Source: Escherichia phage vB_EcoM_G2494. Taken from it: DNA of 64,000 bases. The stretch is from sequence record MK327935.1, one strand, 5' to 3'. Shown here piece after piece: positions 1 through 64,000 of the stretch. Numbering within the stretch: the first letter of the stretch is position 1; each line of letters starts with the position of its first letter. A program made the translations under genes and the position numbers. The notes beneath the pieces were generated by a model that saw nothing but the letters and a program-made list of their open reading frames with translations, had not been told where the DNA came from and searched no databases.

Positions 1-438
1 TCTCTGAAAGATGTTTTCGTTACTCACAATGTTGTAGTACCGGAAGAATCTGTAGACGTTGTTTCTGAACTTGACGAAGCACTCAAAGAAGAAAAAGAAA
101 AAACCTCCGAACTCTTTGATGCCAAACTGCAACTTGAAAGCGAAATTCGTGGCATGAAGCGCGAACAAGCGATCAATGAAAGCACTCGTGATCTTTCCGA
201 TACTCAGAAAGAAAAAGTAACCGCGCTGATTGAAGGTCTGGAATATAGCGAAACTTTCGATAAGAAATTAACTGCAATTGTCGAAATGGTTGCTAAGAAA
301 GAAGACAAACCAGCGAAGATTGAAGAATCACTAAATACTGATGCCGACAAGCTGAATGTTATTGCAGAAGCTGTCGAAGAATCAGAGAAAAAGGCAACTG
401 TAGATTCCGGCGTATCCCGCTACCTGAATTTCATCTAA
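1..438 (+). CDS. 22: prohead core scaffold protein gp22, C-terminal part (5' end lies upstream of window)
   Basis: Frame 1 is open from base 1 to TAA 436-438; Lys/Glu-rich coiled sequence; sits directly upstream of gp23 as in T4-type genomes. Confidence 0.7.
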   Translation, partial: SLKDVFVTHNVVVPEESVDVVSELDEALKEEKEKTSELFDAKLQLESEIRGMKREQAINESTRDLSDTQKEKVTALIEGLEYSETFDKKLTAIVEMVAKKEDKPAKIEESLNTDADKLNVIAEAVEESEKKATVDSGVSRYLNFI

Positions 439-456
439 TGTAATTCAAATCTACTT

Positions 457-464
457 TATAAATA
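457..464 (+). promoter_or_regulatory. T4-type late promoter TATAAATA for gene 23
   Basis: tataaata about 30 nt upstream of gp23 ATG. Confidence 0.7.
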
Positions 465-497
465 CTTTAGGTTAACAACAAACAAGGTTTAAAGAAC

Positions 498-2081
498 ATG
501 AAAACTACCAAAGAACTGATGGAAAAATGGTCCCCGCTGCTGGAGAACGAAAAACTGCCGGAAATCGCAACTGCGTCTAAGCAGAAACTGGTTGCTAAAA
601 TTCTGGAATCTCAGGAAGCGGATTTTGCTGTAGACCCGATCTATAAGGATGAAAAAGTTGTTGAAGCATTTGGTGGCTTTATCACCGAAGCAGAAGTTGC
701 TGGCGACCACGGTTACGATGCATCCAAAATCGCCGCAGGTCAGACCACTGGTGCAATCACCAACGTAGGTCCGGCTGTTATCGGTATGGTTCGCCGTGCT
801 ATCCCTAACCTGATCGCATTTGATATTTGTGGCGTTCAGCCGATGAGCACTCCGACTAGCCAGATCTTTGCAATCCGTTCTGTATACGGTGGCGATCCGC
901 TGAAATCCGATGCTCGCGAAGCATTCCACCCGATGTTTGCGCCGGATGTATATCATAGCTCTCTTGCCGCTAAAGACGCAACCGCAAGCTCTCCGACTGG
1001 TACTGCATTCCAGAAACTGCAAAACAGCCAAGCAATCAACGAAGGTGATATTGTATATCACGTATTCGAACAGACTGGTATTGCATATCTGCAAAACGTT
1101 AAAGGTTCTACCGTAACACCTACTCAGGCGGGAGATACCCTTGATGAATGCGTAATGAAGCTGATCGAAAAAGGCGAACTGGCTGAAATTGCTGCTGGTA
1201 TGGCTACTTCCATCGCTGAATTGCAGCAAGGGTTTAATGGTTCTCAGAATAACCCGTGGAACGAAATGTCAATGCGTATTGACAAACAGGTTGTTGAAGC
1301 GAAATCTCGCCAACTGAAAGCCCGTTACTCTATCGAAGTTGCGCAGGATCTGCGTGCTGTACACGGTATGGATGCTGACGCTGAACTGAATGCTATCCTG
1401 GCTAACGAAGTTCTGCTGGAAATCAACCGTGAAATCGTTGACGTCATCAACTTTACCGCTCAGGTTGGTAAGACTGGTATGACTCAGACCGTTGGTTCTA
1501 AAGCTGGTGTATTTGACCTGCAAGACCCGATCGATACTCGCGGTGCTCGTTGGGCTGGTGAATCCTTCAAATCTCTGATCTATCAGATCGACAAAGAAGC
1601 TGCTGAAATCGCTCGTCAGACTGGTCGCGGTGCTGGTAACTTTATTATCGCTTCCCGTAACGTTGTAAACATTCTGGCTTCTGCTGATCAGGGTATCAGT
1701 CTTGCTATGCAGGGTGCTGCACAGGGTCTGAACACCGACACCACTAAAGCTGTTTTCGCTGGTGTTCTGGCTGGTAAGTATAAAGTATTCATCGACCAGT
1801 ATGCTCGTCAGGACTACTTCACCGTAGGTTACAAAGGCGACAACGAAATGGATGCTGGTATCTACTATGCTCCGTATGTTGCTCTGACTCCGCTGCGTGC
1901 AACTGATCCGCAGTCTTTCCACCCGGTTCTGGGCTTCAAGACTCGCTACGGCATCGGTATTAACCCGTTTGCAGACAGCAAATCCCAGGCACCGTCCGCT
2001 CGCATCACCTCCGGTATGTTGAGCAAAGACAGCGTAGGTAAAAACGCATACTTCCGTCGTGTATGGGTTAAAGGTTGCTAA
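498..2081 (+). CDS. 23: major capsid protein gp23
   Basis: 527 aa; long collinear identity to T4 gp23 recalled from memory (e.g. GPAVMGMVRRAIPNLIAFDICGVQPM, GKNAYFRRV C-terminus). Confidence 0.97.
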   Translation: MKTTKELMEKWSPLLENEKLPEIATASKQKLVAKILESQEADFAVDPIYKDEKVVEAFGGFITEAEVAGDHGYDASKIAAGQTTGAITNVGPAVIGMVRRAIPNLIAFDICGVQPMSTPTSQIFAIRSVYGGDPLKSDAREAFHPMFAPDVYHSSLAAKDATASSPTGTAFQKLQNSQAINEGDIVYHVFEQTGIAYLQNVKGSTVTPTQAGDTLDECVMKLIEKGELAEIAAGMATSIAELQQGFNGSQNNPWNEMSMRIDKQVVEAKSRQLKARYSIEVAQDLRAVHGMDADAELNAILANEVLLEINREIVDVINFTAQVGKTGMTQTVGSKAGVFDLQDPIDTRGARWAGESFKSLIYQIDKEAAEIARQTGRGAGNFIIASRNVVNILASADQGISLAMQGAAQGLNTDTTKAVFAGVLAGKYKVFIDQYARQDYFTVGYKGDNEMDAGIYYAPYVALTPLRATDPQSFHPVLGFKTRYGIGINPFADSKSQAPSARITSGMLSKDSVGKNAYFRRVWVKGC

Positions 2082-2166
2082 TATAAGCCAATTCCTGAAA
2101 ACTCCGGTCGGGTGCAATACCCGACTTATCATAAACCTTATGACAGTGTAAAGTGTTAATTCCAAA

Positions 2167-2196
2167 GGGAAGACTCGAAAGGGTCTTCCCTTTTTG
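2167..2196 (+). terminator. rho-independent terminator after gene 23
   Basis: gggaagac-tcgaaagg-gtcttccc hairpin followed by TTTTT. Confidence 0.75.
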
Positions 2197-2580
2197 CGTA
2201 TTATATCCCGTTATAAATAAGGTTGCAAGCCTATATTCTATTGGGAGCGAAAATAGATACACACAACAAAGACAGGAAGATGCAGAACATCGGTGGGTTG
2301 CTAGCCTAAATCCGGTGGCTATAATATGTGATTTCTTTTGATGCTGGATTTATTAAAACACAACAAACAATTCCACCAATTTTCGTAGTAACTGCATGGC
2401 AAAGGGACAAATGAATGAAATGAGCGTTCATGTTGATATTGGGTCGGATAGATTTTGTAGATATACAGATCTGGTGTATGCCGACCTTGTTATGACATTC
2501 CAGCGTGACGCTAGCGGTAATTTTTGGTTTTGGTACGCTGTTCCCTGAATTAACCCAAAATTCTCCATAAGGAGGAATGC

Positions 2581-2733
2581 ATGAGTAAGAAAGAAAACAG
2601 CTATGTTATGACTCGTAAGGAATACAACGAATTGATGTTAGCATTAGCTTATGCAATTATTCGTTCTGATCATGCAATTAATCTGGTAAACAAAGTTAAC
2701 CGTAGCGTTGATAATGTTTCTAGGAAGAAGTAA
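2581..2733 (+). CDS. small hypothetical protein (50 aa)
   Basis: ATG preceded by AAGGAGG; clean 51-codon frame; followed by hairpin terminator. Confidence 0.45.
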   Translation: MSKKENSYVMTRKEYNELMLALAYAIIRSDHAINLVNKVNRSVDNVSRKK

Positions 2734-2742
2734 GTTTATTTT

Positions 2743-2770
2743 GGAATCCTTCGGATTCCTTTTTCTTTTT
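2743..2770 (+). terminator. rho-independent terminator
   Basis: ggaatcc-ttc-ggattcc hairpin followed by T-run. Confidence 0.6.
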
Positions 2771-2772
2771 GT

Positions 2773-2780
2773 ATAAATAT
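2773..2780 (+). promoter_or_regulatory. T4-type late promoter TATAAATA for gene 24
   Basis: tataaata about 37 nt upstream of the gp24 ATG at 2817. Confidence 0.65.
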
Positions 2781-2816
2781 GATATATCCATTAAGGCAAA
2801 TACAGGATTCATAAAC

Positions 2817-4058
2817 ATGACTCATATTTTTACTGAACTGTTGCGGGAATCTACTTCCTCAGTAGCTAACCAGACAGCGCGACCGCAACTATTATCATTA
2901 ACTCGCGCGGTAAACAACCTGATTTTCTCTGATCTGGTAGCAATCCAGCCAACGGATCAACCAGTATCTGCATTGTACGGCCTACGTTATCTTAATCGTG
3001 ATGGTCAGATGACTTTCCGAACTGCTGCGACCTACGGTGGCGCGGCTGGTGATCGCACAGAGATTGAAGAGTTTTCAAAAGAAAAATCTTATGACGAAGG
3101 CGCACTGTTCAAATCAGGCGATGTTGTATACGAAGTTGTGACCGCTGGTACAGTCGGTGAAGATGCCGAAACTCCAGAATCTGCAATCTTTAAAGGCGTA
3201 ATGACAAACAAAATTCGTTTCTATAGCGATTGTGCATCGGTAGAATACTTTGAAGATAAAAACACCGAAATTGCGTCTACCTCTATGCAGTTTGACAAGT
3301 GGCAAGTTAATGTAGGTTCTCGTAAACTGAAAACCTCGTTCACCACTGAATTAATGCAGGATCTTGAGGCAAGCCAAATCAACTCTGAAAACTCTGTAAT
3401 TGATCTTCTGGCTACTGTTGCTTCCGAAGAGATCAACAAAGATATTATTCAGAAGTTGATCACTGTATCATCTCGCTATAAAATTAAAGGGATCACCCCT
3501 GATGGCGTACTTTCTCTCGTTAGCGTTCAGGATGCACCAACACAATCGCGTGAACTTTACCGCTATGCTTGCGAGATGAGCAATCAAATGTTGCGGACTT
3601 CCTCCTTTGCTGGTACATACGTTTTGGCGTCTTCTCGCGTGGTTGGCCTCCTGCAATCATCCGGTTGGATGGAAGAAACCGACAATGCTCTAAGCGAAGG
3701 TCGTCTACGTTGCGGTCTGGAAGTGTACGCAGACACGACAACACCTTTCGATTATATGCTCGTTGGTTGTAAGCACATGATCGGTGATATGGAGAGTGTC
3801 GGTTCTCTGTTCTACTCCCCATATACAGAAGCCGACGGCGCTGGCGCGTATAAGAGCGTAATTGACCCTAATAGCTTCCAGCATCATGTAGCTATTATGA
3901 ATCGTTATTCACTCTCTGTCAACCCATACACATCAAAAGTTGATCAGGAAGAACACCAGGTCATCAAGGGTGACGATTGGGGTAAAATGGCTGGACGTTC
4001 AGAAATGTCCTACATTTTAGGAATCGAACTGCCACCACTTGAGATTGACAACGCTTAA
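2817..4058 (+). CDS. 24: capsid vertex protein gp24
   Basis: Collinear similarity to T4 gp24 (ELLREST start, C-terminal MAGRS motif); true ATG at 2817, the ORF-track start at 2769 is a TTG. Confidence 0.93.
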   Translation: MTHIFTELLRESTSSVANQTARPQLLSLTRAVNNLIFSDLVAIQPTDQPVSALYGLRYLNRDGQMTFRTAATYGGAAGDRTEIEEFSKEKSYDEGALFKSGDVVYEVVTAGTVGEDAETPESAIFKGVMTNKIRFYSDCASVEYFEDKNTEIASTSMQFDKWQVNVGSRKLKTSFTTELMQDLEASQINSENSVIDLLATVASEEINKDIIQKLITVSSRYKIKGITPDGVLSLVSVQDAPTQSRELYRYACEMSNQMLRTSSFAGTYVLASSRVVGLLQSSGWMEETDNALSEGRLRCGLEVYADTTTPFDYMLVGCKHMIGDMESVGSLFYSPYTEADGAGAYKSVIDPNSFQHHVAIMNRYSLSVNPYTSKVDQEEHQVIKGDDWGKMAGRSEMSYILGIELPPLEIDNA

Positions 4059-4646
4059 CTAAATATCTAACCAAGACAAGTCAGATCCGCCAAAGATTTT
4101 TTCGACGGCGGATCTATTTTCTTGATGATATAAGTTAAAACATGGTATCCCATGTCTACGGGCAACATAAACAGCAATTCTAGTTCCTCCCGAAACGATT
4201 CCATTAACTTCTTTCGCCCAAAATATCACACAATCTACAGGGTCATCAAGTGTCTCACCTAAGACTTGAGCAACATTTCTAGAAAACAGATTTTGCATGT
4301 ATAACGGTATAGAACGAGGATTATCATAAACGTGTTCTAATTCATCCATCGCCAGATTTTTTTGTTCTAAGGTTTGCCATGCAATCACATCATGACCGTT
4401 ATGCTTGTGGTCATAAAACTTCCAATTTGGAATGAAAATTTTTCTATAATCTGGATCGTAATACTTCATGAAAGCATTGTCCATACCGTAAGCCCCTCCA
4501 GAATGCGCTACAACGCGATTTTCTGACAATACCCTCCCAATGGTACTAGCCATTATCAAAATGTCGCTAGGCGCTTTTCTAGAGCCTATTAAAGCACATC
4601 TACGAAGTGGTTTTACTCCAAATAGATCTTGTAACTGGTCAAACAT
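4059..4646 (-). CDS. SLOG/DprA-like Rossmann-fold protein (195 aa)
   Basis: GSR motif (res 21-23) and SGGAYGMD (res 49-56) typical of the DprA/Smf-LOG (SLOG) superfamily; ATG start. Confidence 0.5.
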   Translation of the reverse strand: MFDQLQDLFGVKPLRRCALIGSRKAPSDILIMASTIGRVLSENRVVAHSGGAYGMDNAFMKYYDPDYRKIFIPNWKFYDHKHNGHDVIAWQTLEQKNLAMDELEHVYDNPRSIPLYMQNLFSRNVAQVLGETLDDPVDCVIFWAKEVNGIVSGGTRIAVYVARRHGIPCFNLYHQENRSAVEKIFGGSDLSWLDI

Positions 4647-4771
4647 AATATTTCCTCCATAGAAAGCAATATCATACTACAAGTTAATAACAAATACAAG
4701 TATCCGCGTAGCGGAAGCGAGCACAGCGAGCAATAAAAACACTTCCAGTAATTGATTAATAAATGTTCGAA

Positions 4772-4825
4772 ACAAATTTTTATTATTCTATAAGATAAGT
4801 CTTCGTTTTGATCATAATTTAATCA
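4772..4825. repeat. intergenic dispersed repeat, copy 1
   Basis: acaaattttt-attattcta...cttcgttttgatcataatttaatca; related to 4925-4974 and to reverse complement of 57378-57420. Confidence 0.6.
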
Positions 4826-4924
4826 CACATGTAAAAACTACACAAAAGGATATCGCTTCGCGAACTCCTACGGAGTATAACATTTGTGTTACAATATGTA
4901 GTGATTAATAATTAACCAAAGATA

Positions 4925-4974
4925 CATTTTCTATGTTCTAAAGATCTTTCTTCGTTTTGATCATAATTTAATCA
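4925..4974. repeat. intergenic dispersed repeat, copy 2
   Basis: ttctaaagatctttcttcgttttgatcataatttaatca; about 90 percent identical to reverse complement of 57378-57420. Confidence 0.6.
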
Positions 4975-5027
4975 AACAGTATTAATATCGTGCACATGTA
5001 AACTAAAATTATGTTAATAACATATAC

Positions 5028-5054
5028 AAAAAAAGCCGCCCCGAAGGACGGCTA
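5028..5054 (-). terminator. rho-independent terminator (minus strand)
   Basis: A-run then agccgcc-ccgaagg-acggct hairpin on plus strand, i.e. hairpin plus U-run on minus strand after gene 5062-5499. Confidence 0.55.
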
Positions 5055-5061
5055 ATGTTAA

Positions 5062-5499
5062 TTATTTGTTGATAACGATCTGATTTCGGCGAATGGTAAC
5101 ATTACTCTTAGAGATGATCAGATCATCCGGCACTACGTTAGTTTTGTATGGTTGGAAGCGAACAAGCATCTGATTGCGTTTAGACCCTTCCTTAATCTTG
5201 ATTTCCATCTGGATATTGTTGCCTACGTGAGCAACCGCAATTTCACCTTTATTCTCATAGACCCACTTGCTGGTAACGTCTCCAGCAAAAGCCTTAATAA
5301 CTTGCAATGCTTCGTCGTATGCGGTAGAGCTGTGAACTTTCAGAAGGCCAGCCGTAGCAAGACGGGAGCAGGTGATCGCCGGAGATTGCCAAACATCAAC
5401 ATTAATTTGCTCAATCAGAGTAACACCGCCCTGATCAACTGCTTTGAATGCTTCGAACATTGCCTTTTTCATTGCTACGTGGGTTTTACGGAATTTCAT
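5062..5499 (-). CDS. hypothetical protein (145 aa)
   Basis: ATG with AGAGGTG SD; no recognisable motif. Confidence 0.6.
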   Translation of the reverse strand: MKFRKTHVAMKKAMFEAFKAVDQGGVTLIEQINVDVWQSPAITCSRLATAGLLKVHSSTAYDEALQVIKAFAGDVTSKWVYENKGEIAVAHVGNNIQMEIKIKEGSKRNQMLVRFQPYKTNVVPDDLIISKSNVTIRRNQIVINK

Positions 5500-5545
5500 A
5501 ATTAGTCACCTCTATTGATTAGTTATTCAGAATATTAATTACAAA

Positions 5546-5821
5546 TCAGGACATTGCCCGTTTGAATGCGTCCATTATAACAGTGTTATTTGGCTTGTCA
5601 ACACGTTTTTGAACTTTATTTTTAAATTTTTTGTTGATGTGGTGTTTACGATAAACAACCTTTTCACGGTTGGCGTAAGCCTCGCGTGCATCTTTTACCA
5701 TCAACCATGCCTTAGCCGCATCTTGTCCGCTGATCCCGCCAATCTTTTTAGCAATATCAACAAAATTAAGACCGTGGTCTTCTCGTAGCATGTAAACCAT
5801 TAACGCTGTTTTCTTGTCCAT
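5546..5821 (-). CDS. hypothetical protein, possible helix-turn-helix (91 aa from internal ATG)
   Basis: ATG at 5821 overlaps the TGA of upstream ORF (ATGA-type coupling); ORF-track start at 5929 lacks an SD; start uncertain. Confidence 0.4.
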   Translation of the reverse strand: MDKKTALMVYMLREDHGLNFVDIAKKIGGISGQDAAKAWLMVKDAREAYANREKVVYRKHHINKKFKNKVQKRVDKPNNTVIMDAFKRAMS

Positions 5822-6018
5822 CACTTCGCCCCATTGACGATTAACAGGATAGTGATCAGCACCGGAAACTGGATCATGATAGTGCCAATAAACCGGATAA
5901 ACGCATTTTCTGACTTCCACACATGACATGCGACTAGCTGATATACCATTGTTGCCACCAAAGCCAGAAAATACATCTCGATTGGTGTTTCTTTGATCAA
6001 TCGTACAATCTCATTCAT
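5821..6018 (-). CDS. small membrane protein (65 aa)
   Basis: GAGGTG SD 4 nt upstream of ATG; two hydrophobic segments. Confidence 0.45.
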   Translation of the reverse strand: MNEIVRLIKETPIEMYFLALVATMVYQLVACHVWKSENAFIRFIGTIMIQFPVLITILLIVNGAK

Positions 6019-6183
6019 ACTTCACCTCATACATTCATAAACACAACAACGAATAGGACAGTAACAGTTATCAACGCCATTTTCAACCCCACATTCATAA
6101 TATTTTCTTCGCCTCACTATGGACAGTAGCATGTCGATGTGTGCCATTATAGGCATCTAAATCGCTCTGTCAAGCACAAAAAC

Positions 6184-6208
6184 AAAAAAGCCACCCCGAA
6201 GGATGGCT
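6184..6208 (-). terminator. rho-independent terminator (minus strand) after hoc
   Basis: A-run plus agccacc-ccgaagg-atggct hairpin on plus strand. Confidence 0.5.
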
Positions 6209-6219
6209 GATATATTTCA

Positions 6220-7434
6220 TTAAGCAGGATGCATTTCACGAATGCGTAGAACTCGCTCTAACGTCTCTCGGTCCAGTTTATGTAACTCTTTGGAATGATA
6301 CATGAAACCATTGCGAGATTCCATGCAAGTGCAATCACTATATTTTTCTTCCGCTGCCGCGATTGTCTCCAGATCTTTGGCGTACTTGCTTGTTGAATAA
6401 ACTTCTCGATCACGCCACTCTAACCCAGCCTCATTGAATTTAACAATCTCGTCAAATACCCACCATCCAATGTAGATAAATGAAGTTTTGCGCCACGGGA
6501 TCGGGTGTACGTAACGAAACATTTTAACAACTTCCATCGAACATTTTCGGCTTGTACTTGCTGCAACTTCTACTGTTTCATCTTCGATCTGTTGATATAG
6601 TTTAGCAACACACCAGAATTTGGCTGTGTCATCGTAAGTAGCACTCTCTTTGAACAGATGACCGTCTGGAGTGATAGAAAATCCTTCCAGTGCTTCGCCG
6701 ACCTCACTACCGATCAGAGTCGGTGACATTTGCCCTTCGCGCTGCAAATACCAGTTATATTTGATCGTCAAATTAGGCATACCGCTAGAATCGCCTACAA
6801 TGTTCTCTGACACAACATAATTAAGTAAGATCTCATTACCTAGTGCCACGGTCTTTGATTCCACCACATCCTGATCTAAGTTCATTGTTGCCAGCATTAT
6901 TTTAGTCGATGCGCTAGCGGCTGAATCTTCCGACTCACCCCACACTTTTACAGTATACACGCCGTTTTTATCTGCTGTAAATTCTTGGATTGTAATATCT
7001 TTTTTTGTGTCTATAACGTCTTCGCCCTTACTCCAACTATAATGTAGTTCATAGTTGTCTGCTGGAGTCTTCCCACCAGAAAATTTTACTGTTGCATGTA
7101 ATTCTACGTCTGTTTGTGATGATACGTAGAAATGCTGCGGTTCGGTGATATTTACGATTAATTCAGCTTCTTCCATGAGAAAAACTTCAGATTCTACTGA
7201 TTCCATCGTATCGGTATCCTGTACCGTTACTTTATAGATACCCGCATTTTCACTTGTTGCGTCTGCTACAGATAGCGTAGCTGTGCTATTTTCATGTGGT
7301 TGGTCGTCTTTTGTCCATGTATATGTCAAATTGCTGGGTAATGGTTCGTCACCCGATACAGTCGCCGTTAAGGTGAAACCATCGCCAGCAAGAAAACATC
7401 TTTTGTCAGATTTAATTGATACTGTGAAAGCCAT
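6220..7434 (-). CDS. hoc: highly immunogenic outer capsid protein Hoc (Ig-like domains plus capsid-binding C-terminus)
   Basis: 404 aa; C-terminal YVHPIPWRKTSFIYIGWWVFDEIVK ... ESRNGF matches the T4 Hoc capsid-binding module. Confidence 0.8.
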   Translation of the reverse strand: MAFTVSIKSDKRCFLAGDGFTLTATVSGDEPLPSNLTYTWTKDDQPHENSTATLSVADATSENAGIYKVTVQDTDTMESVESEVFLMEEAELIVNITEPQHFYVSSQTDVELHATVKFSGGKTPADNYELHYSWSKGEDVIDTKKDITIQEFTADKNGVYTVKVWGESEDSAASASTKIMLATMNLDQDVVESKTVALGNEILLNYVVSENIVGDSSGMPNLTIKYNWYLQREGQMSPTLIGSEVGEALEGFSITPDGHLFKESATYDDTAKFWCVAKLYQQIEDETVEVAASTSRKCSMEVVKMFRYVHPIPWRKTSFIYIGWWVFDEIVKFNEAGLEWRDREVYSTSKYAKDLETIAAAEEKYSDCTCMESRNGFMYHSKELHKLDRETLERVLRIREMHPA

Positions 7435-7603
7435 ATAAAGCCACTCCCATAGAAAATCCGAATTTAATTAATTGAAATAGTTGATTGCCATCAACCAGAT
7501 AACCATTGCGAGATTCCAATACATGAGTATTAGAATAGTGATGCAACGAGGCCGAAATAGTATCGATCTCGTCTGGGTATTTGTTCTGTTTGATGTAATA
7601 CAT
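7412..7603 (-). CDS. small ORF with Hoc C-terminus-like motif (possible gene remnant)
   Basis: KYPDEID ... ESRNGY resembles T4 Hoc C-terminal DYPEVDVQESRNGY; overlaps hoc start by 23 nt. Confidence 0.3.
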   Translation of the reverse strand: MYYIKQNKYPDEIDTISASLHHYSNTHVLESRNGYLVDGNQLFQLIKFGFSMGVALYGFHSIN

Positions 7604-7699
7604 TTATTTTGTTAGACATGTAGTATCCTCTTTTTAATTGCATAACGGAACTACAATTAAAATTATAACAAATATTTCACAACTTTTATCACCCAAAAA

Positions 7700-8425
7700 T
7701 TACTTGAGTGTGTGGAATTGGCTGTGTTTAGTCTCTCGCACCTTGACAGACCCATCGCGTTTGATATAATAGATCAGTGACTTGAGTGTGTCGTGTACAT
7801 ACGCGTGCGGGAAACGCTCTGGATACTTCTTCCAATCTGGAGTATTAACGATCCAGTCGAAAATCCACCACGGGCAGGAGTAGTAACCACGACCGCCACC
7901 GATCAAGCAAATGGTCGGACGGAAACCAGTAAGATCGCAAAATGAATCAGTGTCATGTGCTGGGGAACGATGCTCTGCTTCGTTAGAGAAAATGTTGGCT
8001 ACCGGAGATTCCACTTTAACTTCCGGTGCTTCTTCAACATCTGACTTAACTTCTTCGACCACTGGTTCAACTGCCGGAGATTCTTCTTTTGTTTCTTCAA
8101 TGACGATCTCAGGTTCTTTCATTGCTTCAACCAGAGACGGATCAACTTCGTCGAATACCACTTTATCATCTGCGGTGTCTGTTGCCAGAATAAGATCGTT
8201 AATACTGGTTCCTTCTGCCGGAGTTTCTTCTTCCATTTCGGAAGCCAGTTTAGTTAATTCTGTTTCTACGAACTCGATCATGTTCTCTAGCGAGAGCGTC
8301 TTTTTGACCTTTATATCAAATTGTTTTGCGTAGTCCGCTAATTCTGTTTTAGCGGCTTTCTGTGATTCTTTGTCGTCGGACGCCGCAATAGCGCGGAGTT
8401 CTTCGAAATATTCTTTATCAAACAT
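7700..8425 (-). CDS. inh: Inh-like protein (acidic N-terminal region, Hoc-related C-terminal WWIFDWIV motif)
   Basis: Position between hoc and uvsW as for T4 inh; C-terminal similarity to Hoc capsid-binding region; identity to Inh from synteny only. Confidence 0.45.
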   Translation of the reverse strand: MFDKEYFEELRAIAASDDKESQKAAKTELADYAKQFDIKVKKTLSLENMIEFVETELTKLASEMEEETPAEGTSINDLILATDTADDKVVFDEVDPSLVEAMKEPEIVIEETKEESPAVEPVVEEVKSDVEEAPEVKVESPVANIFSNEAEHRSPAHDTDSFCDLTGFRPTICLIGGGRGYYSCPWWIFDWIVNTPDWKKYPERFPHAYVHDTLKSLIYYIKRDGSVKVRETKHSQFHTLK

Positions 8426-8452
8426 GTTATTCTCCTGATTGGTGGTGTTTGT

Positions 8453-8460
8453 ATAAATAT
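8453..8460 (+). promoter_or_regulatory. T4-type late promoter TATAAATA for uvsW
   Basis: tataaata about 36 nt upstream of uvsW ATG. Confidence 0.6.
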
Positions 8461-8495
8461 TTGTATACTGTATTTATTGAGTGAGGCTATTCGCT

Positions 8496-9998
8496 ATGCA
8501 AGATATTAAAATTCACTTTCTGAACTACTCCCATGTTCAAATTGAATGTAGCGATTCAATTTTATTAGAAATGCGAGATTATTTTAGTTTTGAAGTCGAG
8601 GGAGCGCGGTTTCAAAAAAGATTTAAGTATGGTGGATGGGATGGGCGTATTCGTCTTTTAGATTACAACGGAAAGCTGCCAATCGGCCTAACTAAAACCG
8701 TGGGAATCTTCGCTAAAAATATGGGCTATAGCGTATGGGTAGATCCTCGCTTATTCGAAAAAGAACAAGTTACAGAAGAAGAAATTACAAAATGGTGTAA
8801 TGACTTAGAATTATATTCCGGTGCTAACAGGATCACCCCGCATTGGTATCAATCAAAGGCTGTCTTTGAAGGTATTCATCATAAACGCCGTATGTTAGTT
8901 TTGCCTACGTCCGCTGGTAAATCTGCGATTGCTTGTATGTTGTCTCGCTGGTACTTAGAGAACTACGAAGGGAAAGTGCTGATCATCGTTCCTACCACGT
9001 CGCTAGTGCTGCAAATGCGTGATGACTTTGTTGATTATCGCCAGTTTCCTTATGAAGCAATTCATACTATCATGAGCGGTACTAGTAAACACGTAGGTGA
9101 TCGCCTGATCGTTGTTAGTACGTGGCAATCAGCATGTAAACAGCCTCGTGAGTGGTTCCAGCAATTTGGGATGGTTATTGTTGACGAATGTCACAAAGCC
9201 ACTGCTAAAAACCTGCTAAACATCGTTACTGATATGGATCATTGCCAATTTAAGATCGGCATGACTGGTTCCCCTCGTGACGGGAAAGCTAACATGATGC
9301 AGTATGTCGGGCTTTTCGGTGATATTTCTAAGATCGTGAGTATTGACCGCCTGATGGAAGAAGGGCAGGTGACAAAACTGAAAATTAACTGTCTTTTCCT
9401 TCGTTATACCGATGATGAATGTAGCGCGGTTAAGGGGCGAGAATATGCGGAAGAGATCAAGTATATTACGTCTAACCCACGACGAAATAAGTTTGCTTGT
9501 AATTTGGCGCTAAAACTCGCTAAGAAGGGCGAAAACGTATTCCTGATGTTCCGCAATACTAAGCACGGAAAACTTATGTATGATGCGTTACAGAAGGTAC
9601 ACGACAAGGTTTATTATATTGACGGTGGAGTTAAGACAGAAGAACGTGATGAATTTAAGAAATTAGCGGAAGGGGAAACCGGGATCATTTGCGTTGCATC
9701 CTATGGTGTGTTCTCTACTGGTGTTTCAATTAAGAATTTGCATCATGTTATTTTCGGTCATCCAGTGAAGGAATCAACTATCGTTCGTCAGAGTATCGGT
9801 CGTGCATTGCGTAAACATGGTTCTAAGGATATTGCAACGGTCTGGGATCTTATAGATCATCTGGCGGTGAAGACAAAGAGCAAGAATGCTAAGAAACAGT
9901 TTAGTCACCTTAATTATGCTCTTAAACATGCCATTGAAAGAATAAAAATTTACAACACCGACCGATTCGAATATGCCACGAAAACCATCGAGATTTAA
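8496..9998 (+). CDS. uvsW: UvsW ATP-dependent DNA/RNA helicase
   Basis: Collinear identity to T4 UvsW (LPTSAGKS Walker A, DECH box); ATG at 8496, ORF-track start 8481 is GTG. Confidence 0.93.
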   Translation: MQDIKIHFLNYSHVQIECSDSILLEMRDYFSFEVEGARFQKRFKYGGWDGRIRLLDYNGKLPIGLTKTVGIFAKNMGYSVWVDPRLFEKEQVTEEEITKWCNDLELYSGANRITPHWYQSKAVFEGIHHKRRMLVLPTSAGKSAIACMLSRWYLENYEGKVLIIVPTTSLVLQMRDDFVDYRQFPYEAIHTIMSGTSKHVGDRLIVVSTWQSACKQPREWFQQFGMVIVDECHKATAKNLLNIVTDMDHCQFKIGMTGSPRDGKANMMQYVGLFGDISKIVSIDRLMEEGQVTKLKINCLFLRYTDDECSAVKGREYAEEIKYITSNPRRNKFACNLALKLAKKGENVFLMFRNTKHGKLMYDALQKVHDKVYYIDGGVKTEERDEFKKLAEGETGIICVASYGVFSTGVSIKNLHHVIFGHPVKESTIVRQSIGRALRKHGSKDIATVWDLIDHLAVKTKSKNAKKQFSHLNYALKHAIERIKIYNTDRFEYATKTIEI

Positions 9999-10041
9999 TA
10001 AATAGGGGATTTAATGCCCCTTTATTCTACGGAGATTAAAA

Positions 10042-10278
10042 ATGATTAGCTTTAAACGTTTTTTGGTTGAGGCCGCTATTGACGGTTTCATGAGTAAGAT
10101 TTATTCTTGTAATACTATCGAGGGATTAAATGAACTTGAGGCATATTATGAGAAGCGCAAGAAAGAAACAGAATTGAAACCTGCTGATGATATTTCGATC
10201 CGTGATGCCATCGCTGGACGCCGTAAGCAATTGGAAGCGGACAACGAGCCAGAAGAGGAGCCGGAAGAGGATTTTTAA
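10042..10278 (+). CDS. uvsW.1: UvsW.1-like small acidic protein
   Basis: 78 aa directly downstream of uvsW with GGAG SD. Confidence 0.55.
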   Translation: MISFKRFLVEAAIDGFMSKIYSCNTIEGLNELEAYYEKRKKETELKPADDISIRDAIAGRRKQLEADNEPEEEPEEDF

Positions 10279-10341
10279 GATATAAAAAAGCCCCATCAAT
10301 GATGGGGCAAAATAAACCAATTAAAATCGGTTATCAACAAA

Positions 10342-10518
10342 TTACATTAACAGCATTGTTTGCTCTACGAGTTGTTCTTGTTCTTCGCCGTTCGCATCTT
10401 CACTAATCGAACGTTCTGTTACTAGCTGTAAGCAGTAGCCAGTGTGAACAACGCCGTTTTCTGTCTGGACGGCTAACGCATCCTCGACAGGTTGTTTACA
10501 ACAAATACAGATTTTCAT
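10342..10518 (-). CDS. small Cys-rich protein (58 aa), uvsY.-2 position
   Basis: ATG with GGAGG SD; CICCK ... C motif; translated by hand. Confidence 0.4.
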   Translation of the reverse strand: MKICICCKQPVEDALAVQTENGVVHTGYCLQLVTERSISEDANGEEQEQLVEQTMLLM

Positions 10519-10539
10519 AAAAATTCCTCCTGCATGTAT

Positions 10540-10947
10540 TTAGCGTCCAGATTCCAGCATACGCAATTCTATAGCATTCTTGATCGCAAATCCACGAGAT
10601 TTAACGATATCAAGTGCGCGACCAGCAAAATCCATTACCATCTGGTAATATGCAATTTTCGTATCAAGCGGTAAGATCTCGTCGTCTGCTGCCATGACAA
10701 CTTTCAATTCTGATTTCTCATATTCAGCGCGACACCAGTCATCACTACGGTTAGTGTAAAAGTCAAGACGATTTTTCATAGCCTTTTTCTTTTTAGCCTC
10801 AAGAGCAATCGTCTCTCTTTTCGCCTCGCTGTAAATCCTTAACCACTTTGAGTATACTACCGGATTATTCAGCGCCTCCCATTGCAACTTAGTCGCATCG
10901 ATCTTCATGTCAGCTTCTAATTGTTCTTTCAAATCGTTTAGGTCCAT
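10540..10947 (-). CDS. uvsY: UvsY recombination mediator protein
   Basis: 135 aa; similarity to T4 UvsY (KSRGFAIK C-terminal motif). Confidence 0.9.
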   Translation of the reverse strand: MDLNDLKEQLEADMKIDATKLQWEALNNPVVYSKWLRIYSEAKRETIALEAKKKKAMKNRLDFYTNRSDDWCRAEYEKSELKVVMAADDEILPLDTKIAYYQMVMDFAGRALDIVKSRGFAIKNAIELRMLESGR

Positions 10948-10994
10948 AATATCCCCTTATTCACACTAAGACCTATATCATATCACACACAAAA

Positions 10995-11381
10995 TCACTT
11001 TGCAAGTCTTATGCGTAGTTGTTCAAGATCATCTGGGTTATCTATTACTGAAAAGTAGATTGATACTATGATTGAGTTATCGTCGTACTGCGGAGTTACT
11101 TCTACTGTCAGGTTTCGGACCCGTGGTTCATAGTTTCGGATCGCCTCATTGATGTTTTTTGATAAGGTGTCCACTGTCAGTGGGTTCATGTTCTCAAACA
11201 GTGATTTATTGAGATCGCATCCAAACAGTGGATCAAATGGACGAGATCCCTTGCGAGTAGTCACGATCAGTAGAATAGAATCCTTAACCGCTTTAATCCC
11301 TATGTTCTTTTTAACGTCGTTATTCCACGATCTGGATATATTGAGATCCAAATCAGTATACATCTGATTAATAGTTGCCAT
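10995..11381 (-). CDS. 25: baseplate wedge subunit gp25
   Basis: TTRKGSRPFDP..FGCDL, FSVIDNPDD match T4 gp25; ATG at 11381 with GAGG SD (ORF-track start is TTG). Confidence 0.9.
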   Translation of the reverse strand: MATINQMYTDLDLNISRSWNNDVKKNIGIKAVKDSILLIVTTRKGSRPFDPLFGCDLNKSLFENMNPLTVDTLSKNINEAIRNYEPRVRNLTVEVTPQYDDNSIIVSIYFSVIDNPDDLEQLRIRLAK

Positions 11382-11389
11382 GTTATACC

Positions 11390-12019
11390 TCAAAGAATTT
11401 TAAGGAAACTGGATAGACCTGATAATGAATATACACCAGATTCCCCGCATTCGCACTTGATCGGTACTGCCAGCGTGATTTGATTTCTTGTTAGCTCGTC
11501 GATCACTTCTTCCACTTTATCCGTGGTAAGCATATCCAGCACGCGGTCAAAGTCCTGTGCGTTCAGGTCGTCTATATTGAATTGCTGATCGCCGATCACG
11601 ATATATTCGATACATGCAATTACCATCTGCATAATATCAACATCTTCTGTAAACTTAGGTTGACGAAATTTGATTTTTACTTGCCCTAAGTCCAGAATAT
11701 ACGGTTCAACTTCTGGTATCTGTGTGCGTGAAACATCAAGAGAATATACTTTCTCTTTATTGCATACACCACATACCCAAGTAGCATCAATTTTCATCTT
11801 ATTGAGGCTGTGACACCATAAGAGAAGAAAAATATATTCTGCTTCGCATTTCTCTAGCTCTAATGCATTGATCCCCGTACATTCATGTATGATCTCTATA
11901 ACAACCTCTGACAGCTTGCCAGTCTCTTTTGCTGCTACCAGTTTTTGAAATTCGCCGAAGGTGAAAGCACGGGCGTGTATCAACTTTTCGCCTAATTGGA
12001 TCTTGAAAAAGTATTGCAT
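11390..12019 (-). CDS. 26: baseplate hub subunit gp26
   Basis: Synteny (between 25 and 51) and size about 209 aa. Confidence 0.75.
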   Translation of the reverse strand: MQYFFKIQLGEKLIHARAFTFGEFQKLVAAKETGKLSEVVIEIIHECTGINALELEKCEAEYIFLLLWCHSLNKMKIDATWVCGVCNKEKVYSLDVSRTQIPEVEPYILDLGQVKIKFRQPKFTEDVDIMQMVIACIEYIVIGDQQFNIDDLNAQDFDRVLDMLTTDKVEEVIDELTRNQITLAVPIKCECGESGVYSLSGLSSFLKIL

Positions 12020-12061
12020 AATAAAACACCCTTTATAAACACATAGAATTATTTAGTATTT

Positions 12062-12069
12062 TATAAATA
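12062..12069 (+). promoter_or_regulatory. T4-type late promoter TATAAATA for gene 51
   Basis: tataaata 20 nt upstream of gp51 ATG. Confidence 0.6.
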
Positions 12070-12089
12070 CCCGAAAGGGGGATTATACC

Positions 12090-12860
12090 ATGAATATTAT
12101 CCGAATAAAACTACCGGAAGGTGTGCAGAGATTTAAACCATTCACGGTAAAAGATTATAGAGATTTCCTTCTGGTGTCAACTGAAATTAAGATGAATCCA
12201 GAAGAAGAACAAACGATTCTGGATGAGCTATTAGAAGAAATATATCCAGAAGTAGATCCGGCATTTCGTGAATATATTTTCCTGAATGTCTTTACTAGTT
12301 CAATTGGTAAAACAAAGATACCGCTTTGTTTTACTTGCCCGACTTGCAACAAAGAAAGAAAAATGTTGCTTAACTTACAGGTTGAAGCACTAAAACCAAT
12401 CGTTCTAGAGGCCGCAGGGCTTAAAATAACTTTCCGGTATGTTAAACCATCAACCGACTATGCAAAAACGTTTCTGGATGCGATAGAGCGTGTATCTGAT
12501 GGTGTTAATGATTATCTATGGACTGAATTACCGGAAGAAGTTAGAGAACAGGTTATAGATTCAATCTCATTTGCTGAATTTGAAGAAGTTGTTAAGCAGA
12601 TGCACACAATCAAGATCGAACAAAAGATATCTTGTTGTGAAAGTCATGACCTGAAATACATAGGTCTTCTTCCATTATTCAAATTGTTGTTGAATCCAGA
12701 TGAGTTATTCATCTTTTATCGAATAAACCATCTATTGGCAAAATCAAATTATTCTATCAGTGATCTTATGGATATGTTACCGATTGAGAGAAACATTGCA
12801 CTGACACTGGTCGAGAAAGACGTAAAAGAGGCAAATAATGCAAAGAACGGGGTTTCCTAA
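12090..12860 (+). CDS. 51: baseplate hub assembly protein gp51
   Basis: Synteny and size; divergent transcription from 25/26 as in T4. Confidence 0.75.
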   Translation: MNIIRIKLPEGVQRFKPFTVKDYRDFLLVSTEIKMNPEEEQTILDELLEEIYPEVDPAFREYIFLNVFTSSIGKTKIPLCFTCPTCNKERKMLLNLQVEALKPIVLEAAGLKITFRYVKPSTDYAKTFLDAIERVSDGVNDYLWTELPEEVREQVIDSISFAEFEEVVKQMHTIKIEQKISCCESHDLKYIGLLPLFKLLLNPDELFIFYRINHLLAKSNYSISDLMDMLPIERNIALTLVEKDVKEANNAKNGVS

Positions 12861-13947
12861 TGTCTCAATAAAACTTTATCAGGATTATGAGGCATTTCTA
12901 AATCATCGCTTTATAGAATTGGGTGCTACCTTTGTTACAATGACTCTGCGTGATTCGATTCGTGGGGTGAACGAAGGATTGTTGCAATTCTATGATAATA
13001 AGGCGATGCATACAAAATTAAATGGACGAGAGATCATTCAGATTTCGCTATCCACTGCTAATACAGATGAAGTGTTTAACCGAATCTATGGGATCTCTCA
13101 TAGTAATGTAACAATTGACCAAAAATCCGACAACATTTTAACATTCCAGTTAAAGAGCTATCACGAAACACTAAACCTTAAATTTTCTCGCTCATTGACA
13201 AATAACGCTGTTAATAACGTAACTAGCATGATTGATGCCATCTATAAGGAAGTTCCTTTATGGAAACCTACTATAAAGGGTGATAACGTTGTTATTCCTC
13301 GTTGTCCGTGGGTTAGTACCATAAATGACTATATGGATTTTGTGAGGGCATACGGGCAAAGCGTAGAAACAGAGTCTTTCGTGTATTGCTGGGAAGATTT
13401 TGATGGTATAACGATCGCTGGACACGATACAATATTAAAAAATGAGCCAATACCAGCTATAATCTGTGAGCCTAGACTCATGGGGCAATTTATTGATATG
13501 TCGCCTAATCTGATGGTTTTTAATTTCGAGTGGCAGACTAAGAGCAATGCTAAAGTTAAAAATTCATTTAGCAATGTGACATACACAACTATTGATTTTG
13601 TTACTAAGCAGTATAATAAAATTATTGTTGGTAATGGAGATAATATTGCACACTTTGCTCATGGTGGCGCTTATGGCGATTTAACTTATAAGAATGCGTT
13701 TTTGGAAGGTTCTAAACTTGCCACAATAGAACAATATGATTCATATGCTACCGCCGTGTGTCACGGTAATTTCTCGTTGCGCCCCGGTATGGTTATTCGA
13801 TTCTTTGATGAGAAGCAACAAGCACGCAATGATTTTATTGTTGACGAAGTGGTGCATGAAATTAGCCGAGAGCAATCATTAACTCACCTGTATATGATCG
13901 GTAACAGCGAAGAATTACAGGAAGTCAAATTTGAAGGTAAGATATAA
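12838..13947 (+). CDS. 27: baseplate hub subunit gp27
   Basis: N-terminal and central similarity to T4 gp27 (PNVSIKL, RNEGLLQFYD). Confidence 0.88.
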   Translation: MQRTGFPNVSIKLYQDYEAFLNHRFIELGATFVTMTLRDSIRGVNEGLLQFYDNKAMHTKLNGREIIQISLSTANTDEVFNRIYGISHSNVTIDQKSDNILTFQLKSYHETLNLKFSRSLTNNAVNNVTSMIDAIYKEVPLWKPTIKGDNVVIPRCPWVSTINDYMDFVRAYGQSVETESFVYCWEDFDGITIAGHDTILKNEPIPAIICEPRLMGQFIDMSPNLMVFNFEWQTKSNAKVKNSFSNVTYTTIDFVTKQYNKIIVGNGDNIAHFAHGGAYGDLTYKNAFLEGSKLATIEQYDSYATAVCHGNFSLRPGMVIRFFDEKQQARNDFIVDEVVHEISREQSLTHLYMIGNSEELQEVKFEGKI

Positions 13948-14465
13948 TGACAGAAACTAAACCTATGCTAAAATTTGTTGTTCCTGTAAAAAAATTAGAG
14001 ATAAACGGGAAACATATCAAGATCCCAAAAATGGGGATTAAGCAACATCGATTATTAAAAGATGTTCGTAGCTGTGATGAAACATTAAAGATTCTTCTTG
14101 ATTCAATCTGTCCTGGGTTAAACGCTGCCGAGTCTGAATTGGTTATGCTTAACCTTTGTGCGTTTAATGGCAAGTGTCTGGAAGAAAAAGATGGTCTTAA
14201 GCTGTCTGATGTGTATATTTGTACAGAGACTGAATTTACTTTAAATGGTAAAGTCTTTAAATTTAAAAATCCAGTGTATACTTCTGACCCCATTATCGAT
14301 GACGCTGATTTCTTGAGTCATCATTATCACGATCCTAGCGTAGACTTCCATGATTTCCCCGCTTTTATTATGGATTGGGCTACAGGATTAAGAAAAACTA
14401 TTGCACTGGATACACCGGAAGGTACTATCTATGGTGGAATTAACATATTGGATCGCCTATCATGA
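13947..14465 (+). CDS. 28: baseplate hub distal subunit gp28
   Basis: Synteny, size about 172 aa, overlapping stop/start with neighbours. Confidence 0.75.
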   Translation: MTETKPMLKFVVPVKKLEINGKHIKIPKMGIKQHRLLKDVRSCDETLKILLDSICPGLNAAESELVMLNLCAFNGKCLEEKDGLKLSDVYICTETEFTLNGKVFKFKNPVYTSDPIIDDADFLSHHYHDPSVDFHDFPAFIMDWATGLRKTIALDTPEGTIYGGINILDRLS

Positions 14466-16195
14466 ATAACGCATTAACATCATTTCGCGGGATGCGCAAG
14501 GAAGCGGAAGAAAACCCGATTGATAAACTTAACAAATTAGATAAACTTGATTCTATTGATAATTTGCAAGCTGCTACCGAATTGGTGGCAGAGACAGTAG
14601 AACAAAAATCTAATGAAGTTGTTGGTGCGGTCGAGGATAACACCGCAGCCAATGAATTGACGGCAGAAAATACACAATCTACCGCTGGCAATACCCAAAA
14701 AACTTATGAAGAATTGCAAAAACTCAATAATTTCTCTTCTCAGATGAATGAGAAATTACGTGGTTTTGGTGTTATGATGGAACGTAGATTTGGTGTTGTC
14801 AGTAAAATGGCTAGCGGTATTGGTGCGATTGAAGAAGCATTGAAAAAACCGGAACAACCGCAAACAATGCCATCACCTCAGCCAGTTTTGCCTACTGTAC
14901 CGGAACAGCCTAACAATGACAACTATCAAGGTCTTCCAAAGAAAAAACCAGATGCTGATGACCGAAAGAAAAAGAACGTCACAGATAAGCGTAATGCTGA
15001 TTCTATGGAAAATCTTCTTAAAGTTGTTCGTGGAGGATTTAAAGAAACCATAGGTATCTCTAATAAGGTCTTAGGGATGTTATTTAAGATCACCTTGACC
15101 GCTATGGCAGAAGCCGCAAAATGGGGTGCCATTTTGATGGGTATTGTTTTTGTCATTGATACCCTGATGGTTCATTTCAGATATTGGAGCGATTTATTCG
15201 AGACAAAATTCAGTGAATTTATGGATAAAGCCGGAGAATGGGCTGGACCAATTAGTGATATTCTAACAACTATTCGTCAAGTTCGAGATTATTGGTCTAA
15301 AGGCGAATATGGAGAGTTAATTAAATCTCTTGTTATGGGTATTGGTGATGCATTCTATAAAACCTTTATCCAACTTGATCGAATTATCACTACTGGTATT
15401 GCTAAAATTCTTCGCATGATCCCTGGTATGGGTGATTATGCCGATAAGTTAGAATATGGTGCTTTAAAATCTGCTGTCGCTCAAGGCTATACGCCAAATG
15501 AAAGAGAACTCGAATTAATGGATAAGGTCGAGTCTGAACACGAAGAGGACAAATACGGGGAGCGTACTGGTTGGGCCGGAAAAGCCCGTGATATTGGTGA
15601 GGCTATCGGTGACTCCATTAAAGATAAAGTTAATGAAGGACTTGTTAGTCTGGGATGGAGAGATCAAAAGGATGTTGACGCAGAGAAGCGACAAGAAGAA
15701 TTAAAGCGCGGGGAATATGAGTCTGTTTCTGCTGAACAACGATCTGCTAGTCGTAAACTTAGAATTAAAAGTGAGGGCGCGATCAATAATATTAATGAAG
15801 TTATGGAGAACTTGAGCGGTGACTATGACAAAGAAAGAATGGGAGAGTTGAAAAGGGATATTGATGTTTACCGTGAGAAAGTTCAAGATCCTACATTAGT
15901 TGAAAGTGATCGTTCTCAGTTAGAGCGTCTTATTGAAAAATTTGATGAGATGTATGCTGATAAGACTAAGGGTGTTGTGCAAACACAGCCGGTTCCTGCA
16001 ACTGAAACGGAAACAGCAAAACAAGCGGAGCGTACTGAACAAATGCAGAAACAAGCTGCAATCCAGCAACAAACGACAAATCAGACCTCAAACGTAAATA
16101 ATACACAAATTGTAACAAACAATAGAACTATTAAACAGGGTGCACCAACAACTAGAATTGATGCCCCCGGTACAATTAATATGGGGAACTTTTAA
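14462..16195 (+). CDS. 29: baseplate hub / tail-length determinator gp29
   Basis: 577 aa, synteny, coiled/extended composition. Confidence 0.78.
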   Translation: MNNALTSFRGMRKEAEENPIDKLNKLDKLDSIDNLQAATELVAETVEQKSNEVVGAVEDNTAANELTAENTQSTAGNTQKTYEELQKLNNFSSQMNEKLRGFGVMMERRFGVVSKMASGIGAIEEALKKPEQPQTMPSPQPVLPTVPEQPNNDNYQGLPKKKPDADDRKKKNVTDKRNADSMENLLKVVRGGFKETIGISNKVLGMLFKITLTAMAEAAKWGAILMGIVFVIDTLMVHFRYWSDLFETKFSEFMDKAGEWAGPISDILTTIRQVRDYWSKGEYGELIKSLVMGIGDAFYKTFIQLDRIITTGIAKILRMIPGMGDYADKLEYGALKSAVAQGYTPNERELELMDKVESEHEEDKYGERTGWAGKARDIGEAIGDSIKDKVNEGLVSLGWRDQKDVDAEKRQEELKRGEYESVSAEQRSASRKLRIKSEGAINNINEVMENLSGDYDKERMGELKRDIDVYREKVQDPTLVESDRSQLERLIEKFDEMYADKTKGVVQTQPVPATETETAKQAERTEQMQKQAAIQQQTTNQTSNVNNTQIVTNNRTIKQGAPTTRIDAPGTINMGNF

Positions 16196-17253
16196 TGAAA
16201 ATTAGTGTTATCAATGATGCCGTTGATAGCTTTAAAGCGGGGGTTAAAACCTCCGCTGGTTTTACCTCAAAAAATAAAGGGAAAACATTAACCGCTCAAT
16301 TCCCCGCTGAACGTGCTAGCGGTAATGATGCTAGCGGTTATTATATCAACGACTTATATAATAATGGTCTGTTATTCACTGCATACGATTACACATCTCG
16401 TACTACTGGATCGCTGCGTGATTTCAGGAAAAAGAAAAATGTTGCTAGCGGTTTTGGCGGTAGCGTTAATATCGCTGGTTTTGATTTAAATTTGGGTGGG
16501 AGAAATGCTGCATTTGACCGAGAGGCAATTGCTAATATTCTTCTTCCTCGTAGTCAATCTGACGTTGACGCTGCCAGCCATAAGTTTAATGATGTTGGTG
16601 AATCTGTTATTTCTCGCGGCGGTGGTACTTTAGGCGGTGCTCTTTCTAATATGGCATCTACTGCCGTTTTTGGTGGTATCGAAAGTATTACTGGTGGATA
16701 CCTTGCCGATCACGGTGAACAGATTTATAATACTGCGCGAAGCATGTATGCGGGTGCTGACGCACGAACGAAAAACTACGTATGGCATCTAACCCCACGT
16801 AGTATTGAAGACCTTCGCAATATTCTGATCATATACGAAACGTTTTTAGAATTGTCTTATGGTTCTAGTGGTATTTCCAGCACCGCAAAAGAATTAAAAG
16901 CGGAAGTTGATGCGTGGTATAAAAATACACTATTGAGAAAATCCACTCCAGAGGAAGCGAAGAGAAATGATACTCTGTTTGAAGGGATCACCGATTTTCT
17001 ATCAAACGTAATTACTGTATCTAACCCGACAATATGGATGATCTCTAACTTCGGCAAGCGTACATCGTTTGAAGGGCGTAGCGATGCATTTGGTCCCGCT
17101 CAGATCTCAAGTGTACGTCTGGACAAGTCGCCTGATGGTAAGTTTAATGGCCTTGCTATTTCTCCTAACTTGCCGAGTACCTTTGTTCTGGAAGTAACAT
17201 TTAGAGAGATCTTGACACTTTCCCGTGGTACTATATTTGGGAGTGCGGCATAA
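16195..17253 (+). CDS. 48: baseplate tail-tube cap gp48
   Basis: Synteny and size. Confidence 0.78.
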   Translation: MKISVINDAVDSFKAGVKTSAGFTSKNKGKTLTAQFPAERASGNDASGYYINDLYNNGLLFTAYDYTSRTTGSLRDFRKKKNVASGFGGSVNIAGFDLNLGGRNAAFDREAIANILLPRSQSDVDAASHKFNDVGESVISRGGGTLGGALSNMASTAVFGGIESITGGYLADHGEQIYNTARSMYAGADARTKNYVWHLTPRSIEDLRNILIIYETFLELSYGSSGISSTAKELKAEVDAWYKNTLLRKSTPEEAKRNDTLFEGITDFLSNVITVSNPTIWMISNFGKRTSFEGRSDAFGPAQISSVRLDKSPDGKFNGLAISPNLPSTFVLEVTFREILTLSRGTIFGSAA

Positions 17254-18185
17254 TGTTTGATTTAAATGACTTTAACGAACAAGCCGCTAACCTTGACTTT
17301 CAGCGATCTAACTTATTCAGCGTGGCATTTGCCACCACTCCAAGTAATAAGACACAAGCGATCCTAGAAAGTATGGGTGGTGCGGTATATGATATTATAC
17401 CAAATGCATTAAATGACTATTTCGGGATTACTCGTGGTGATTATACTGACGCATTAACAAATCTTGCTGTACAGGGTGTTAGGCGTGCTGTTGATTCATC
17501 TGGTGTCAAAAAGTATCTTTTAGGTGCAATGTCATCCCGCGTAGTTCAATCTCTTCTGGGGCAATTTGATGTTGGTACGTATGCTCTTGACTGGTTCAAT
17601 ATGGCATATAAGACAAGCGGTCTTCTGGTGTATGCTGTTAAGGTTCCAGAAAACAGATTGAATTATGAAATGGACCGCAACCACAATGCGCCAAACATTC
17701 GAATTACCGGACGTGATTTTGATCCGCTTGTATTGAGCTTTAGAATGGACTCTAGCGCATCAAACTATAGAGCAATGCAGGATTGGGTTAACTCAGTAGA
17801 AGACCCCGTTACAGGGCTTCGTGCGCTTCCTGTTGACGTTGAAGCAGATATTCAGGTTAACTTACATAACCGAATGGGAGTTCCTCACACGATCATGATG
17901 TTTAATGGTTGTGTTCCTGTTGGTGTGAGTGCACCGGAATTAACCTATGAAAATAACAACGAAATTACAACATTCGATGTTACTTTCGCATATCGTTCTA
18001 TGCAAACTGGTGCTGTAGGAGAGCAAGCCGCGCGAGAATGGATTGAGGATAAGGCAATAAACGCAATAACAAACACTTTCGGCAATAATTTACTTGATAG
18101 TGGGTTATCTGCTGCTGGTAATGCTTTATCGCGTCTAAATGGCGTTGGTGGGCGTGTGGTGAATACTGTCACTAACTGGTTCTGA
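17253..18185 (+). CDS. 54: baseplate tail-tube initiator gp54
   Basis: Synteny and size. Confidence 0.78.
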   Translation: MFDLNDFNEQAANLDFQRSNLFSVAFATTPSNKTQAILESMGGAVYDIIPNALNDYFGITRGDYTDALTNLAVQGVRRAVDSSGVKKYLLGAMSSRVVQSLLGQFDVGTYALDWFNMAYKTSGLLVYAVKVPENRLNYEMDRNHNAPNIRITGRDFDPLVLSFRMDSSASNYRAMQDWVNSVEDPVTGLRALPVDVEADIQVNLHNRMGVPHTIMMFNGCVPVGVSAPELTYENNNEITTFDVTFAYRSMQTGAVGEQAAREWIEDKAINAITNTFGNNLLDSGLSAAGNALSRLNGVGGRVVNTVTNWF

Positions 18186-18194
18186 TAAGCGAAA

Positions 18195-18220
18195 GGCGGG
18201 GATTATCCCCCGCCTTTTTA
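18195..18220. terminator. bidirectional rho-independent terminator
   Basis: ggcgggg-attatc-ccccgcc hairpin followed by TTTTT; convergent genes end on both sides. Confidence 0.7.
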
Positions 18221-18703
18221 TTTTGCTAAATCATTGCAATATTTTAGTGCCTTAGTTTGAAATTCTGCGCTGTTAAGTTCTTCATAACGGTCATAATCAC
18301 CGTTTAATGCTGCCTTTCTTGCTTCTTGCTCTATCTGCATGTCAGACATGATAATACAGCGATCCCGTGCTTTCATCTTCTCAAGTTGTATAGACTCTTC
18401 TTTCTGCTTGCGCAATTCTTCTTGACGCTTCTTTTCTTCTTGTGCTTTCTCTTCCCGCGCTTCTTTGATTGCATCCTTGAACATCTGCGTTTGTGGTGCT
18501 AAACCAACTTTAACGCGATCTACGTCTCGACGTTCCATTTTAGAAATAAAGCATGATTCGATCTTATCATCACTTGCATATGTTGCTTTACATTCACGAA
18601 GCAAGAAAACCGGATCTGATTTAGCATTCATCATAGCTTCCATGTTAGCACAACCAGTAAGCATGAATACAGCCGCAAGACCAATTAGTTTAATCATTTT
18701 CAT
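18218..18703 (-). CDS. predicted lipoprotein with coiled-coil region (161 aa)
   Basis: Signal peptide with lipobox LTGC (MKMIKLIGLAAVFMLTGC); GAGGTG SD. Confidence 0.6.
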   Translation of the reverse strand: MKMIKLIGLAAVFMLTGCANMEAMMNAKSDPVFLLRECKATYASDDKIESCFISKMERRDVDRVKVGLAPQTQMFKDAIKEAREEKAQEEKKRQEELRKQKEESIQLEKMKARDRCIIMSDMQIEQEARKAALNGDYDRYEELNSAEFQTKALKYCNDLAK

Positions 18704-19524
18704 TTAGTCACCTCACCGAAAATTGTAAATTGTCTACGATTCTCATCGCCGAAAGATTCTACTACGTCGTTTACCTTGACGCAAGTCCCGCGCGGTAAAA
18801 TTACTTCACATTCGCAAGGGTTCCATGCAATGGACCCAACAACAAAACCTTTATGATCTTTTACATCAATCACCCATGATACATTACAAGAATGTTGCAT
18901 CTTTCCGGTCATTGATTCATATCGATTCTCACAATAAAGGCTAGTGCTGTTTGAAAGCCATCCTCCAAAGATGATCGGTGTCATGCTAGTAGATACAAAG
19001 TTTTTAAAGGTAAATTCCTTATCTTCAATAATACGCTCTATTGTCTGAATGTCAAGATGTTGACCGCGATAAAGAGTACCGTTTAACTTTTCGGTTTTAT
19101 CCATGACACAATCCATCAAATCAACAATCTCTGATATCTCATCGGTCATGTCTTCTTCCCCTAAGAGAGCACCATTTACCCATTCGTATTGTTCAGACAC
19201 ATAATCACAGATTGCATTATATTCTGCTGGGGTTATGTTGTTATGTTTGTAATGTTTGAATACATTATCTCCAAAGTCTTCGGAGTGTACTTCATACATC
19301 ACATTAATGATTTTCTTTACAAATCCATAATCTTGTGTCTCGCGCTCAAGGAAGCGGATAACCTTCACATAATCATCAAAGTTAATCTGATCGCTGATCA
19401 TTTCAGTGATCATGTAACCATTAATACCATCAATGTCATATGTTTCGATGTAATTATCCATACGTTCCATCATTGATTCGCGTGATTCTTCCGAAAGACG
19501 AAAATCCTGTAATTTCTTGAACAT
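18700..19524 (-). CDS. ADP-ribosyltransferase-like protein (Alt/Mod family paralog, 274 aa)
   Basis: R (LYRGQ), STS (FVSTSMT) and ExE (CECEVILPRG) motifs in the order seen in the Alt C-terminal domain. Confidence 0.6.
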   Translation of the reverse strand: MFKKLQDFRLSEESRESMMERMDNYIETYDIDGINGYMITEMISDQINFDDYVKVIRFLERETQDYGFVKKIINVMYEVHSEDFGDNVFKHYKHNNITPAEYNAICDYVSEQYEWVNGALLGEEDMTDEISEIVDLMDCVMDKTEKLNGTLYRGQHLDIQTIERIIEDKEFTFKNFVSTSMTPIIFGGWLSNSTSLYCENRYESMTGKMQHSCNVSWVIDVKDHKGFVVGSIAWNPCECEVILPRGTCVKVNDVVESFGDENRRQFTIFGEVTK

Positions 19525-19556
19525 TTTAAACCTCCCATATAACAGAAAACGGGGCT

Positions 19557-19585
19557 AGTATAAAACTAGTCCCCGTTTGAGTCAA
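19557..19585 (-). promoter_or_regulatory. early promoter with stem-loop (TTGACT-17-TATACT)
   Basis: Minus strand GTTGACT ... TATACT; GGGGACTAGT/ACTAGCCCC inverted repeat spans the -10. Confidence 0.5.
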
Positions 19586-19602
19586 CCATTATTTCTTAAA
19601 AA

Positions 19603-21654
19603 TTACATTTTAAATTTATCTGGCATTGCGTCTACCGATACCAGATCAGCGATAAGCTGACGTAGAGTTGCCTTATCTGCTTTCTTACGTTCGGTTTTAG
19701 CTTCGGTAATAAATCTGGAGAAAGACAGGTCAGAAGCAGGTTTAACAACACCTTCACGGATGAATGCATCACCGTCCGCGATCATCTCACCAGATTCTTG
19801 TAATGCTGCCAGTTCATTTTTGTTCATAATATGTGCCTCAATGTAATAAGTTTCTTGTGAATCCGTCGATGCCGTAGCACGAGTTACCGTATCAAAGGAT
19901 AACACAACACCGCGAGGAAGTAAAATCTCGCATTCTTTGTAAGCAAATGCTTTGTTACCTACTGGCAACACAGGGATGTTTTCCGCGCCAGCAATGGAGA
20001 AAGCAACATTAGCGCCACCTTCACCGCGAGAGCCAGCCATAGAATCAACACCAGCAACGGCACTAGCCACGTTTGCATTCCAGCCGCCAAAAATGTTAGG
20101 TGCAAGGGAAGTGCTCACATAGTTTTTAAAGTAAAACGCTTTTTGCTTACGTGCAGTTTCCCACATTTGCGACCGGAAGTCCATACCACGATACAGAATA
20201 GTACCCGGATCAAGTTTAACGCCATAGTTGGAGAAGGCATTATCCAGTGCATCACACATCTTGACCAATTCTTCTGGATCTGCGATGCCTTCAAACTCTT
20301 CCAGCTTACGGTCGGTTAGGAAGTTGTTCATATTGATGTATGCTGCATCGGCATATTCGCTCAACACAAAACCTTCCGCGCCTGGCAGATCAAGATCAAT
20401 ATTTGCCATCATTTCACCCATGTTGCTAGCAATTGCTTCAAACATACCGGAAGCAACATTACGTAGGGCATCGGTTTTAATCTGGGTGATATGACTACGC
20501 AGCATTTCAGCTTTTACATCTGCTGGCATAGACTGGTCTACTCGATCCATTGCCAGGGCGGTGATCTTGTTTTCGAATACTTCCTCGCTCATGATTTCTT
20601 TTAAGCGTTTGATTGATGCTGCGATAACTTCCGCAGACAACGGATCATATTGATCCTGAACTTTTACCAGTTCGCTTACTGCGTATTTTGCATCGGCTTC
20701 GCTTTCAAAAATAGTACGCATGAAACCATAGCGAGTGATAATATCACTTGTCCATTCATTCAGAGAACGGGCGGTTGAACGTTCTAAGGCTTGACGATCA
20801 ATCAGAGTATTAAACTGTTTCTTAGGTTCGGCTTCGGTGATATCTTCTTCCGGTTTAAGATTAATTTTTTCTGGATGATTCACATAGTCGCTGTTATAGG
20901 TCGCTTGAGTTTTCAGCATTTCTTCTTTAGTCAAACGAGATTTAGCCGCTACGCGTTGTTCCGCTTCCGCGTTTCGTTCTTCTTCTGACACCAGACTAGC
21001 CGCATACGCCTCATCTTTAGTCAGAGATTCACCAGTAGCCTTAGATACCCAGCGATCACCTAAATCACTTTCTACTTTAGTGAACAAGGAATCATCAAGT
21101 TTAATCCCTTTAATCTTATCAATCGCCATACCGCGACGTTTGACAACAACTAAAGCGATCTTTTTGCTGGTCATTACTTCCTGCTGGAATACTTCAAACT
21201 TCGGTGTACGACGCACCAAACGCTCTATAACGCGCTTAACCAGTTCGGTCTTACCTTTCATGCGGGATACGTTAAAACGGAACATAACAGCGTCTAATTG
21301 CGCTTTACGGGCTGTTTCCATAACCACATCAAAAGCACTTGCCATAACTGCAATCGGGTTATCGCCTAGACCATTTTTAAGCTGTACAATACGACCGCTT
21401 TTGTTCATTTCGCACAGTACAACATGTGCGGTCTTGTCACCCATACGAATGATTTTAGGTGTTTTGTTGGTGAAGTTACAAAGACGGACAATCACATCTT
21501 TATCGCGTGTCTGTACTGCAAAAAGCTGTTTAGGATTCTGCTTAGGCTTTAAGCACTGTACCGGAGCAATACTGCCAAAGTTTTCTTCCTCTTCCGTCAA
21601 CAGCCATTTCTCGAAAGATTCAATCATTAGATCGTCGATTTCTAAGTTAAACAT
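19603..21654 (-). CDS. alt: Alt ADP-ribosyltransferase (packaged early-acting ART)
   Basis: 683 aa; C-terminal YRGMDFRS ... YVSTSLAP ... YKECEILLPRG R-S-ExE motifs; position between 54 and 30 as in T4. Confidence 0.8.
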   Translation of the reverse strand: MFNLEIDDLMIESFEKWLLTEEEENFGSIAPVQCLKPKQNPKQLFAVQTRDKDVIVRLCNFTNKTPKIIRMGDKTAHVVLCEMNKSGRIVQLKNGLGDNPIAVMASAFDVVMETARKAQLDAVMFRFNVSRMKGKTELVKRVIERLVRRTPKFEVFQQEVMTSKKIALVVVKRRGMAIDKIKGIKLDDSLFTKVESDLGDRWVSKATGESLTKDEAYAASLVSEEERNAEAEQRVAAKSRLTKEEMLKTQATYNSDYVNHPEKINLKPEEDITEAEPKKQFNTLIDRQALERSTARSLNEWTSDIITRYGFMRTIFESEADAKYAVSELVKVQDQYDPLSAEVIAASIKRLKEIMSEEVFENKITALAMDRVDQSMPADVKAEMLRSHITQIKTDALRNVASGMFEAIASNMGEMMANIDLDLPGAEGFVLSEYADAAYINMNNFLTDRKLEEFEGIADPEELVKMCDALDNAFSNYGVKLDPGTILYRGMDFRSQMWETARKQKAFYFKNYVSTSLAPNIFGGWNANVASAVAGVDSMAGSRGEGGANVAFSIAGAENIPVLPVGNKAFAYKECEILLPRGVVLSFDTVTRATASTDSQETYYIEAHIMNKNELAALQESGEMIADGDAFIREGVVKPASDLSFSRFITEAKTERKKADKATLRQLIADLVSVDAMPDKFKM

Positions 21655-21722
21655 TTTATATCCTCTAGTTGATAACCTATAAACCTATATTTATGAAAAC
21701 GGGGCTTAACGCCCCCTTTTTA

Positions 21723-21935
21723 TTATAATGCACCATCGAGCAATTGCTCTAAGGTGTATCCTGAATAGTCTTTTTCAATCAGGATATATTTTCCTACTCG
21801 TTTAATACAACCGCGCATTTCAACGTATTCTGCGTAGTTGATGGTACGAGTTGTTCCATCTTCCAGTAATGCAGTACCGATTTCGTTAATGCGGTCATAA
21901 GTTACGTCGGTAATGATGATTTCGATGTTAGCCAT
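21723..21935 (-). CDS. hypothetical protein (70 aa)
   Basis: ATG with AAGGAG SD downstream of promoter 21972-22000. Confidence 0.55.
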   Translation of the reverse strand: MANIEIIITDVTYDRINEIGTALLEDGTTRTINYAEYVEMRGCIKRVGKYILIEKDYSGYTLEQLLDGAL

Positions 21936-21971
21936 TTGATACTCCTTAGTAGTTCGTTTCTGTATGTGTGT

Positions 21972-22000
21972 ATTATGATATACACCCTCTGTTATGTCAA
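21972..22000 (-). promoter_or_regulatory. early sigma70-type promoter (TTGACA-17-CATAAT) with upstream A-tract
   Basis: Read on minus strand. Confidence 0.6.
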
Positions 22001-22006
22001 CAACTT

Positions 22007-22186
22007 TTAGAACATTTTTGAAATTAATTCTGCTTTGATTTCGCAGAGAACATCTAAAGATTTCTCGTCACCCGCTTTTGCTGCTTCTGCTTGCATTTTT
22101 GAAATGGCTTCAATCTCAGTGCAATTATAAGCCGCTTGAACTTTAGCGATTGCGAGGATTGCCGATTCGATGGTTAAGTGTTTTAT
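22007..22186 (-). CDS. hypothetical protein, ATA at expected start position (possible pseudogene or non-canonical start)
   Basis: 59-codon open frame placed exactly like neighbouring genes behind AGGAGAATCAAAC, but start codon is ATA. Confidence 0.3.
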   Translation of the reverse strand: MKHLTIESAILAIAKVQAAYNCTEIEAISKMQAEAAKAGDEKSLDVLCEIKAELISKMF

Positions 22187-22218
22187 GTTTGATTCTCCTT
22201 TCGTTTCGGTATGTGTGT

Positions 22219-22247
22219 ATTATAGGGGATCGATGATCCCCTGTCAA
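22219..22247 (-). promoter_or_regulatory. early promoter, consensus TTGACA-17-TATAAT with perfect palindromic spacer GGGGATCATCGATCCCC
   Basis: Read on minus strand; A-tract UP element upstream. Confidence 0.7.
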
Positions 22248-22255
22248 CAACTTTT

Positions 22256-22774
22256 TTAGTTATTTTTTAATTGCTCATCTTGCAATAGGGCAATCACATG
22301 CTGGCGATGTTCTTCCGATTGAGGCACACCGAAAAAGTTTGTTTTGTAGAAATACTCTAATCGGTCTTCTCGTGTGCTCTCTTCCATCATGATCGCGGGT
22401 AGTCCGAGATTTCGGAAACGTCGCTTTTCTGCTGGCGTAAAATCACTGTAATACATCATAGAATCATCATTACCAGCAATGCTAAACTCATCCTTCATGA
22501 AGGAGAATATTGCGTTTAAACGCTGTTTACCGTCCACGATTTCGATCTCATAGCGAGAGCCATCATCAATCTTAGCCATTGCGATAGCACCAACCGGAAA
22601 ATCATTAATCAGGTTTTCGATAAACATACGTTTGTTTTCGGTGTCCCATACTAAAGGACGCTGATAATCTGGGTTCATGTTGATATAGCCATCTTCTAAC
22701 CATGCATCATAAACAGAGATGACAAAGTTTTTAGTATTGGTATAGTAACGGCGTTTAGGCGTTAAACGGTTCAT
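22256..22774 (-). CDS. DUF262 / ParB-like domain protein (172 aa)
   Basis: DYQRPLVW and DGKQR motifs; ATG at 22774 with AGGAG SD, 1 nt after upstream stop (ORF-track start 22810 overlaps the upstream gene). Confidence 0.6.
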   Translation of the reverse strand: MNRLTPKRRYYTNTKNFVISVYDAWLEDGYINMNPDYQRPLVWDTENKRMFIENLINDFPVGAIAMAKIDDGSRYEIEIVDGKQRLNAIFSFMKDEFSIAGNDDSMMYYSDFTPAEKRRFRNLGLPAIMMEESTREDRLEYFYKTNFFGVPQSEEHRQHVIALLQDEQLKNN

Positions 22775-22775
22775 G

Positions 22776-23105
22776 TTATAGTCTCCTGAATGGATCATCA
22801 CGTAAATCAATATCTTTTAAGAACTCATCCCATGAATGGCGGATATTGTTCTTAATTCTCCAGATAAGAGCAGGGATTGAACGCTCTCCCATCTGGAAGT
22901 ATGGATCATATGATCCGTATGCCCAATATGCTACTACAATTCCACAATCAGCGCAATAGTATTCTATTTCACTTGCTGGCGACAAAAGTCCATCAATATG
23001 ATCGGTGATCTTGCTTTCGATGTTATGGCTATGACAATCAGGGCAACGGATGCAATGACCTTGTTTATCGTAATTTGATGTTAGTGAATACTTAAACAAT
23101 CTCAT
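22776..23105 (-). CDS. Cys-rich zinc-ribbon protein (109 aa)
   Basis: CIRCPDCHSH ... CADCG cysteine pairs. Confidence 0.55.
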   Translation of the reverse strand: MRLFKYSLTSNYDKQGHCIRCPDCHSHNIESKITDHIDGLLSPASEIEYYCADCGIVVAYWAYGSYDPYFQMGERSIPALIWRIKNNIRHSWDEFLKDIDLRDDPFRRL

Positions 23106-23821
23106 TATAGATCCTTATTTGCTTCAAATACTGCCTTTGCGAATCCTCGCGGGGTAAGTGACCTTATAGTCTTTGTTTTCGTTCCTTTCCCGCCTAGCTT
23201 AGAATGCTGTTTACTGTACCCTTTATTAATCTGCAACGGTTTCTTTTCTGGCATTATAAAGCCTTGTCCGGTCCATAAGCAAGTCTTTTTTGGGTACATA
23301 TCACGGGCGGCAATATACTCAGGAAACGTAGGATGCTTATCATCTTCCGGCAAATAACCGCCATATTCCCACGGATGGAACATATAATCAGGCTTACGCC
23401 ACATGCTAGAGATAACGCTTACAGGATTCTCTATCATGTAGGGAACTCCTAGCCATTCACCCAAATAAGCGGTTATTTTGGCTGCCCTTACATCATGAAC
23501 TTGAATCAATGGTCCTTGTTCTCGTTTCTTTCGTTCAAAGTGCGCAGCGCCACTAACAGCTAAATTGGTGCATGGTGGGAATGCAAAGATAATATCCGGT
23601 TTCCCCCATTCAAGGTCCATTGCTCTTTCTAGCCAGTTAAAATCAATCCATGTGTTTACATAGGTAATGTTTGGATGTTCAAATCTGGTATTATACTTTT
23701 TGTATGTTCCGTGGTCGCCATCGTCAGCATTAAAGCAGATCACCTTATGACCTGCTTTAGCCCATTCTAACCCCATTATCCCCGATCCGTCAAAGTTACA
23801 GAATATTAATTTTTGTTTCAT
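23105..23821 (-). CDS. compact cytosine-C5 methyltransferase-like protein (238 aa)
   Basis: FxGxG (res 10-14), acidic FNADD (res 30-34), PPC (res 82-84) and ENP (res 131-133) with spacing like C5-MTase motifs I, II, IV, VI; no obvious target-recognition domain. Confidence 0.5.
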   Translation of the reverse strand: MKQKLIFCNFDGSGIMGLEWAKAGHKVICFNADDGDHGTYKKYNTRFEHPNITYVNTWIDFNWLERAMDLEWGKPDIIFAFPPCTNLAVSGAAHFERKKREQGPLIQVHDVRAAKITAYLGEWLGVPYMIENPVSVISSMWRKPDYMFHPWEYGGYLPEDDKHPTFPEYIAARDMYPKKTCLWTGQGFIMPEKKPLQINKGYSKQHSKLGGKGTKTKTIRSLTPRGFAKAVFEANKDL

Positions 23822-24063
23822 ATACGCCCCTTTAATCCAACACAGATTTTAGAAGGTTCTTTGCCGTGCCACATTAAGTAAAGTCCGTTAATGCGGCCTT
23901 GTTTTGTATATGATTCTTTTCTGATCTTCTTATAGTGTCGTGCTTCCTCAGCCGATTGTTTAGAATACCAATCATAAAGGAAGAGGCACAAAGGCCACCC
24001 ATTAGCGGCCTTAATGCAGTTATTAAGAAATTCCTTATTGCGTTTAATTAATTTTCTTTTCAC
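23818..24063 (-). CDS. hypothetical basic protein (81 aa, GTG start)
   Basis: GTG start overlapping upstream stop; part of coupled operon. Confidence 0.4.
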   Translation of the reverse strand: MKRKLIKRNKEFLNNCIKAANGWPLCLFLYDWYSKQSAEEARHYKKIRKESYTKQGRINGLYLMWHGKEPSKICVGLKGRI

Positions 24064-24311
24064 GCTGCCCCCATTGGTTTGATAGTAACAGAATCTAAAA
24101 GACCTTTGTTAGCCAGTTCGCGGCAAGTTTTCAGATCCGCAACTTCCCAGCCAGCCGCAATCAGGTTATCAATGAGGCTGTTAGCAACTTCTTCGCTCAT
24201 GAAAGAGCACTGTTTGCCGATGGTGTAGCGTACACGCTGTAATTTCAGTTTACGGAAGCCTTTAACGTTCAGGTCTTTAGCGATTTTCTTTGCGGTTTCG
24301 ATGTTAGCCAT
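24060..24311 (-). CDS. hypothetical protein (83 aa)
   Basis: First gene behind promoter 24352-24380; AGGAG SD. Confidence 0.55.
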   Translation of the reverse strand: MANIETAKKIAKDLNVKGFRKLKLQRVRYTIGKQCSFMSEEVANSLIDNLIAAGWEVADLKTCRELANKGLLDSVTIKPMGAA

Positions 24312-24351
24312 TGTTTGATTCTCCTAAGTGGTATCTCGTCTTGATGGTTGT

Positions 24352-24380
24352 ATTGTAGGGGAGTTATCCTCCCCTGTCAA
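24352..24380 (-). promoter_or_regulatory. early promoter TTGACA-17-TACAAT with palindromic spacer GGGGAGTTATCCTCCCC
   Basis: Read on minus strand. Confidence 0.6.
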
Positions 24381-24394
24381 CACTTTTTATAAAA

Positions 24395-24562
24395 TTATTT
24401 GTTAATTTCCGGTGCGTTGCTTGGATAGTAACCTTCTTTAACACCCAGGTATTTCGCAACCATCCCTACAATCTTCTGTGCTACTACAATGTCAAATTTC
24501 AGATAATCTTCGCCGTGGGTTTCAATGATATATGCTTCACATGCTGCTTTAGTCTCGAACAT
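24395..24562 (-). CDS. small protein (55 aa), duplicate copy A
   Basis: MFETKAACEAY ...; about 89 percent identical to product of 28188-28355. Confidence 0.55.
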   Translation of the reverse strand: MFETKAACEAYIIETHGEDYLKFDIVVAQKIVGMVAKYLGVKEGYYPSNAPEINK

Positions 24563-24595
24563 TTTGATTCTCCTATTTCGTTTCGTTATGTGTGT

Positions 24596-24625
24596 ATTAT
24601 AGGGGATCTCCCGATCCCCGTCAAC
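24596..24625 (-). promoter_or_regulatory. early promoter (TTGACG-18-TATAAT) with palindromic spacer GGGGATCGGGAGATCCCC
   Basis: Read on minus strand. Confidence 0.55.
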
Positions 24626-24637
24626 AACTTTTTAAAA

Positions 24638-25111
24638 TTATTTGCACCAAATTCGAATGATTTCGTCTCGTTCAAATTTTTGCCAGATTACTCGGTCGCC
24701 CGCTGCCATAATCCTGACAAATCCAGTTATATTTCCGGTGTACTTGCTTTTAGTTTCTGCATCATATTCAAAGAATGGAGCTTTAAGATCGCTAAACTCA
24801 TCTTTTCCCACAAACTTCATAACATGACGGTGTGCGTAATATTCGCTTCTTAGTGTTGTTGTGATAGTTCCGTCATCATTTGATTTCAGATGCAATTCGG
24901 CATCTTCATAAAGACTTGCATCTCGTTGTTTACTTTCGATACCATCATTATATGTTGATTTGGTTGCACTCCAACATTGATATGTCTTATCTACATTTTC
25001 GATCTTTTCCTGTGTCATGTCAAAAAGCGGCGCAACCTTTTTCTTAGCCGCGTGCGCAACGTTGGTCATAGACAGTGCCGCAACAACCGCAATAGCAATA
25101 ATTTTCTTCAT
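24638..25111 (-). CDS. secreted/periplasmic protein with signal peptide (157 aa)
   Basis: MKKIIAIAVVAALSMTNVAHA signal peptide; AAAGGAG SD. Confidence 0.6.
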   Translation of the reverse strand: MKKIIAIAVVAALSMTNVAHAAKKKVAPLFDMTQEKIENVDKTYQCWSATKSTYNDGIESKQRDASLYEDAELHLKSNDDGTITTTLRSEYYAHRHVMKFVGKDEFSDLKAPFFEYDAETKSKYTGNITGFVRIMAAGDRVIWQKFERDEIIRIWCK

Positions 25112-25172
25112 AATATCATCTCCTTTGGTTTATATGGCGGGAGTATCTTAGCAATACTCCCTTAATACTATA

Positions 25173-25454
25173 TTATTCGTGATTAGTTTCGATGTTGTGC
25201 ATTTTGCACCAGTTCAGCCAATCGCCCAGATCTTGATAGTTGATGCTTTTATCTGCTGCCATCGTTTTTGTCTTGATACCCATATGTGCGTTATGAGTAA
25301 GCATTTTTACAGTGAACTCAATTTTATCACCTTTAGCTTTAACATCAACCAGTTTGGTCCACTGGCTACCAGCGCCGCGAATGTTCATACCAACGATGTT
25401 TCCGATGTATGCTTCTTTGTTTTTCAGGATTTCGGTTGCTTTGATGAATTTCAT
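25173..25454 (-). CDS. hypothetical protein (93 aa)
   Basis: ATG with GGAGAATCAAAA spacing typical of this region. Confidence 0.55.
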   Translation of the reverse strand: MKFIKATEILKNKEAYIGNIVGMNIRGAGSQWTKLVDVKAKGDKIEFTVKMLTHNAHMGIKTKTMAADKSINYQDLGDWLNWCKMHNIETNHE

Positions 25455-25487
25455 TTTTGATTCTCCAGTTCGTTTCGGTATGGGTGT

Positions 25488-25516
25488 ATTATGCTATGTT
25501 CTTACTTTGGTGTCAA
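25488..25516 (-). promoter_or_regulatory. early promoter TTGACA-17-CATAAT
   Basis: Read on minus strand. Confidence 0.55.
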
Positions 25517-25524
25517 CAACTTTT

Positions 25525-25794
25525 TTAGATATTTTCAGAAATAAATTTTAAAACTTGACGTAAATGTTTCTCGTCTTTGATAGTCGCCGGAAGTTCTTCT
25601 TTTACTTCCTGTGCAAGATAGATATTTCCGTTCCAAGTGAAAGATCCGTCTTCGTTTACGCGATAGCTGAACATCCACTCGCAATCATTTTCGATTTCAT
25701 ATACACACAGAAGGGTGTAATCTTCAAAGCTATTGATTTCAAGGTCGAAGCCGTGACGTTTTGCAAAGTTGGTAGTGGTTTTAGTCAGTGCCAT
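25525..25794 (-). CDS. hypothetical protein (89 aa)
   Basis: ATG start behind promoter 25835-25863. Confidence 0.55.
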   Translation of the reverse strand: MALTKTTTNFAKRHGFDLEINSFEDYTLLCVYEIENDCEWMFSYRVNEDGSFTWNGNIYLAQEVKEELPATIKDEKHLRQVLKFISENI

Positions 25795-25834
25795 TGTTTG
25801 ATTCTCCTAAGTGGTATCTCGTTTCGATGTGTGT

Positions 25835-25863
25835 ATTATGCTATAGGCGTGATCTGGTGTCAA
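25835..25863 (-). promoter_or_regulatory. early promoter TTGACA-17-CATAAT
   Basis: Read on minus strand. Confidence 0.55.
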
Positions 25864-25920
25864 TGCCTTTTTTAAAATTTTATGCAATAAAAAAGCCGAC
25901 ACTAAGGTCGGCTAATAAAA

Positions 25921-26229
25921 TCATTTAGACAAATAATCATTCTGTGCAATCCGGTCGGCGTATGCTGGTGTTATGTCAATCGCCAGCACTTTAACGCGTG
26001 CTTTCTTGCGACCTGGGTTTTCTCGTAACCAGTGCTCATGACCGTGAACATTTTTATACTGCGATGCTTCTTCGAAGGTACGGATCGGACCTGGGTAATC
26101 AGCGTAAAGGATCTCTAGATCTTCGGTGATGTAAAAATATACATCGTAATTGCTGTTCTCTAGCTTAAGCAGAGACTTTCGGAACATTGGGAGATTTTCG
26201 CGGGTAAATTCAAAGATATTATCTTTCAT
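25921..26229 (-). CDS. HxHxW-motif paralog family member A (102 aa)
   Basis: YFYITEDLEILY ... HGHEHW ... VLAIDI shared with six neighbours. Confidence 0.55.
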   Translation of the reverse strand: MKDNIFEFTRENLPMFRKSLLKLENSNYDVYFYITEDLEILYADYPGPIRTFEEASQYKNVHGHEHWLRENPGRKKARVKVLAIDITPAYADRIAQNDYLSK

Positions 26230-26279
26230 AGTATTATCCTCAATAGTTGGATGAAAAGGGGGGCTTAACGCCCCGTATA

Positions 26280-26567
26280 TTAAAACAGTCCTTCCTGTAC
26301 ACCGTAGTAGAGTTCATCGCTGATAATTTCATTAATGCGACGGTGTGCATATTCCTGATTTGCGAAGTTGTCAGCAAGTTCTACTTTAGTTTCGCCGTCA
26401 TGAGTCCATTTAGTGATAACTTTACCATCTGCAAATTTGAAGTTGAACTCTTTAGCTACCGCATCGCGTACCAGACGTGCAAACTTATTGTTGCGGATTG
26501 CATTGTCGGTTTCGTGTTCAGCGTGAGCGAATTTGTTAACTTTCAGAGTGATAGTAATGTATGCCAT
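26280..26567 (-). CDS. hypothetical protein, KEFN-motif paralog 1 (95 aa)
   Basis: RLVRDAVAKEFNFK; paralog of 29845-30156. Confidence 0.5.
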   Translation of the reverse strand: MAYITITLKVNKFAHAEHETDNAIRNNKFARLVRDAVAKEFNFKFADGKVITKWTHDGETKVELADNFANQEYAHRRINEIISDELYYGVQEGLF

Positions 26568-26613
26568 AATTTGATTCTCCTAGTTAGAAAGTGTATCTCG
26601 TTTCGATGGGTGT

Positions 26614-26642
26614 ATTATGCTATACACCCGATCTTATGTCAA
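26614..26642 (-). promoter_or_regulatory. early promoter TTGACA-17-CATAAT
   Basis: Read on minus strand. Confidence 0.55.
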
Positions 26643-26648
26643 CACTTT

Positions 26649-26927
26649 TTATAAAATAATTTTTTGATATTTTTCTATGATGTTTGTGTAGGTCACATCA
26701 ACCGCGAGCACCGTTGCTTCGAATCCACCGTTTAGCCAATGGCTATGATCGTGATCGTTAAAGAAACCGAGGCCAGTGCGAAGACCTTCTTTATATTCGG
26801 CGCGTACATTCAGTTTGTCGTCGATAAACAGATAAAACCATGAATTTTTACTAGGATTGATGATACAACCTTTCAGATTAGGGAGAATATCACGACTAAG
26901 AATAAACTTATCACCTACTTTGAACAT
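26649..26927 (-). CDS. HxHxW-motif paralog family member B
   Basis: HDHSHW ... VLAVDV; ATG at 26927 with GAGGA SD (ORF-track start 26942 is GTG). Confidence 0.5.
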   Translation of the reverse strand: MFKVGDKFILSRDILPNLKGCIINPSKNSWFYLFIDDKLNVRAEYKEGLRTGLGFFNDHDHSHWLNGGFEATVLAVDVTYTNIIEKYQKIIL

Positions 26928-26931
26928 AATA

Positions 26932-27252
26932 TTAGTCCTCACTTATAAGGTCAAACCAATTGTTTTTCGCATAATGCTTAATGCGTGCTTGATCTGCTTC
27001 CGCTGGTGATAGATTCCATGCGATCACTACAACTTCTGACGCATCGTCATCCGTTTCTGATATCCAATGATTGTGATTCATACAGTTATTTGCTATCGCG
27101 TGAGCAAATGATCTCATTACTGGAGACGTATAATCATAGTAACGGATTTTCAGATTTTCATCAACGTACAAATAGATCGTATAAGGTTTATATTCAGTAA
27201 CCAGTAACAGACAGTTACGCAATTCTGGGAAAATCTTTTTAGTTAATTTCAT
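26932..27252 (-). CDS. HxHxW-motif paralog family member C (106 aa)
   Basis: YLYVDENLKIRY ... NHNHW ... VVVIAW. Confidence 0.5.
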   Translation of the reverse strand: MKLTKKIFPELRNCLLLVTEYKPYTIYLYVDENLKIRYYDYTSPVMRSFAHAIANNCMNHNHWISETDDDASEVVVIAWNLSPAEADQARIKHYAKNNWFDLISED

Positions 27253-27454
27253 AGTCTATTTCTCCGTAATACACGGTAATCCATTTTTCTTCATACTTTG
27301 TATCTTTCCAACACACAATCCCGTTTACTGTGCAATCTTTGGAATTGACGAATGATTCATATTGTTCTGCGTCTTCCATCATTGCATGAGCGGTCTTTTC
27401 ATCGAATATATCGCAGATCGCTTTATATGCTCAATAATCTTTAAATTTGCTCAT
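27239..27454 (-). pseudogene. paralog of 27457-27666 with in-frame TGA at codon 8 (27431-27433)
   Basis: Identical first 7 codons (MSKFKDY), then TGA, then 63 further open codons; no alternative start with SD. Confidence 0.45.
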
Positions 27455-27456
27455 AA

Positions 27457-27666
27457 TTAAGACCACTCAAGAGTTTTTGAAAACACATCTATCCATTGTT
27501 GAGTATATGCGGTTTCTTTCCATGATACAATACCAGTAGAATAATGGTTTTTGTTTCCAGAAAAGGACGGGCATTTTGATGCGTCTTCCATCATCTTTTC
27601 GGCGAACTCTGGTTCGTATACTCGCAAGATCTGTTGATATGCTTTGTAGTCTTTAAATTTGCTCAT
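27457..27666 (-). CDS. hypothetical protein (69 aa)
   Basis: ATG start; intact paralog of 27239-27454. Confidence 0.5.
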   Translation of the reverse strand: MSKFKDYKAYQQILRVYEPEFAEKMMEDASKCPSFSGNKNHYSTGIVSWKETAYTQQWIDVFSKTLEWS

Positions 27667-27931
27667 AATCGTTAACTACCTTATCAGCTTCTTTTATTGT
27701 TTTTACATCAACTGCGATAACCCGTAAAGGTTCGTCATGGTTCCACCAATGATCGTGAATATCGGCTTGTGATTTATCACCAAAGGAATCACGAATATCA
27801 TTTTTACATTTATAGCTAATGTGACCTTCATAGTCAACATAAAGGTAATTATCGAAAATCGGCGTTTTTAAGATCATACCGAAAAATCTTTCTTTGTGTG
27901 TCTTATCCAGTGTTGCAGTAATTCGCATCAT
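27653..27931 (-). CDS. HxHxW-motif paralog family member D (92 aa)
   Basis: YLYVDYEGHISY ... HDHWW ... VIAVDV; AAGAGGAA SD. Confidence 0.5.
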   Translation of the reverse strand: MMRITATLDKTHKERFFGMILKTPIFDNYLYVDYEGHISYKCKNDIRDSFGDKSQADIHDHWWNHDEPLRVIAVDVKTIKEADKVVNDYEQI

Positions 27932-27943
27932 AATATATTCCTC

Positions 27944-28123
27944 TTAGAAAGGGATGGTCATTTCTTGAGCTTGTACATTCTCGTTAGGATTAAACTTCAT
28001 CCAACCGATATTGTCTACCAGCATATGCACATTTTTATCATATCCTACGTGAGTAGTCAACACTAAATGTGATTTACCTTCAACGATGATTTCCATGTAC
28101 TTCTGAACTTCGATAGCTTTCAT
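27944..28123 (-). CDS. small hypothetical protein (59 aa)
   Basis: Hand-translated; ATG behind GGAGAATCAAA; below ORF-track size cutoff. Confidence 0.4.
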   Translation of the reverse strand: MKAIEVQKYMEIIVEGKSHLVLTTHVGYDKNVHMLVDNIGWMKFNPNENVQAQEMTIPF

Positions 28124-28155
28124 TTTGATTCTCCGTTTGTTGTCTTGATGGGAGT

Positions 28156-28184
28156 ATCTTACTACTCCCTTTAATCATTGTCAA
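28156..28184 (-). promoter_or_regulatory. putative early promoter (TTGACA-17-TAAGAT) with stem-loop
   Basis: GGGAGTAGTAAGATACTCCC hairpin overlaps the -10. Confidence 0.4.
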
Positions 28185-28187
28185 CGA

Positions 28188-28355
28188 TTATTTGTTAATT
28201 TCCGGTGCGTTGCTTGGATAGTAGCCTTCTTTAACACCCAGATATTTTGCAACCATTCCGGTGATCTTCTGTGCTACTACGATATCGAATTTCAGGTAGT
28301 CTTCACCGTGGTTTGCTACAATGTATGCTTCGCATTCTGCTTTAGTCTGGAACAT
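28188..28355 (-). CDS. small protein (55 aa), duplicate copy B
   Basis: MFQTKAECEAY ...; ATG behind AGGAGAATCAAAA; ORF-track N-terminal extension is the promoter region. Confidence 0.55.
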   Translation of the reverse strand: MFQTKAECEAYIVANHGEDYLKFDIVVAQKITGMVAKYLGVKEGYYPSNAPEINK

Positions 28356-28389
28356 TTTTGATTCTCCTATATCTCGTTGGTATGTGTGT

Positions 28390-28418
28390 AGTATAGGGGA
28401 TCGGTGATCCCCTGTCAA
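28390..28418 (-). promoter_or_regulatory. early promoter TTGACA-17-TATACT with palindromic spacer GGGGATCACCGATCCCC
   Basis: Read on minus strand. Confidence 0.6.
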
Positions 28419-28428
28419 CAACTTTTTT

Positions 28429-28737
28429 TTATTCTTCATCTTCATCATTATCTTTATATGCGTACTTCATAAATTTGTCTGCTACTTCGTCCGCGTTTTC
28501 AGGTTCTACGTCTGACGCTAGGACAACAGCTAGTTCGGTTTTGTCGTTTCCATCATACCAATGATTATGAGTGTCGTTTTCTTCGATATAAAACGAATCA
28601 GTTGGAGTTGTGCGACAATATACGTCTAAATTCCCATCGATATAAAAGATCCAATCCGAATACAAAATGATTGTTTTAGCAAGATTTTTATTGTCTCTCA
28701 CAAAAGGTTCTGAGACAAATAGCTTAGTTTGTTCCAT
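28429..28737 (-). CDS. HxHxW-motif paralog family member E (acidic C-terminus)
   Basis: DWIFYIDGNLDVY ... THNHW ... LAVVLA; ATG at 28737 with GAGGA SD (ORF-track start is GTG). Confidence 0.5.
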   Translation of the reverse strand: MEQTKLFVSEPFVRDNKNLAKTIILYSDWIFYIDGNLDVYCRTTPTDSFYIEENDTHNHWYDGNDKTELAVVLASDVEPENADEVADKFMKYAYKDNDEDEE

Positions 28738-28753
28738 AACATTTTCCTCAAAA

Positions 28754-28945
28754 TTATACAGCTTCGTAAACTTCCCAATGTCCAGCGCCAACACGCTTAA
28801 CGAAAAGGTTTTCTTTGATGTTATTCATAAACGTCTGGATGGATTTAATGCGGTTTGAAGGTTTCCAGTCTTCGTTGGAATTGCGTCGATACATCATAAC
28901 ATTACCAGTTCGCTTATATTCAGCAACCATTTTAAGACCATACAT
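28754..28945 (-). CDS. hypothetical protein (63 aa)
   Basis: ATG start downstream of promoter 28994-29022. Confidence 0.45.
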   Translation of the reverse strand: MYGLKMVAEYKRTGNVMMYRRNSNEDWKPSNRIKSIQTFMNNIKENLFVKRVGAGHWEVYEAV

Positions 28946-28993
28946 AATATTATCATCAATTTGTGGGAGAGTATTACCCTCCCGATTATTGTT

Positions 28994-29022
28994 ATACTAC
29001 ATTACGCAAAATGGCGTGTCAA
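28994..29022 (-). promoter_or_regulatory. early promoter TTGACA-17-TAGTAT embedded in 3' end of upstream gene
   Basis: Read on minus strand; followed by GGGAG ... CTCCC hairpin. Confidence 0.45.
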
Positions 29023-29305
29023 TACTTCTTTTTGCTGTTCCGCTAAGATTCTCGATCTCTCCTGGCATAACATCAACCGCCAGAACTTCTACAACATCCT
29101 CTGATCCTAACCAGTGAGTATGACCTTTGTAGAACTTGATATCCCATTTATCGCTATCGCTAGCCCACCACACATCACCGTCTATAAAGTTGATGTAAAG
29201 CACACTACGACACATTGAATTAGTTACTTTCAATACTGCGCCTTTCATCTCTTCCACGGTATGGTCTTCCATTTTGAAGACCTCGCCTACCTTAACTTTT
29301 GCCAT
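28997..29305 (-). CDS. HxHxW-motif paralog family member F
   Basis: VLYINFIDGDVWW ... GHTHW ... VLAVDV; ATG at 29305 chosen by alignment with paralogs, weak SD. Confidence 0.45.
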   Translation of the reverse strand: MAKVKVGEVFKMEDHTVEEMKGAVLKVTNSMCRSVLYINFIDGDVWWASDSDKWDIKFYKGHTHWLGSEDVVEVLAVDVMPGEIENLSGTAKRSIDTPFCVM

Positions 29306-29306
29306 G

Positions 29307-29573
29307 TTACATGTTCCGAATATGTTTAGATGCATCTTCCAGTTCGTCGATAGTGACACTGTGAGCCAGTAAGTGTACTGGTTGTGGTTCTTCACCTTCC
29401 ATAGTATTGATCAGATGACCGTTTCCTGGGTGGAATGTATCGTTGCCGTTCCAAATAGCATACACATCATCTTCTGTTACGTAGATAATAAGTCCAATCG
29501 GTGATTCTGGTAATTGAAAAATTTTACCCACTGCATCTTTGCGATTGTCTACGATATCTTTGACTGTCTTCAT
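29307..29573 (-). CDS. divergent member G of HxHxW paralog family (88 aa)
   Basis: LIIYVTEDDVYAIW ... HPGNGH ... VHLLAHSV; AGAGAGG SD. Confidence 0.45.
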   Translation of the reverse strand: MKTVKDIVDNRKDAVGKIFQLPESPIGLIIYVTEDDVYAIWNGNDTFHPGNGHLINTMEGEEPQPVHLLAHSVTIDELEDASKHIRNM

Positions 29574-29592
29574 TTAGTTACCTCTCTTTAAA

Positions 29593-29772
29593 TTACATCA
29601 CAATCACGCCAGCCGTAGAAAGTTGATGTTTCAACTGAGCATTTTCTGCTACTGTCAAATCAATAATTTCTTGTGACGCTGCAATCATATAGCCATTGGT
29701 GATATTGTTTTGCATCAGTTCAATGGTTTCTTCGTTGTAGCGGATTTTAGCGATGATTTCGTTGAAGTTCAT
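29593..29772 (-). CDS. small hypothetical protein (59 aa)
   Basis: Hand-translated; ATG behind AGGAGAATCAATT. Confidence 0.4.
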   Translation of the reverse strand: MNFNEIIAKIRYNEETIELMQNNITNGYMIAASQEIIDLTVAENAQLKHQLSTAGVIVM

Positions 29773-29806
29773 AATTGATTCTCCTAGTTCGTTTCGGTAT
29801 GTGTGT

Positions 29807-29836
29807 ATTATAGGGGAGTTTAACCTCCCCTGTCAA
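29807..29836 (-). promoter_or_regulatory. early promoter (TTGACA-18-TATAAT) with palindromic spacer GGGGAGGTTAAACTCCCC
   Basis: Read on minus strand. Confidence 0.55.
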
Positions 29837-29844
29837 CAACTTTT

Positions 29845-30156
29845 TTAAAGTTTTTCCATGATAACGGTCATAATTACATCTTCTGCGCGAGCGGTCAGAT
29901 TATCAGCGTCAGCATGTGGGCGGTTGGTTGTTACAGAGATAACACCGTTGCGCACTGGTTTGATATTGATATCAAGATGATCCGCGAAACGTTCGCCAGT
30001 TACAGAATGAATTTTGGTGTTAAATTCTTTTGCCAGTGCCTTGCGAACTTCACGAATCAGGATAGCGTTTTTCAGTTGGTTCTCCGCGCTCATGGTCTTC
30101 TGGGTGTTCATGGTTCCGTCGAAGTCAATCATTGGCAGCGTTACGATGTATTTCAT
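29845..30156 (-). CDS. hypothetical protein, KEFN-motif paralog 2 (103 aa)
   Basis: REVRKALAKEFNTK; paralog of 26280-26567. Confidence 0.5.
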   Translation of the reverse strand: MKYIVTLPMIDFDGTMNTQKTMSAENQLKNAILIREVRKALAKEFNTKIHSVTGERFADHLDINIKPVRNGVISVTTNRPHADADNLTARAEDVIMTVIMEKL

Positions 30157-30201
30157 TTTTGATTCTCCGTTTAAGAAAGTGTGTTTCGTTTTGATGTGTG
30201 T

Positions 30202-30230
30202 AGTATAGGGGATACGTGATCCCCTGTCAA
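30202..30230 (-). promoter_or_regulatory. early promoter TTGACA-17-TATACT with palindromic spacer GGGGATCACGTATCCCC
   Basis: Read on minus strand. Confidence 0.6.
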
Positions 30231-30323
30231 CAACTTTTTTGAATTATTTTTTCATGAGCTTAATGGCTTCTTCCATAGCCAGCACATTTCGATAGTTAGG
30301 GTATCGTGTTAGATCGTCATACA

Positions 30324-30355
30324 TTCGCTTAAGGGTGGATTCGCTTAAGGGTGGA
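30324..30355. repeat. perfect 16-bp tandem duplication (ttcgcttaagggtgga x2)
   Basis: Direct reading; sits at the 3' end of CDS 30329-30589 and shifts its frame. Confidence 0.9.
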
Positions 30356-30589
30356 AACTTCCTCAAACTCTGGGTTTTCTAGATACAGTTGAACAAATTG
30401 TTTCTCTACCATCTCGGCTTTTAGCTTGTCTGCTTGTTCCTGTTCATATGATTTAGTTGGACCCAACACCAACAAAATGATAAAGGTGATCAACGATAGG
30501 AGAACATAACCGATAACGCTACGGTTTAAACGGCTTGCGTACATGCCTACCAGGAAAACAAAAAGGATATAGATAAACAGAAAGAACAT
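30329..30589 (-). CDS. small membrane protein, C-terminally truncated by 16-bp duplication
   Basis: Two hydrophobic helices; without the duplication the frame would run 25 codons further and stop at about 30244-30246, directly at the next promoter UP element. Confidence 0.5.
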   Translation of the reverse strand: MFFLFIYILFVFLVGMYASRLNRSVIGYVLLSLITFIILLVLGPTKSYEQEQADKLKAEMVEKQFVQLYLENPEFEEVSTLKRIHP

Positions 30590-30596
30590 ATAATGG

Positions 30597-31070
30597 TTAC
30601 TCCTTATTTTCGCGCTCGTACTTTTCGAAATAAAATTCTACTGGCTGGTCGTGGATTGACAGTAAGCCAAAGCGTTTAGCCGCTCGCAATCCCATATTGC
30701 GCTGAATGTACTTCTGGAAGTTCTCGCGTATACACTTACGCCAGTATTCTAAGCCCATACAGCTTTTGTAAAGATTGCATTGCACACAAGCCGGATTCAT
30801 ATTATCAAGTATATCGTGCTCCGGTTTATGCATTCCTACAACCTTATACTTCCACGATCCATCATCATTACGGGCAATTCGTCCATTTTCATCATAGACT
30901 ACCTTTGAGCGTCGCAATACTGGTTTGATGTGGTCTGCGTGCCATCGGTCCCCTAGTTCCTCGCCACAATAGGCACAACGCCCACCGTATTTCATTTTCA
31001 GGATCTGGCGTTGCTCTTTCTTTGACAATTTTTTAGGTTTAGGGGCTTTCGCCCCTTCATTATCACACAT
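30597..31070 (-). CDS. free-standing HNH endonuclease (157 aa)
   Basis: CAYCG ... HADHIKP ... CVQCN HNH/zinc motifs. Confidence 0.65.
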   Translation of the reverse strand: MCDNEGAKAPKPKKLSKKEQRQILKMKYGGRCAYCGEELGDRWHADHIKPVLRRSKVVYDENGRIARNDDGSWKYKVVGMHKPEHDILDNMNPACVQCNLYKSCMGLEYWRKCIRENFQKYIQRNMGLRAAKRFGLLSIHDQPVEFYFEKYERENKE

Positions 31071-32559
31071 CGAATACCTCTTTTACTGTATTTGCAGTGG
31101 TCTTGTCGTAGCGAATACGTTTGATGATCGGGAGAAATAAAGAGAACTCCGGTTCATCTTCTTTACGTGATTTGCTGCGGATATACCCGTTGCATGTCAT
31201 CTCAATGACTTTTCCAATCAGGTTATGACGGTCAGCCCATAACATTTCTCGGTCGAGTTCATTTCGACGATCGAACGGAATTACACGTTCAGTACCATCA
31301 TCACCTTTTTCGGTTGTAGTGTCGGTTAATCCCGATCCGGTGTTAGTCATCATTCGTCCGCACGCACTACGGACAGTAAAACCGCCTACCTTATTGGGGT
31401 CTTTACTATGCGGATATGCATCAACAATTTCCGCGTCGAAGTCAATCACTTCTTTAAATTTAACCTGATCTTTACTACGGCGATCTTCAAATACACCATG
31501 TAAATTTTTAAGGATAATACCTTCTAAGCCCATGTTTACATAGCGATGATATACTTCGCGAGCTTCATCGATATTGTTAACTACAGTGTTTTCGATTATC
31601 TGAACACGAGGATCGTTAAGTTCTTCAACAATCTGTTTTAGTTCTTCGAATCGATCTTTATATTGCTTCGTTGCTTTCTCGTTTCCGTAATACACATCAC
31701 GGTCGATAACATCCCAGACAGTGTAAACAATACATTGGGCTTCTTCTTTTGGAATAGTTCCTTTAAGTGATTTGTTGAGGATACCATTTCCGGTCTGACG
31801 ATCTGCAACAACGGATTCTTTCACTGCTTCCGCTACTGGCGTTAATGGCATTTCCTCTTCTTCAAATATCCATGACAGAGTACCATCATAAACGCTTTCA
31901 ACGAAGTTCTGCGCTGGTGTTTGCGAAAGGGTAGGCATATATACCAATTCGCCATCTAGAACAATTCCACGGCCTCGTAGACGCTCTAAAACCGCAAACA
32001 AATCATCAAGTCCTTGATAGGTATTACCTGAGCGGGTATAGATTGCTAATGTTTCCCCGTCAATATCAGCCATACCACGAGCGCCATCGCTTTTAAGTTG
32101 TGCATACGCCGGATACTTGATATTAGCAATAGTCTTATCAGAACATGACGATGCAAGGTGGCACGGCTGCTGGGGGATCAGTTTCTTCCATACCTTGTTT
32201 GCAGTGGTAGCGGAACAACCGCATTCCAGGTCACGATTCAGGACCATCATTGCAACTTTAGCATCATCTTCTGACAAGCAAGTCAGAGTATCGGTAACTA
32301 GCTGTAATGCTGCATTACCAGTTACTTGACGCGTGGCAAGTTTATTTTTAAAGACCTGCAATGCACCGGATAAAGACAATACAGACGAATAACGCGATGG
32401 TTTATCGTATTTCTTTACGCCAAACGTAACCTGTTTGCAATATGCCAGATAAAAGCATTCTTTCAGCGTTTCATTGCTCGCGGATTCTTTCAGAATCTTT
32501 TCTTTCAGCGATGTTTTGTCTGTTGTTGCAAGCTGATTAATGATATTAAGAATTGACAT
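31063..32559 (-). CDS. 30: ATP-dependent DNA ligase gp30
   Basis: KSDGAR adenylation motif (QLKSDGARG), collinear similarity to T4 ligase; ATG at 32559 with GAGGTG SD (track start GTG at 32565). Confidence 0.9.
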   Translation of the reverse strand: MSILNIINQLATTDKTSLKEKILKESASNETLKECFYLAYCKQVTFGVKKYDKPSRYSSVLSLSGALQVFKNKLATRQVTGNAALQLVTDTLTCLSEDDAKVAMMVLNRDLECGCSATTANKVWKKLIPQQPCHLASSCSDKTIANIKYPAYAQLKSDGARGMADIDGETLAIYTRSGNTYQGLDDLFAVLERLRGRGIVLDGELVYMPTLSQTPAQNFVESVYDGTLSWIFEEEEMPLTPVAEAVKESVVADRQTGNGILNKSLKGTIPKEEAQCIVYTVWDVIDRDVYYGNEKATKQYKDRFEELKQIVEELNDPRVQIIENTVVNNIDEAREVYHRYVNMGLEGIILKNLHGVFEDRRSKDQVKFKEVIDFDAEIVDAYPHSKDPNKVGGFTVRSACGRMMTNTGSGLTDTTTEKGDDGTERVIPFDRRNELDREMLWADRHNLIGKVIEMTCNGYIRSKSRKEDEPEFSLFLPIIKRIRYDKTTANTVKEVFDV

Positions 32560-33025
32560 TTTCACCTCGTTTTGTTAAACGTTCACGAATATCATTGAGG
32601 ATACTACAAAATTCCGATTCAGTCAATATAGTCTTTAACGGATCTGTTCCACCTATACTATGACGCAATTTCTTATTTCCTGTAGCGAGTAATGCTTTAC
32701 AAAATTCTGGGTTATTCCGTGCCATCGTAACAAATGCCAGATGTACCAGTCTGTAATAATGCTCACTCATTCGATGAATCGGGCGACCCTGAAAATATAA
32801 CATGTGATTCTCAGTCTTTTCAGTTCTTCCGGTTCTTTTTGCTTTGCCACCGTGCATCAAAAAGATTTCTCTTTGTCTCTGAGGGTTCTTAAATCTTAGC
32901 CCCTGTAAAAATCCTTCTGTGCTGTTAATATCGCAACCAAATAGACGGAATGGTCTTTTATTGAAGTTACTCAATTCACCAGATGGATAAGGTCCACCCG
33001 CATAGATATCAATTTCAGAAGTCAT
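32546..33025 (-). CDS. NADAR (YbiA/DUF1768)-like protein (159 aa)
   Basis: GELSNF ... INSTEGFLQGLRF ... CKALLATGNKKL resembles YbiA FSNF ... TSEHYFQAQKF ... LRALLLAT pattern. Confidence 0.5.
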   Translation of the reverse strand: MTSEIDIYAGGPYPSGELSNFNKRPFRLFGCDINSTEGFLQGLRFKNPQRQREIFLMHGGKAKRTGRTEKTENHMLYFQGRPIHRMSEHYYRLVHLAFVTMARNNPEFCKALLATGNKKLRHSIGGTDPLKTILTESEFCSILNDIRERLTKRGENVNS

Positions 33026-33179
33026 TGAAACTAATCTCGCTAATCAGAGAGAACGGATCATAATCGTCATTAGGAATATCGATAGTAATCGAATGAGGAT
33101 TTACCCATACACCAAAGTGGTCTTCTTCGGTGAATACTTCGGTATGGATTTCGTGGATGTTTACATTCATAGTTTTCAT
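33015..33179 (-). CDS. small hypothetical protein (54 aa)
   Basis: Hand-translated; AAGGAA SD. Confidence 0.35.
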   Translation of the reverse strand: MKTMNVNIHEIHTEVFTEEDHFGVWVNPHSITIDIPNDDYDPFSLISEISFNDF

Positions 33180-33261
33180 AATAAAATTCCTTAATAATCA
33201 ATAACTTACAAAATCATATAGCCAAAATATAGGCGGGATTATTTCCCGCCGTTTAAAATCA

Positions 33262-33585
33262 TTAACCGTAAACTACCACAATATTCTGTTTGTGCGTTAC
33301 AGTCCATTTCAGGTCGATCTCTTCTTCCTTCTTAACGCCGTTAATAACGTCTGGATGAGGAACTTTATTAAGTTTCCCATGAGGAAGCAATACAGTCTTG
33401 CCCAGCAATTCTTTATCAACGTTATCACCGATATCAATAATCTTACCGACTAAAGGAATCTCTCCCATAGTTCGTTTTTGCTCGATGATAATACCAAAAT
33501 CGCTCTTTACTTCGGTCCCTGCGCTTTCCGCTTTAGCTTCAATGATCACATAGTCACCAAGTGCTTTAGGAGTTTTAACGGTCAT
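33262..33585 (-). CDS. 31: co-chaperonin gp31 (GroES-like)
   Basis: 107 aa, GroES-like sequence, position after gene 30 as in T4. Confidence 0.8.
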   Translation of the reverse strand: MTVKTPKALGDYVIIEAKAESAGTEVKSDFGIIIEQKRTMGEIPLVGKIIDIGDNVDKELLGKTVLLPHGKLNKVPHPDVINGVKKEEEIDLKWTVTHKQNIVVVYG

Positions 33586-33621
33586 AATTTTCTTACCTCT
33601 TCAATTCATCTCAATAGTAAA

Positions 33622-34233
33622 TTATTTATATTTCGCGACCTTTGGATTTCGCCGCAGACCGGAATGTATTTGCGCTATACAACAATAAGAAACATTAAAC
33701 ATATCAGCTATAATTTGCTTCTTAACTTTTCCTTTAAGCCGCATTATTTCTTCGACTTGCGCATTTGTCAGTTTTGCCCGTGAGTGGTTTTCACCGACAT
33801 TGTTATTGAGTCCAGTTCTAAATGAATGTCTCATATTTTCTAGTAAGGTTACTATTTCTAGATTCCACACATAATTGCAGGTTTTTACACCATTGATGTG
33901 ATTAACCTCAAGTCCGGTAACGTCTCCTAGAAATGCATTTGCTACAAGTCGATGTATCTTTTCGGCTTTAACTGAGATTTTACCATTGTCGTTTTGTTTT
34001 GACAATGTTGAATAATAATATCCATATCGGTCTAAAATTGGTTTTATTATTTTACCAGCACGTTTTTGCTTTACGAGCTTAATATTACCGGGAGAAACTT
34101 CTCTATAAAATTCGATACTTCGGTCAATAGATCTCAATCTACCATAATTAGAGATTTCATACCACGGATAACCTACAGCTTGTCTCCATTCTTCCGGCGC
34201 TGGTAATATGATATTATCATCTTTTGTTTCCAT
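33622..34233 (-). CDS. HNH homing endonuclease with NUMOD4-like N-terminal motif
   Basis: EWRQAVGYPWYEISNYGRLRS and HRLVANAF ... VNHINGV ... NLE; ATG at 34233 (track start TTG). Confidence 0.7.
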   Translation of the reverse strand: METKDDNIILPAPEEWRQAVGYPWYEISNYGRLRSIDRSIEFYREVSPGNIKLVKQKRAGKIIKPILDRYGYYYSTLSKQNDNGKISVKAEKIHRLVANAFLGDVTGLEVNHINGVKTCNYVWNLEIVTLLENMRHSFRTGLNNNVGENHSRAKLTNAQVEEIMRLKGKVKKQIIADMFNVSYCCIAQIHSGLRRNPKVAKYK

Positions 34234-34235
34234 TG

Positions 34236-34556
34236 TCAACTGCCACCATGAATTTCGACGATCTGCGCTGGTGTTAAACCGTCTACATTAATCAGACTAT
34301 CAAGCCCAAAACTACAGAAACCTTCAACTGCAATTTCATATACTGGCAAAGATGTTTCTGATTCTTTACGCGGTTTTTCAACATTAGGAACTAACCACTT
34401 TTCGTATGTTTCGAAAGGCATCAGTGCCGGATCTCGCGTGGCGATCATCTCACGGACAGTACCATCTTTCTTAGTAAACTGCAAAGAGTGAGTACCGACC
34501 GAAAACATTTTCTTTAGTGCTTCACGAAGTGCGATATTATCAACTTGTTCAGTCAT
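34236..34556 (-). CDS. hypothetical protein (106 aa)
   Basis: ATG at 34556 (track start TTG). Confidence 0.5.
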   Translation of the reverse strand: MTEQVDNIALREALKKMFSVGTHSLQFTKKDGTVREMIATRDPALMPFETYEKWLVPNVEKPRKESETSLPVYEIAVEGFCSFGLDSLINVDGLTPAQIVEIHGGS

Positions 34557-35055
34557 TATCAATACCCTTCAAATCAGTCAATAATGCTTTTGGAATACGC
34601 GTGATCGTAATATCTGCATTATTCAGAATATCAGCCCAATCACGCCCACCATTTCGATCATATGTGTCGCAATAGTATAAATGTTTAATTCCACTGTTTG
34701 CAATTGCTTTAGCGCAATCTGGACACGGTGAAGCAGTACACCACATACTAGCGCCTTCAATCGATACACCGCTACGGGCAGCAAACAAAATAGCATTTAA
34801 TTCAGCGTGGATCTCGTTTTTCTGTGACCATGCACTATGCTCTGGTCGTTTTTCTGGGATCATTTTTCCTTCATCATCCAGCCAACCGCTTTTATGTGCA
34901 TGACAGCTACAGTTTTCTTGTCCTGCTGGAGTGCCGTTAAATCCAGTAGAAATGATTCGCCCGTCTTTTTCGATCAGTGCGCCTACCTTCCACGAAACGC
35001 ATTTAGAGTTCTTTGCGATTAGATAGGCGATCTGCATGTAAGTTTGTGACAACAT
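34549..35055 (-). CDS. cd: dCMP deaminase
   Basis: HAELNAI and PCPDCAKAI zinc-binding motifs. Confidence 0.88.
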   Translation of the reverse strand: MLSQTYMQIAYLIAKNSKCVSWKVGALIEKDGRIISTGFNGTPAGQENCSCHAHKSGWLDDEGKMIPEKRPEHSAWSQKNEIHAELNAILFAARSGVSIEGASMWCTASPCPDCAKAIANSGIKHLYYCDTYDRNGGRDWADILNNADITITRIPKALLTDLKGIDND

Positions 35056-35076
35056 AATATAATCCTCACATATTAA

Positions 35077-35280
35077 TTAACCGTATACGCGAAAGTATTC
35101 TACTGATCCGTCGCTATACTGTTTTACATTGAATGTATTCACACCATGATCATTGCTCATAATGACATACACACTGCGACGCTCATCACTAAACGGGTTA
35201 ACTGGTGCGGGTTCAATTTCAACATTAAAACCACGTTTAGCAAGTGCTTCGCCTAATTGCTTGAGTTTATCGGTAAACAT
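35077..35280 (-). CDS. hypothetical protein (67 aa)
   Basis: ATG start, ORF between cd and pseT. Confidence 0.5.
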   Translation of the reverse strand: MFTDKLKQLGEALAKRGFNVEIEPAPVNPFSDERRSVYVIMSNDHGVNTFNVKQYSDGSVEYFRVYG

Positions 35281-36158
35281 TAAAAGTCTCCGTAGTTAAC
35301 CTGAAAACATTCTACACCAATTGAGCGGTACATGTCAACCACTTGATCACGGTCATCTACTGCCAACACAACATGATAACGCGGTGCAATTTCAGAGAAG
35401 AAAATCTCTTTCTTCACTTCATGATCAGGACGACGATCATTAGTTTCACGTTGAAAGTGATCGCTAGGTTCAATACCCTGTTCACGCAACCATTGCAGAG
35501 TATCTTCTTCGCAAACATCCTCACGCCCTGAGCATGTAATGATACGATAACCATTATCACGATACAGTTTAAGCATTTCGATCACTTGCGGACGCGGTTT
35601 ATCTTCTTTGACCTTTGTCCAGTCAAACGGATGACGACCGCCCTTATCCGCTAATGTTCCATCAATATCAAAGATCACTGCCTTCGGCAGCATGGTATTC
35701 GGTTTGTATACTTCTTGACCCATATATTCCTGCATCAGATAAAATTGGTTACGCAAATGAGAAAGTGGAATTGCTTTCTCGCCTCGATAGAAATTACGTT
35801 TCTTTAGTGTCTCAAATGATTCATTGAACACTTGTTCAGTATACACCGCGTTAAATTCTTTTGCAAGTTCTTTGTAGAATACACGATGTTTTTCTTTCAG
35901 GTTAGTATCAGAGATAATGATACTTAATCCGCGTGATAGAGTCTCACGAGCAATCATTCTCTGAATAGACTCTACCAGCTTTTCTTTTTCCTTAGTATAC
36001 TTGTATTTCAAATGTGAGTCAACACCAAACAACATAAGACGAAGATCATCACGATTCACATTACGATAATTACTAAACCGGTTACATGTTTCCATAGCCC
36101 ATGTAGTTTTACCAGACCTAGAACAACCAACGGTTAAAATCACTTCACATTTCGGCAT
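35280..36158 (-). CDS. pseT: polynucleotide 5'-kinase / 3'-phosphatase
   Basis: GCSRSGKTT P-loop, DIDGTL HAD motif, C-terminal similarity to T4 Pnk; ATG at 36158 with GGAG SD. Confidence 0.9.
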   Translation of the reverse strand: MPKCEVILTVGCSRSGKTTWAMETCNRFSNYRNVNRDDLRLMLFGVDSHLKYKYTKEKEKLVESIQRMIARETLSRGLSIIISDTNLKEKHRVFYKELAKEFNAVYTEQVFNESFETLKKRNFYRGEKAIPLSHLRNQFYLMQEYMGQEVYKPNTMLPKAVIFDIDGTLADKGGRHPFDWTKVKEDKPRPQVIEMLKLYRDNGYRIITCSGREDVCEEDTLQWLREQGIEPSDHFQRETNDRRPDHEVKKEIFFSEIAPRYHVVLAVDDRDQVVDMYRSIGVECFQVNYGDF

Positions 36159-36613
36159 TATTTCTCCTTCGGTTTGCACCGTTCCTCATTAAGTTCTTTT
36201 CGATAATAACACATGATCAACTTACTTTCAAGTGTATATCTCTTAATATCCGCAAGCCAGACTCTGAATTTTTGGGAGTCCTCCCACGACATAGAAACTC
36301 TAGGTTTACCGTCTATTGTATCCACTTTCAGGTCAATGTCAACTTTTTCTATTGGTGCTGGTAGTTGAGGATGTAATTTCGGTTCCTGTGAATACTGGTC
36401 CATTGTACACGAAGAAAGAGCAAATACAATAGGCACAGCGAAGACATGGATTATGGCGGTCTGAAAATTCTTATGTGCTTTCTTAAACATCCGGTGTATC
36501 ACGAAAATTGAAAACACCATCAGGATAATAATAATGCTTGCCCCTATCCCCAGATAATCAACCAGATTAAAATTGCTTATCTGCTCTTGCGTAGGCAATA
36601 TTTCTATGCTCAT
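36158..36613 (-). CDS. membrane/lipoprotein-like protein, putative o-spanin (start ambiguous)
   Basis: Strong AAAGGAGG SD at 36613; internal signal-peptide-like segment with lipobox LSSC after Met42; downstream of i-spanin. Confidence 0.4.
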   Translation of the reverse strand: MSIEILPTQEQISNFNLVDYLGIGASIIIILMVFSIFVIHRMFKKAHKNFQTAIIHVFAVPIVFALSSCTMDQYSQEPKLHPQLPAPIEKVDIDLKVDTIDGKPRVSMSWEDSQKFRVWLADIKRYTLESKLIMCYYRKELNEERCKPKEK

Positions 36614-36933
36614 TTAGTAGCCTCCTTTAATTCTTCGGTAAACTCCTTAAATGAATCATTAAGCTGTTTCTCTACCAACTTGGGTTTTTGTGCTACTACA
36701 TAGCCTCGTGTAGCGTCTTTCATTGCTTTGTTTTGTTCTTCTGCAAACTTAGTTCTTATTCCGTACATCTCCTTTTGTAGTGAGTCTACGACCTTCATCT
36801 TTTCATCGGTCTTTTTCTTATACTCTGTAAATTCCCGATTCAGTCGATCTACCTCCTTTTTATTTTCCCACCACATATTGCCACCTACCCCTAGCAACAC
36901 AGAGATGATAACAATGTATATCAGCTTTGACAT
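36610..36933 (-). CDS. i-spanin (N-terminal TM, periplasmic coiled-coil)
   Basis: MSKLIYIVIISVLLGVGG TM then charged coiled-coil; position as T4 pseT.3. Confidence 0.6.
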   Translation of the reverse strand: MSKLIYIVIISVLLGVGGNMWWENKKEVDRLNREFTEYKKKTDEKMKVVDSLQKEMYGIRTKFAEEQNKAMKDATRGYVVAQKPKLVEKQLNDSFKEFTEELKEATK

Positions 36934-36977
36934 ATTACCCCCAACGACAAAAGGCGGGGAACTAGCCCCGCTTATTA

Positions 36978-38147
36978 TTACCAATCAATCTTATCAGCCG
37001 GAATCAGTTTCTTATAATTCCGTAGATAGTAAGTTTTCATTGAATCCAGAATACGGTCATAATCAAGACCATCAAATGCAATCATCAGACACATGAAAAT
37101 ATATGCTTGTGCATCACCATGTTTACGTGATTCGATAGTCGCATTTGATGCATATGTCTTTCTGTCTTCTCCCGCGTGTGCGTTATAAAATTCTGTTGCT
37201 GTAGTGAAGGCATTGCGAAGAATAGACCTGAATGCTTCCTCGAATAACTCGATTCGTTCCAGTGCTTCCGGTTCGCCTTCATATGCAGCACGCAAATCAT
37301 CGGTTTCGCTTTCTACGACATAGTAGATCAGGTTATTAGGAAACATCGATGTGTTTTTAATGTTATGCACACCAATATACCATTCACTCTTCACTTTGAA
37401 CATTTGACCGTCTTTAGTGCGTGCAACAATTCCTTCGATACCTTCTGCGGTCCGAACTTCATCAAGAATATTGCTAAAATGCGCTGAATCAACCTGTAAC
37501 GCATTTACCAGATGAGGACGTAGGATTGCGTCAGCAAATAGCATTTGATGCGGTACGTACTCTCCTGTGACGTTATGGCGTACATTCAGAAGTGTTAGCG
37601 ACGGTTCAGAATATTCTACAACAATTCGGTTGCTGGGTGCTGTATATTCAAAGTTGAAAGTATAATCAGACCCAATATCAGCAATCTTAGCGCGTAGATC
37701 CGCATACTTCTCTGAATACAGAAGACCGTTTGCTCTCTCTGCCTGGCTTGAGTACAAGGCCGCTTTAGACTTCAACTGAACATAGCCGTTATCAATGTAG
37801 GTGCTTACTAGACTACCGTCCATTTTGTCCATGACCATTTCCACATCTTCCGGCTTAAAGCGAGCGCGATCATTCTCACCCAAATTAAAAAACTTCTCCA
37901 TAGGACGAGATGCGATGCGGACCGGACGACCTTTATCGTCAATTTCAAACATGATCCCGCGACACTCTAACGCATCTGGTTTATTCCACATTTCCGGTTT
38001 GCTCAAGTACAGATAGCTAAAAATGCGCATACGGGTTTGCATCGCCGTAATTTCATCTTTGTAATAGAACGTATCAGATCCGTCACACAGTGCCATCAGA
38101 TTTTTGAACAATGCTAAAACTTTTTTGTTGTTTTCTTTTGTTGACAT
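36978..38147 (-). CDS. rnlA: RNA ligase 1
   Basis: DKMDGSLV KxDG motif, IFSYLY, ALECRGIMFE match T4 Rnl1. Confidence 0.9.
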   Translation of the reverse strand: MSTKENNKKVLALFKNLMALCDGSDTFYYKDEITAMQTRMRIFSYLYLSKPEMWNKPDALECRGIMFEIDDKGRPVRIASRPMEKFFNLGENDRARFKPEDVEMVMDKMDGSLVSTYIDNGYVQLKSKAALYSSQAERANGLLYSEKYADLRAKIADIGSDYTFNFEYTAPSNRIVVEYSEPSLTLLNVRHNVTGEYVPHQMLFADAILRPHLVNALQVDSAHFSNILDEVRTAEGIEGIVARTKDGQMFKVKSEWYIGVHNIKNTSMFPNNLIYYVVESETDDLRAAYEGEPEALERIELFEEAFRSILRNAFTTATEFYNAHAGEDRKTYASNATIESRKHGDAQAYIFMCLMIAFDGLDYDRILDSMKTYYLRNYKKLIPADKIDW

Positions 38148-38544
38148 AATTTGTGTTCCATTCTGGTTTAAATTTGGTGATCAAAACAGGTTCTTCGATA
38201 TCGGCAGTGCTTATAATATCCTTACCCGTTGGATTCTCGATGTACAACTCAAAACACTGGCGGTAATAGAATGTTACTGTCTTACCTTCCTCTAGCGCCT
38301 TATGAATATTCTTACTCTTGCGAGTATCCGCTGTTGGTGTTTGTCTGTTAATGCTGGTCCGGTAATAATTGATCCGCTTTCTGAGATTGACAGTCTGACC
38401 AATGTATACCAGTTCATCATCAACCACAATAGCATAAAGAACATTTAAACGGTTCTTCTGAGGAGGTAGAATCACATCACCATCTTTACACTCTAAACAT
38501 GAATATTTAACGAATCCATAGTTTTCTATTAGCTCATTAATCAT
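38083..38544 (-). CDS. denA: endonuclease II (GIY-YIG family)
   Basis: VLYAIVVDDELVYIGQTVNLRKRINYYRTSINR closely matches T4 DenA. Confidence 0.88.
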   Translation of the reverse strand: MINELIENYGFVKYSCLECKDGDVILPPQKNRLNVLYAIVVDDELVYIGQTVNLRKRINYYRTSINRQTPTADTRKSKNIHKALEEGKTVTFYYRQCFELYIENPTGKDIISTADIEEPVLITKFKPEWNTNYVNKRKQQKSFSIVQKSDGTV

Positions 38545-38561
38545 TATCCTTTCCTCACGTC

Positions 38562-38587
38562 ACAACAAAGGCGGGATTTCTCCCGCC
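38562..38587 (-). terminator. hairpin terminator-like element (minus strand)
   Basis: ggcgggatttctcccgcc hairpin with T-rich tail on minus strand. Confidence 0.45.
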
Positions 38588-38594
38588 CACCTTA

Positions 38595-38993
38595 TTAACT
38601 TTCCAGAATATCGCGAGCTTCGTTACGCTCCTTGATGATTTTCAGGACAAATTCCAGTTTTTCTTTGTTTAGTGTTCCGTTTTCCATTGCTTCTTTGACG
38701 GTAAACACTCCGCCACCTTGCCCGTATACAGTGACAGTGATTTCACCTAACATCGTGGTATGAAAACCTCCAATTTTCGGTGATTCGAAAGAAACAATTA
38801 CCTCGCGGACAGTATTACCGTCGTTGATTTCTGAGAGGGTAATGTCGTTTTTGTAGGCGGTTGCTTTAACCATACGGATCAGCATAGTCTGATCTGGGGA
38901 GATGGTCATTTTGTCCATTGCATGTTGCAATGCAGCGTAACCGAAAACTTTAACGAAGTCCAGAACATCTTTGCGAGTTTGAAATTTAATCAT
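38595..38993 (-). CDS. hypothetical protein (132 aa)
   Basis: ATG with AAGGAG SD behind promoter 39035-39063. Confidence 0.55.
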   Translation of the reverse strand: MIKFQTRKDVLDFVKVFGYAALQHAMDKMTISPDQTMLIRMVKATAYKNDITLSEINDGNTVREVIVSFESPKIGGFHTTMLGEITVTVYGQGGGVFTVKEAMENGTLNKEKLEFVLKIIKERNEARDILES

Positions 38994-39034
38994 CTTGATA
39001 CTCCTTAGTAAGTTAGTTTCGTTTCGATGGGGGT

Positions 39035-39063
39035 ATATTACTACCCCCGTTTCATGCTGTCAA
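39035..39063 (-). promoter_or_regulatory. early promoter TTGACA-17-TAATAT with stem-loop GGGGGTAGTAATATACCCCC over the -10
   Basis: Read on minus strand. Confidence 0.55.
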
Positions 39064-39282
39064 CTACTTTTTAATGACAAGTTCGAATTTTGCTACCTTG
39101 CGTCCTCGTTTATTGAAAGCAACCCACGGACGGTTTTCAATGTAGAACAATTCTTCGCCAATAATGAATACTGGCTGATTGTAAAGGCGACCCATCAGGT
39201 CACGCTGGCGAATGGTAGTAGATTCGTATACTTCGCCTACTACAAAGTGCTTGCTGATAGAGTCGGTGCAAGTAAATTTCAT
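39064..39282 (-). CDS. hypothetical protein (72 aa)
   Basis: ATG start behind promoter 39316-39344. Confidence 0.5.
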   Translation of the reverse strand: MKFTCTDSISKHFVVGEVYESTTIRQRDLMGRLYNQPVFIIGEELFYIENRPWVAFNKRGRKVAKFELVIKK

Positions 39283-39315
39283 TTTGATTCTCCTTTGTTT
39301 CGTTTCGATGGGGGT

Positions 39316-39344
39316 ATATTACTACCCCCGTTATTCAGTGTCAA
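39316..39344 (-). promoter_or_regulatory. early promoter TTGACA-17-TAATAT with stem-loop
   Basis: Near-duplicate of 39035-39063. Confidence 0.55.
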
Positions 39345-39351
39345 CTACTTT

Positions 39352-39570
39352 TTACTTGTTGTATTCATTCCACCATTGGGTTAGCTTATCAATTATTTTT
39401 GTGTTTCTATCCAACTTCTCCCACCGTTTTCTAGGGTTTATCAACCGGAATAGGTAAGGTGTACTTGTTAAGTGGACTCGGTCAATGCAGTGATTGATGT
39501 ACTGCTTTTCAATTCTAAGTTTCATCTTTTTACGATGAAAATATGCAATGACTTGTTCTTCTGTTTCCAT
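39352..39570 (-). CDS. hypothetical protein (72 aa)
   Basis: ATG with GGAGGAACAT SD. Confidence 0.5.
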   Translation of the reverse strand: METEEQVIAYFHRKKMKLRIEKQYINHCIDRVHLTSTPYLFRLINPRKRWEKLDRNTKIIDKLTQWWNEYNK

Positions 39571-39594
39571 ATGTTCCTCCGTTTAGATGTGCGT

Positions 39595-39623
39595 ATTATG
39601 CTATGGCAAGATCAGATTGTCAA
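39595..39623 (-). promoter_or_regulatory. early promoter TTGACA-17-CATAAT
   Basis: Read on minus strand. Confidence 0.55.
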
Positions 39624-39634
39624 CACCCAATAAC

Positions 39635-39659
39635 AAAAAAGTCGCCACTATGGGCGACT
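39635..39659 (-). terminator. rho-independent terminator (minus strand)
   Basis: gtcgcc-actatg-ggcgac hairpin followed by T-run on minus strand. Confidence 0.6.
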
Positions 39660-39670
39660 TTGAACAAACA

Positions 39671-40147
39671 TTAATCATGACCGTGATTTGCAATATCCGC
39701 TCGCGTCTTATCTTTGTGATTTCCTACGTCAAAGACACGATAACCATTTTCACGCAAAACTTTAATCACTTCTGGGTTATCCTCAAAGACTCCGACAACT
39801 TCATCCTTATCAAAGGATTTAATTACCTCTAATTTGATGTGATAGTCTTTACGGGAATCGGTACGGCCTCTCATAAAGATTTTATCAAAACACACCCCGT
39901 TAGAAATTAACCAATCAATTGTTTCCATGTAAGCATGTGAACTTCGTCCGGTGAGGATGTAAATCAAATGCCCGTTGTCGGAAAGAGCATTAATAACACG
40001 AATTACATCGTAAATGGGGGAATCTCCCCCACATGCCTTGTTATATTCGATCCATGACTCGACTTTATCAAGATTTTCGGTTGGCATCTTTGCTAGTCGA
40101 TGTGTTGGATCTGTAATCGTAAAATCTAAATCGACAAAATATATCAT
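39671..40147 (-). CDS. HAD-superfamily phosphatase-like protein (resembles Pnk phosphatase domain)
   Basis: VDLDFT (DxDxT), ILTGRS, FEDNPEVIKVLRENGYRVFDVG parallel the Pnk C-terminal domain motifs. Confidence 0.5.
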   Translation of the reverse strand: MIYFVDLDFTITDPTHRLAKMPTENLDKVESWIEYNKACGGDSPIYDVIRVINALSDNGHLIYILTGRSSHAYMETIDWLISNGVCFDKIFMRGRTDSRKDYHIKLEVIKSFDKDEVVGVFEDNPEVIKVLRENGYRVFDVGNHKDKTRADIANHGHD

Positions 40148-41331
40148 AGATATTTCCCGAATCGGTTGTAGTCATCGTCTGTTAAATCGGTATTAACCTG
40201 AGATACCAGATACATGATCTCTACTTCTTGCGCCGCGTTTTGAACTTCGTCAGAGTTTAACCACTTACGCATCCACGGTAAAGGATGACGACGAACACTA
40301 AACGGGCTTTTCAGTCCGGCAGCACGCATACGGGAATCTGCCAGGTATTCTACATAGGTTTTCAGAATTTCCGGTGACAGGTTAGGAATTGCCCCCATTG
40401 CGAATAGGTGGTCTACCCATTCTTTTTCTTGCTCGACAACATCCAGAAAGATTTTCGTTGCTTCGCCTTCAAGTTCTTCCGCAATCTGTTTCCACTCATC
40501 ACCATCAACCCCAGTTTGCCATTGACGAATAATGTATTGTGTGCCTTTTAAGTGAAGTTGTTCATCACGCGCAATAAATTTCATGATCTTCGCGTTACCT
40601 TCCAGTAAACCACGTTCGGCAAAGCTGAAAGTACATGCAAAGGACACATAAAAACGGATTGCTTCCAGTGCATTTACGCAGTGTGCACACAGATAAATCG
40701 AAGCCATCAGATCTCGTTTTGTGTCTTCAAAAAATCTTCTTGCATCATCTAATTCTGTCTGATCGTCTCGTTCTTCCCAATAGTGGTGGAGAACTTCTTC
40801 TTCCCAATAGCGGAGATCTTCTTTTGCATTCTCATACTTACGAATCCAATAGAGAACATCATCATAATATTTCCCGATAGATTCCGCTCGCTTCATGATA
40901 GAAGGGTTATCGATGATCTGGTCGAACTCACTAGCAGGATCAATAAAACAGTTACGCATAATGTGTGTATAGCTTCTGCTATGAATCGTTTCGCTGAATG
41001 TCCATGTTTGCAACCATGTATCGAGAGTTGGATCAGATACAATTGGACCAAATACACGGGCTGGCGCTCTGCCTTGAATCGAATCTAGCAAAGTTTGATA
41101 ACGTAAGTTCTCGGTGAAGAAACGCTTTTCAACATCGCTCATATTCAGATATTGAATGCGGTCAGTTGCAAGTGAAATCTCTTCTGGACGCCAGAAAAAT
41201 GACAACTGCTTCTCGATCAACTCTTCAAATACTTGATGACGCTGAATATCATAACGGGCAATCCCTAAATCACTACCAAAAAACATCGGTTCGGTCATAA
41301 TATCAACATGTTCACGATTAAATACGCTCAT
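40144..41331 (-). CDS. nrdB: ribonucleotide reductase small subunit NrdB
   Basis: RNR beta diiron motifs; ATG at 41331 (track start GTG). Confidence 0.92.
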   Translation of the reverse strand: MSVFNREHVDIMTEPMFFGSDLGIARYDIQRHQVFEELIEKQLSFFWRPEEISLATDRIQYLNMSDVEKRFFTENLRYQTLLDSIQGRAPARVFGPIVSDPTLDTWLQTWTFSETIHSRSYTHIMRNCFIDPASEFDQIIDNPSIMKRAESIGKYYDDVLYWIRKYENAKEDLRYWEEEVLHHYWEERDDQTELDDARRFFEDTKRDLMASIYLCAHCVNALEAIRFYVSFACTFSFAERGLLEGNAKIMKFIARDEQLHLKGTQYIIRQWQTGVDGDEWKQIAEELEGEATKIFLDVVEQEKEWVDHLFAMGAIPNLSPEILKTYVEYLADSRMRAAGLKSPFSVRRHPLPWMRKWLNSDEVQNAAQEVEIMYLVSQVNTDLTDDDYNRFGKYL

Positions 41332-41333
41332 CA

Positions 41334-41873
41334 CTATTCTCCATCAATTTTGTTTATATTGTAGCCCATGTTGCCTTTTTCTATTTCTCTCAACGCAACT
41401 GAATTAAACGCTCTTGCCGCATCTTGTTCGCTATCAAATCTCCCTATATGAACACTCTTTCCTTGTATATTAATATGAACTAGCCATCTATTTGTGTACT
41501 TACACCAACTTACCCCGTTATATTTTGATGATGCACCTTTAAATTTAGTTCTGTTTCTATTATTGACAGAATAATCAGTACCTCGTAAATTTTCTATATG
41601 ATTGTTCAGCTTGTTTCGGTCGATGTGATCTATAACTTTAGGCTTATGCCCGTGAAACATATGATAAATCACATGATGTATTAACTTCTTTCTATTGTCT
41701 ACTGTTAGTTGAAGATATCCCCCATTATGTGGACTTCCAACCTCATCACCAACTTTAACTTTATTGCTTGTTGAAACCTTTCTGAAAAGTTTACCATCTT
41801 CGTATTTAAATAGATAATGATACCTTTCGTAAAGTATTCGGTCCTCTTCCGTATAATGTATTACCTCATACAT
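41334..41873 (-). CDS. HNH-AP2 homing endonuclease (mobE-like position between nrdA and nrdB)
   Basis: IDHIDRNKLNNHIENLR HNH motif plus AP2-like YNGVSW ... GRFDSEQDAARAFN. Confidence 0.7.
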   Translation of the reverse strand: MYEVIHYTEEDRILYERYHYLFKYEDGKLFRKVSTSNKVKVGDEVGSPHNGGYLQLTVDNRKKLIHHVIYHMFHGHKPKVIDHIDRNKLNNHIENLRGTDYSVNNRNRTKFKGASSKYNGVSWCKYTNRWLVHINIQGKSVHIGRFDSEQDAARAFNSVALREIEKGNMGYNINKIDGE

Positions 41874-41883
41874 AATATTTTAC

Positions 41884-42051
41884 TCACTTTTTAACACAAA
41901 ATAACTTAGTATTTCTGTTTACTTCGCTATCCCGCTGCAATTCCTGCACAGCTTCAAAACAATTTTGATATGATGAAAACTCTACGCTGGTAACAGTTCC
42001 TTTATTATATACGCCTACGCTAACGGAAAGCAATAACCATAATGTAGCCAT
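41884..42051 (-). CDS. small hydrophobic-N-terminus protein (55 aa), tandem paralog 1
   Basis: Hand-translated MATLWLLLSVSV ...; paralog of 42051-42224. Confidence 0.4.
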   Translation of the reverse strand: MATLWLLLSVSVGVYNKGTVTSVEFSSYQNCFEAVQELQRDSEVNRNTKLFCVKK

Positions 42052-42224
42052 TAGTTCACCTTTTGTTTTTCAACGCAATATAGATTCATAAAGCGTTTAT
42101 TGTCTTCGCTGATAATCTCGCGAGCTTTAACGCAATCCTGCTTTGTTGCAAACTCAATGCTTGACATATTTCCGTAATTATACATTGAATTGCTTATTGC
42201 AATCAATAACCATACAGTAGCCAT
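42051..42224 (-). CDS. small hydrophobic-N-terminus protein (57 aa), tandem paralog 2
   Basis: Hand-translated MATVWLLIAISN ... Confidence 0.4.
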   Translation of the reverse strand: MATVWLLIAISNSMYNYGNMSSIEFATKQDCVKAREIISEDNKRFMNLYCVEKQKVN

Positions 42225-42391
42225 TATCCGACAACCTCAAAACATTTATCATCAGGAAGAATCGCCCATTCTACACCGTATTCATCCTCGACGTAGTAGC
42301 AAGTCCCATCATGTCGAGCATCATATTCATCACCAACAACAAAGCTATCAGCTAGTTCAAAATCTACAGCAACACATTTTAATTTGGTCAT
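42224..42391 (-). CDS. hypothetical protein (55 aa from ATG at 42391)
   Basis: GTGAGGA SD; ORF-track N-terminal extension covers the promoter. Confidence 0.45.
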   Translation of the reverse strand: MTKLKCVAVDFELADSFVVGDEYDARHDGTCYYVEDEYGVEWAILPDDKCFEVVG

Positions 42392-42422
42392 AATAAAATC
42401 CTCACTTGTTTTTGATGGTTGT

Positions 42423-42451
42423 ATTATAGCGGGGATTTCTCCCCGCGTCAA
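42423..42451 (-). promoter_or_regulatory. early promoter TTGACG-17-TATAAT with palindromic spacer GCGGGGAGAAATCCCCGC
   Basis: Read on minus strand. Confidence 0.55.
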
Positions 42452-42459
42452 CACTTATT

Positions 42460-44703
42460 TTACAGCTTGCAAGATGAGCACTCGCTAGCGTCTTCCGTAC
42501 CATCTGCACCGTCGCGAACGTTCGCATAATACAGGGTTTTCAGACCGTAATATTGAGCAAACAACATATCATCTAATACATCAGCAATATCGACTTTACC
42601 AGTCTTATAAGTGCTTGGATCGTAGGATGTGTTGGAACTAATCGCCTGATCTACAAACTTCTGCATGATCGCTGCCAGTGTCAGATAAGGCTTGTTACCT
42701 TTCTTGATCAGTGTCCAAAGCAGGTCAATAACATCAGCATTATTCTCTACGTTCGGAATAACCTGATTAAATTGCCCTTCTTTCGATCCTTTAACCGATA
42801 CAATACCGCGAGGCGGTTCAATACCGTTTGTGCTGTTAGATACCTGAGAAGACGACTCACAAGGCATCAGAGCCGAAAGCGTACTGTTACGAATGCCATA
42901 TTTTTTCAGGTCTTCGCGCAGTTCTTCCCAATCCATCTCATATACCGGATCAACCAGTTCATCTACTGTCTTTTTGTACCAGTCGATAGGCAGTTCACCG
43001 CGTCCATAACGTGTTTCGTGCATCAGTTCGCAAGCACCCTTCTCTTTAGCCAGTTGCACACTAGCCTTAATCAGAGCATATTGCAAGCGTTCAAACGTTT
43101 TATGCGTAAACTCGTTAGCGTCTTCATATGTGAAGAAATTATCCGCGAGATACGATGCAAAGTTAGTCACCCCAACACCCAGAGAGCGACGTTTTTTGGC
43201 TGTCAGAGCTTGCTCTACAGGATAATCCTGGTAATCTAACAGGTTGTCAAGTGCACGCACCATAACCATAGCAATGCGTTCTACTTCTTCCATATTTTCG
43301 ATATCAAAGTTTCCTAAAACATATGCTGCCAAAGTACATAGGCTGATCTCTGAATCATCACGACCCATCGGTTTTGTAGGCAGAGCAATTTCACAACACA
43401 GGTTGGATTGTTTAATCGGTGCTACATTACGAATAAACGCCCCGTGATTGTTCATGTTGTCTGTGAACGTTGGGTAGATTCGACCAGTGTTAAAACGTTC
43501 AATTGCCACCGCTAAAAACAGGTCTTCGGCTTTAACACGAGTTTTACGAACACTCGGATCTTTTTCCAGTTTTTCGTAAAGCTGGCGGAAACCTTCCTCA
43601 TCTCGGAAGTATAGATCCCACAACAAGCCACCTGCAACATCTGGACTAAACAGAGTAATGTAATCCCGTTTAAGGAATCGCTCTACCATCAGGTTATTAA
43701 TCTGTACGCCGTAATCAAGATGACGAATGCGGTTATCTTCCACCCCCTTATTGTTCTTTAACACAATCAGACTTTCAAACTCTAAATGCCACATTGGGTA
43801 ATAGAGAGTCGCCGCCCCGCCACGAATACCGCCTTGTGAGCATGACTTAACGGCAGTCTGAAAATGTTTCCAGAATGGGATAACGCCAGTATGACGAACT
43901 TCACCATGCCCGATCTTAGATCCTTCCGCGCGAATCATGCCAGCGTTGATACCGATACCAGCACGCTTGCTAATATACTTGATGATTGCATTTGCTGTTT
44001 CGTTGATGCCCTGCAATGAGTCATCACTTTCAATCACCACACACGAACTAAATTGGCGTGTTGGGGTACGCACACCTGCCATAATCGGAGTAGGCAGAGA
44101 GATTTGCTTATTCGCAACAGCATTATAAAAATCAATCACATGTTCAAGTCGATTTTCGGTCTCTTCTTGATGCAAGCACATACCGATCAGCATATACGCA
44201 AATTGCGGTGTTTCGATGATTTTCTTAGTGCTGCGATCCTGAACAAGATATTTCTCTTTTAACTGCATCGCACCAGCATAGGTCATTTTAAAATCAAGTT
44301 TATGGTCGATGAATTTCTCCAGATATTCCACTTCTTCACGGGAATACTTTTGCAGAATTTCGCGATCATATTTTCCGATTGCAATATTACGCTCAATATG
44401 GCTATAAAAATCAATAGGTTGGAATTGACCGTATACTGATTTACGAAGCGCGAACATTGCAAGGTTACTTGCTACATATTGATAATCGGGTGTTTCTACC
44501 GTGATGTTATCTGCGGCGACCTTAATCAATACTTTCTGGATATCATTGGTAGACATACCTTCTGTCAGAAGTGGTTCAACCATATCAAACAATTCATATG
44601 GATCAACGTTATGACCTTCGGCTGCCGCTTCCAGAATTTTCATTACTTTTTCTTTTTCAAACGGAACAGTCAGACCGGAAGACTTAACAACATTTTTAAT
44701 CAT
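42460..44703 (-). CDS. nrdA: ribonucleotide reductase large subunit NrdA
   Basis: 747 aa; ATP-cone N-terminus, catalytic NLCCE / LCTL and C-terminal CSSC motifs. Confidence 0.93.
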   Translation of the reverse strand: MIKNVVKSSGLTVPFEKEKVMKILEAAAEGHNVDPYELFDMVEPLLTEGMSTNDIQKVLIKVAADNITVETPDYQYVASNLAMFALRKSVYGQFQPIDFYSHIERNIAIGKYDREILQKYSREEVEYLEKFIDHKLDFKMTYAGAMQLKEKYLVQDRSTKKIIETPQFAYMLIGMCLHQEETENRLEHVIDFYNAVANKQISLPTPIMAGVRTPTRQFSSCVVIESDDSLQGINETANAIIKYISKRAGIGINAGMIRAEGSKIGHGEVRHTGVIPFWKHFQTAVKSCSQGGIRGGAATLYYPMWHLEFESLIVLKNNKGVEDNRIRHLDYGVQINNLMVERFLKRDYITLFSPDVAGGLLWDLYFRDEEGFRQLYEKLEKDPSVRKTRVKAEDLFLAVAIERFNTGRIYPTFTDNMNNHGAFIRNVAPIKQSNLCCEIALPTKPMGRDDSEISLCTLAAYVLGNFDIENMEEVERIAMVMVRALDNLLDYQDYPVEQALTAKKRRSLGVGVTNFASYLADNFFTYEDANEFTHKTFERLQYALIKASVQLAKEKGACELMHETRYGRGELPIDWYKKTVDELVDPVYEMDWEELREDLKKYGIRNSTLSALMPCESSSQVSNSTNGIEPPRGIVSVKGSKEGQFNQVIPNVENNADVIDLLWTLIKKGNKPYLTLAAIMQKFVDQAISSNTSYDPSTYKTGKVDIADVLDDMLFAQYYGLKTLYYANVRDGADGTEDASECSSCKL

Positions 44704-44771
44704 ATTACCTCACTTCATATTTTAGCAGGAACAAGTTTATCCTCCATATTGGGGGCTTTCGCCCCCTTTGT

Positions 44772-45992
44772 TTATACTGCCATTTGAGCGGTGATCGCTG
44801 GATGGCTTTGATAGTTGTGAATTTTAAAGTCTTTCGGAGTCTTTGTCAATACCTCATCTAAAGATTTAAATTCCGGCAACTCAATTGTTGGTTTATCAAA
44901 CGGAACACGGCTTAACTGTTCCATAACTTGATCAAAGTGGTTTTTGTAAATGTGAGTATCTCCACCAGAGAAAATCAGTTCTCCTACCTCAAGATCACAC
45001 ATTTTCGCTATGATGTGAGTTAACAGCGCATAGCTGGCAACATTAAAGGGCAAGCCCAAAAAGCTGTCTACGCTTCGCTGAAACCACATACAAGACAGTT
45101 TACCTTCATTGACGTAGAATTGCACGAAAGGATGACATACACCTAATACAGCATTATGTGTTCCTTGTACGTTCCATGAGTCAATAATGATCCGGCGATC
45201 CGTTGGATTATTTTTAATTTGTTCAATCACGTTTTGTAACTGGTCTTCCCAAATCTTCGGGCGATAGACATATTCTTCATCGTCTTTAGGGCTTGATGTG
45301 TCTACATCCATACTAACAAAGATCGTGGTATCAGGTGCTAAAATGTCACCGCCCAGATATTCATTATCAAACAGATAACCGAAATAACCATCATCTACCC
45401 ATTCCTGGAATCCCCACAAGCAATATGCATCATTAACAAAATTAGATTGAGTCTTCCAGTGATCTGCTACCAGAATATAATCAAACTCTTCATAACGCAT
45501 ACCACGCCAGATAGCACATAAACGGTCTTCTGTTTCATTGGTTGGCGTAAAGTCTTCTACCCACGGGTGTTTAAATGTATGTGTATATTTGCTCTTAACG
45601 CGCTTAATTTTGATTTCACCGTGTGGATGAATCGGTTTGCGTCGCCATGCCATACCATACATATTGCCGACATTATAACCATTGAATCGCAAAGGATTCT
45701 TTTCTTTCATATCAAGACAGTTGCCGCGCCAAATGTCGAAGGCTTCTTCGTCAAACTTACCGCGTGTAATTTCCTGTAAGCGACGGCGGTCAAGTGATCC
45801 CTCCATAAACCATAGCAATTCACCAATTACAGAGGCTGTAGCCATCTTTTTAGTGGTCAGTAAGGGGAAACCCTTGCTTAAGTCAATTCGCATTTCTGCA
45901 CCGAATTTAGAGAGCGTACCTATCCCCGTTCGGTCTTCACGAGGCCAGCCATTATCAAGAACATCACGCAACAGTTTCAAATATTCTTTCAT
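44772..45992 (-). CDS. td: thymidylate synthase with about 115-residue internal insertion
   Basis: ThyA motifs (DRTGIGT, LGVCHPFVQFY, DRRIIIDSWNV, C-terminal AITAQMAV) but 406 aa versus 264-286 aa typical; insert between WRR and DQLQNVIEQIK. Confidence 0.85.
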   Translation of the reverse strand: MKEYLKLLRDVLDNGWPREDRTGIGTLSKFGAEMRIDLSKGFPLLTTKKMATASVIGELLWFMEGSLDRRRLQEITRGKFDEEAFDIWRGNCLDMKEKNPLRFNGYNVGNMYGMAWRRKPIHPHGEIKIKRVKSKYTHTFKHPWVEDFTPTNETEDRLCAIWRGMRYEEFDYILVADHWKTQSNFVNDAYCLWGFQEWVDDGYFGYLFDNEYLGGDILAPDTTIFVSMDVDTSSPKDDEEYVYRPKIWEDQLQNVIEQIKNNPTDRRIIIDSWNVQGTHNAVLGVCHPFVQFYVNEGKLSCMWFQRSVDSFLGLPFNVASYALLTHIIAKMCDLEVGELIFSGGDTHIYKNHFDQVMEQLSRVPFDKPTIELPEFKSLDEVLTKTPKDFKIHNYQSHPAITAQMAV

Positions 45993-46232
45993 CCCACATC
46001 ACCTTTTTCTTATTGATTGCTTTCTTACGCAGTTTTGCTACTGTCTCGTCAATATCGATAAAGACAACGCCACGGTCGAATACAGTAGCAGGTCTTGAGA
46101 TATCGCTATTTTCTTGCACAGGAAGCCATGATGCGCTCGCTTCATCATAGAGATATTATAAACCGTAATAATCTACGGCTACTGCGTAGTTTTCACTGGT
46201 AGCCGTCCATAATTGAATAATACCGACTTTCA

Positions 46233-46325
46233 TTATTGTTCCCGTCCGCAATGTAAGCACCGACTACCAGCAAACATTAAAGATTCACCACAATGTTTGC
46301 ACTCATAATCTGTCAGAATTTTCAT
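46233..46325 (-). CDS. tiny zinc-ribbon-like ORF (30 aa)
   Basis: CKHCG ... CLHCG; ATG 1 nt after frd stop; hand-called. Confidence 0.3.
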   Translation of the reverse strand: MKILTDYECKHCGESLMFAGSRCLHCGREQ

Positions 46326-46326
46326 G

Positions 46327-46908
46327 TTACGCCTTCTTACGTTCTAAAATTTGTTCGCTGATCAGGTAATTATCAAGGAAGTAATTATGTTCTTCTTTGG
46401 TTACAAAGTCAAAATACAATTCCTGAATCATTTCCTTAGATATACCAACATCATATTCAAATGGATCGTTGATCCCTGAACGTTGAACATACGTTAACAC
46501 AATACGGTCCGCAAAGTCAACTGCTTTTTCAATCAGGGAAGGTCCGCCAATAACGCTTACCAAACCTTGCAATTTCTCTATGACTTCTAATAATTCCTTC
46601 AATCCACCATCATTAGTAATCGCGGTATACACATCTGGTTGGTCGCCGTTTTTTGCTTTCGGTGCTGGCTTACTGGTATCGGTGCTAACAACCACATTCA
46701 CACGGCCTTCCAGTGCTTTAGGTAGACTTTCAAAGGTATTACGTCCCATTACAACCGCCGCAAGATCAACATCTCCCATAGTGCGCATTTTAAAGTTTTC
46801 CATGTCTTTTTTGATTGGACGTCCCCACGGTAAACCGCCTTTAAAACCAAAAGCCCAATTTTCATCTGACATTTTAGTATCACCAATCGCAAATACACAT
46901 TGAATCAT
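46327..46908 (-). CDS. frd: dihydrofolate reductase
   Basis: 193 aa; GLPW, VMGRNTFES DHFR motifs; adjacent to td. Confidence 0.88.
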   Translation of the reverse strand: MIQCVFAIGDTKMSDENWAFGFKGGLPWGRPIKKDMENFKMRTMGDVDLAAVVMGRNTFESLPKALEGRVNVVVSTDTSKPAPKAKNGDQPDVYTAITNDGGLKELLEVIEKLQGLVSVIGGPSLIEKAVDFADRIVLTYVQRSGINDPFEYDVGISKEMIQELYFDFVTKEEHNYFLDNYLISEQILERKKA

Positions 46909-46923
46909 AATATAAATCTCCCA

Positions 46924-47253
46924 TCAAATCAGTTTGAAATAGTTTTCATTTACATTTTCTTCTGTGATTGCTGTCTTAAATTCTTGACCGTTATCCGGTG
47001 TGATGAAATAACGGTCTGAATAATCACGAAAACGTTTTAAGTGAGATACCCCAACATTAACACCATGTTCCCAAAAACGAAAGGTAATCATTTTTGGTTC
47101 ATATCGATAGTCGCTGGTCAACACAGTACCATCACCGCGACGGGCTTCATAAACCGTAATACATTCACGATTGGCGGCTTTTAGGCATTCTTCAATAGTG
47201 CCGCACGAGATAATACTTACTTTTTCATCTACGATTTGTTCTACAGTCCACAT
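46924..47253 (-). CDS. hypothetical protein (109 aa)
   Basis: ATG start behind promoter 47285-47312. Confidence 0.55.
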   Translation of the reverse strand: MWTVEQIVDEKVSIISCGTIEECLKAANRECITVYEARRGDGTVLTSDYRYEPKMITFRFWEHGVNVGVSHLKRFRDYSDRYFITPDNGQEFKTAITEENVNENYFKLI

Positions 47254-47284
47254 AATATAATCCTCTCTTTGTTTCGATGTTTGT

Positions 47285-47312
47285 ATTATACATCATCTGT
47301 GTTCGGCGTCAA
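47285..47312 (-). promoter_or_regulatory. early promoter TTGACG-16-TATAAT
   Basis: Read on minus strand. Confidence 0.5.
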
Positions 47313-47638
47313 CCTTTTTGTTCCATGAAAAGCGGTGCTGTTTCTTCTTTCAGTTTAATAACTAGCGCGGAAACTTCATCAAGAAAATCTTTTTCCATAT
47401 GAGCAAGCATTGATTTAGAATCTTTGATGACTTTCAAAGAATATTCACTTAGATTTCCTTTTCCTAACAATAATGCAGGATACACACTATGTGGGATCTC
47501 GATTTCATGATATTCACTCATAGTATAATATTTGTGAATTTTTAAATCTATATTTCTTCGTTGTACGTCTACATCAGCAATGACATACAGACGTTCGATT
47601 TTATCACTTTTTTGAGAAAGGGTAGCATTCAAAAACAT
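47309..47638 (-). CDS. hypothetical protein (109 aa)
   Basis: ATG start behind promoter 47668-47695. Confidence 0.55.
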   Translation of the reverse strand: MFLNATLSQKSDKIERLYVIADVDVQRRNIDLKIHKYYTMSEYHEIEIPHSVYPALLLGKGNLSEYSLKVIKDSKSMLAHMEKDFLDEVSALVIKLKEETAPLFMEQKG

Positions 47639-47667
47639 TGTTAATCCTCCGTTGTTTCGATGTGTGT

Positions 47668-47695
47668 ATTATACATTACCGCGCCAGCATGTCAA
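47668..47695 (-). promoter_or_regulatory. early promoter TTGACA-16-TATAAT
   Basis: Read on minus strand. Confidence 0.5.
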
Positions 47696-47721
47696 TATAT
47701 TTTTCATAAAAATTTAGGTAA

Positions 47722-47750
47722 TAAAAAAGCCCCCCGAAGGAAGGCTTTAA
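47722..47750 (-). terminator. hairpin terminator-like element after gene 32 (minus strand)
   Basis: A-run plus aagcc ... ggctt hairpin on plus strand. Confidence 0.4.
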
Positions 47751-47756
47751 AATTCA

Positions 47757-48731
47757 TTACATCCCTAACAGAGCGTCAAGATCATCCAGATCAGAAGCGG
47801 AGGAAGTACCGCCACCCAGATCCAGCGATGCCATCAGGTCATCAGCGGAAGAATCTAACGCCGTGCTAGCTGCGTTAATACCAACTACAGTGCTAGCTGC
47901 GTTAATACCAGCATCGAATGCATTCATCTGTGCGTCAAAATCGTCAAGCTGGCTGTTAATCGCTGCCGCAGCACTGAAAGCCACAGCACCAGCTACCATA
48001 GAAACGCCCATAGTTTTCTTAAATTTGGTTTCCAGTTCATCGAACGGTTTAAACTGGCTAGGTGCTACAATCTCACTCAGATCAACCATGTTTTCCATCA
48101 GATATTTCTGATATGCTTCGTCTTCAATTTTCGGAAGCTGTGATTGCTGCATGAAACGAGAATCATCATAGTTCTGGTGTTTATCAACCTTCTTAGCTTT
48201 CAGGAGGAAGTTAGCACCGGAGAACACACAAGTTACATCTACCGGAACTTCGCCCATGTCGGTATTCACGTTCACCATTGCAACGATCTTATCATAAATT
48301 TTCTGACCGAAGCGGAATTTGAATACCTTACCTTCATTTTCTGGTGCTTGAGGATCTTTCAGTACCAGAATATTTGCGTAGTAAGACGCTTTACGCTTAA
48401 TCAGTTGCCATTCGGTTTTATCGGTATTGTACAGGTCTTTTTCGTTAATATATTTGCACACAGGGCAAGAATCAAAATCACCGTGGGTGCTGGAGCAGTT
48501 TTCCCAATACCATTTGCCATTAACTTTGAAGGAATGGTTTACCAGTTTCACAATCGGCAGACCGTCTTCTGTCTTAGGCGGCAGGAAGCGAATCAGGGCT
48601 TCACCGTTACCTGCTGCATCAGTCTTAATCTTCCACTCTTTCGGATCTTCTTTGGAGAAACCGTTGCCACCTTTCAGTGCGGCCAGTTGAGCTTGCAGTT
48701 TGGAGCTATCTTGACGACGAAACATGTTCAT
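47757..48731 (-). CDS. 32: single-stranded DNA-binding protein gp32
   Basis: Collinear identity to T4 gp32 (HGDYDSCPVC zinc site, KDPAAPENEGKVFK); acidic C-terminal tail. Confidence 0.93.
   Translation of the reverse strand: MNMFRRQDSSKLQAQLAALKGGNGFSKEDPKEWKIKTDAAGNGEALIRFLPPKTEDGLPIVKLVNHSFKVNGKWYWENCSSTHGDFDSCPVCKYINEKDLYNTDKTEWQLIKRKASYYANILVLKDPQAPENEGKVFKFRFGQKIYDKIVAMVNVNTDMGEVPVDVTCVFSGANFLLKAKKVDKHQNYDDSRFMQQSQLPKIEDEAYQKYLMENMVDLSEIVAPSQFKPFDELETKFKKTMGVSMVAGAVAFSAAAAINSQLDDFDAQMNAFDAGINAASTVVGINAASTALDSSADDLMASLDLGGGTSSASDLDDLDALLGM
47863..47909. repeat. 27-bp-period in-frame tandem repeat in gp32 acidic tail coding region
   Basis: gtgctagctgcgttaatacc occurs twice 27 bp apart. 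Confidence 0.7.
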
Positions 48732-48791
48732 AATTATACCTCTTTATACATTAACTATTGATTAATTTACGTTTTATACTATATCAGATAC

Positions 48792-49388
48792 TTAATTGCT
48801 TGTCAATACTTTATCAATTATATCTAACAGTTTTGGCTTTCTATTTTCAAATTCTAACATCTCTTCGGGAGAAATGTCAACTACTTCTGTTTTGTTGAAA
48901 AAGTTTGGGTCTATAGCATCAGCAACAAAGTTTCTCGCAAGTGCTGCCGCTTTCTCATGAACATATATTCCCAAATATATCAACTTCTTTCTTTCGACCT
49001 GAATATTGGCAACATATTTACCATCTCGTTTATAAAGACTAACACCGATATATTCAGACGATCGACCTTTCTGTTTACCCATATTTCTTGAGTTTTGTTG
49101 CTCGTTCGCATCTCTCAAGTTTTCAATCCGATTATCTGTTATAATTCGGTTAACATGGTCAACGTATTTTGGCATGTATCCATGATGCATAAAGAAAATT
49201 ATTCTATGCTCTTTATGATGTTTACCATCGATACACACCAATCTGTATCCATGACTAGGATTAACTCCACCCGCTCTAGATCCGACTTTATGCTTTCTGT
49301 TTGTCGATATCTTGCGAATCAGCTTACCGTTATCATATTTAAAGAGTTCATGACAACGAGCATACAATTCAGGATCATATGTTTTCAC
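48792..49388 (-). CDS. HNH-AP2 homing endonuclease (GTG start), between genes 32 and 59
   Basis: VDHVNRIITDNRIENLR HNH motif and AP2-like YIGVSL ... paralog of 41334-41873. Confidence 0.65.
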   Translation of the reverse strand: MKTYDPELYARCHELFKYDNGKLIRKISTNRKHKVGSRAGGVNPSHGYRLVCIDGKHHKEHRIIFFMHHGYMPKYVDHVNRIITDNRIENLRDANEQQNSRNMGKQKGRSSEYIGVSLYKRDGKYVANIQVERKKLIYLGIYVHEKAAALARNFVADAIDPNFFNKTEVVDISPEEMLEFENRKPKLLDIIDKVLTSN

Positions 49389-50052
49389 CTTTTAACCTCG
49401 ATATTTCTTTACACTCTTTAACTACTTTAACAAATAATGCTCTTGCTTTTGCGGCGTCAATAACAAGTAGTTTCTTGTACGCCTTCATTTTAACACTATA
49501 AGTTTGCCAAATCAAGTCTTTGGCTACCTTGTCGTGTTCGTCGATTATATTTAGAAAGCTATCTAACAACATAAACGACTCAAACGATATAATCCGATTT
49601 TGCAGTAGTTTAAAGATACCGCTAGTTTCGGTTGCGGGATTGTATGTAATTAGCTCTTTAAGAGTAACCCCGCGTTTCTCGGAGAAGTATACCAGACTTT
49701 TAATGTCATCGTCAAATCGTGTTGCTGCATCGGTTATCTTTCCTATGTATTCCATATAAAAGCCGTATGCGTCAACATCAGTGATTTCACCTACCCATGC
49801 ATCGGTATTAGCTACCAGATTGCTTAGGAATAGGAAGTATAATTCTCTTAGATTGTACTTTTCCGCTAATTTTGCGAAATAATACTTATCTCTGCGTTTA
49901 TTGAATGCGGCATCAGACAACCGCATCCTCCAATTGTATTTTACGCAATCATAACGCCCGTTCATATGAGCTTTCATCATGCAATATAACATATACACAG
50001 ATTTAGCATTAATTCGCATATCTGGTTCTGGAGGAAGACGGTTTCTGATCAT
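49375..50052 (-). CDS. 59: helicase loader gp59
   Basis: KSVYMLYCMMKAHMNGRYD ... ISFESFMLLDSFLNIID matches T4 gp59. Confidence 0.9.
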   Translation of the reverse strand: MIRNRLPPEPDMRINAKSVYMLYCMMKAHMNGRYDCVKYNWRMRLSDAAFNKRRDKYYFAKLAEKYNLRELYFLFLSNLVANTDAWVGEITDVDAYGFYMEYIGKITDAATRFDDDIKSLVYFSEKRGVTLKELITYNPATETSGIFKLLQNRIISFESFMLLDSFLNIIDEHDKVAKDLIWQTYSVKMKAYKKLLVIDAAKARALFVKVVKECKEISRLKGENI

Positions 50053-50061
50053 ACATACCCC

Positions 50062-50331
50062 TTAAATATCGAGAGTGTTGGTCGGTTCGTCGATCACTCC
50101 CTTCCTGAGTGTTCTATTTACTATACATTCTTGTGTGATCTTGTCAATAATGGACACCGGAATATACTTCTGATAGTGACCATATTCTATAGAGTTTTCC
50201 TCTACAAACTGAGTGGTCGCTTCAAGATAAGTCAATCCCTCTTCAACAACCAGTTTTTCGATTGCAAGACCGTTTGCTGTTTTGTTCGCGGCTTTTACCG
50301 CATGTTCATTAAGCATTGAACACCCGATCAT
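50062..50331 (-). CDS. 33: late transcription co-activator gp33
   Basis: YLEATTQFVEENSI matches T4 gp33; start may be the internal ATG at 50316. Confidence 0.75.
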   Translation of the reverse strand: MIGCSMLNEHAVKAANKTANGLAIEKLVVEEGLTYLEATTQFVEENSIEYGHYQKYIPVSIIDKITQECIVNRTLRKGVIDEPTNTLDI

Positions 50332-50584
50332 AGAGTTCTACCGCTTCGTCGCGTTCTGCTTCGAAGGTTTCGCGCTGTTGCTGGTGATACAGTTTAAACA
50401 GAATGCCCCACATTTTACCATCTACGCCTAATTCTTCTTTAGCACGCTGTTTGATCTCTTTGATCTTATCGCCGTATGCTTCTTGAATGGTTTTCTGATC
50501 GCTGGCTTCTTTAATCAGTTGTGCCAGGGTATTTCCGTGTACATTTTCATCGAATACTACTTTTTCTTTTTTCTGTTCAGTCAT
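50309..50584 (-). CDS. dsbA: dsDNA-binding protein DsbA
   Basis: RAKEELGVDGKM ... FEAE ... VELYD matches T4 DsbA. Confidence 0.8.
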   Translation of the reverse strand: MTEQKKEKVVFDENVHGNTLAQLIKEASDQKTIQEAYGDKIKEIKQRAKEELGVDGKMWGILFKLYHQQQRETFEAERDEAVELYDRVFNA

Positions 50585-50589
50585 AATAT

Positions 50590-50982
50590 TTAACCCTCTT
50601 TCGTCATTAATTGAAAACCACGTTCAGCTTTTGAGATTTCGCTAGGACTTAAATCGTCACCCACATATTCTAGCATCATTTCTCGGATAATGTCAAGTGC
50701 TTTTTCATCACCTGATTTTAACTCGAACTCAAGTTCATAGTGAGCATCTCCCATGACTTCGCCGACTTTGCAATAATAGAAAGTGTCTTTGCACATTTCC
50801 ACTATAGCACCCTCAAGGTCAAGTGTCAATGACTTGCGGTATGTCCTTACTTGCAATAAAGGAACGATAAGGTCGGAGTTTACGCCTAGACTATCAACAT
50901 AATGATAGAAATCATCCATTGTTGAAAAAGTGATTTCTTCTCGGTTGAATAGTCCAGATTCACGATCACCTATTTTGAGCAT
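50590..50982 (-). CDS. hypothetical protein (130 aa)
   Basis: ATG at 50982 (track start TTG); accessory gene between dsbA and rnh. Confidence 0.5.
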   Translation of the reverse strand: MLKIGDRESGLFNREEITFSTMDDFYHYVDSLGVNSDLIVPLLQVRTYRKSLTLDLEGAIVEMCKDTFYYCKVGEVMGDAHYELEFELKSGDEKALDIIREMMLEYVGDDLSPSEISKAERGFQLMTKEG

Positions 50983-50984
50983 GA

Positions 50985-51185
50985 TCAATGATCTATTAAC
51001 GTCAAGTCTAGATAAATTCCTTTTCGACGCAGTGCATGATCTTCGTTATCATAATAAAATTCGTGTTTTAGTGTGTTAGCATGATCTACGATATTGTACC
51101 CGTCATACATTGCTACCCACAAATCACAGATTGTTTCGACGCCAATTTGTGAGTGTGCATAGTATTTTAATTCAAGTTCTTTCAT
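50985..51185 (-). CDS. hypothetical protein (66 aa)
   Basis: ATG start; accessory gene. Confidence 0.45.
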   Translation of the reverse strand: MKELELKYYAHSQIGVETICDLWVAMYDGYNIVDHANTLKHEFYYDNEDHALRRKGIYLDLTLIDH

Positions 51186-51195
51186 ATGTCAACCC

Positions 51196-52143
51196 TTAGA
51201 ACTCACCAATTTTCTGCAACATTTTAACTAACGCATTTGTTACAAAATAGTTATAAATTTTACCGCGTGGTGCTGGTTTAGATTTTTCCCATGCTAACAA
51301 AATTTCATATTCGATGTTATCAGGAATAAATTCAAAATCAATAAGTTCGCGGTTTTCGTCAAAGCGTCGTGCTTCTTCCTCTGTCATCAAAGACTTTGGA
51401 TCTTCGGCATCGAAAATTTGCTCTAACCATTTGGTTGCAATTGGTTTAGCTCGTTCCCCTTCCAGTCGTGAGATAATGAAATCACTACGGCACTTGATCG
51501 AAGCTACACCGTCTTTTGCGTCACCCTTAACACATTTTACCATCAGGTCTTTGTAAGGGCTACCATATTTGCATTTCTTCCATGCTTTCTGTACTGGCGC
51601 CCACTGTTTCACGTTTTTGTATTTGTGCAACTGTGTGTAGTCACCATCACCTGAGTTGATCAGCACCTGGCGACCTTCGACAGAAAACTTTTTAGTTAAT
51701 ACAGCGATTATATCATCTGCTTCAACTTTGTCAACCTTAATAACGTGATAAGGCATGTTCTCTTTAAACTCTTCGGTGATCTTATTGATCGCAGCAAAGA
51801 TCATCTCCCAATCACGCGGATCTGCGTCTCGTTTTTCCTTACGGTTGCGTTTATAGTAAGGGGCGATATCACGTCGCCAGTAACCTTTACTTGAATCAAA
51901 GGCAAGTACCGTAATTGGGTATTGCTCTTTGAATTTTGTCATATTATAACGCATGGTGTCAAGGATAAGATGACGGATCATGCCTTCATTAATAGGGTCT
52001 TCCGGTTTAAAGGTATGCGAGATAGTAGCAATCATAAGCTGCGACATATCAATCAAATGCACACCTTCCGGTAGTTTATCTTCTGGATCATCAAAGAAAT
52101 CATTAAGTGTAGCGATAGTTTTTGTAAACGGGTTATACGTCAT
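51196..52143 (-). CDS. rnh: RNase H (FEN-family 5'-3' exonuclease)
   Basis: GYWRRD, YHVIKVDKVEADDIIAVL, HKYKNVKQW match T4 RNase H. Confidence 0.9.
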   Translation of the reverse strand: MTYNPFTKTIATLNDFFDDPEDKLPEGVHLIDMSQLMIATISHTFKPEDPINEGMIRHLILDTMRYNMTKFKEQYPITVLAFDSSKGYWRRDIAPYYKRNRKEKRDADPRDWEMIFAAINKITEEFKENMPYHVIKVDKVEADDIIAVLTKKFSVEGRQVLINSGDGDYTQLHKYKNVKQWAPVQKAWKKCKYGSPYKDLMVKCVKGDAKDGVASIKCRSDFIISRLEGERAKPIATKWLEQIFDAEDPKSLMTEEEARRFDENRELIDFEFIPDNIEYEILLAWEKSKPAPRGKIYNYFVTNALVKMLQKIGEF

Positions 52144-52145
52144 AA

Positions 52146-52331
52146 TTAAGTTCTCTCCACTCTCACAACAACAGACTCATCAAACGAGCTAGATACTTCA
52201 CGATCATACCCGTATTTCTCCATAACTCGCAGAATTGCATTGTTTAATTCGGCACGGAAATAATTGTAATCCTTATCTGGGATTCTGTCAACTACCCATT
52301 TTGCACCATCTGACAAATCAACTTTAACCAT
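52146..52331 (-). CDS. hypothetical protein (61 aa)
   Basis: ATG start; small ORF upstream of rnh. Confidence 0.4.
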   Translation of the reverse strand: MVKVDLSDGAKWVVDRIPDKDYNYFRAELNNAILRVMEKYGYDREVSSSFDESVVVRVERT

Positions 52332-52369
52332 AATATATCATCCTCTTTTGTTTCTATCAAGCCTTATTT

Positions 52370-52377
52370 TATAAATA
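52370..52377 (+). promoter_or_regulatory. T4-type late promoter TATAAATA for gene 34
   Basis: tataaata about 30 nt upstream of gp34 ATG. Confidence 0.65.
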
Positions 52378-52405
52378 TGAACATACTATAAAAGGAGACC
52401 CAATA

Positions 52406-55400
52406 ATGGCAGATTTTTCTCAACATTTCAAGGCCACATTTGGCTTTGACGCTGGTAATGAAAAGGTCGTCAATGTAGCATTGGCTGATAAGAATGTCAA
52501 CACCGATGCGGTCAACGTTGAATTTTTCAATTACCATAATGGTATTACTCAGTATGACACAACTCGCGGTTATGATCAATACGGAACTACAATCTATCAA
52601 AACCGCCCGTATTATGCAAAAGAAGATATCGCAAAACCAGCAGGTGACTTTGACCCGACTAAATGGCAAGCACTGCGCACGGACCCACGTTGGGATTATG
52701 TTGCAGCAACTTCCGGCGATACTCCTTTAAAGTCCGGTGATTATATCGCAGCGGACTGTCAGTTTGCAAACTTGACATTCTCAATGCCTACTAATCCGGC
52801 AGAGGGCGACACTATAACAGTAAAAGATATCGGTGGCAAGTGTGGTGTTAATGAGTTATCGTTCCTTGCGGCTGGTCATGAGTTCTATCATAACGGTAAT
52901 GTGTATAACCGCAAATGGTATTGCACTACCCCGTATGCAATGAACTATTTCATCTTTGTTCGTAATCGTTGGCATGTTTATCAGACAGGAACAGAGCCAC
53001 GCGGTGTGTACGCACAGCCAGCGATTGATGCTATTCAAATGCAGAATGGTGATCAGGTATTCCGCCGTAGTTCTTTGGGTAACATTGTTTTGATGCTTCC
53101 TAAGTTTGCTAATAACGGTGATATGATCCAGACTACCGATCTTGACGGATTGACTGCAACCAACCATGTTACGGTAAAAGTGCATGAAGGTGCGCAAGAA
53201 CAATCGATCGGTACTTTCGGGGTAAAAGAAATTGTTGGTAAGCGTAGCGGTCATGGTGTATTCATATTTGACAAACCGGAAAACTTATGGCGTTTGTGGG
53301 ATGGTGATCAGTCTGTTCGCTTGAATCCTATCATTAGTGATACTCGCTTATCCCCTAATAGCTATGTTGCAGTATTTGGTGATCGTGATGTTACCTTGAC
53401 TTTACCGACCAATGTCGAGCCGGGTGATCGCATTCAAGTTTCTATGCAGTATATGCACGGAAACCAGACTTGCCGAATCATTACCTCAGAAGAGGATACA
53501 AAAATCCTTATGCAGAAAAACATGGTTCAGTTTCCTAAGCGTAGCGAGTACCCATTCAATGGGACCGATACATGGAGTGGAGTGTCTGAATTGTCTTTCA
53601 ACGCTGCAAATGATTATGTACCTTATCTGGAGTTCTCTTATTCAGAAGGTGATGATGGTAAGAAATACTGGTTGGTGGCACATGCTCACCCGATTGTAGA
53701 ACGAGTAGATCCGACTCGTAAAGATCGTGTTGGTGTAATTGCACTGGCTACCCAGGATGAAACAAACAAAAACCATGAAGATAATCCTAGCGACGAAGTT
53801 GCGGTGACTCCAAAGGTTCTGGCTAATAAAACAGCCAACGAAACTCGACGCGGTATTGCTCGCATTGCAACTCAAGCGGAAACGCATCAAGATACTGGTT
53901 CCAGCTTCCTGGATGATGTTATCGTTACGCCTAAAAAGTTAAATGATTGTGTTGCTACCGAAGCCCGTCGTGGTGTAATGGAAATTGCAACTCAACATGA
54001 AACCAACGAAGGTTTAGACGATACTCGCGCAATAACTCCTAAGAAGTTAGAAGAACGTCGCGCTTCCGAAGATCTCGCTGGTATTGCTGAAATTGTTCAG
54101 GTTGGCGGTAGTGCTTCCGCTCGACGTGGCGAAGCTGGTACAGGGATCTATAACATCAACGACCATGCTAAAATTGTTACGCCACAAAACATCAACGAAG
54201 TCAAGGCGACCGAAACTTCCCGTGGTGTTGGCTATCTGGCAACTGACGCGGAAGTGCAAGGGGCTACAGAATCAACCCCGCAAGATGCTTTACTAATCAC
54301 GACTCGCACGCTAACGAAGCGTACTGCTACAGAATCGCGTACTGGTATCGCTGAAATTGCAACTCAGGAAGAAACAAACTTAGGTCAAAGTGATAACCAT
54401 ATCATCACGCCTAAAAAGCTGCATAATCGCCGCGCAACGGAAACTTTACACGGTTTAGCAGAAATTGCAACTCAGTCGGAATTTGACGCAGGTCGTGACG
54501 ATGCTCGCATTTCTACCCCATTGAAGATTAAAACCTTCTTTGAGAATGCACAGCGTTTGAAAGTAGATCCGACTCAGGGGCTTAACCTTACGGGTGACTT
54601 GTGGCAAGGTATCATGATCAGCGGTCTTGATGCAACCGAAGACACAAAAGGTGTCGCTAAAGTTGCTACTACTCAGCTTACGGATGTTGGTCAAGATGAT
54701 ACTACAATCATCACTCCTAAAAAGCTGCAAGGCAAAAAGGCCACCGAAGGTAAAGAAGGTATTATCCGAGTTGGTACTCAAGCCGAAACCGTGGCTGGTA
54801 CACTGGCTAATGTAGCAATTTCTCCGAAGAACTTCAAATATGTTGTTCAGACAGAGGATACATGGAAAGCAACCGAAGCGCGTCGTGGATTCTTGAAAGT
54901 TGCTACTCAGGAAAACTGTTTTGTTGGTGATAATCTGCAAGGTTCTACTCAAGAACTAGGAAACTACCAGCATGACGGAATTGCTGTTACTCCGAAAGGA
55001 TTAAACTACGCACTTGCTAATTTCTTACCTAAGATGGCAACCGCTCAGAATAGTTTGAAATTGGGTAACGTAGAGGCCGCTAAATGGGCGCGTAGAGACA
55101 TTGACCAGATCATAGAGAGCAATTACACGTTTAATAAAAACGTTAACGTGAAGGGCGATTTAGAGTGCTTAAAATCTGGTTCCTTTGAAACTCTGTCTGT
55201 GACTAAGAACTCTACTGATGATCTGAGTAATGGTCATCTGGTGTTGGGTGAGCGTGGAGTTGACGGTCACACCGGAATTACTCTGCATGGCACAACCGCA
55301 TCGGAAGGTATGGAAAACTCATGGTCTATTATCGTTGGTGGTACTGGAACAGCGCAAGTCGTTGATAGTGATGCTATCGCTTTCGGTAAAATCAGTGATG

Positions 55401-56146
55401 GTGGAGTCGTCGAGCATTACTCCTTTGCTATGGAACATGACGGCGATGCGTTAGCCTATAGAGACTTTATTGCAGGTCGTAACCTGTATGCGAAACAAGG
55501 CGGTTTATACATTGTTGACCAGTCTAATCCGGCAATGACTCGTTCCCCAGATGGTATGCTGAATATCGGTCACGGTGGAAGTGTTAACATCAAGGCAGGT
55601 CATCAAACGTTAACTACAGAGATCGCCGGACAGAAATATCAGATCGTCCACGCAGGAAACGCAGACGAAGTTCTTAACCGTCAGTTTGTTAAGAATGCTG
55701 GCGATACAATGGTCGGTAAGCTGACTATGGATAATGCGCCTATTGTTTCTGTTAAGCATGAAGCTAGCGCGGCAACCGCTCCGGCAATCGGTAACATCGG
55801 TTTCTGGAACATGCGAGTAACTACCCAAAACATCAAAGAAACCTATCCAGAGAAGAAAAACGGCACATTGATGCAATGGGGTACTGATGAAAACGGCCTT
55901 ACCCAAATCTGGTCACCTGATGGTACTCATAAACATTATATCCGTTCCGGTACTGGTGGTCAATGGACCGCATGGGGTGAAATTTACACCAAACAGAATA
56001 AGCCTACCGCTCAGGAAATCGGGGCAGTAGTTGCAGAAGGTGGTTTAATGAACTCTATGACGGTTCGTGATTGGATCAAAGTTGGTAATGTTAAAATCAT
56101 CGCCAATAATCTGACTCGTACCGTAGACTTTATCTGGGAAGACTAA
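52406..56146 (+). CDS. 34: long tail fibre proximal subunit gp34
   Basis: 1246 aa; repeated motifs GIAEIATQ ... ITPKKL as in T4 gp34; C-terminal GNVKIIANN. Confidence 0.93.
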   Translation: MADFSQHFKATFGFDAGNEKVVNVALADKNVNTDAVNVEFFNYHNGITQYDTTRGYDQYGTTIYQNRPYYAKEDIAKPAGDFDPTKWQALRTDPRWDYVAATSGDTPLKSGDYIAADCQFANLTFSMPTNPAEGDTITVKDIGGKCGVNELSFLAAGHEFYHNGNVYNRKWYCTTPYAMNYFIFVRNRWHVYQTGTEPRGVYAQPAIDAIQMQNGDQVFRRSSLGNIVLMLPKFANNGDMIQTTDLDGLTATNHVTVKVHEGAQEQSIGTFGVKEIVGKRSGHGVFIFDKPENLWRLWDGDQSVRLNPIISDTRLSPNSYVAVFGDRDVTLTLPTNVEPGDRIQVSMQYMHGNQTCRIITSEEDTKILMQKNMVQFPKRSEYPFNGTDTWSGVSELSFNAANDYVPYLEFSYSEGDDGKKYWLVAHAHPIVERVDPTRKDRVGVIALATQDETNKNHEDNPSDEVAVTPKVLANKTANETRRGIARIATQAETHQDTGSSFLDDVIVTPKKLNDCVATEARRGVMEIATQHETNEGLDDTRAITPKKLEERRASEDLAGIAEIVQVGGSASARRGEAGTGIYNINDHAKIVTPQNINEVKATETSRGVGYLATDAEVQGATESTPQDALLITTRTLTKRTATESRTGIAEIATQEETNLGQSDNHIITPKKLHNRRATETLHGLAEIATQSEFDAGRDDARISTPLKIKTFFENAQRLKVDPTQGLNLTGDLWQGIMISGLDATEDTKGVAKVATTQLTDVGQDDTTIITPKKLQGKKATEGKEGIIRVGTQAETVAGTLANVAISPKNFKYVVQTEDTWKATEARRGFLKVATQENCFVGDNLQGSTQELGNYQHDGIAVTPKGLNYALANFLPKMATAQNSLKLGNVEAAKWARRDIDQIIESNYTFNKNVNVKGDLECLKSGSFETLSVTKNSTDDLSNGHLVLGERGVDGHTGITLHGTTASEGMENSWSIIVGGTGTAQVVDSDAIAFGKISDGGVVEHYSFAMEHDGDALAYRDFIAGRNLYAKQGGLYIVDQSNPAMTRSPDGMLNIGHGGSVNIKAGHQTLTTEIAGQKYQIVHAGNADEVLNRQFVKNAGDTMVGKLTMDNAPIVSVKHEASAATAPAIGNIGFWNMRVTTQNIKETYPEKKNGTLMQWGTDENGLTQIWSPDGTHKHYIRSGTGGQWTAWGEIYTKQNKPTAQEIGAVVAEGGLMNSMTVRDWIKVGNVKIIANNLTRTVDFIWED

Positions 56147-56179
56147 TTAAAGGGGGCGAAAGCCCCCTATGGGGTTATT

Positions 56180-57319
56180 ATGACACAAGAGATAGAATTA
56201 CGCAACACTGGAATTAAGTTTGCGCATTTCGACGAAGACTCCGCGACATTTACAAGCATTTCAGAAAACAACTCTGTGATGTATAAGCTGGAAGTGCGCG
56301 GATCTAATGCGGATTCTACCAAACCAGCAAGAATTAGATTTAATGGAGTGGAGATCGTTGGCGCTGGCTATGAAAATGGCCTAAATTTTAAAGTTCTTAC
56401 TCCAACTGGACAACTACACGAAGAAAAGGTATTCTATGGTCGCGGTGCTGTTTTGGCGATGCGTGATTATCTTTCTTTGCTGAAAGGTGATTATATCATT
56501 GCGATGGCAACGCATGGAGAATTGTTTGCAGATCCGATAAGTGATGTTGTATTTTCTAAGATGGGATCTGTATCATTCCCGAATCACATTTTGCTACAGC
56601 AAATGCCTCGTGTATCCTATGCAGCAATTTATTCTACTAAAATGGGTAAAATTGTGTGCGAAGGGATGCAAGCAACGCACGGAGAAGGTCAAGATTCGTC
56701 TATACAAATTGAGAAAGTTTATGATACTATAGACGATCTTGCAATAACAGGAACACCACAACGATTTTTAGATTATCCGGTTGAGTATGTTAGCGAAGAT
56801 GCCGAACATTTCGAGCTAATACAATGGCCTCATGATGAGATCAGCGCACCACTTGAATATTTTAACATAAAGGCAGGTGACAAACTATCAATATCCTTTG
56901 AATTGTTCCGTGATAGTGCCGCAGCCGCAGCCAACGTAACAGCGCGTTTCTATCACAACTACTTCACCGATGGACAATATCAAACTGGTGTTCGATACAA
57001 TGCCAGCAAAAAAGACCAATGGGAAAAGTTTGAAGCCGTCTATACCGTACCGGAAGGAGTTGATAGTGTAGTAACTGGTTGTATCAGATATCCAACCAAC
57101 TCCAATGAAGGTATTGTTAAAATTAGAAACATACTAATAACGCCGATCAGTGGAGTCGTCAAAACTACTGGTCCTACTTCATTTGGTGTTAATGGTGTTA
57201 GAACAACTCATATTCAGGATAACGGTGATTTTACTAACCCTGTAATGAGTCTTCTTAAACTGCCTAGAGATAATAAACACATCACATCCAACAACTTTAA
57301 AGAGTTCGATGTTGATTAA
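56180..57319 (+). CDS. 35: long tail fibre hinge protein gp35
   Basis: Synteny and size (379 aa). Confidence 0.8.
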   Translation: MTQEIELRNTGIKFAHFDEDSATFTSISENNSVMYKLEVRGSNADSTKPARIRFNGVEIVGAGYENGLNFKVLTPTGQLHEEKVFYGRGAVLAMRDYLSLLKGDYIIAMATHGELFADPISDVVFSKMGSVSFPNHILLQQMPRVSYAAIYSTKMGKIVCEGMQATHGEGQDSSIQIEKVYDTIDDLAITGTPQRFLDYPVEYVSEDAEHFELIQWPHDEISAPLEYFNIKAGDKLSISFELFRDSAAAAANVTARFYHNYFTDGQYQTGVRYNASKKDQWEKFEAVYTVPEGVDSVVTGCIRYPTNSNEGIVKIRNILITPISGVVKTTGPTSFGVNGVRTTHIQDNGDFTNPVMSLLKLPRDNKHITSNNFKEFDVD

Positions 57320-57330
57320 CATTTTTAACA

Positions 57331-57360
57331 AGCCGATCCATGTGGTCGGCTTTATTTTTA
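57331..57360 (+). terminator. rho-independent terminator after gene 35
   Basis: agccga ... tcggct hairpin followed by TTTATTTTT. Confidence 0.6.
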
Positions 57361-57377
57361 TACAGTTGGTTAAATTG

Positions 57378-57470
57378 TAACCAAAACGAAGAAAGATCTT
57401 TAGAATAATAGAAAATTTGTTTCGGTTAAAAATTAGTCAGTGCCTACGGCACGTCGCGAAGCGATATTTT
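57378..57470. repeat. intergenic dispersed repeat, inverted copy of elements at 4772-4974
   Basis: Reverse complement closely matches 4772-4825 and 4925-4974, and less closely 4846-4890. Confidence 0.6.
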
Positions 57471-57480
57471 GTTAACATTC

Positions 57481-57488
57481 TATAAATA
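57481..57488 (+). promoter_or_regulatory. T4-type late promoter TATAAATA for gene 36
   Basis: tataaata 36 nt upstream of gp36 ATG. Confidence 0.65.
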
Positions 57489-57523
57489 CTCGGAACTATA
57501 ACTAATTTTTTTGAGGTTACTTT

Positions 57524-59014
57524 ATGGCAGATTTGAAATATGGATCTACTGTAGGCGGATCTCCCATTTGGACGCAAGGAAACTTGACGATCCAGCCAGC
57601 GGGGGATCAGCTTTTCTACAAAGGTCATAAAATCTATACCGCTTTTGATAGACCTTCGGCTACCGATTTTGATGCTGTTAGTGCATCCGAAGGTGGCACA
57701 TTTCAAAAGCAAGTTCATTTCGAGGAAGGTTTAAGCGTAGGTAGCGCATCGGCTGGAGAAACCAAAAAGAACGGGATCTTTAAAGGAAAGAGCGATGCTG
57801 CTAACTTTGATGGTGTAAGTTGGGGTCTGCATTCGTGGAAATCCATTGGTTTTGTTAATGCTCGTGATGATGTTATCATGGCTTATATTGACACTACCAC
57901 AGGTGATTTTAAAACTAAAGGGACCATCGAAGGGACAACCATTAAAGACACTGGTCAACGCGTCTATAGTCCTGTTAATAAGCCGACAAACAATGATTTG
58001 GATTTGGTGTCTCGTCGCGGTGATACTCTCACGGGAACGTATAATTTAAACACGGCTACATTTAAACTTGATGTTAATTCGAAAATACTTGCGCGGGATC
58101 GTGGTTTCATTGCTTTCGATTCTAATGCCATTTATTTTGGAAATAGTCTTGATACTTTGGCATTCAGTAGCAAAAACGAGCCGACAATTTCTGTTAATGG
58201 CAAGGCAGGTAGATTCTACCACACCAACAATAAACCGACTAAAGCCGATGTTGGACTAGGTAATGTCACCAATGATGCACAGGTTAAACGTGCTGGTGAT
58301 ATTATGGAAGGCAACTTGCAAGCGCCTAGAATGTTGGCGACAAACGATCCTGCTGGTCCTAATGAATTGGTTCGTTTGAGCTACTTTGAGAGAAAATCAA
58401 TGGTAGCAAATCCAACAATCATTGGAAACGTTGATTGGAACACTCTTATTAATCGCGGTATCTATCGTGTGGAAAATGCTGGATCAGGTACTAATAAACC
58501 GTCTGATAGCTATTATAACGGCGTTTTGATGGTATATCGCCCAGAAGATGCGGTCGGTACTCGTCGAATTGTTCAGGTATACTATCCTGAATCTATTGAT
58601 CATCCGATGTGCTGGCGTTCTTGTTCTAATGAATCATGGACTGCATGGAACTATGTAGATCACCGTAAATTGGCTGATATTCGCTATGTTAACGTCACTG
58701 GCGATACCATGACAGGACCGTTAACTGTTCCGGCGGCAAATGGCGTTCATACCGCAGAAGCTAACTATAATGGTGATAATTGCTACGCTGGACTTAATAG
58801 CTTAAATGGCACAGCAATGATTCATCGTGTTAGTGATATTAAAGCGCACGAGAAACTAGGCATCACACATGATTCTAAAATTATTTTCGTTAAATCACGC
58901 AACAATACTCAGGACACCGATACATTTGAATTATACCACGAAGGACACAAACCAACTCCTGATGATGTTGGCGCTGTTCCGCTTAATGCGGTAATTGATT
59001 TTGGTACTTTCTAA
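57524..59014 (+). CDS. 36: long tail fibre distal subunit gp36 (extended, 496 aa)
   Basis: N-terminus MADLKYGSTVGGSPIW matches T4 gp36 MADLKVGSTTGGSVIW; much longer than T4 gp36. Confidence 0.8.
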   Translation: MADLKYGSTVGGSPIWTQGNLTIQPAGDQLFYKGHKIYTAFDRPSATDFDAVSASEGGTFQKQVHFEEGLSVGSASAGETKKNGIFKGKSDAANFDGVSWGLHSWKSIGFVNARDDVIMAYIDTTTGDFKTKGTIEGTTIKDTGQRVYSPVNKPTNNDLDLVSRRGDTLTGTYNLNTATFKLDVNSKILARDRGFIAFDSNAIYFGNSLDTLAFSSKNEPTISVNGKAGRFYHTNNKPTKADVGLGNVTNDAQVKRAGDIMEGNLQAPRMLATNDPAGPNELVRLSYFERKSMVANPTIIGNVDWNTLINRGIYRVENAGSGTNKPSDSYYNGVLMVYRPEDAVGTRRIVQVYYPESIDHPMCWRSCSNESWTAWNYVDHRKLADIRYVNVTGDTMTGPLTVPAANGVHTAEANYNGDNCYAGLNSLNGTAMIHRVSDIKAHEKLGITHDSKIIFVKSRNNTQDTDTFELYHEGHKPTPDDVGAVPLNAVIDFGTF

Positions 59015-59016
59015 TT

Positions 59017-59040
59017 CTAGCGGGGATTATCCCCGCTTTT
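59017..59040 (+). terminator. hairpin terminator-like element after gene 36
   Basis: agcgggg-attat-ccccgct followed by TTTT. Confidence 0.5.
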
Positions 59041-59081
59041 CTAAATAATATTATTCTAACAACCGTTAAGGATTTTATAAA

Positions 59082-61862
59082 ATGGCAGATTTACAGAGAA
59101 TCCAATTTAAAAGAACAAGTACGGCAGGTCGCAAGCCGGATGCGAATATTCTAACTCCGGGTGAACTTGCTATTAACCTAGCGGATCGAGAACTATATAC
59201 AAAAGATGACAGCAATAATGTAATTACTTTGGGACACTTTCGCGGTGAGTTGCCATCTGATGCAAATTTAGATAATTATGGACCTACTGGTAAATTTACT
59301 GGCGTTTGGTCTAAATCAACTTCAACAAATGCGCAGCCAGCAAATAAATTCCCAGAAGAGAATGCTGTAGGTGTATTAGAAGTATTTGTGGCTGGTCAAT
59401 TTGCTGGCACTCAGCGTTATACTGTTCGGTCTGGTAACGTTTATATCCGTTCTTTGTCTGCGAAATGGAATGGCGTAGATGGTCCATGGGGTCCGTGGCG
59501 CAATATTCAAACTGGCACACGTCCACTATCAACTACACTAGACTTGAATACTTTAGGTGATGCTTCTCATTTTGGGTTATGGCGAAATAGTTCAAGTTCC
59601 ATTGCATCATTTTCTCGAAATTACCCAGAAGAAGGTGGTCTCGCGCAAGGTCTTTTAGAAATTTATGAAGGTGGTAACTATTCTCGCACGCAACGTTATA
59701 CTACCCGAATGGGTGTTGTATATGTTCGTTGTCTTGCTGGTGCATGGGATCCAGAAGCTCCGAATTGGGGACCGTGGCAACAAGTAGGTATGGTTACTCC
59801 CAACACATTCTATGACGGGGATCTTAATAATTTTCGTTCTCCTGGCTTATATAATATTTTAGGCACTGATGCCGTTATTAACCGTCCAGTTGCAGAAGGT
59901 GTTCCGGTTGAGATGACCGGATTGCTTGAGGTTAAACAGCGTGCTTCCGGTGGCGCTATTTTCCAACGTTTCACTACCGCAGGAACGGGATCTACTACCC
60001 GTGGTCGTGTTTTTGAACGTGCAATGACAAATAATATCTGGGGAAATTGGCATGAAGTATATACATCTTATTCTCTGCCAATTACTTTGGGTATGGGTGG
60101 TATTAAAACTCAATTAGCGGAGCTAGATTGGCAAACATTTGATTTTGTTCCTGGTAGTATGTTTAGCGTTCCTTTGAACAAAATAAAGAACATGCCAGCA
60201 AATATGGATTGGGGTGCGATTGACGGAAACTTGGTTATGTTTTCTGTCGGTCCTAGCGAACACACTAGCACAGGGCGTACTGTTCAGGTTTGGCGTGGTA
60301 CTGTATCCCAGACAAACTACCGTTATTTTGTCGTTCGTGTGTTCGGTAATTCTGGAAATAGAACTTGTACAGTTCGCCGTGTTGTTCTTGAAGACGGATC
60401 ACATACTTGGACTGCTAAACAAGATTTTAATGGTGCTGTCAACTTTGGTGGTTCGACAACTTTTAAGTCCACTACAACTTTTAACACAGAAGTTAAATTC
60501 CGTTCATCCAATGCATTTAAAATGTATGGCGGTAATTTTGGCACAATTTTCCGTAATGATGGTGAAAGTCTTTATATTCTTTCCACCGACGAAAATGATC
60601 AAGATGGAAACTTTAATACAAATAGACCTTTCCGCTATCAATTAAAAACTGGCGATGTTACTTTGGGTGGCACTAGCGGTGCTAACGCTTTAGTATTAAA
60701 AGGCGGTTCTCTTGCTGCTACCTTTAGCGGTGATGTTAATTTAAGTAAAGGTACGCTGACGTTTGAAGCGGGTGGTAAGCAATCACGCGATTATTTCCGG
60801 TTTAATCATTGGGGTGATAGCAATAACGCTCGTGATAACATTATTCAGTTAGAAGATAGTAAAGGCGCTCATTTTTCCACTGAACGTACTTTAGCGACTG
60901 GTGCAATTAAAACTAAATTCTTTGGTGAAGTTGAATCAACTGGTCGATTGACTATTAAACGTCCGGGTGGTGCTATTGTATTATCGACTACAGCCAGCAA
61001 CGCTTTGCATATTCGCGGTGACGTAGACGGGAATGGTAACTGGTATATTGGTAAAGGTGGTGCTGATAATTCGCTAGCATTTTATAGCTATGCTACTCAG
61101 GCGGCAGTACATATAACAAACAATGGTGAGATTGCGTTAAACCCGCAAAATACCTTAATGGTTAACGTTAACCGCGATCGTATGTATATCAATGGTGCAA
61201 GTTGGGTTGCCAGACAACCAGGTGATTGGGGCAACCAATGGCGAGTAGAAGCTCCATTATTCGTTGATCATGGTTATGTTGGTCAAGATAGTTATTATCC
61301 TATTCTTAAAGCAAGAAGCGTTATAACCAATCAAGGATATAGCACCGCTGTTGACTTTGGTATGCGTCGTATTCCATCACAGTGGGGGCAAGCAATCATT
61401 CGTGTCGGATCCACGGAGGCTTCTCCTGATGCTGGACACCCACAAGCTGTGTTTGAATTCCATCATGATGGGTTCTTTTATACACCAGGAAATGGTAGCT
61501 TTAGCGATGTGTATATTCGTTCTGACTCCCGTCTTAAGATTAATAAAGAAGAGTTAGAAAACGGAGCACTTGAAAAAGTATGCCGTCTGAAAGTTTATAC
61601 TTACGATAAAGTTAAGTCTATTAAAGATCGTAGTGTGATTAAACGTGAAGCTGGTATTATTGCTCAGGATCTTGAAAAAGAATTGCCGGAAGCTGTATCT
61701 AAAGTTGAAGTTGATGGATCTGATGTTCTGACAATTTCTAACTCGGCAGTGAATGCTCTTTTAATTAAGGCTATTCAGGAAATGAGTGAAGAAATTAAAG
61801 AATTGAAAACTCCTTTCTTTACTAAAATTGCTCGCAAAATTAGTAAATATTTTAAATTCTAA
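59082..61862 (+). CDS. 37: long tail fibre distal subunit gp37 with C-terminal intramolecular-chaperone-like domain
   Basis: N-terminus IQFKR ... PGELAINLADR ... TKDDSNN matches T4 gp37; C-terminus GIIAQDLEKELPEAV ... NALLIKAIQEMSEEIKELK resembles autoproteolytic chaperone domains of other fibre/spike proteins. Confidence 0.85.
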   Translation: MADLQRIQFKRTSTAGRKPDANILTPGELAINLADRELYTKDDSNNVITLGHFRGELPSDANLDNYGPTGKFTGVWSKSTSTNAQPANKFPEENAVGVLEVFVAGQFAGTQRYTVRSGNVYIRSLSAKWNGVDGPWGPWRNIQTGTRPLSTTLDLNTLGDASHFGLWRNSSSSIASFSRNYPEEGGLAQGLLEIYEGGNYSRTQRYTTRMGVVYVRCLAGAWDPEAPNWGPWQQVGMVTPNTFYDGDLNNFRSPGLYNILGTDAVINRPVAEGVPVEMTGLLEVKQRASGGAIFQRFTTAGTGSTTRGRVFERAMTNNIWGNWHEVYTSYSLPITLGMGGIKTQLAELDWQTFDFVPGSMFSVPLNKIKNMPANMDWGAIDGNLVMFSVGPSEHTSTGRTVQVWRGTVSQTNYRYFVVRVFGNSGNRTCTVRRVVLEDGSHTWTAKQDFNGAVNFGGSTTFKSTTTFNTEVKFRSSNAFKMYGGNFGTIFRNDGESLYILSTDENDQDGNFNTNRPFRYQLKTGDVTLGGTSGANALVLKGGSLAATFSGDVNLSKGTLTFEAGGKQSRDYFRFNHWGDSNNARDNIIQLEDSKGAHFSTERTLATGAIKTKFFGEVESTGRLTIKRPGGAIVLSTTASNALHIRGDVDGNGNWYIGKGGADNSLAFYSYATQAAVHITNNGEIALNPQNTLMVNVNRDRMYINGASWVARQPGDWGNQWRVEAPLFVDHGYVGQDSYYPILKARSVITNQGYSTAVDFGMRRIPSQWGQAIIRVGSTEASPDAGHPQAVFEFHHDGFFYTPGNGSFSDVYIRSDSRLKINKEELENGALEKVCRLKVYTYDKVKSIKDRSVIKREAGIIAQDLEKELPEAVSKVEVDGSDVLTISNSAVNALLIKAIQEMSEEIKELKTPFFTKIARKISKYFKF

Positions 61863-61898
61863 CAACAAGGGGGCGTTGCCCCCTTTGGAGTATAAATT

Positions 61899-62699
61899 AT
61901 GGCAGTAGTTGGTGTTCCTGGTTGGATTGGAAGTTCAGCCGCAAATGAAACAGGACAACGATGGATGAGTCAAGCGGCTGGTCAATTAAGATTGGGTGTT
62001 CCTTGCTGGATGAGTCAATTTGCAGGTCGCTCGCGAGAAATTATTCATACTGTAGGAGCAAACCACAATTTTAATGGTCAGTGGTTCCGTGATAGATGCT
62101 TTGAAGCTGGCGGTGCACCTATTGTATTCAATATTGTTGGTGATATCGTTTCTTATTCTAAAGATGTACCGCTTTTCTTTATGTATGGTGACACTCCTAA
62201 CGAATACGTTGTCCTTAATATTCATGGTGGTGTCCATATGTGGGGTCGAGGTGGTAATGGTGGATACACTCACTCAGGTGGAGATGGTAACGGTACACAA
62301 GGCGGTCATGTTATTCAAAATGATATCGGTGGACGGCTTCGTATTTGGAACTACGGTGTTATAGCTGCTGGCGGTGGTGGCGGTGGTGGTATTGCATATC
62401 GTCCACACTCAGGGGCAAACTGGCAAGATATCGGTGGCGGTGGCGGTCGACCTTTCGGTGGTGCTGGCGGTGGCGGTTATTCCGGTGGTGCTGCTTCTTA
62501 TGAAGGTCCGGGTGGTGGTTACAACTATGGTAACGCACACTCCGGCGCGGGTGGTAATGCTGGCGCTGCTGGTCAGAATGCATGGTCTGATGGCGGTAAA
62601 GTTCTTAAAGTTGGTGTTGGTGGTGCTTCTGGTCATGCCGTGTTTGGATCTTCTCCAACTTGGGGCGCTGTAGGGACAATTTATGGACCTTACATTTAA
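61899..62699 (+). CDS. 38: gp38 receptor-recognising adhesin (T2-type, glycine-rich motifs)
   Basis: N-terminal [14 protein letters not shown] ... and poly-Gly segments as recalled for T2-type gp38. Confidence 0.8.
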
Positions 62700-62758
62700 C
62701 CGTTAAAAAAGAATTAAGGAAAAATCCCAGGGAAGGGAACTACTAAGGAGAAACGGCT

Positions 62759-62998
62759 ATGGTCTATAATATCGTCATTGGTGCTTTGTCTAATTTCGGA
62801 ATGAAATTATTGTCAAAGTTAATTAGTGAAAAGATGCTCACTAAAATTTTCTTCTATTGCGCTCGTCGTCTTGCGGCTTATACCAATACGCCAATTGATG
62901 ATCGTTTTGTGGAAGAACTTTATAAGGAGTTTAATAAAGATCAGTCAGAAGATAGTAACGAGCAAGATAAACCTAGTGATAGTCAACTACCTAAATAA
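62759..62998 (+). CDS. hypothetical protein with hydrophobic N-terminus (79 aa)
   Basis: AAGGAG SD; between gene 38 and holin. Confidence 0.5.
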   Translation: MVYNIVIGALSNFGMKLLSKLISEKMLTKIFFYCARRLAAYTNTPIDDRFVEELYKEFNKDQSEDSNEQDKPSDSQLPK

Positions 62999-63031
62999 GA
63001 GTACACTGTCATAGTTATCTTAGGGCATTAT

Positions 63032-63688
63032 ATGCAAGTTTCTGAAAAAGGGAAAGACTTTGCTATCTCAAATGTCCTGCGCGCTATTTTCACAACTAAA
63101 AGCACGGAGTTGCTCGTACTTCGTGTTTTTGCTGCCGTCGTGTTGTCCATATTAGCATTTGTCGTTTATAGTAAAAACGAGTTATTTGCGCTTTATAAAG
63201 AGACTCGTTATGAGACTTATGCTCACATTCTCCAGGTAGAGAAAGACCGCAATTTTGATAATGCAGCACAGGAGCAGTTACAGATAGTTCATGTGTCGGC
63301 TGATGCCGATTTTTCTGCTGTTTTTAGTTTTCGTCCGAAAAACCTAAACTATTTTGTTGATTTGGTGGCATATGAAGGAAAGCTACCTCACACAATCGAT
63401 GAAAAAAATTTAGGCGGATTCCCTATCAATAAAACGAGTGAAGAATATCGTAGGCATCTTTTAGGTAAATCATATTTTACCGATAAAGATTTCCAGTATA
63501 TTCCATCAAGAGAAAAGAAATTAGAGAATATCGATATAGGGTTTATGTATTCTTGCCCTATATTCAATCTCGATAATGTCTATTCTGGTAGTATCGCCAT
63601 TGCATGGAAGAATAAACCGGATATTGACATTGAGAATTTAGATACTCTTTGCAATCAATCTGCCAGAATCCTCGGAAGGATTAGATAA
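63032..63688 (+). CDS. t: holin T
   Basis: 218 aa; QLQIVHVSADADFSAVFSFRPKNLNYFVDLVAYEGKLP ... ARILGR matches T4 holin. Confidence 0.92.
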   Translation: MQVSEKGKDFAISNVLRAIFTTKSTELLVLRVFAAVVLSILAFVVYSKNELFALYKETRYETYAHILQVEKDRNFDNAAQEQLQIVHVSADADFSAVFSFRPKNLNYFVDLVAYEGKLPHTIDEKNLGGFPINKTSEEYRRHLLGKSYFTDKDFQYIPSREKKLENIDIGFMYSCPIFNLDNVYSGSIAIAWKNKPDIDIENLDTLCNQSARILGRIR

Positions 63689-63693
63689 CTTAA

Positions 63694-63726
63694 AGGGGAA
63701 GCCTTTCGGCCTCCCCTTCTTTTTAT
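63694..63726. terminator. bidirectional rho-independent terminator
   Basis: aggggaagcc-tttc-ggcctcccct hairpin followed by T-run. Confidence 0.65.
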
Positions 63727-63971
63727 TGGCGCATAGAAGCCCCTGAATCACATTTTGACGCTGTATGATGAAAACAGGTAGCGTACCAGTCATCGGCTTG
63801 TTTGTCTTCGTCAGAAAACGCGTAATTGCGTTGTATGCCGTTTTCTACTTTGACCAGTGCAATAGCTGTTTCTGGAAGATCAATCAATCGGACAAAATCA
63901 CCATCTTCCCACTCTACACGAGCAATATCATAGCCCATCTCAAAGTATACAATCGCTTGTTCTAATTTCAT
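63723..63971 (-). CDS. hypothetical protein (82 aa)
   Basis: ATG start near window end; no recognised family. Confidence 0.45.
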   Translation of the reverse strand: MKLEQAIVYFEMGYDIARVEWEDGDFVRLIDLPETAIALVKVENGIQRNYAFSDEDKQADDWYATCFHHTASKCDSGASMRQ

Positions 63972-64000
63972 TCTGGAAACTTCCCGTAAACATTCTCTGC

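Follow-up and report, generated by a model that had tools for sequence, protein, structure and literature searches.

The window analysed here, a 64,000-nucleotide stretch from Escherichia phage vB_EcoM_G2494 (MK327935.1), comes from a T4-type coliphage of the RB49-like genus Krischvirus, a phage genus used in phage therapy. The initial annotation had pointed to three HNH-family homing endonuclease genes, here called HEG1, HEG2 and HEG3, which lie next to gene 31, between nrdA and nrdB, and between genes 32 and 59, and had proposed each as a candidate for intron-less homing. Are these ORFs mobile free-standing elements, and have they left marks in the essential genes beside them?

Three HNH-family ORFs and their domains

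The three ORFs were confirmed with unchanged ends, all on the minus strand (Table 1), and the assigned neighbourhoods agreed with synteny to annotated RB49. The GC contents of HEG1, HEG2 and HEG3 were 0.353, 0.337 and 0.352, respectively, compared with 0.404 for the window. In junction alignments each was its own ORF between an upstream stop and a downstream start, inside neither an intron nor an intein, and the flanking genes were intact. Each is promoter-less, has the same orientation as the essential gene directly downstream and tightly abuts or overlaps the stop codon of the upstream gene, an arrangement that implies low, coupled expression. No terminator-like sites were found inside HEG1-3 in a terminator scan. 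A fourth HNH-family ORF (PF01844), absent from the initial annotation, was observed at 30597-31070.

Table 1. Coordinates of the three ORFs and of the altered or linked segments beside them
Feature	Positions	Strand	Description
HEG1	33622..34233	-	203 aa, ATG start; free-standing NUMOD4 + HNH_3 (I-HmuI-like) gene; order 31.1, HEG1, 31
HEG2	41334..41873	-	179 aa, ATG start; free-standing HNH_3 + AP2 gene; order nrdA, three small ORFs, HEG2, nrdB
HEG3	48792..49388	-	198 aa, GTG start; free-standing HNH_3 + AP2 gene; order 59, HEG3, 32
Remodelled 3' end of 31.1 (upstream HEG1 junction)	34236..34250	-	alignment against five empty-site genomes
HEG1-linked divergent tract	33370..33621	-	spacer and nt 1-216 of gene 31 (co-chaperonin)
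HEG2-linked divergent tract in nrdB	41054..41331	-	fixed differences over nt 38-278
Remodelled 3' end of gene 59	49375..49399	-	fixed differences at 49387-49399
Sigma-70-type promoter-like site	48778..48806	-	TTGACA-17-TATAGT, TG before the second hexamer; 11/12 consensus matches
HEG3-linked remodelled spacer and first gene 32 codons	48722..48791	-	MNMFRR... in place of MFKR...

The domain assignments were examined with Pfam. HEG1, described at first as NUMOD4-like plus HNH, matched NUMOD4 over residues 14-77 (E=2.2e-11, 44.2 bits against a cutoff of 23.4) and HNH_3 (E=8e-9, 35.4 bits). HNH_3 was also matched by HEG2 (1.1e-9, 38.2 bits) and HEG3 (2.2e-11, 43.6 bits), all three scores being above the cutoff of 24.8. 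In PHROGs the matches were to HNH endonuclease families at 1.9e-35 (HEG1), 2.9e-48 (HEG2) and 1.5e-50 (HEG3). HEG2 and HEG3 proved to be paralogs of each other, as had been proposed (41% identity, E=2e-33).

The AP2-like part of HEG2 and HEG3 needed more than single sequences, since the AP2 matches of HEG2 (E=3.8e-7, 30.8 bits) and HEG3 (E=7.4e-5, 23.4 bits) lay slightly below and below the gathering cutoff of 33.3, respectively. Most homologs of the two have precomputed PF00847 matches. A family profile of 28 sequences matched the solved AP2 domains of WRI1 (2.1e-16) and TEM1 (3.4e-8) as well as those of ERF096 and AtERF1, and it matched I-HmuI (1U3E) at 2.3e-8. In an AlphaFold model, made for HEG2 only (pLDDT 90), strands 121-146 and helix 149-165 formed an AP2-type three-stranded sheet packed on a helix. 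The best Foldseek matches of this model were TEM1, AtERF1 (TM 0.71 on target) and WRI1, and I-HmuI 1U3E was aligned over 94 columns (probability 1.00, E 1.5e-2). While the single-sequence scores stay sub-cutoff, the predicted AP2 domain of HEG2 and HEG3 is secured at the family level.

The sole solved structure matched by HEG1 was I-HmuI 1U3E (phmmer, E=1.3e-3), with the catalytic region aligned. The predicted catalytic residue of HEG1 is His112 within the motif EVNH..N..NLE, whose vnH..N..NL aligns with the I-HmuI motif; the predicted catalytic pairs of HEG2 and HEG3 are D82-H83 and D77-H78. In HEG2 numbering, D82, H83, N91, N95 and R97 were invariant in the 28 sequences of the family set, HEG2 and HEG3 among them, and N104 and N107 were nearly invariant in the same set. 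HEG1-3 are thus assigned by their domains to the HNH (beta-beta-alpha-metal) superfamily and would be expected to act as nucleases.

Distribution among relatives and linked alleles

Presence and absence in related genomes, the comparison proposed with the initial annotation, strongly favours mobile free-standing genes. HEG1 was found in 9 of about 52 sequenced relatives (11 of 59 Krischvirus records, the remainder with a clean gap of ~615 bp), HEG2 in two (2 of 58 records; gap ~565 bp) and HEG3 in 11 (11 of 65 records; clean gap ~586 bp). The empty sites were precise and were seen between genomes that are 95-98% identical. Amino acid identity to HEG1 was 98-100% in relatives. Among the 58 records HEG2 was carried only by G5211 and G37-3, at 100% identity, and HEG3 occurred as an allele with 98.5-99.5% identity in nine records and as a second allele with 85% identity in E26 and 011D4. 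No database genome contained all three together, and they assorted independently: pEJ01 has HEG1 and HEG3, G5211 has HEG2 only, and G37-3 has HEG2 with a frameshifted HEG1. HEG1 is also frameshifted in FL20. Near-identical genes are already in the databases, annotated as HNH (homing) endonucleases, and tblastn found relatives of HEG2 and HEG3 in more than 1,400-1,900 phage records. For HEG1-3 themselves, the literature yielded genome-level listings and no dedicated paper.

At the upstream junction of HEG1, the 31.1 protein ends in ...IVEIHGGS in place of ...IVEIYK, and its TGA stop lies 2 nt ahead of the HEG1 ATG. The C-terminus of HEG1 (...AKYK) is a diverged copy of the displaced 31.1 end. 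The downstream tract in gene 31 contains 37 fixed differences with just 5 amino acid changes and has a sharp distal boundary; divergence between genomes with and without HEG1 was 17.7% over a background of ~2%. Distal clustering of the differences within this tract was not significant (P about 0.2). Database-wide, the HEG1-type gene 31 allele was restricted to the 11 records with HEG1 (11/11), and mosaic gene 31 alleles without HEG1 were found in UPWr_E1 and JK32.

HEG2 stands in place of the 15 nt that otherwise separate the ORF231c homolog from nrdB. The final codons of HEG2, GAT GGA GAA TAG, provide a GGAG Shine-Dalgarno sequence 7 nt ahead of the nrdB ATG (41331). The nrdB tract has 38 fixed differences, 8 amino acid changes and 16.3% divergence between groups. 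These differences were dense at the distal end, where a 50-nt segment spanning the codons for NLRYQTLLDSIQGRAP holds 18 of the 38 (permutation P=0.0006), and the target or immunity site of HEG2 is predicted to lie in this region. The HEG2-type nrdB allele was found solely in genomes with HEG2 (2/2, database-wide). The nearest non-identical homolog of HEG2, P0002 (53% identity), is located on another T4-like contig, between gp7 and gp8, and is therefore uninformative on the nrdB site.

HEG3 starts at a GTG codon within the end of gene 59, an overlap of 14 nt. Beside HEG3 the gene 59 protein ends in ...EISRLKGENI in place of ...EISQLKxETNS, and the altered codons make the GAGG Shine-Dalgarno sequence and GTG start of HEG3. 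At the other end, both HEG3 alleles terminate on native TTGACAAG in the junction alignment. The promoter-like site there, a candidate promoter by consensus match only, has its -35 hexamer within the last HEG3 codons and replaces the annotated early gene 32 promoter of RB49 (TTGACA..TATAAT). Promoter-site counts in the region did not exceed those of shuffles, and among the sites of the promoter scan only this one is positionally meaningful. The spacer between 59 and 32 was 28% divergent between groups with and without HEG3. Only this spacer and the first codons of gene 32 were linked to HEG3; no linked divergent tract was found within gene 32, and hence nothing points to a target there. The HEG3-type 5' end of gene 32 was also retained, as a footprint, in phiS, which is without HEG3.

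Probable homing and alternative explanations

We consider it probable (about 0.75) that HEG1-3 are free-standing HNH homing endonuclease genes, HEG1 being I-HmuI-like with NUMOD4 and HEG2 and HEG3 belonging to the HNH-AP2 class. Homing, the target positions and super-Mendelian inheritance are all deduced here from comparative genomics. During co-infection with a relative without the cassette, the enzyme would nick or cut the empty allele, within or close to gene 31, nrdB or the gene 32 region. Recombinational repair from the HEG-containing genome would then transfer the cassette along with the stretch that separates it from the break, while the donor genome would be shielded by its own divergent, mostly synonymous allele. 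HEG2 and HEG3 moreover contain expression signals of the downstream essential gene, namely the nrdB Shine-Dalgarno sequence and the -35 hexamer of the gene 32 promoter-like site, so that clean deletion would be disfavoured. The gene 31 and nrdB tracts are one-sided and sharply bounded, each occupying the 5' portion of the essential gene that directly follows the cassette, with neighbouring DNA at a background of 2-3%. Such linked tracts are the pattern that intron-less homing with co-conversion and self-immunity should leave. The frameshifted HEG1 copies, the phiS footprint and the mosaic gene 31 alleles may be read as signs of a life cycle. We also considered and rejected an origin of the gene 31 and nrdB tracts from a donor outside Krischvirus, as distant-mode blastn gave the HEG-type alleles in HEG-containing Krischvirus only and nothing closer elsewhere.

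The three genes could instead be passive mosaic modules, either relics or HNH genes that no longer drive, or never drove, their own transfer. Patchiness and divergent flanks would then result from ordinary homologous recombination between co-infecting Krischvirus, with blocks from a diverged lineage. This phage group is highly recombinogenic, and the region is also mosaic where there is no such gene, at 39.2-39.6 kb, 45.0 kb and 47.2-47.7 kb. Two copies of HEG1 already carry frameshifts, HEG2 is rare (2 of ~52 genomes) and no tract in gene 32 is linked to HEG3. We nevertheless regard passive transfer as unlikely. Most carriers keep full-length ORFs and the catalytic residues at 98-100% amino acid identity, and diversity of cassette and tract within carriers is lower than that of the flanks in the same genomes, as expected for recent spread. 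Allele and cassette are perfectly linked database-wide, whereas DNA a few hundred bp away from the HEG1 and HEG2 tracts is unlinked to the cassette. In addition, the tracts are one-sided toward the conserved essential gene, like those of T4 SegF, SegG and MobE (PMC2988022).

Even less probable, in our judgement, is that the genes are kept mainly for a role beneficial to the phage, such as excluding competitors by DNA cutting, regulation through AP2 or NUMOD4, or recombination or amplification of neighbours, with homing secondary or lost. AP2 is a DNA-binding fold of transcription factors, T4 homing endonuclease genes bring about marker exclusion of T2 (PMC2993671), and T4 SegB is reported (PMC13096335) to help in escaping a defence system via locus amplification. 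The interweaving of HEG2 and HEG3 with the expression signals of nrdB and gene 32 would also fit, but such embedding is typical of selfish T4 genes of this kind too (PMC2988022). Each gene is missing from most relatives, which means that none is needed for growth, and the retained catalytic HNH residues count against a purely regulatory role.

Under the homing explanation, the linked tracts provide concrete predictions of the cut positions of HEG1 and HEG2. As a tentative extension, to which we give less than even odds, the sharp distal ends of the tracts may be the cleavage sites themselves, and HEG2 may compete for the slot before nrdB with a true mobE homolog that occupies the nrdA/nrdB slot of the sister phages JSE and phiS (a 215-aa HNH + NUMOD3 protein), the two cutting nrdB at different places. 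If so, gene 31, encoding a GroES-like co-chaperonin, would be a homing target with no known T4 counterpart, the HEG2 site would lie over the conserved LLDSIQGR iron-ligand codons (nrdB nt ~228-278), and 'resistant' mosaic alleles without the gene (UPWr_E1, JK32) would already be circulating. It would offer a natural system for examining how homing endonucleases compete and confer immunity against one another, as well as first functional data on the HNH-AP2 class, which is very common in phages and for which no functional study was found in the literature. The three loci together would make a textbook-quality life cycle of a homing endonuclease, with invasion, immune-allele linkage, host-signal embedding, decay and footprints. 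This is a clean case of a well-known phenomenon and not a new element type; current understanding is unchanged, as the phenomenon itself, the classes of enzyme and the gene annotations already exist.

Comparison with T4 and other known systems

The initial annotation had placed the three genes where T4 carries GIY-YIG seg/mob genes. This applies at 32/59, where T4 has the GIY-YIG gene segG. It does not apply to the mob genes, which are HNH and not GIY-YIG (PMC2988022 Table 1; the T4 annotation agrees), including mobE at nrdA/nrdB, nor to gene 31, beside which the T4 annotation has no such gene. The further statement that denA is the only GIY-YIG gene was borne out: phmmer with T4 SegG and I-TevI gave no match in the window, a GIY..YIG regular expression matched none of the ORFs, HEG1-3 had no GIY-YIG Pfam match, and of 49 non-core ORFs scanned with Pfam only denA gave GIY-YIG.

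T4 SegG targets gene 32, and gene 32 promoters are embedded in segG (PMC2988022, PMC2790892). HEG3 has the same slot and orientation, 59, endonuclease gene, 32 (PMC2988022 Table 1), and is SegG-like in that gene 32 promoter elements are displaced or contained and reading comes from upstream transcripts. Several T4 ORFs of this type likewise overlap the upstream gene (PMC2988022, PMC2790892). In contrast to the GIY-YIG protein SegG, HEG3 is an unrelated HNH_3 + AP2 protein and has no linked gene 32 tract. Orthology to SegG was rejected, as there was no BLASTP similarity.

MobE, which nicks nrdB at nt 122-126 (PMC2988022, PMC2790892), shares with HEG2 the gene interval, the presumed target nrdB and the HNH superfamily, and both are associated with polymorphisms in 5' nrdB (PMC2790892 for MobE). 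However, MobE abuts nrdA whereas HEG2 abuts nrdB, and the differences linked to HEG2 are densest at nt 228-278 instead of 114-131. HEG2 was rejected as a MobE ortholog (E=2.2, no real alignment); the JSE slot protein, as positive control, gave 49% identity to T4 MobE (E=2e-36).

The architecture of HEG2 and HEG3 is that of the putative HNH-AP2 homing endonucleases of RB49ORF040c, RB43, RB16 and JSE and of the AP2-HNH proteins of Magnani et al. 2004, and this class was already listed for RB49-type phages in 2006 and 2010 (PMC1524935 Table 3 and text; PMC2993671 Table 5). RB49ORF040c lies at another locus, and HEG2 and HEG3 are only 39-47% identical to other Krischvirus HNH-AP2 paralogs. The nicking enzyme I-HmuI of Bacillus phage SPO1 (PDB 1U3E) combines an N-terminal sheet with an HNH core that has His and Asn as in HEG1-3; it is intron-encoded and has another C-terminal DNA-binding part, whereas HEG1-3 are free-standing and contain NUMOD4 or AP2.

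Domains of the three endonuclease genes

The initial annotation had reported three HNH-family open reading frames next to gene 31, between nrdA and nrdB, and between genes 32 and 59. This observation was confirmed, and the three free-standing homing endonuclease genes (HEG1, HEG2 and HEG3) were all found where it had placed them. Their neighbours were established by the gene order, which is the same as in annotated RB49, with every gene on the minus strand: ligase, 30.3, 31, HEG1, 31.1, cd, pseT, rnlA, denA, small ORFs, nrdB, HEG2, three small ORFs, nrdA, td, frd, 32, HEG3, 59, 33 and dsbA. The best relatives of positions 33000-50000 were pEJ01, E26, G37-3, kvi and RB49, all Krischvirus, T4-type coliphages resembling RB49, with 95-97.5% identity (megablast, 67 phage records matched). 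The GC content of HEG1-3 was 0.34-0.35 vs 0.40 for the window.

As proposed, Pfam found NUMOD4 and HNH_3 in HEG1, and HNH_3 with AP2 in HEG2 and HEG3. Since the single-sequence AP2 scores were below the Pfam gathering score, this domain was examined further with a family profile of 28 aligned homologs; most of the homologs collected have precomputed AP2 and HNH_3 matches. The profile matched the solved AP2 domain of WRI1 (2.1e-16), the AP2 domains of TEM1, ERF096 and AtERF1, and the HNH homing endonuclease I-HmuI (2.3e-8). An AlphaFold model of HEG2 (pLDDT 90) had plant AP2 domains and I-HmuI as its top PDB matches. The domain claims had been left to stand or fall with profile searches, and these, together with the model, supported both HNH and AP2. 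HEG1 as a single sequence matched I-HmuI in an alignment that included the catalytic segment, and all three proteins fell in HNH-endonuclease families of PHROGs (E=1.9e-35 to 1.5e-50). The predicted catalytic Asp-His and Asn residues did not vary across the 28-sequence HEG2/HEG3 alignment. HEG2 and HEG3 were 41% identical (E=2e-33), in agreement with their proposed paralogy.

A fourth HNH-family ORF, absent from the initial annotation, is the immediate upstream neighbour of DNA ligase (gene 30) and carries zinc-type CxxC...H...N...CxxC motifs. It is a homolog of RB49ORF212c and was found in RB49 and G5211, annotated as a putative HNH endonuclease.

Coordinates of features in the window and, where an L-number is given, in the local coordinates of that relative's locus
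Feature	Genome	Position	Size	Content
HEG1	window	33622-34233 (-)	203 aa	predicted catalytic His H112
HEG2	window	41334-41873 (-)	179 aa	predicted catalytic His H83
HEG3	window	48792-49388 (-)	198 aa	predicted catalytic His H78
HEG1-linked tract	window	33370-33621		5' two-thirds of gene 31
HEG2-linked tract	window	41054-41294		nrdB nt 38-278
nrdA-nrdB interval	window	41332-42459		
Promoter-like sequence	window	48806-48778		TTGACA-17-TATAGT
HEG1-type SNPs	UPWr_E1 (L017)	603-926		gene 31
HEG1-type SNPs	JK32 (L018)	603-926		gene 31
HEG3-type gene 32 5' end	phiS (L007)	around 18275-18340		
MobE homolog	JSE (L006)	9196-9843	215 aa	HNH + NUMOD3
MobE homolog	phiS (L007)	9828-10475	215 aa	HNH + NUMOD3
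C5 methyltransferase	Delraymugoa (L012)	3063-3902		
ORF with GmrSD match	window	22259-22810 (-)	184 aa	PF03235, E=6.5e-20
Segment not in RB49	window	29306-29570	265 bp	
ORF in that segment	window	29307-29573 (-)	88 aa	no Pfam match
Fourth HNH ORF	window	30597-31070 (-)	157 aa	PF01844
denA	window	38086-38559		GIY-YIG
Divergent small ORFs	window	39200-39600		between denA and nrdB
Thymidylate synthase	window	44772-45992 (-)	406 aa	
Polymorphic site	window	47309-47638 (-)	109 aa	no Pfam match
ORF at polymorphic site	RB49 (L001)	14837-16294		RB49ORF239c
Gene 37 and beyond	window	59210-62705 (+)		
ORF near gene 37	window	61899-62696		

Distribution, junctions and linked divergent tracts

The proposed presence/absence comparison was run with each ORF and its 1-kb flanks, and all three genes proved sporadic. 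HEG1 was found in 11 of 59 records, representing nine distinct phages (E26, PHB13, G37-3, KFS-EC, FL20, pEJ01, ELT4, ECD7 and phiS), and HEG2 in only two of 58 (G5211 and G37-3). HEG3 was present in 11 of 65 as two alleles, the window type in nine records (Skers, MIZ4, MIZ5, ELT4, kvi, Cognac, Makalu_002, FL20 and pEJ01) and a second allele with 85% amino acid identity in E26 and 011D4. The remaining genomes gave two-piece matches with the span reduced by about 615 (HEG1), 565 (HEG2) or 586 bp (HEG3), which are clean empty sites. The three genes assorted independently, and no deposited genome among the 59, 58 and 65 records matched carried all of them.

The junctions were closely fitted to the neighbouring genes. 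HEG1 is inserted at the final codons of gene 31.1, whose product ends in ...EIHGGS* vs ...EIYK* in empty sites; the HEG1 ATG is 2 nt downstream of the new stop, and the HEG1 C-terminus (...AKYK*) is a diverged copy of the displaced gene 31.1 end. HEG2 precisely replaces the 15 nt of spacer that run from the ORF231c homolog's stop to the nrdB ATG (41331), and the last HEG2 codons supply a GGAG 7 nt upstream of that ATG. HEG3 starts with GTG and overlaps gene 59 by 14 nt; its GAGG Shine-Dalgarno sequence and GTG are built from changed gene 59 codons, and therefore gp59 ends in ...SRLKGENI*. The 3' ends of both HEG3 alleles fall on the native TTGACAAG, which in the RB49 annotation is the -35 hexamer of the early promoter for gene 32. 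None of the cassettes has an obvious promoter of its own and all are oriented like their neighbours, as are many T4 HEGs (PMC2988022). The promoter-like sequence in the window HEG3 allele is a consensus match only.

Of roughly 52 complete Krischvirus genomes, 11 were aligned with the window across 20 kb, and this alignment revealed divergent tracts linked to HEG1 and HEG2. Between genomes with and without the respective gene, 37 differences were fixed in gene 31 and 38 in nrdB, a divergence of 17.7% and 16.3% vs a background of 2-3%. Both tracts end abruptly, and in the aligned genomes no such differentiation was found just past them or across the other side of the cassettes. The changes were mostly synonymous, with five (gene 31) and eight (nrdB) amino acid changes. 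A search of all phages in the collection found the HEG1-type allele of gene 31 in no records but the 11 with HEG1, and the HEG2-type allele of nrdB in none but G5211 and G37-3. The nrdB differences crowd distally (18 of 38 inside 50 nt, permutation P=0.0006); distal crowding in gene 31 was not significant (permutation P about 0.2). The nrdB cluster spans the codons of NLRYQTLLDSIQGRAP, a region presumably including an iron-ligand Asp, as judged from class Ia R2 proteins. For HEG3 no linked tract was found inside gene 32 in the aligned genomes, the differences being limited to the spacer and first codons.

HEG1 is frameshifted in G37-3, where two ORFs are annotated, and in FL20, where the tblastn match is in two pieces. 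HEG1 is absent from UPWr_E1 and JK32, yet the distal end of their gene 31 tract shows HEG1-type SNPs, and gene 32 of phiS, a genome without HEG3, has retained a 5' end of the HEG3 type. These partial alleles may be footprints of HEG loss, products of partial co-conversion or resistant alleles; those of UPWr_E1 and JK32 could also be simple recombinants. From the comparative evidence, the reading of HEG1-3 as putative homing genes is well supported.

The nrdA-nrdB interval and other variable loci

A MobE homolog, 49% identical to T4 MobE, lies directly upstream of nrdB in JSE, AV108, FL15, phiS, PTE-Eco09, SSG23 and SFHK24, and a C5 cytosine DNA methyltransferase gene adjoins nrdA in four genomes (Delraymugoa, Aragogtheria, KMB43 and LF73P4). 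Counting HEG2, at least three different cargos can occupy this interval, which is therefore a hotspot. JSE, phiS and PHB13 share nrdB polymorphisms of their own at nt ~117-137, just ahead of the FFWRPEE codons; PHB13 lacks the MobE homolog. These coincide with the region nicked by T4 MobE, nt 122-126 (PMC2790892).

Several other loci varied. Between nrdA and td, 011D4 has two DNA-methylase ORF fragments and E26 an extra 100-aa ORF. The small ORFs between denA and nrdB were only 58-80% identical to the window in E26 (L003) and 011D4 (L010) in 200-bp bins, with no HEG nearby. At a polymorphic site flanked by the ORF238c homolog and gene 32, the window, E26, kvi, G5211 and 011D4 have the 109-aa ORF; RB49, Phi1, G37-3 and phiS have a 390-485-aa ORF that matches CapR-homology, DUF723 and treble-clef zinc-finger domains; pEJ01 has a different ORF again; and JSE and PHB13 have nothing. 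Another mobile cassette, or one related to defence, may be present here. Thymidylate synthase has a conserved length genus-wide (RB49 td, 410 aa), and its Thymidylat_synt match falls in two stretches, implying that roughly 120 aa are inserted in comparison with ordinary ThyA.

Among the small early ORFs, one strongly matched the GmrSD restriction endonuclease N-terminal domain, and one ORF of the Pfam scan matched a Tad2-like (Thoeris anti-defence 2-like) domain (E=3.4e-6). The small-ORF block at 25.8-29.3 kb, around the 88-aa ORF, was only about 90% identical to RB49. Distal tail-fibre gene 37 and the DNA beyond it resembled RB49 weakly (74-79% in patches) or not at all, which looks like a host-range module swap. 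A Gp38 adhesin match in the ORF set (PF05268, E=1.2e-65) most probably belongs to the ORF at 61899-62696, a place where no gp38 is annotated in RB49.

Comparison with T4 and known endonuclease classes

Deposited records include proteins with 99-100% identity to HEG1-3, several of these records naming them HNH (homing) endonucleases, and no experimental work on them was found in the literature. RB49ORF040c (AP2 and HNH) and RB49ORF212c (HNH) were listed as putative mobile elements by Nolan et al. 2006 (PMC1524935), and the 'HNH-AP2' column of Table 5 in Petrov et al. 2010 gives one for RB49 and two for JSE (PMC2993671). HEG1-3 are new members of known HEG classes. What goes beyond routine annotation is only where in gene 31 and nrdB the targets are predicted to lie, and the presumed competition of HEG2 and the mobE homolog for one slot.

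When 49 non-core ORFs of the window were scanned with Pfam, GIY-YIG was matched once (denA), HNH_3 three times and PF01844 HNH once (30600-31070), and phmmer with T4 SegG, I-TevI, MobE and I-TevIII matched no window ORF; the claim that no GIY-YIG seg gene exists besides denA therefore held. The accompanying view that T4 carries GIY-YIG seg/mob genes in these slots needs correction. It is right for 32/59, where segG (GIY-YIG) targets gene 32, and wrong for the other two: mobE between nrdA and nrdB, with nrdB as target, is HNH, like all five T4 mob genes, and T4 has no HEG between cd and 31 (PMC2988022 Table 1; T4 annotation). T4 therefore has a GIY-YIG gene in only one of the three slots. Where T4 does carry an endonuclease gene, the occupant differs: HEG2 has no similarity to T4 MobE, nor HEG3 to T4 SegG.

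Follow-up and report, generated by a model that had tools for sequence, protein, structure and literature searches.

The td gene of phage T4, which encodes thymidylate synthase, carries a group I intron with the endonuclease I-TevI, so that a mobile endonuclease is embedded in the gene without destroying it. The intron lies in the region coding for the RS.D..LG.PFN active-site segment, is spliced from the RNA and encodes an enzyme of the GIY-YIG type. Inteins with a homing-endonuclease domain (LAGLIDADG or HNH), which are also found in phage nucleotide-metabolism genes, are in-frame selfish modules of the endonuclease type, located at conserved sites of genes for essential enzymes; their distribution across homologous host genes is sporadic, and they decay into shortened 'mini' forms. 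Invasion with neither an intron nor an intein is represented by Aeromonas phage Aeh1, in which the T4-type nucleotide-metabolism gene nrdA is split by mobE ('genes in pieces'). Extra residues are also tolerated by thymidylate synthases in the surface region of ThyA that is considered here: the L. casei enzyme has an insert of 50 residues in its small domain, and eukaryotic ThyAs also carry inserts. To our knowledge, these inserts are short and have no free-standing homologues.

The td gene described here is from Escherichia phage vB_EcoM_G2494 (MK327935.1), of the Krischvirus group (RB49-like, T4-type coliphages), and was analysed in a stretch of 64,000 nucleotides, hereafter called the window. 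In contrast to T4 td, the window gene has no intron, and its insert is translated and located after WRR, at a position corresponding to residues ~100-109 of E. coli ThyA. Unlike an intein, the module has no Hint domain and no splice-junction residues, and judging from its sequence and the structural model it evidently stays in the mature protein as a domain inserted in a loop. Whereas the host protein of Aeh1 nrdA consists of two polypeptides, the reading frame of the window td is continuous and the module is a domain of the host protein. It also differs from the inserts of L. casei and eukaryotic ThyAs in that it is a folded, autonomous domain whose free-standing relatives number in the tens of thousands. 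The known lifestyles of such elements are introns, inteins and gene splitting, of which a loop insertion that is translated and not spliced represents a variant. An arrangement resembling Aeh1 nrdA/mobE was observed in a phage contig which encodes a Td with a short insert (P0005; L011:4689-7876), where nrdA is split into ORFs of 476 and 324 aa by an ORF of 237 aa with a faint I-HmuI NUMOD-like match.

GenBank has contained the long Td of RB49 since 2003, annotated only as thymidylate synthase, and the five-genome paper covering RB49 remarks only that group I introns were not found. In the searchable literature, the coverage of which is incomplete and does not prove absence, no description was found of the insert in RB49 or Krischvirus Td or of endonuclease modules that lie in frame and unspliced in thyA.

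The predicted Td has 97-99 % amino acid sequence identity with the Tds of other Krischvirus phages (G2248, W115, RB49, Phi1, JSE and others), and the gene order around td, gp32 ... frd - td - nrdA, is the same as in RB49. The first-pass annotation had described a product of 406 aa with the hallmarks of ThyA, and this was borne out by matches to PF00303 (Thymidylat_synt; E 1.7e-84, 283.6 bits, cutoff 24.3) and TIGR03284 (NCBIfam; 282.7 bits, cutoff 108.35), each consisting of two stretches which flank the insert, as well as by the retention of catalytic and substrate-binding residues. In a phmmer comparison with PDB sequences, residues 1-82 and 250-406 of Td corresponded to residues 1-82 and 110-264 of E. 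coli ThyA. The alignment identified C286 of Td as the counterpart of the catalytic C146 of E. coli ThyA. The dUMP- and folate-binding residues R21, E58, R126/R127, R166, D169, N177, H207 and Y209 of the E. coli enzyme were also checked, and the columns of their Td counterparts (R21, E58, R266/R267, R306, D309, N317, H347 and Y349) and of C286 were invariant or nearly so in two alignments (A1 and A3). Judged from its sequence, td would encode a working thymidylate synthase of the ThyA type. The features of the gene and its product are listed in Table 1.

Table 1. Features of the td gene and its product in the window (coordinates are positions in the window; residues are those of Td)
Feature	Coordinates	Strand	Basis
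td (thymidylate synthase) ORF, 406 aa + stop	44772..45992	-	ATG start; ORF list, Pfam/NCBIfam matches
Shine-Dalgarno-like AAGGTGA, 6 nt upstream of td ATG	45999..46005	-	direct sequence reading
ThyA N-terminal segment, residues 1-118, last residues ...GNMYGMAWRR	45639..45992	-	alignment to E. coli ThyA 1-~100; contains R21, E58, W88, Y112
In-frame insert, residues 119-249, 131 aa, probable relic of LDKD endonuclease-like module	45246..45638	-	alignment, hhalign, pLDDT 94, dN/dS
N-terminal 'stalk' beta-strand (predicted), residues 120-130, PIHPHGEIKIK	45603..45635	-	DSSP strand 2-12 of insert model
Helical core (predicted), residues 153-200, with ...IW..M.. helix and CLWGFQEWVD	45393..45536	-	helices in models
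Degenerate F-D-N-E-Y, residues 208-212, counterpart of family L-D-K-D-Y	45357..45371	-	motif comparison
C-terminal 'stalk' beta-strand (predicted), residues 241-248, YVYRPKIW	45249..45272	-	DSSP strand 123-130
ThyA C-terminal segment with catalytic residues, residues 250-406 + stop	44772..45245	-	alignment to E. coli ThyA 110-264

The neighbourhood of td varies among relatives. Both RB49 (RB49p236) and contig L010 have an intact ORF of 89 aa between frd and td; the window copy of this gene has a CAA-to-TAA nonsense change at about 46156-46158 (minus strand), and its remnant is a 51-aa ORF with a GTG start (45964..46119) which overlaps the start of td. The interval between gp32 and frd contains a gene for a 485-aa 'endonuclease' in RB49, a 340-aa ORF with a CapR domain in contig L010 and two ORFs of 109 aa (46924..47638) in the window, and appears to be a hotspot of accessory or mobile genes.

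In an alignment of 21 sequences, which included E. coli ThyA and T4-type Tds, the extra residues of the window Td formed a single contiguous block between ...GNMYGMAWRR and DQLQNV..., with no scattered small indels. Residues at this position number 9 in E. coli ThyA, about 10 in T4-type Td and 131 in the window Td. The first-pass annotation had reported an insert of about 115 aa at approximately 45290-45640; the block was real, but the alignment gave the larger size and the boundaries shown in Table 1. That the insert has no stops and the ORF is continuous had also been stated, and the frame was indeed open across all 131 codons. The probability of 131 codons without a stop was ~1.3e-4 from base composition, only 1 in 20,000 shuffles of the block remained open, and the other five frames of the block contained 3-19 stops. 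When the window was compared with RB49 and with a metagenomic relative of 89 % identity, dN/dS was 0.13-0.17 for the insert and 0.01-0.11 for the ThyA core, and an in-frame indel of 4 codons was found within the insert between the window and RB49. The insert was matched in 58 of the 58 Krischvirus records which matched td at ≥90 % identity, and its size in the Tds of RB49-like phages is 131-135 residues. Inserts of 126-139 aa are also found in contigs of more distant T4-like phages, likewise in the frd-td-nrdA context (P0003-P0006), whose Td cores are 60-67 % identical and inserts 38-50 % identical with those of the window. The insert is thus coding sequence under purifying selection.

The sole matches in an Rfam scan for an intron were far below the gathering scores (E>1), and since none was near significance a group I intron is not indicated. 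Introns of group I and of group II were both rejected, there being no match to a ribozyme covariance model and no interruption of the reading frame. The insert begins with KPIHPH and ends with PKIWE, followed by D; intein junction residues were not found, as there is no N-terminal Cys, Ser or Thr and no C-terminal His-Asn, and the +1 residue is Asp. Inteins are expected to have an all-beta (Hint) fold, whereas the predicted fold of the insert has a helical core, and an intein was rejected on both the junction residues and the predicted fold. The first-pass proposal of an inserted domain rather than an intron or intein, which had noted the absence of a T4-like group I intron and of intein termini, agrees with these results and with the open, constrained frame. 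The role that it had left unknown could be narrowed, the insert being a truncated relative, without the motif, of the endonuclease-like module described below.

Structure prediction, which had been suggested as a means of seeing whether the insert forms a separate domain, gave a confident folded domain. AlphaFold2 modelled the whole Td (alignment of 150 sequences) with a pLDDT of 95.7 and a pTM of 0.93, the confidence in the insert being equal to that in the core, and the insert alone with a pLDDT of 94.1. In the model, the insert begins with a long strand, continues with four helices and a short beta-hairpin, and ends with another long strand. The motifs of the two terminal strands, PIHPHGEIKIK and YVYRPKIW, are kept across all inserts at this site (site 1), and W44, W61, F67 and D70 (insert numbering) of the helical core are conserved family-wide. 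It is most likely that these N- and C-terminal strands pair with each other to form a stalk.

The insert alone had no match in Pfam or among the PHROG families, and none in a word-indexed protein collection, in which the full-length Td and a profile of long inserts did find relatives. With tblastn, the insert matched thymidylate synthase genes of the jumbo phages Klebsiella phage KP13-7 and E. coli phage UE-S1 (E 1e-11) and a gene of Vibrio phage D181 annotated 'HNH endonuclease' (E 2e-6). The ThyAs of KP13-7, UE-S1 and D181 are of 477-517 aa and have inserts of 195-244 aa at a position identical to that in the window. Inserts of 190-270 aa at the same ThyA loop are found more widely in jumbo, Vibrio and metagenomic phages and in one bacterial chromosome. 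These long inserts match PHROG families labelled 'HNH endonuclease' (phrog_2081, 1.7e-33; phrog_953, 1e-25; phrog_374, 2e-20). The long-insert profile recovered further insert-bearing ThyAs and also free-standing phage proteins of 171-324 aa without a ThyA part, which match the same PHROGs. A direct comparison of profiles with hhalign (seven short inserts against eleven free-standing proteins) gave a probability of 96.8 % and E = 2.3e-10 over 97 columns. Homologues of the insert, for which the first-pass annotation had proposed a search, thus occur both inside other ThyAs and as free-standing proteins. Among 1.84 billion cluster representatives, the free-standing profile matched 85,436 at E<=1e-3 and 2,768 at E<=1e-30, and several of the longest top matches were again ThyAs.

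The genomic settings of several of these relatives were examined. In a phage contig, a free-standing copy is flanked by the terminase gene on one side and the portal gene on the other. Another (P0131, L013:174-1001) starts 17 nt after the stop codon of a thyA-like gene, just upstream of DHFR, and has stalk-like segments at its N-terminus (RKVVEVQP) and C-terminus (YRYEL); because this copy adjoins a thyA-like gene and has stalk-like ends, it suggests that the module unit can exist beside as well as inside its target gene. A bacterial chromosomal thyA (P0152; L005:8001-9362, GCA_031398885.1), flanked by alaS, dprA, gatB and similar housekeeping genes, has a full-length LDKD module at the loop that is occupied in the phage genes. 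A divergent paralogue of the ThyA superfamily (P0135, L012:2450-4152), with the C-terminus ...KPQLKLDLGI and VECAF in the active-site region, has the module at the homologous loop. A split of a thyA-like gene in the L012 contig was not used as evidence, because the gap holds an assembly run of N and the split may be an artefact.

The signature of the family, L-D-K-D ... Y-S ... N, is invariant and located on a beta-hairpin. LDKD was kept in all of the long and free-standing forms (43/43) and lost in all of the short forms (7/7). The signature recalls the D-H...N of HNH enzymes, with Lys where the general-base His stands. No member of the module family had an HNH match in Pfam or NCBIfam, in which no model covers the core domain; the long-insert profile had only a chance-level match among PDB sequences, and a Foldseek search of the PDB gave nothing significant, the best structural match in the PDB being PacI. 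The PHROG families which are matched strongly carry the label 'HNH endonuclease', but such labels are annotations. The tails of the free-standing proteins have I-HmuI NUMOD-like and AP2 matches (E 3e-5 to 0.05), all of them below the gathering score. PacI is without the canonical general-base histidine, having Tyr instead, and its metal ligands are Asp and Asn (PMC4081073). Because PacI shows that the general-base His can be replaced, an LDKD(Y)...N variant is plausible. The module is thus likely, though unproven, to be a variant nuclease of the HNH/beta-beta-alpha-metal type, and the full-length form would be expected to have nuclease activity and to be capable of homing.

The same loop is occupied by the module in at least three ThyA lineages. 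The core of the bacterial P0152 is 65-70 % identical to that of insert-less E. coli ThyA and only 46-47 % identical to those of the phage ThyAs which bear an insert, and the core of P0016, a T4-type Td, is 59-64 % identical to those of insert-less T4-type Tds; both are thus nearer to ThyAs without an insert than to the other ThyAs with one. In several pairs the identity of the modules exceeds that of the host cores (P0010/P0128, 64 % vs 55 %; P0146/P0148, 56 % vs 45 %). Furthermore, 11 proteins (P0142-P0151 and P0154; P0146 is L006:6001-7389) have the module in frame, including its own stalk strands, at a second ThyA site, which lies between IWxEW and GSLGPVYG (E. coli residues 84-88) and is also the position of the small-domain insert of L. 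casei ThyA. The distribution of the module family is sporadic, at a fixed site and incongruent with the relatedness of the host genes, as is characteristic of homing elements.

Within the clade of ThyAs with RFNGxNxGNMY, to which the window Td belongs, no allele with an empty site was found among the top 120 matches, and for this reason one old insertion followed by vertical descent is possible in that clade. Among the proteins examined (alignment A3, window residues ~100-118), nearly all ThyAs with RFNGxNxGNMYxxxWR carry an insert, and most insert-less ThyAs in the same sample have (F/Y)xGDLGRVYGVQWR instead. Going by these sequences, the flanking region may have been co-converted or may have co-evolved with the module.

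The inserts form a series of lengths, from full-length forms of 245-270 aa, through intermediates of ~190 aa in which the N-terminal beta-rich part is gone but LDKD is retained, to the short Krischvirus-type forms of 126-139 aa, in which both flanking sub-domains are gone. The window insert is also without the segment which follows the beta-hairpin in the long forms, and in place of L-D-K-D-Y it has F-D-N-E-Y; the other short forms have LDSDY, LTQKY or LSLVP. The net charge of the window insert is -11 and the short forms are acidic, whereas most of the long and free-standing forms are neutral or positive, the net charge being 0 to +14 in most long forms. Since the motif and the flanking sub-domains are lost and the surface is acidic, the window copy is read as dead both as a nuclease and in DNA binding. 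The insert is probably a decayed, nuclease-dead passenger domain, derived from an in-frame, non-splicing element similar to a homing endonuclease.

According to this proposal, the foreign domain would sit in the surface loop of ThyA that connects the ...YG.QWR helix to the DQ... helix. The full module of ~245-270 aa would consist of an N-terminal beta-strand, a beta-rich sub-domain, the LDKD...YS...N core, a C-terminal DNA-binding part resembling a helix-turn-helix, and a C-terminal beta-strand. With the terminal strands paired, the two ends of the module would lie side by side, and it could fit into the host loop and remain in place, translated but not spliced out. Deletion of the beta-rich sub-domain and of the DNA-binding part, mutation of LDKD and a change to an acidic surface would then have taken place in the Krischvirus lineage, leaving a remnant unable to bind or cut DNA, which purifying selection would maintain as a compact folded passenger. 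The remnant may persist because folding of the enzyme needs folding of the insert and because precise excision is difficult.

A dN/dS of ~0.13 and conservation across relatives of 35-50 % identity also fit a newly acquired function. The relic could have been exapted for a new role in Krischvirus and its relatives, for example in docking Td in the T4-type dNTP-synthesis complex or in regulation. The constraint on the insert (dN/dS 0.12-0.17) is consistent with such a role, as is the strong conservation of CLWGFQEWVD, GGDILAPDT and YVYRPKIWE among inserts which are otherwise 38-50 % identical; the high model confidence would suggest fixed packing on the core, and the acidic, aromatic-rich surface is unlike that of the relatives. 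However, neither a partner nor an activity is in evidence, equal conservation would be expected if misfolding of the insert destroyed an essential enzyme, and the conserved motifs are mostly common to the long forms and are therefore probably fold-determining. Exaptation thus appears unlikely, although it is the best supported of the alternatives to a passive passenger domain.

Continued activity of the insert as a homing endonuclease in this phage is very improbable: its homology to the endonuclease-like family and the fold retained in the model speak for activity, but none of the short forms keeps the invariant Lys of LDKD, deletion has removed the stretch after the hairpin as well as both flanking sub-domains, and the domain is strongly negative. 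It is equally hard to credit that the insert is a lineage-specific extension of the small domain of ThyA, of an ordinary kind and with no mobile-element ancestry. The length of the loop does vary naturally from 3 to 28 residues in insert-less ThyAs, and other ThyAs, such as those in the L. casei and human TS structures, carry inserts nearby. Such an origin is nevertheless contradicted by the hhalign match, that is, by significant similarity to free-standing phage proteins without a ThyA part, and by the finding of the same module at another position in ThyA as well as in unrelated lineages of the enzyme. Least credible of all is that the block is missing from the active enzyme, whether through protein splicing as an intein, as an unusual intron or through translational bypass: td is a classic target of introns and inteins and the block lies between two conserved ThyA motifs, but no Rfam match passed any threshold, the open frame shows purifying selection on the protein, the nucleophile and His-Asn of intein junctions are missing, and the model has a helical core.

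A further reading is put forward tentatively and with rather less confidence. The LDKD module may represent an unrecognised strategy of selfish endonucleases for living within essential genes, which would be the third, in addition to introns and inteins: in-frame insertion into a surface loop, closure of the module by its own two-stranded stalk, and no splicing of either RNA or protein. In that case thyA would be a recurrent target, at two sites and in both phages and bacteria, and the Krischvirus Td would be an end state, in which a dead module has become a permanent domain of the enzyme. The prevailing view is that homing endonucleases persist in essential genes only by means of self-splicing introns or inteins, or by gene splitting. 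The present case suggests that a folded endonuclease module can be tolerated unspliced in a loop of thymidylate synthase, spread among divergent thyA genes and then decay to a permanent domain. It also draws attention to a very large uncharacterised 'LDKD' family, with >85,000 cluster representatives, and marks a permissive insertion site in ThyA which is possibly useful for protein engineering. For the RB49-like phages, it accounts for the unannotated block of 131-135 residues in every Td, and it offers a concrete route from a selfish element to a new protein domain.

Follow-up and report, generated by a model that had tools for sequence, protein, structure and literature searches.

The window analysed here, a stretch of 64,000 nucleotides from Escherichia phage vB_EcoM_G2494 (MK327935.1), includes three ORFs which lie exactly where the first-pass annotation had placed them, on the + strand like all the other features described below: g36 (57524-59014), encoding the long tail fibre's distal connector (496 aa); g37 (59082-61862), encoding the 926-aa distal fibre subunit; and g38 (61899-62699), whose 266-aa product is predicted to be a T2/S16-type, Ox2-like tail-fibre adhesin. 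The gene order is 34-35-36-37-38-orf79-t, with gp34 (1246 aa) and then gp35 (379 aa) encoded upstream of the module, a 79-aa ORF and the holin gene t downstream of g38, and 36 nt between the g37 stop and the g38 start. The position of g36 between g35 and g37 is the same in RB49, G5211 and Sf21. NCBIfam gave no matches for gp36, gp37, gp38 or orf79; PHROG 16472 matched gp36 over its full length, PHROG 1425 ('hinge connector') matched it with E=6e-52, and gp37 was assigned to PHROG 1699 (E=7e-189). The Pfam family Phage_T4_gp36 (PF03903) scored 23.6 bits against gp36, under the cut-off of 26, and in hundreds of phages tblastn detected annotated gp36 proteins with 31-50% identity across the N-terminal 110-180 aa.

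Directly after gp35 there is a terminator-like GC-rich hairpin with a T run (57330-57352; terminator scan, RNA fold -12.6 kcal/mol, z=-3.0). An exact motif search located TATAAATA, the T4-type late promoter consensus, which presumably has that role here, at 57481-57488, 36 nt 5' of the g36 start codon; a second copy is found at 52370, upstream of g34. Both gaps within the module contain GC-rich hairpins: one between g36 and g37 (59019-59037; RNA fold -14.3 kcal/mol, z=-3.8), and GGGGGCGTTGCCCCC between g37 and g38 (61868-61884; -17.2 kcal/mol, z=-3.4). The scan for sigma-70 promoters showed no enrichment (31 seen versus 30.4 expected from shuffles). The genes g36, g37 and g38 are probably cotranscribed from the late promoter at 57481.

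The window is that of a Krischvirus (RB49-like E. coli phage), and within this backbone the segment that runs from about codon 44 of g37 through g38 (59210-62705) is identified, by nucleotide comparison and junction alignments, as a Tequatrovirus-type cassette; neither point was remarked on in the first-pass annotation. The type Krischvirus, RB49, has in common with the window gp34, gp35, gp36, the holin and orf79, as well as g37 up to about codon 43. Its nucleotides are 93.7% and 99.0% identical to the left and right flanks of the cassette, whereas the interior aligns to RB49 in two patches only, at ~72%, and reaches 86% identity to Sf21 and 89% to Ox2. At the amino-acid level, gp37 is ~77-82% identical to the gp37 of the Tequatrovirus Sf21, and 82% to the C-terminus of Ox2 gp37. 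The gp37 of RB49 (980 aa) likewise has DVYIR|SD and an S74 domain at its C-terminus, but is otherwise only ~43% identical, and a knob profile (see below) detects no repeats in it; RB49 gp38 (258 aa) is ~44-48% identical to the gp38 of the window.

In RB49, g38 lies ~58 kb from g37, and it is likewise displaced in most RB49 relatives. The closest relative of our phage, Krischvirus G5211 (98.2% identity to the module, genome already public), has one gp38 only and an empty displaced-g38 slot; the corresponding locus of our phage lies outside the window, and its lack of a displaced g38 is read only from this 98%-identical genome. A search of the window for a second, RB49-type gp38 returned none at E<=10, and this, together with the single gp38 and the empty slot of G5211, led us to reject the idea of a phage with two adhesins. 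Krischviruses with adjacent g37 and g38 were described in 2025 (G5211, KMB43, LF73P4, FL04, FL15, FL20; Npj Viruses, PMC12032242); they resemble the window in their backbone and junctions, in a gp36 of 496 aa and in having orf79 and the holin gene as neighbours. What is added here is modest: the exact boundaries of the cassette, and the complementary empty displaced-g38 slot in G5211.

The contrast between flanks and interior in the comparison with RB49 argues for a replacement in one lineage. It is possible, although doubtful, that adjacency of g37 and g38 is instead the ancestral state of Krischvirus, from which the RB49 lineage departed, the window having retained the layout with no import. 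Adjacency is canonical in T-even phages (PMC3157838), the 12 nt following the gp38 stop are common with the 3' end of RB49 g37 and may be an old intergenic stretch that the RB49 g37 frame extends into, and the cassette is no recent copy of any sequenced Tequatrovirus (dS 0.2-0.6). Retention alone, however, fits poorly with flanks 94-99% identical to RB49 around an interior which is unrelated or ~72% identical, with an interior whose closest counterparts are Tequatrovirus genes (86-89% nucleotide identity), and with a displaced g38 which is retained in ~44 phage records and missing in ~14.

The product of g38 had been proposed to be a T2-type adhesin and not the T4 assembly chaperone, and the matches obtained bear this out: Pfam PF05268 (E=1.2e-65, 221.8 bits versus a cut-off of 25) and Gp38_N PF21721 (E=1.5e-19), and, among solved adhesins, 9V85 (E=3e-62) and the adhesin of the Salmonella phage S16 (6F45_D, E=1e-43), aligned over the whole length. 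The scores of these matches, like those of the gp37 domain described below, far exceed what chance would give. On these homologies gp38 is classed as a T2/S16-type adhesin, with location at the fibre tip and receptor binding as predicted properties. The N-terminal attachment domain (aa 1-42; 61899-62024), which the Gp38_N match covers, includes Trp9, Trp22 and Trp37, which align with the three tryptophans of S16; the role of these three prongs comes from the S16 structure, in which the adhesin was solved bound to gp37 (PMC6851490). The putative receptor-binding part (aa 116-265; 62244-62693) consists of glycine-rich motifs with hypervariable loops between them: there are seven Gly runs, residues 115-250 are 38% Gly, and an alignment of gp38 relatives shows invariant Gly motifs separated by variable segments. 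A tblastn search with this glycine-rich specificity domain by itself gave no matches, probably an effect of the low-complexity filter. The dN/dS of gp38 is 0.09-0.10, indicating a functional, conserved gene, and g38 lies immediately 3' of a g37 whose product ends in a cleavable-type (S74) chaperone.

The architecture of S16 gp38 (monomer, three Trp prongs, beta-helix, polyglycine sandwich) is as in the window, and the trimeric S16 gp37 (PDB 6F45) carries a C-terminal 113-aa chaperone of the same auto-cleaving type; the gp38 match is nevertheless distant, the loops differ, and no sequence similarity is detected in the part of the gp37 tip that precedes the cleavage site. The receptor of S16 is reportedly Salmonella OmpC (Marti et al. 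2013).

The adhesin of Ox2, a classical OmpA-specific T-even-type phage (X05675), is far more similar: it also has 266 aa and is 95.1% identical to gp38 of the window, including nearly all the loops, and dozens of Tequatrovirus gp38 proteins reach 96-98%. Between Ox2 and the window, gp38 shows 13 substitutions, of which N174K, G193R and N209D fall in the loop region, as well as a different pair of final residues; save for these three loop-region substitutions, the loops are those of Ox2 and Sf21. The Ox2 module resides in a Tequatrovirus genome, and that of the window in a Krischvirus. The adhesins of the Krischviruses FL04 and KMB43 have a Tsx-type specificity domain (72% identity overall), with loops wholly unlike those of the window, which are of the Ox2/OmpA type. 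The receptor of Ox2 is OmpA (PMC12032242) and, because the gp38 loops differ so little from the Ox2 loops, the primary receptor of our phage is most likely OmpA. The Ox2-like character of the adhesin, on which the first-pass annotation was likewise silent, provides a concrete, testable receptor prediction, useful for the choice of phages for cocktails or for engineering.

The OmpA assignment carries uncertainty because single loop substitutions can switch the receptor, and there are three differences from Ox2: Q206L alone switches a gp38 from OmpF to OmpW (bioRxiv 10.64898/2026.04.02.716166), and few changes take T6-type adhesins from Tsx to OmpA (PMC3157838). N174K, G193R and N209D fall in the loop-bearing region and might likewise have shifted the specificity to another receptor (e.g. 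Tsx, OmpC, OmpF or LPS). We consider this unlikely, given that the remaining loops are identical to those of Ox2 and that dozens of Tequatrovirus adhesins are so similar, that the loops of the Tsx-type Krischvirus adhesins are entirely different, and that close gp38 relatives have a common receptor (PMC12032242).

The C-terminal part of gp37 had been described as a segment resembling intramolecular chaperone/autoproteolysis domains. Alignment to S74-type chaperone domains agrees with this description: Peptidase_S74 (PF13884) matches residues 814-872 (E=1.3e-11, 45 bits, cut-off 22), a Ser-x4-Lys motif is found at the DVYIR|SD junction, and the predicted fragment has 113 aa, as in S16. Pfam and alignment place the S74 intramolecular chaperone at aa 814-926 (61521-61859), with Ser814 and Lys819 as putative catalytic residues. 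Residues 808-911 align to S16 gp37 (6F45_A), to the 8JOV tail fibre and to the auto-processing domain of MYRF; S814-D-S-R-L-K819 lines up with the S16 sequence SDRRIK, and DVYIRSDxRxK is kept in the gp37 of Sf21, Ox2 and RB49. The C-terminal 251 aa of Ox2 gp37 (82% identity) contain an identical DVYIR|SD junction and likewise a chaperone of 113 aa. Endosialidase studies established that the S74 catalytic dyad is a Ser and a Lys (Schulz et al. 2010, as cited in PMC7917993); our literature search for the numbers of the endosialidase catalytic residues found nothing. The motif DVYIR itself (aa 809-813; 61506-61520) is, by its position, the predicted mature C-terminus and gp38 docking face. Further upstream, gp37 contains a Gp34_trimer-like domain (aa 449-545; 60426-60716; PF21446 E=1.5e-12), which also aligns to T4 gp34 (5NXH/4UXE, E=6e-9).

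In S16, gp37 is cleaved at DLNVS^SDRRIKK with the release of 113 aa, and in T2-like Yersinia phages DVYIR^SD is by alignment the site equivalent to the S16 cleavage (PMC7917993). In T2 and T6, gp37 is cleaved and the gp38 cap is then added (PMC3157838, PMC9569957). The domain and the motif are present in the window, and cleavage of its gp37 is expected by analogy with S16 and T2. In the textbook view of T2, T6 and S16, gp37 processing precedes gp38 docking, which supports the same order here. Immediately before DVYIR, the tip of gp37 finds no counterpart by sequence in that of S16, the alignment beginning at residue 808, and the docking geometry of gp38 is consequently only assumed. It is highly improbable that the S74 domain is degenerate and leaves gp37 at full length, as neither Ser814 nor Lys819 nor the motif around them is disrupted and all are conserved in Sf21, Ox2 and RB49, the domain scores at twice its Pfam cut-off (45 versus 22 bits), and the dN/dS of gp37 is ~0.2. 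Some database records name gp38 homologues 'distal long tail fiber assembly catalyst', but a T4-style gp38 chaperone outside the virion, with the gp37 tip binding the receptor, is scarcely credible and was rejected, since at E<=0.01 Pfam matches gp38 to two adhesin families only, gp38 aligns end to end with solved adhesins, including that of S16 solved in complex with gp37, and gp37 has a chaperone domain of its own.

We thus read the module, with a probability of about 85%, as the distal half of the long tail fibre, formed by a self-cleaving gp37 and a gp38 adhesin cap, OmpA-binding most likely. A gp36 trimer would bridge the gp35 hinge and gp37; gp37 would trimerise aided by its own C-terminal S74 chaperone, which would then cut itself off between Arg813 and Ser814 via the Ser814/Lys819 dyad, releasing 113 aa and leaving DVYIR as the fibre tip; one gp38 would dock on this tip via Trp9, Trp22 and Trp37 and present the polyglycine-sandwich loops to the cell. 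The host range of the phage would be set by this distal module. The window resembles T4 in its gene order, in the late-gene context and, probably, in the N-terminal part of gp36; in T4, however, the tip of gp37 itself serves as the adhesin, and gp38 acts as a chaperone in folding and does not form part of the virion (PMC3157838, PMC6851490). A self-cleaving gp37 with a gp38 adhesin cap is the predominant, well-described T-even design, and the module adds no new biology, both this design and its occurrence in Krischvirus being already published.

The gp36 protein had also been reported as enlarged, and with 496 aa it truly is so, because the gp36 of the Tequatrovirus Sf21 has 216 aa and that of T-even phages, T4 included, ~220 aa (Trojet 2011, PMC3157838). 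RB49 gp36 likewise has 496 aa (90.5% identity), and by this comparison the length is the usual one in the RB49 genus and no peculiarity of this phage. The extra length corresponds to additional shaft modules plus one knob of the pyocin-fibre type. The full-length monomer model of gp36 was poor (pLDDT 45, weak Foldseek matches), and the inserted domain (aa 294-383; 58403-58672) was therefore modelled alone with AlphaFold (pLDDT 86.6). The best PDB match of this model in Foldseek was the R1 pyocin fibre (6CL5_A; TM 0.77, rmsd 2.2 A, probability 1.00, 24% identity), suggesting a beta-sandwich knob of the R1/R2 pyocin type (PDB 6CL5, 6CL6); the Foldseek E-value is only 5e-3, which makes for good, though not overwhelming, support.

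Three tandem knob-type repeats were located in gp37 by profile search and alignment (aa 69-147, 146-237 and 236-331; 59286-60074). A profile built from relatives of the gp36 knob only matched gp37 with a whole-sequence E=1e-9 (single target; best repeat E=3.6e-6), and invariant G, G, Q, W and W columns are common to the gp36 knob and the gp37 repeats. The knobs might act as accessory glycan-binding sites, engaging O-antigen/LPS before gp38 reaches OmpA, a proposal to which we give little weight; if true, the enlarged gp36 would be more than a passive spacer and would have a part in host range. O antigens have been reported as alternative receptors of RB49-like phages, the activity being credited to gp38 and not to knobs.

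The internal knob repeats were not picked up by blastp self-comparison, and the profile was needed to detect them. Among the fibre proteins, gp36 contains a single knob, gp37 three, and gp34 a further one at its C-terminus.

The three open reading frames of the distal long-tail-fibre module lie on the + strand exactly where the first-pass annotation had placed them: g36 at 57524-59014 (496 aa), g37 at 59082-61862 (926 aa) and g38 at 61899-62699 (266 aa), with gp34 (1246 aa) and gp35 (379 aa) upstream and a 79-aa ORF and a T-type holin downstream. Family scans assigned every protein of the module to the long tail fibre. Over its full length the 5.4-kb module shared 98.2% identity with Escherichia phage vB_EcoM_G5211, which is RB49-like (Krischvirus); identity with KMB43, LF73P4 and FL04, also Krischviruses, was 91-95%. 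The annotation's observation was confirmed and its interpretation supported; the finding is an ordinary one: T-even phages commonly follow this published design, in which a self-cleaving gp37 chaperone is succeeded by a monomeric gp38 adhesin; adjacent g37-g38 genes were already published for some Krischviruses, and a genome almost identical to this one is publicly available. The details of use are the prediction of an Ox2-type (OmpA) receptor, the predicted cut after Arg813 and the boundaries of a Tequatrovirus-like cassette. In gp35 (56180-57319), Pfam linked residues 66-133 only weakly with the ILEI domain (E=5.6e-4; 20.8 bits, below the threshold of 27), probably by chance or through a distant beta-fold resemblance.

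The chaperone-like domain proposed for the gp37 C-terminus was recovered as a Peptidase_S74 match (residues 814-872; 45 bits, with the threshold at 22), and the final 146 residues aligned to S16 gp37 (6F45_A), another tail fibre (8JOV) and the MYRF auto-processing domain. The junction reads DVYIR-S814-D-S-R-L-K819, and the fragment starting at Ser814 is 113 aa long; S16 gp37 is cleaved at DLNVS^SDRRIKK, likewise releasing 113 aa, and this site was equated with DVYIR^SD of T2-like phages, DVYIR being proposed as the gp38 docking face (PMC7917993). The motif is conserved in gp37 of Sf21, Ox2 and RB49. By analogy with S16, cleavage is predicted after Arg813, and the suggested processing before gp38 attachment would match the published T2/T6/S16 scheme, gp37 of T2 and T6 being cleaved and then capped by gp38 (Trojet 2011, PMC3157838; Golomidova 2022, PMC9569957). 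Residues 449-545 were similar to the T4 gp34 trimerisation domain; the tip immediately before DVYIR is without a solved relative, the 6F45_A alignment beginning only at residue 808.

The reading of gp38 as a T2-type adhesin with glycine-rich motifs held: the protein matched PF05268 (E=1.2e-65), Gp38_N (E=1.5e-19) and two solved adhesins (9V85 and S16 6F45_D), has seven glycine runs, and carries in Trp9, Trp22 and Trp37 the counterparts of the three S16 prongs. Many Tequatrovirus adhesins were 96-98% identical to it, and Ox2 gp38 was 95.1% identical, the 13 differences including N174K, G193R and N209D in the loop-bearing region and A257V, Y265R and I266V near the C-terminus. In the Tsx-dependent Krischviruses FL04 and KMB43, the first ~100 residues are common with this gp38, whereas the loops are unrelated. 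Because Ox2 binds OmpA (PMC12032242) and the protein is Ox2-like, OmpA is the predicted receptor; we keep the probability at about 0.7, since porin choice can shift by single loop substitutions (bioRxiv 10.64898/2026.04.02.716166). The dN/dS of 0.09-0.10 indicates purifying selection on gp38. The G5211 record (10498-11297 of its locus) splits gp38 into two overlapping CDS of 114 nt and 738 nt, and tblastn aligns it in two pieces, while ours is one intact ORF; this suggests a frameshift or a sequencing error there.

The annotation did not mention that the module is mosaic. Nucleotide identity to RB49 was 93.7% up to 59209 and 99.0% from 62706 on; between them RB49 aligned in only two patches (~72%), and identity was 86% to Tequatrovirus Sf21 (59244-62689) and 89% to Ox2. 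The cassette (59210-62705) has its left junction within g37 codons ~43-55 and its right junction within the last g38 codons; RB49 homology restarts 12 nt before the RB49 g37 end (nine coding bases plus the stop codon), and these 12 nt sit just past the gp38 stop. Since synonymous divergence of its genes from sequenced Tequatroviruses is 0.2-0.6, the cassette was not copied recently from any of them. Unlike this phage, RB49 has no g38 after g37 and encodes a 258-aa gp38 at a distance of ~58 kb, surrounded by small hypothetical genes, as previously reported (Trojet 2011, PMC3157838; bioRxiv 10.64898/2026.04.02.716166). This displaced g38 is kept in ~44 phage records and absent from roughly 14, including G5211, KMB43, LF73P4, FL04, FL15 and FL20; in G5211 the slot is empty, RB49p080 and RB49p078 abutting. 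FL37 and FL38 retain the displaced gene and FL04, FL15 and FL20 carry g38 near the holin, in agreement with a 2025 description (PMC12032242). The exchange may have gone in either direction.

FL04 (4715-5497 of its locus) and KMB43 (4716-5498) share the cassette junctions and have another, Tsx-type gp38 specificity domain (72% identical); within this sub-lineage the distal half of g38 has therefore undergone a further exchange. Directly after the gp38 stop comes TTAAAAAAGAATTAAGG (62700-62716), which corresponds to the final codons and stop codon of an RB49-type g37, CTTAAAAAGAATTAAGG; it is either a remnant of a g37 3' end that has been replaced or intergenic sequence that is shared.

The gp36 described as enlarged is indeed above the T-even norm (216 aa in Sf21; ~220 aa in T-even phages, Trojet 2011, PMC3157838). 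RB49 gp36 is also 496 aa (90.5% identical) and full-length matches were present in 72 phage records, so that this size is standard for the genus. T-even resemblance was confined to the first 110-180 residues (31-50% identity), the Pfam score (23.6 bits) falling just under the cut-off of 26. The fibre junction motif NKPT...GD(T/I)(L/M)(T/E)G occurs three times (~residues 152-171, 236-263 and 393-398), with a C-terminal HKPT at residue 475. The whole monomer modelled poorly (pLDDT 45); the compact insert at residues 294-383, modelled in isolation (pLDDT 86.6), superposed on the R1 pyocin fibre knob 6CL5 (TM 0.77, rmsd 2.2 A). Given the T-even-like N-terminal part, the motif copies and the knob insert, gp36 is a T4-like connector extended by ordinary fibre modules. 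When a profile made solely from gp36-knob relatives was applied, gp37 showed three tandem repeats (69-147, 146-237 and 236-331; whole-sequence E=1e-9, gp37 being the single target) and RB49 gp37 none; gp34 showed one at its C-terminus (residues 1126-1203, 55781-56014, E=5e-6), which makes it probable that a knob-type domain lies beside the hinge on the proximal half-fibre too. Synonymous divergence of gp36 from RB49 (6001-7491 of the RB49 locus) was 0.50, against 0.075 for gp35 and 0.045 for the holin, and amino-acid changes were concentrated at residues 178-228 and 409-480; gp36 therefore looks mosaic itself.

The T4-type late promoter consensus TATAAATA occurs upstream of g34 (52370) and of g36 (57481), and a terminator-like hairpin lies 3' of gp35. 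Stable GC-rich hairpins (z between -2.8 and -3.8) follow gp34 (56151-56168), gp36 (59019-59037) and gp37 (61868-61884), right ahead of the start codon of the following gene. They are much alike (GGGGGC...GCCCCC and GCGGGG...CCCCGC) and may serve in mRNA stabilisation or as recombination hotspots, in the manner of the promoter-stem-loop motifs reported for T4-like phages. The 79-aa ORF between g38 and the holin (62759-62998, + strand) matches PHROG 402 (E=5e-20), a family of unknown function. In RB49 this small ORF fills the place of g38 (Trojet 2011, PMC3157838), and here it is kept downstream of the adjacent g38; it has a hydrophobic N-terminal half and an acidic C-terminal tail.
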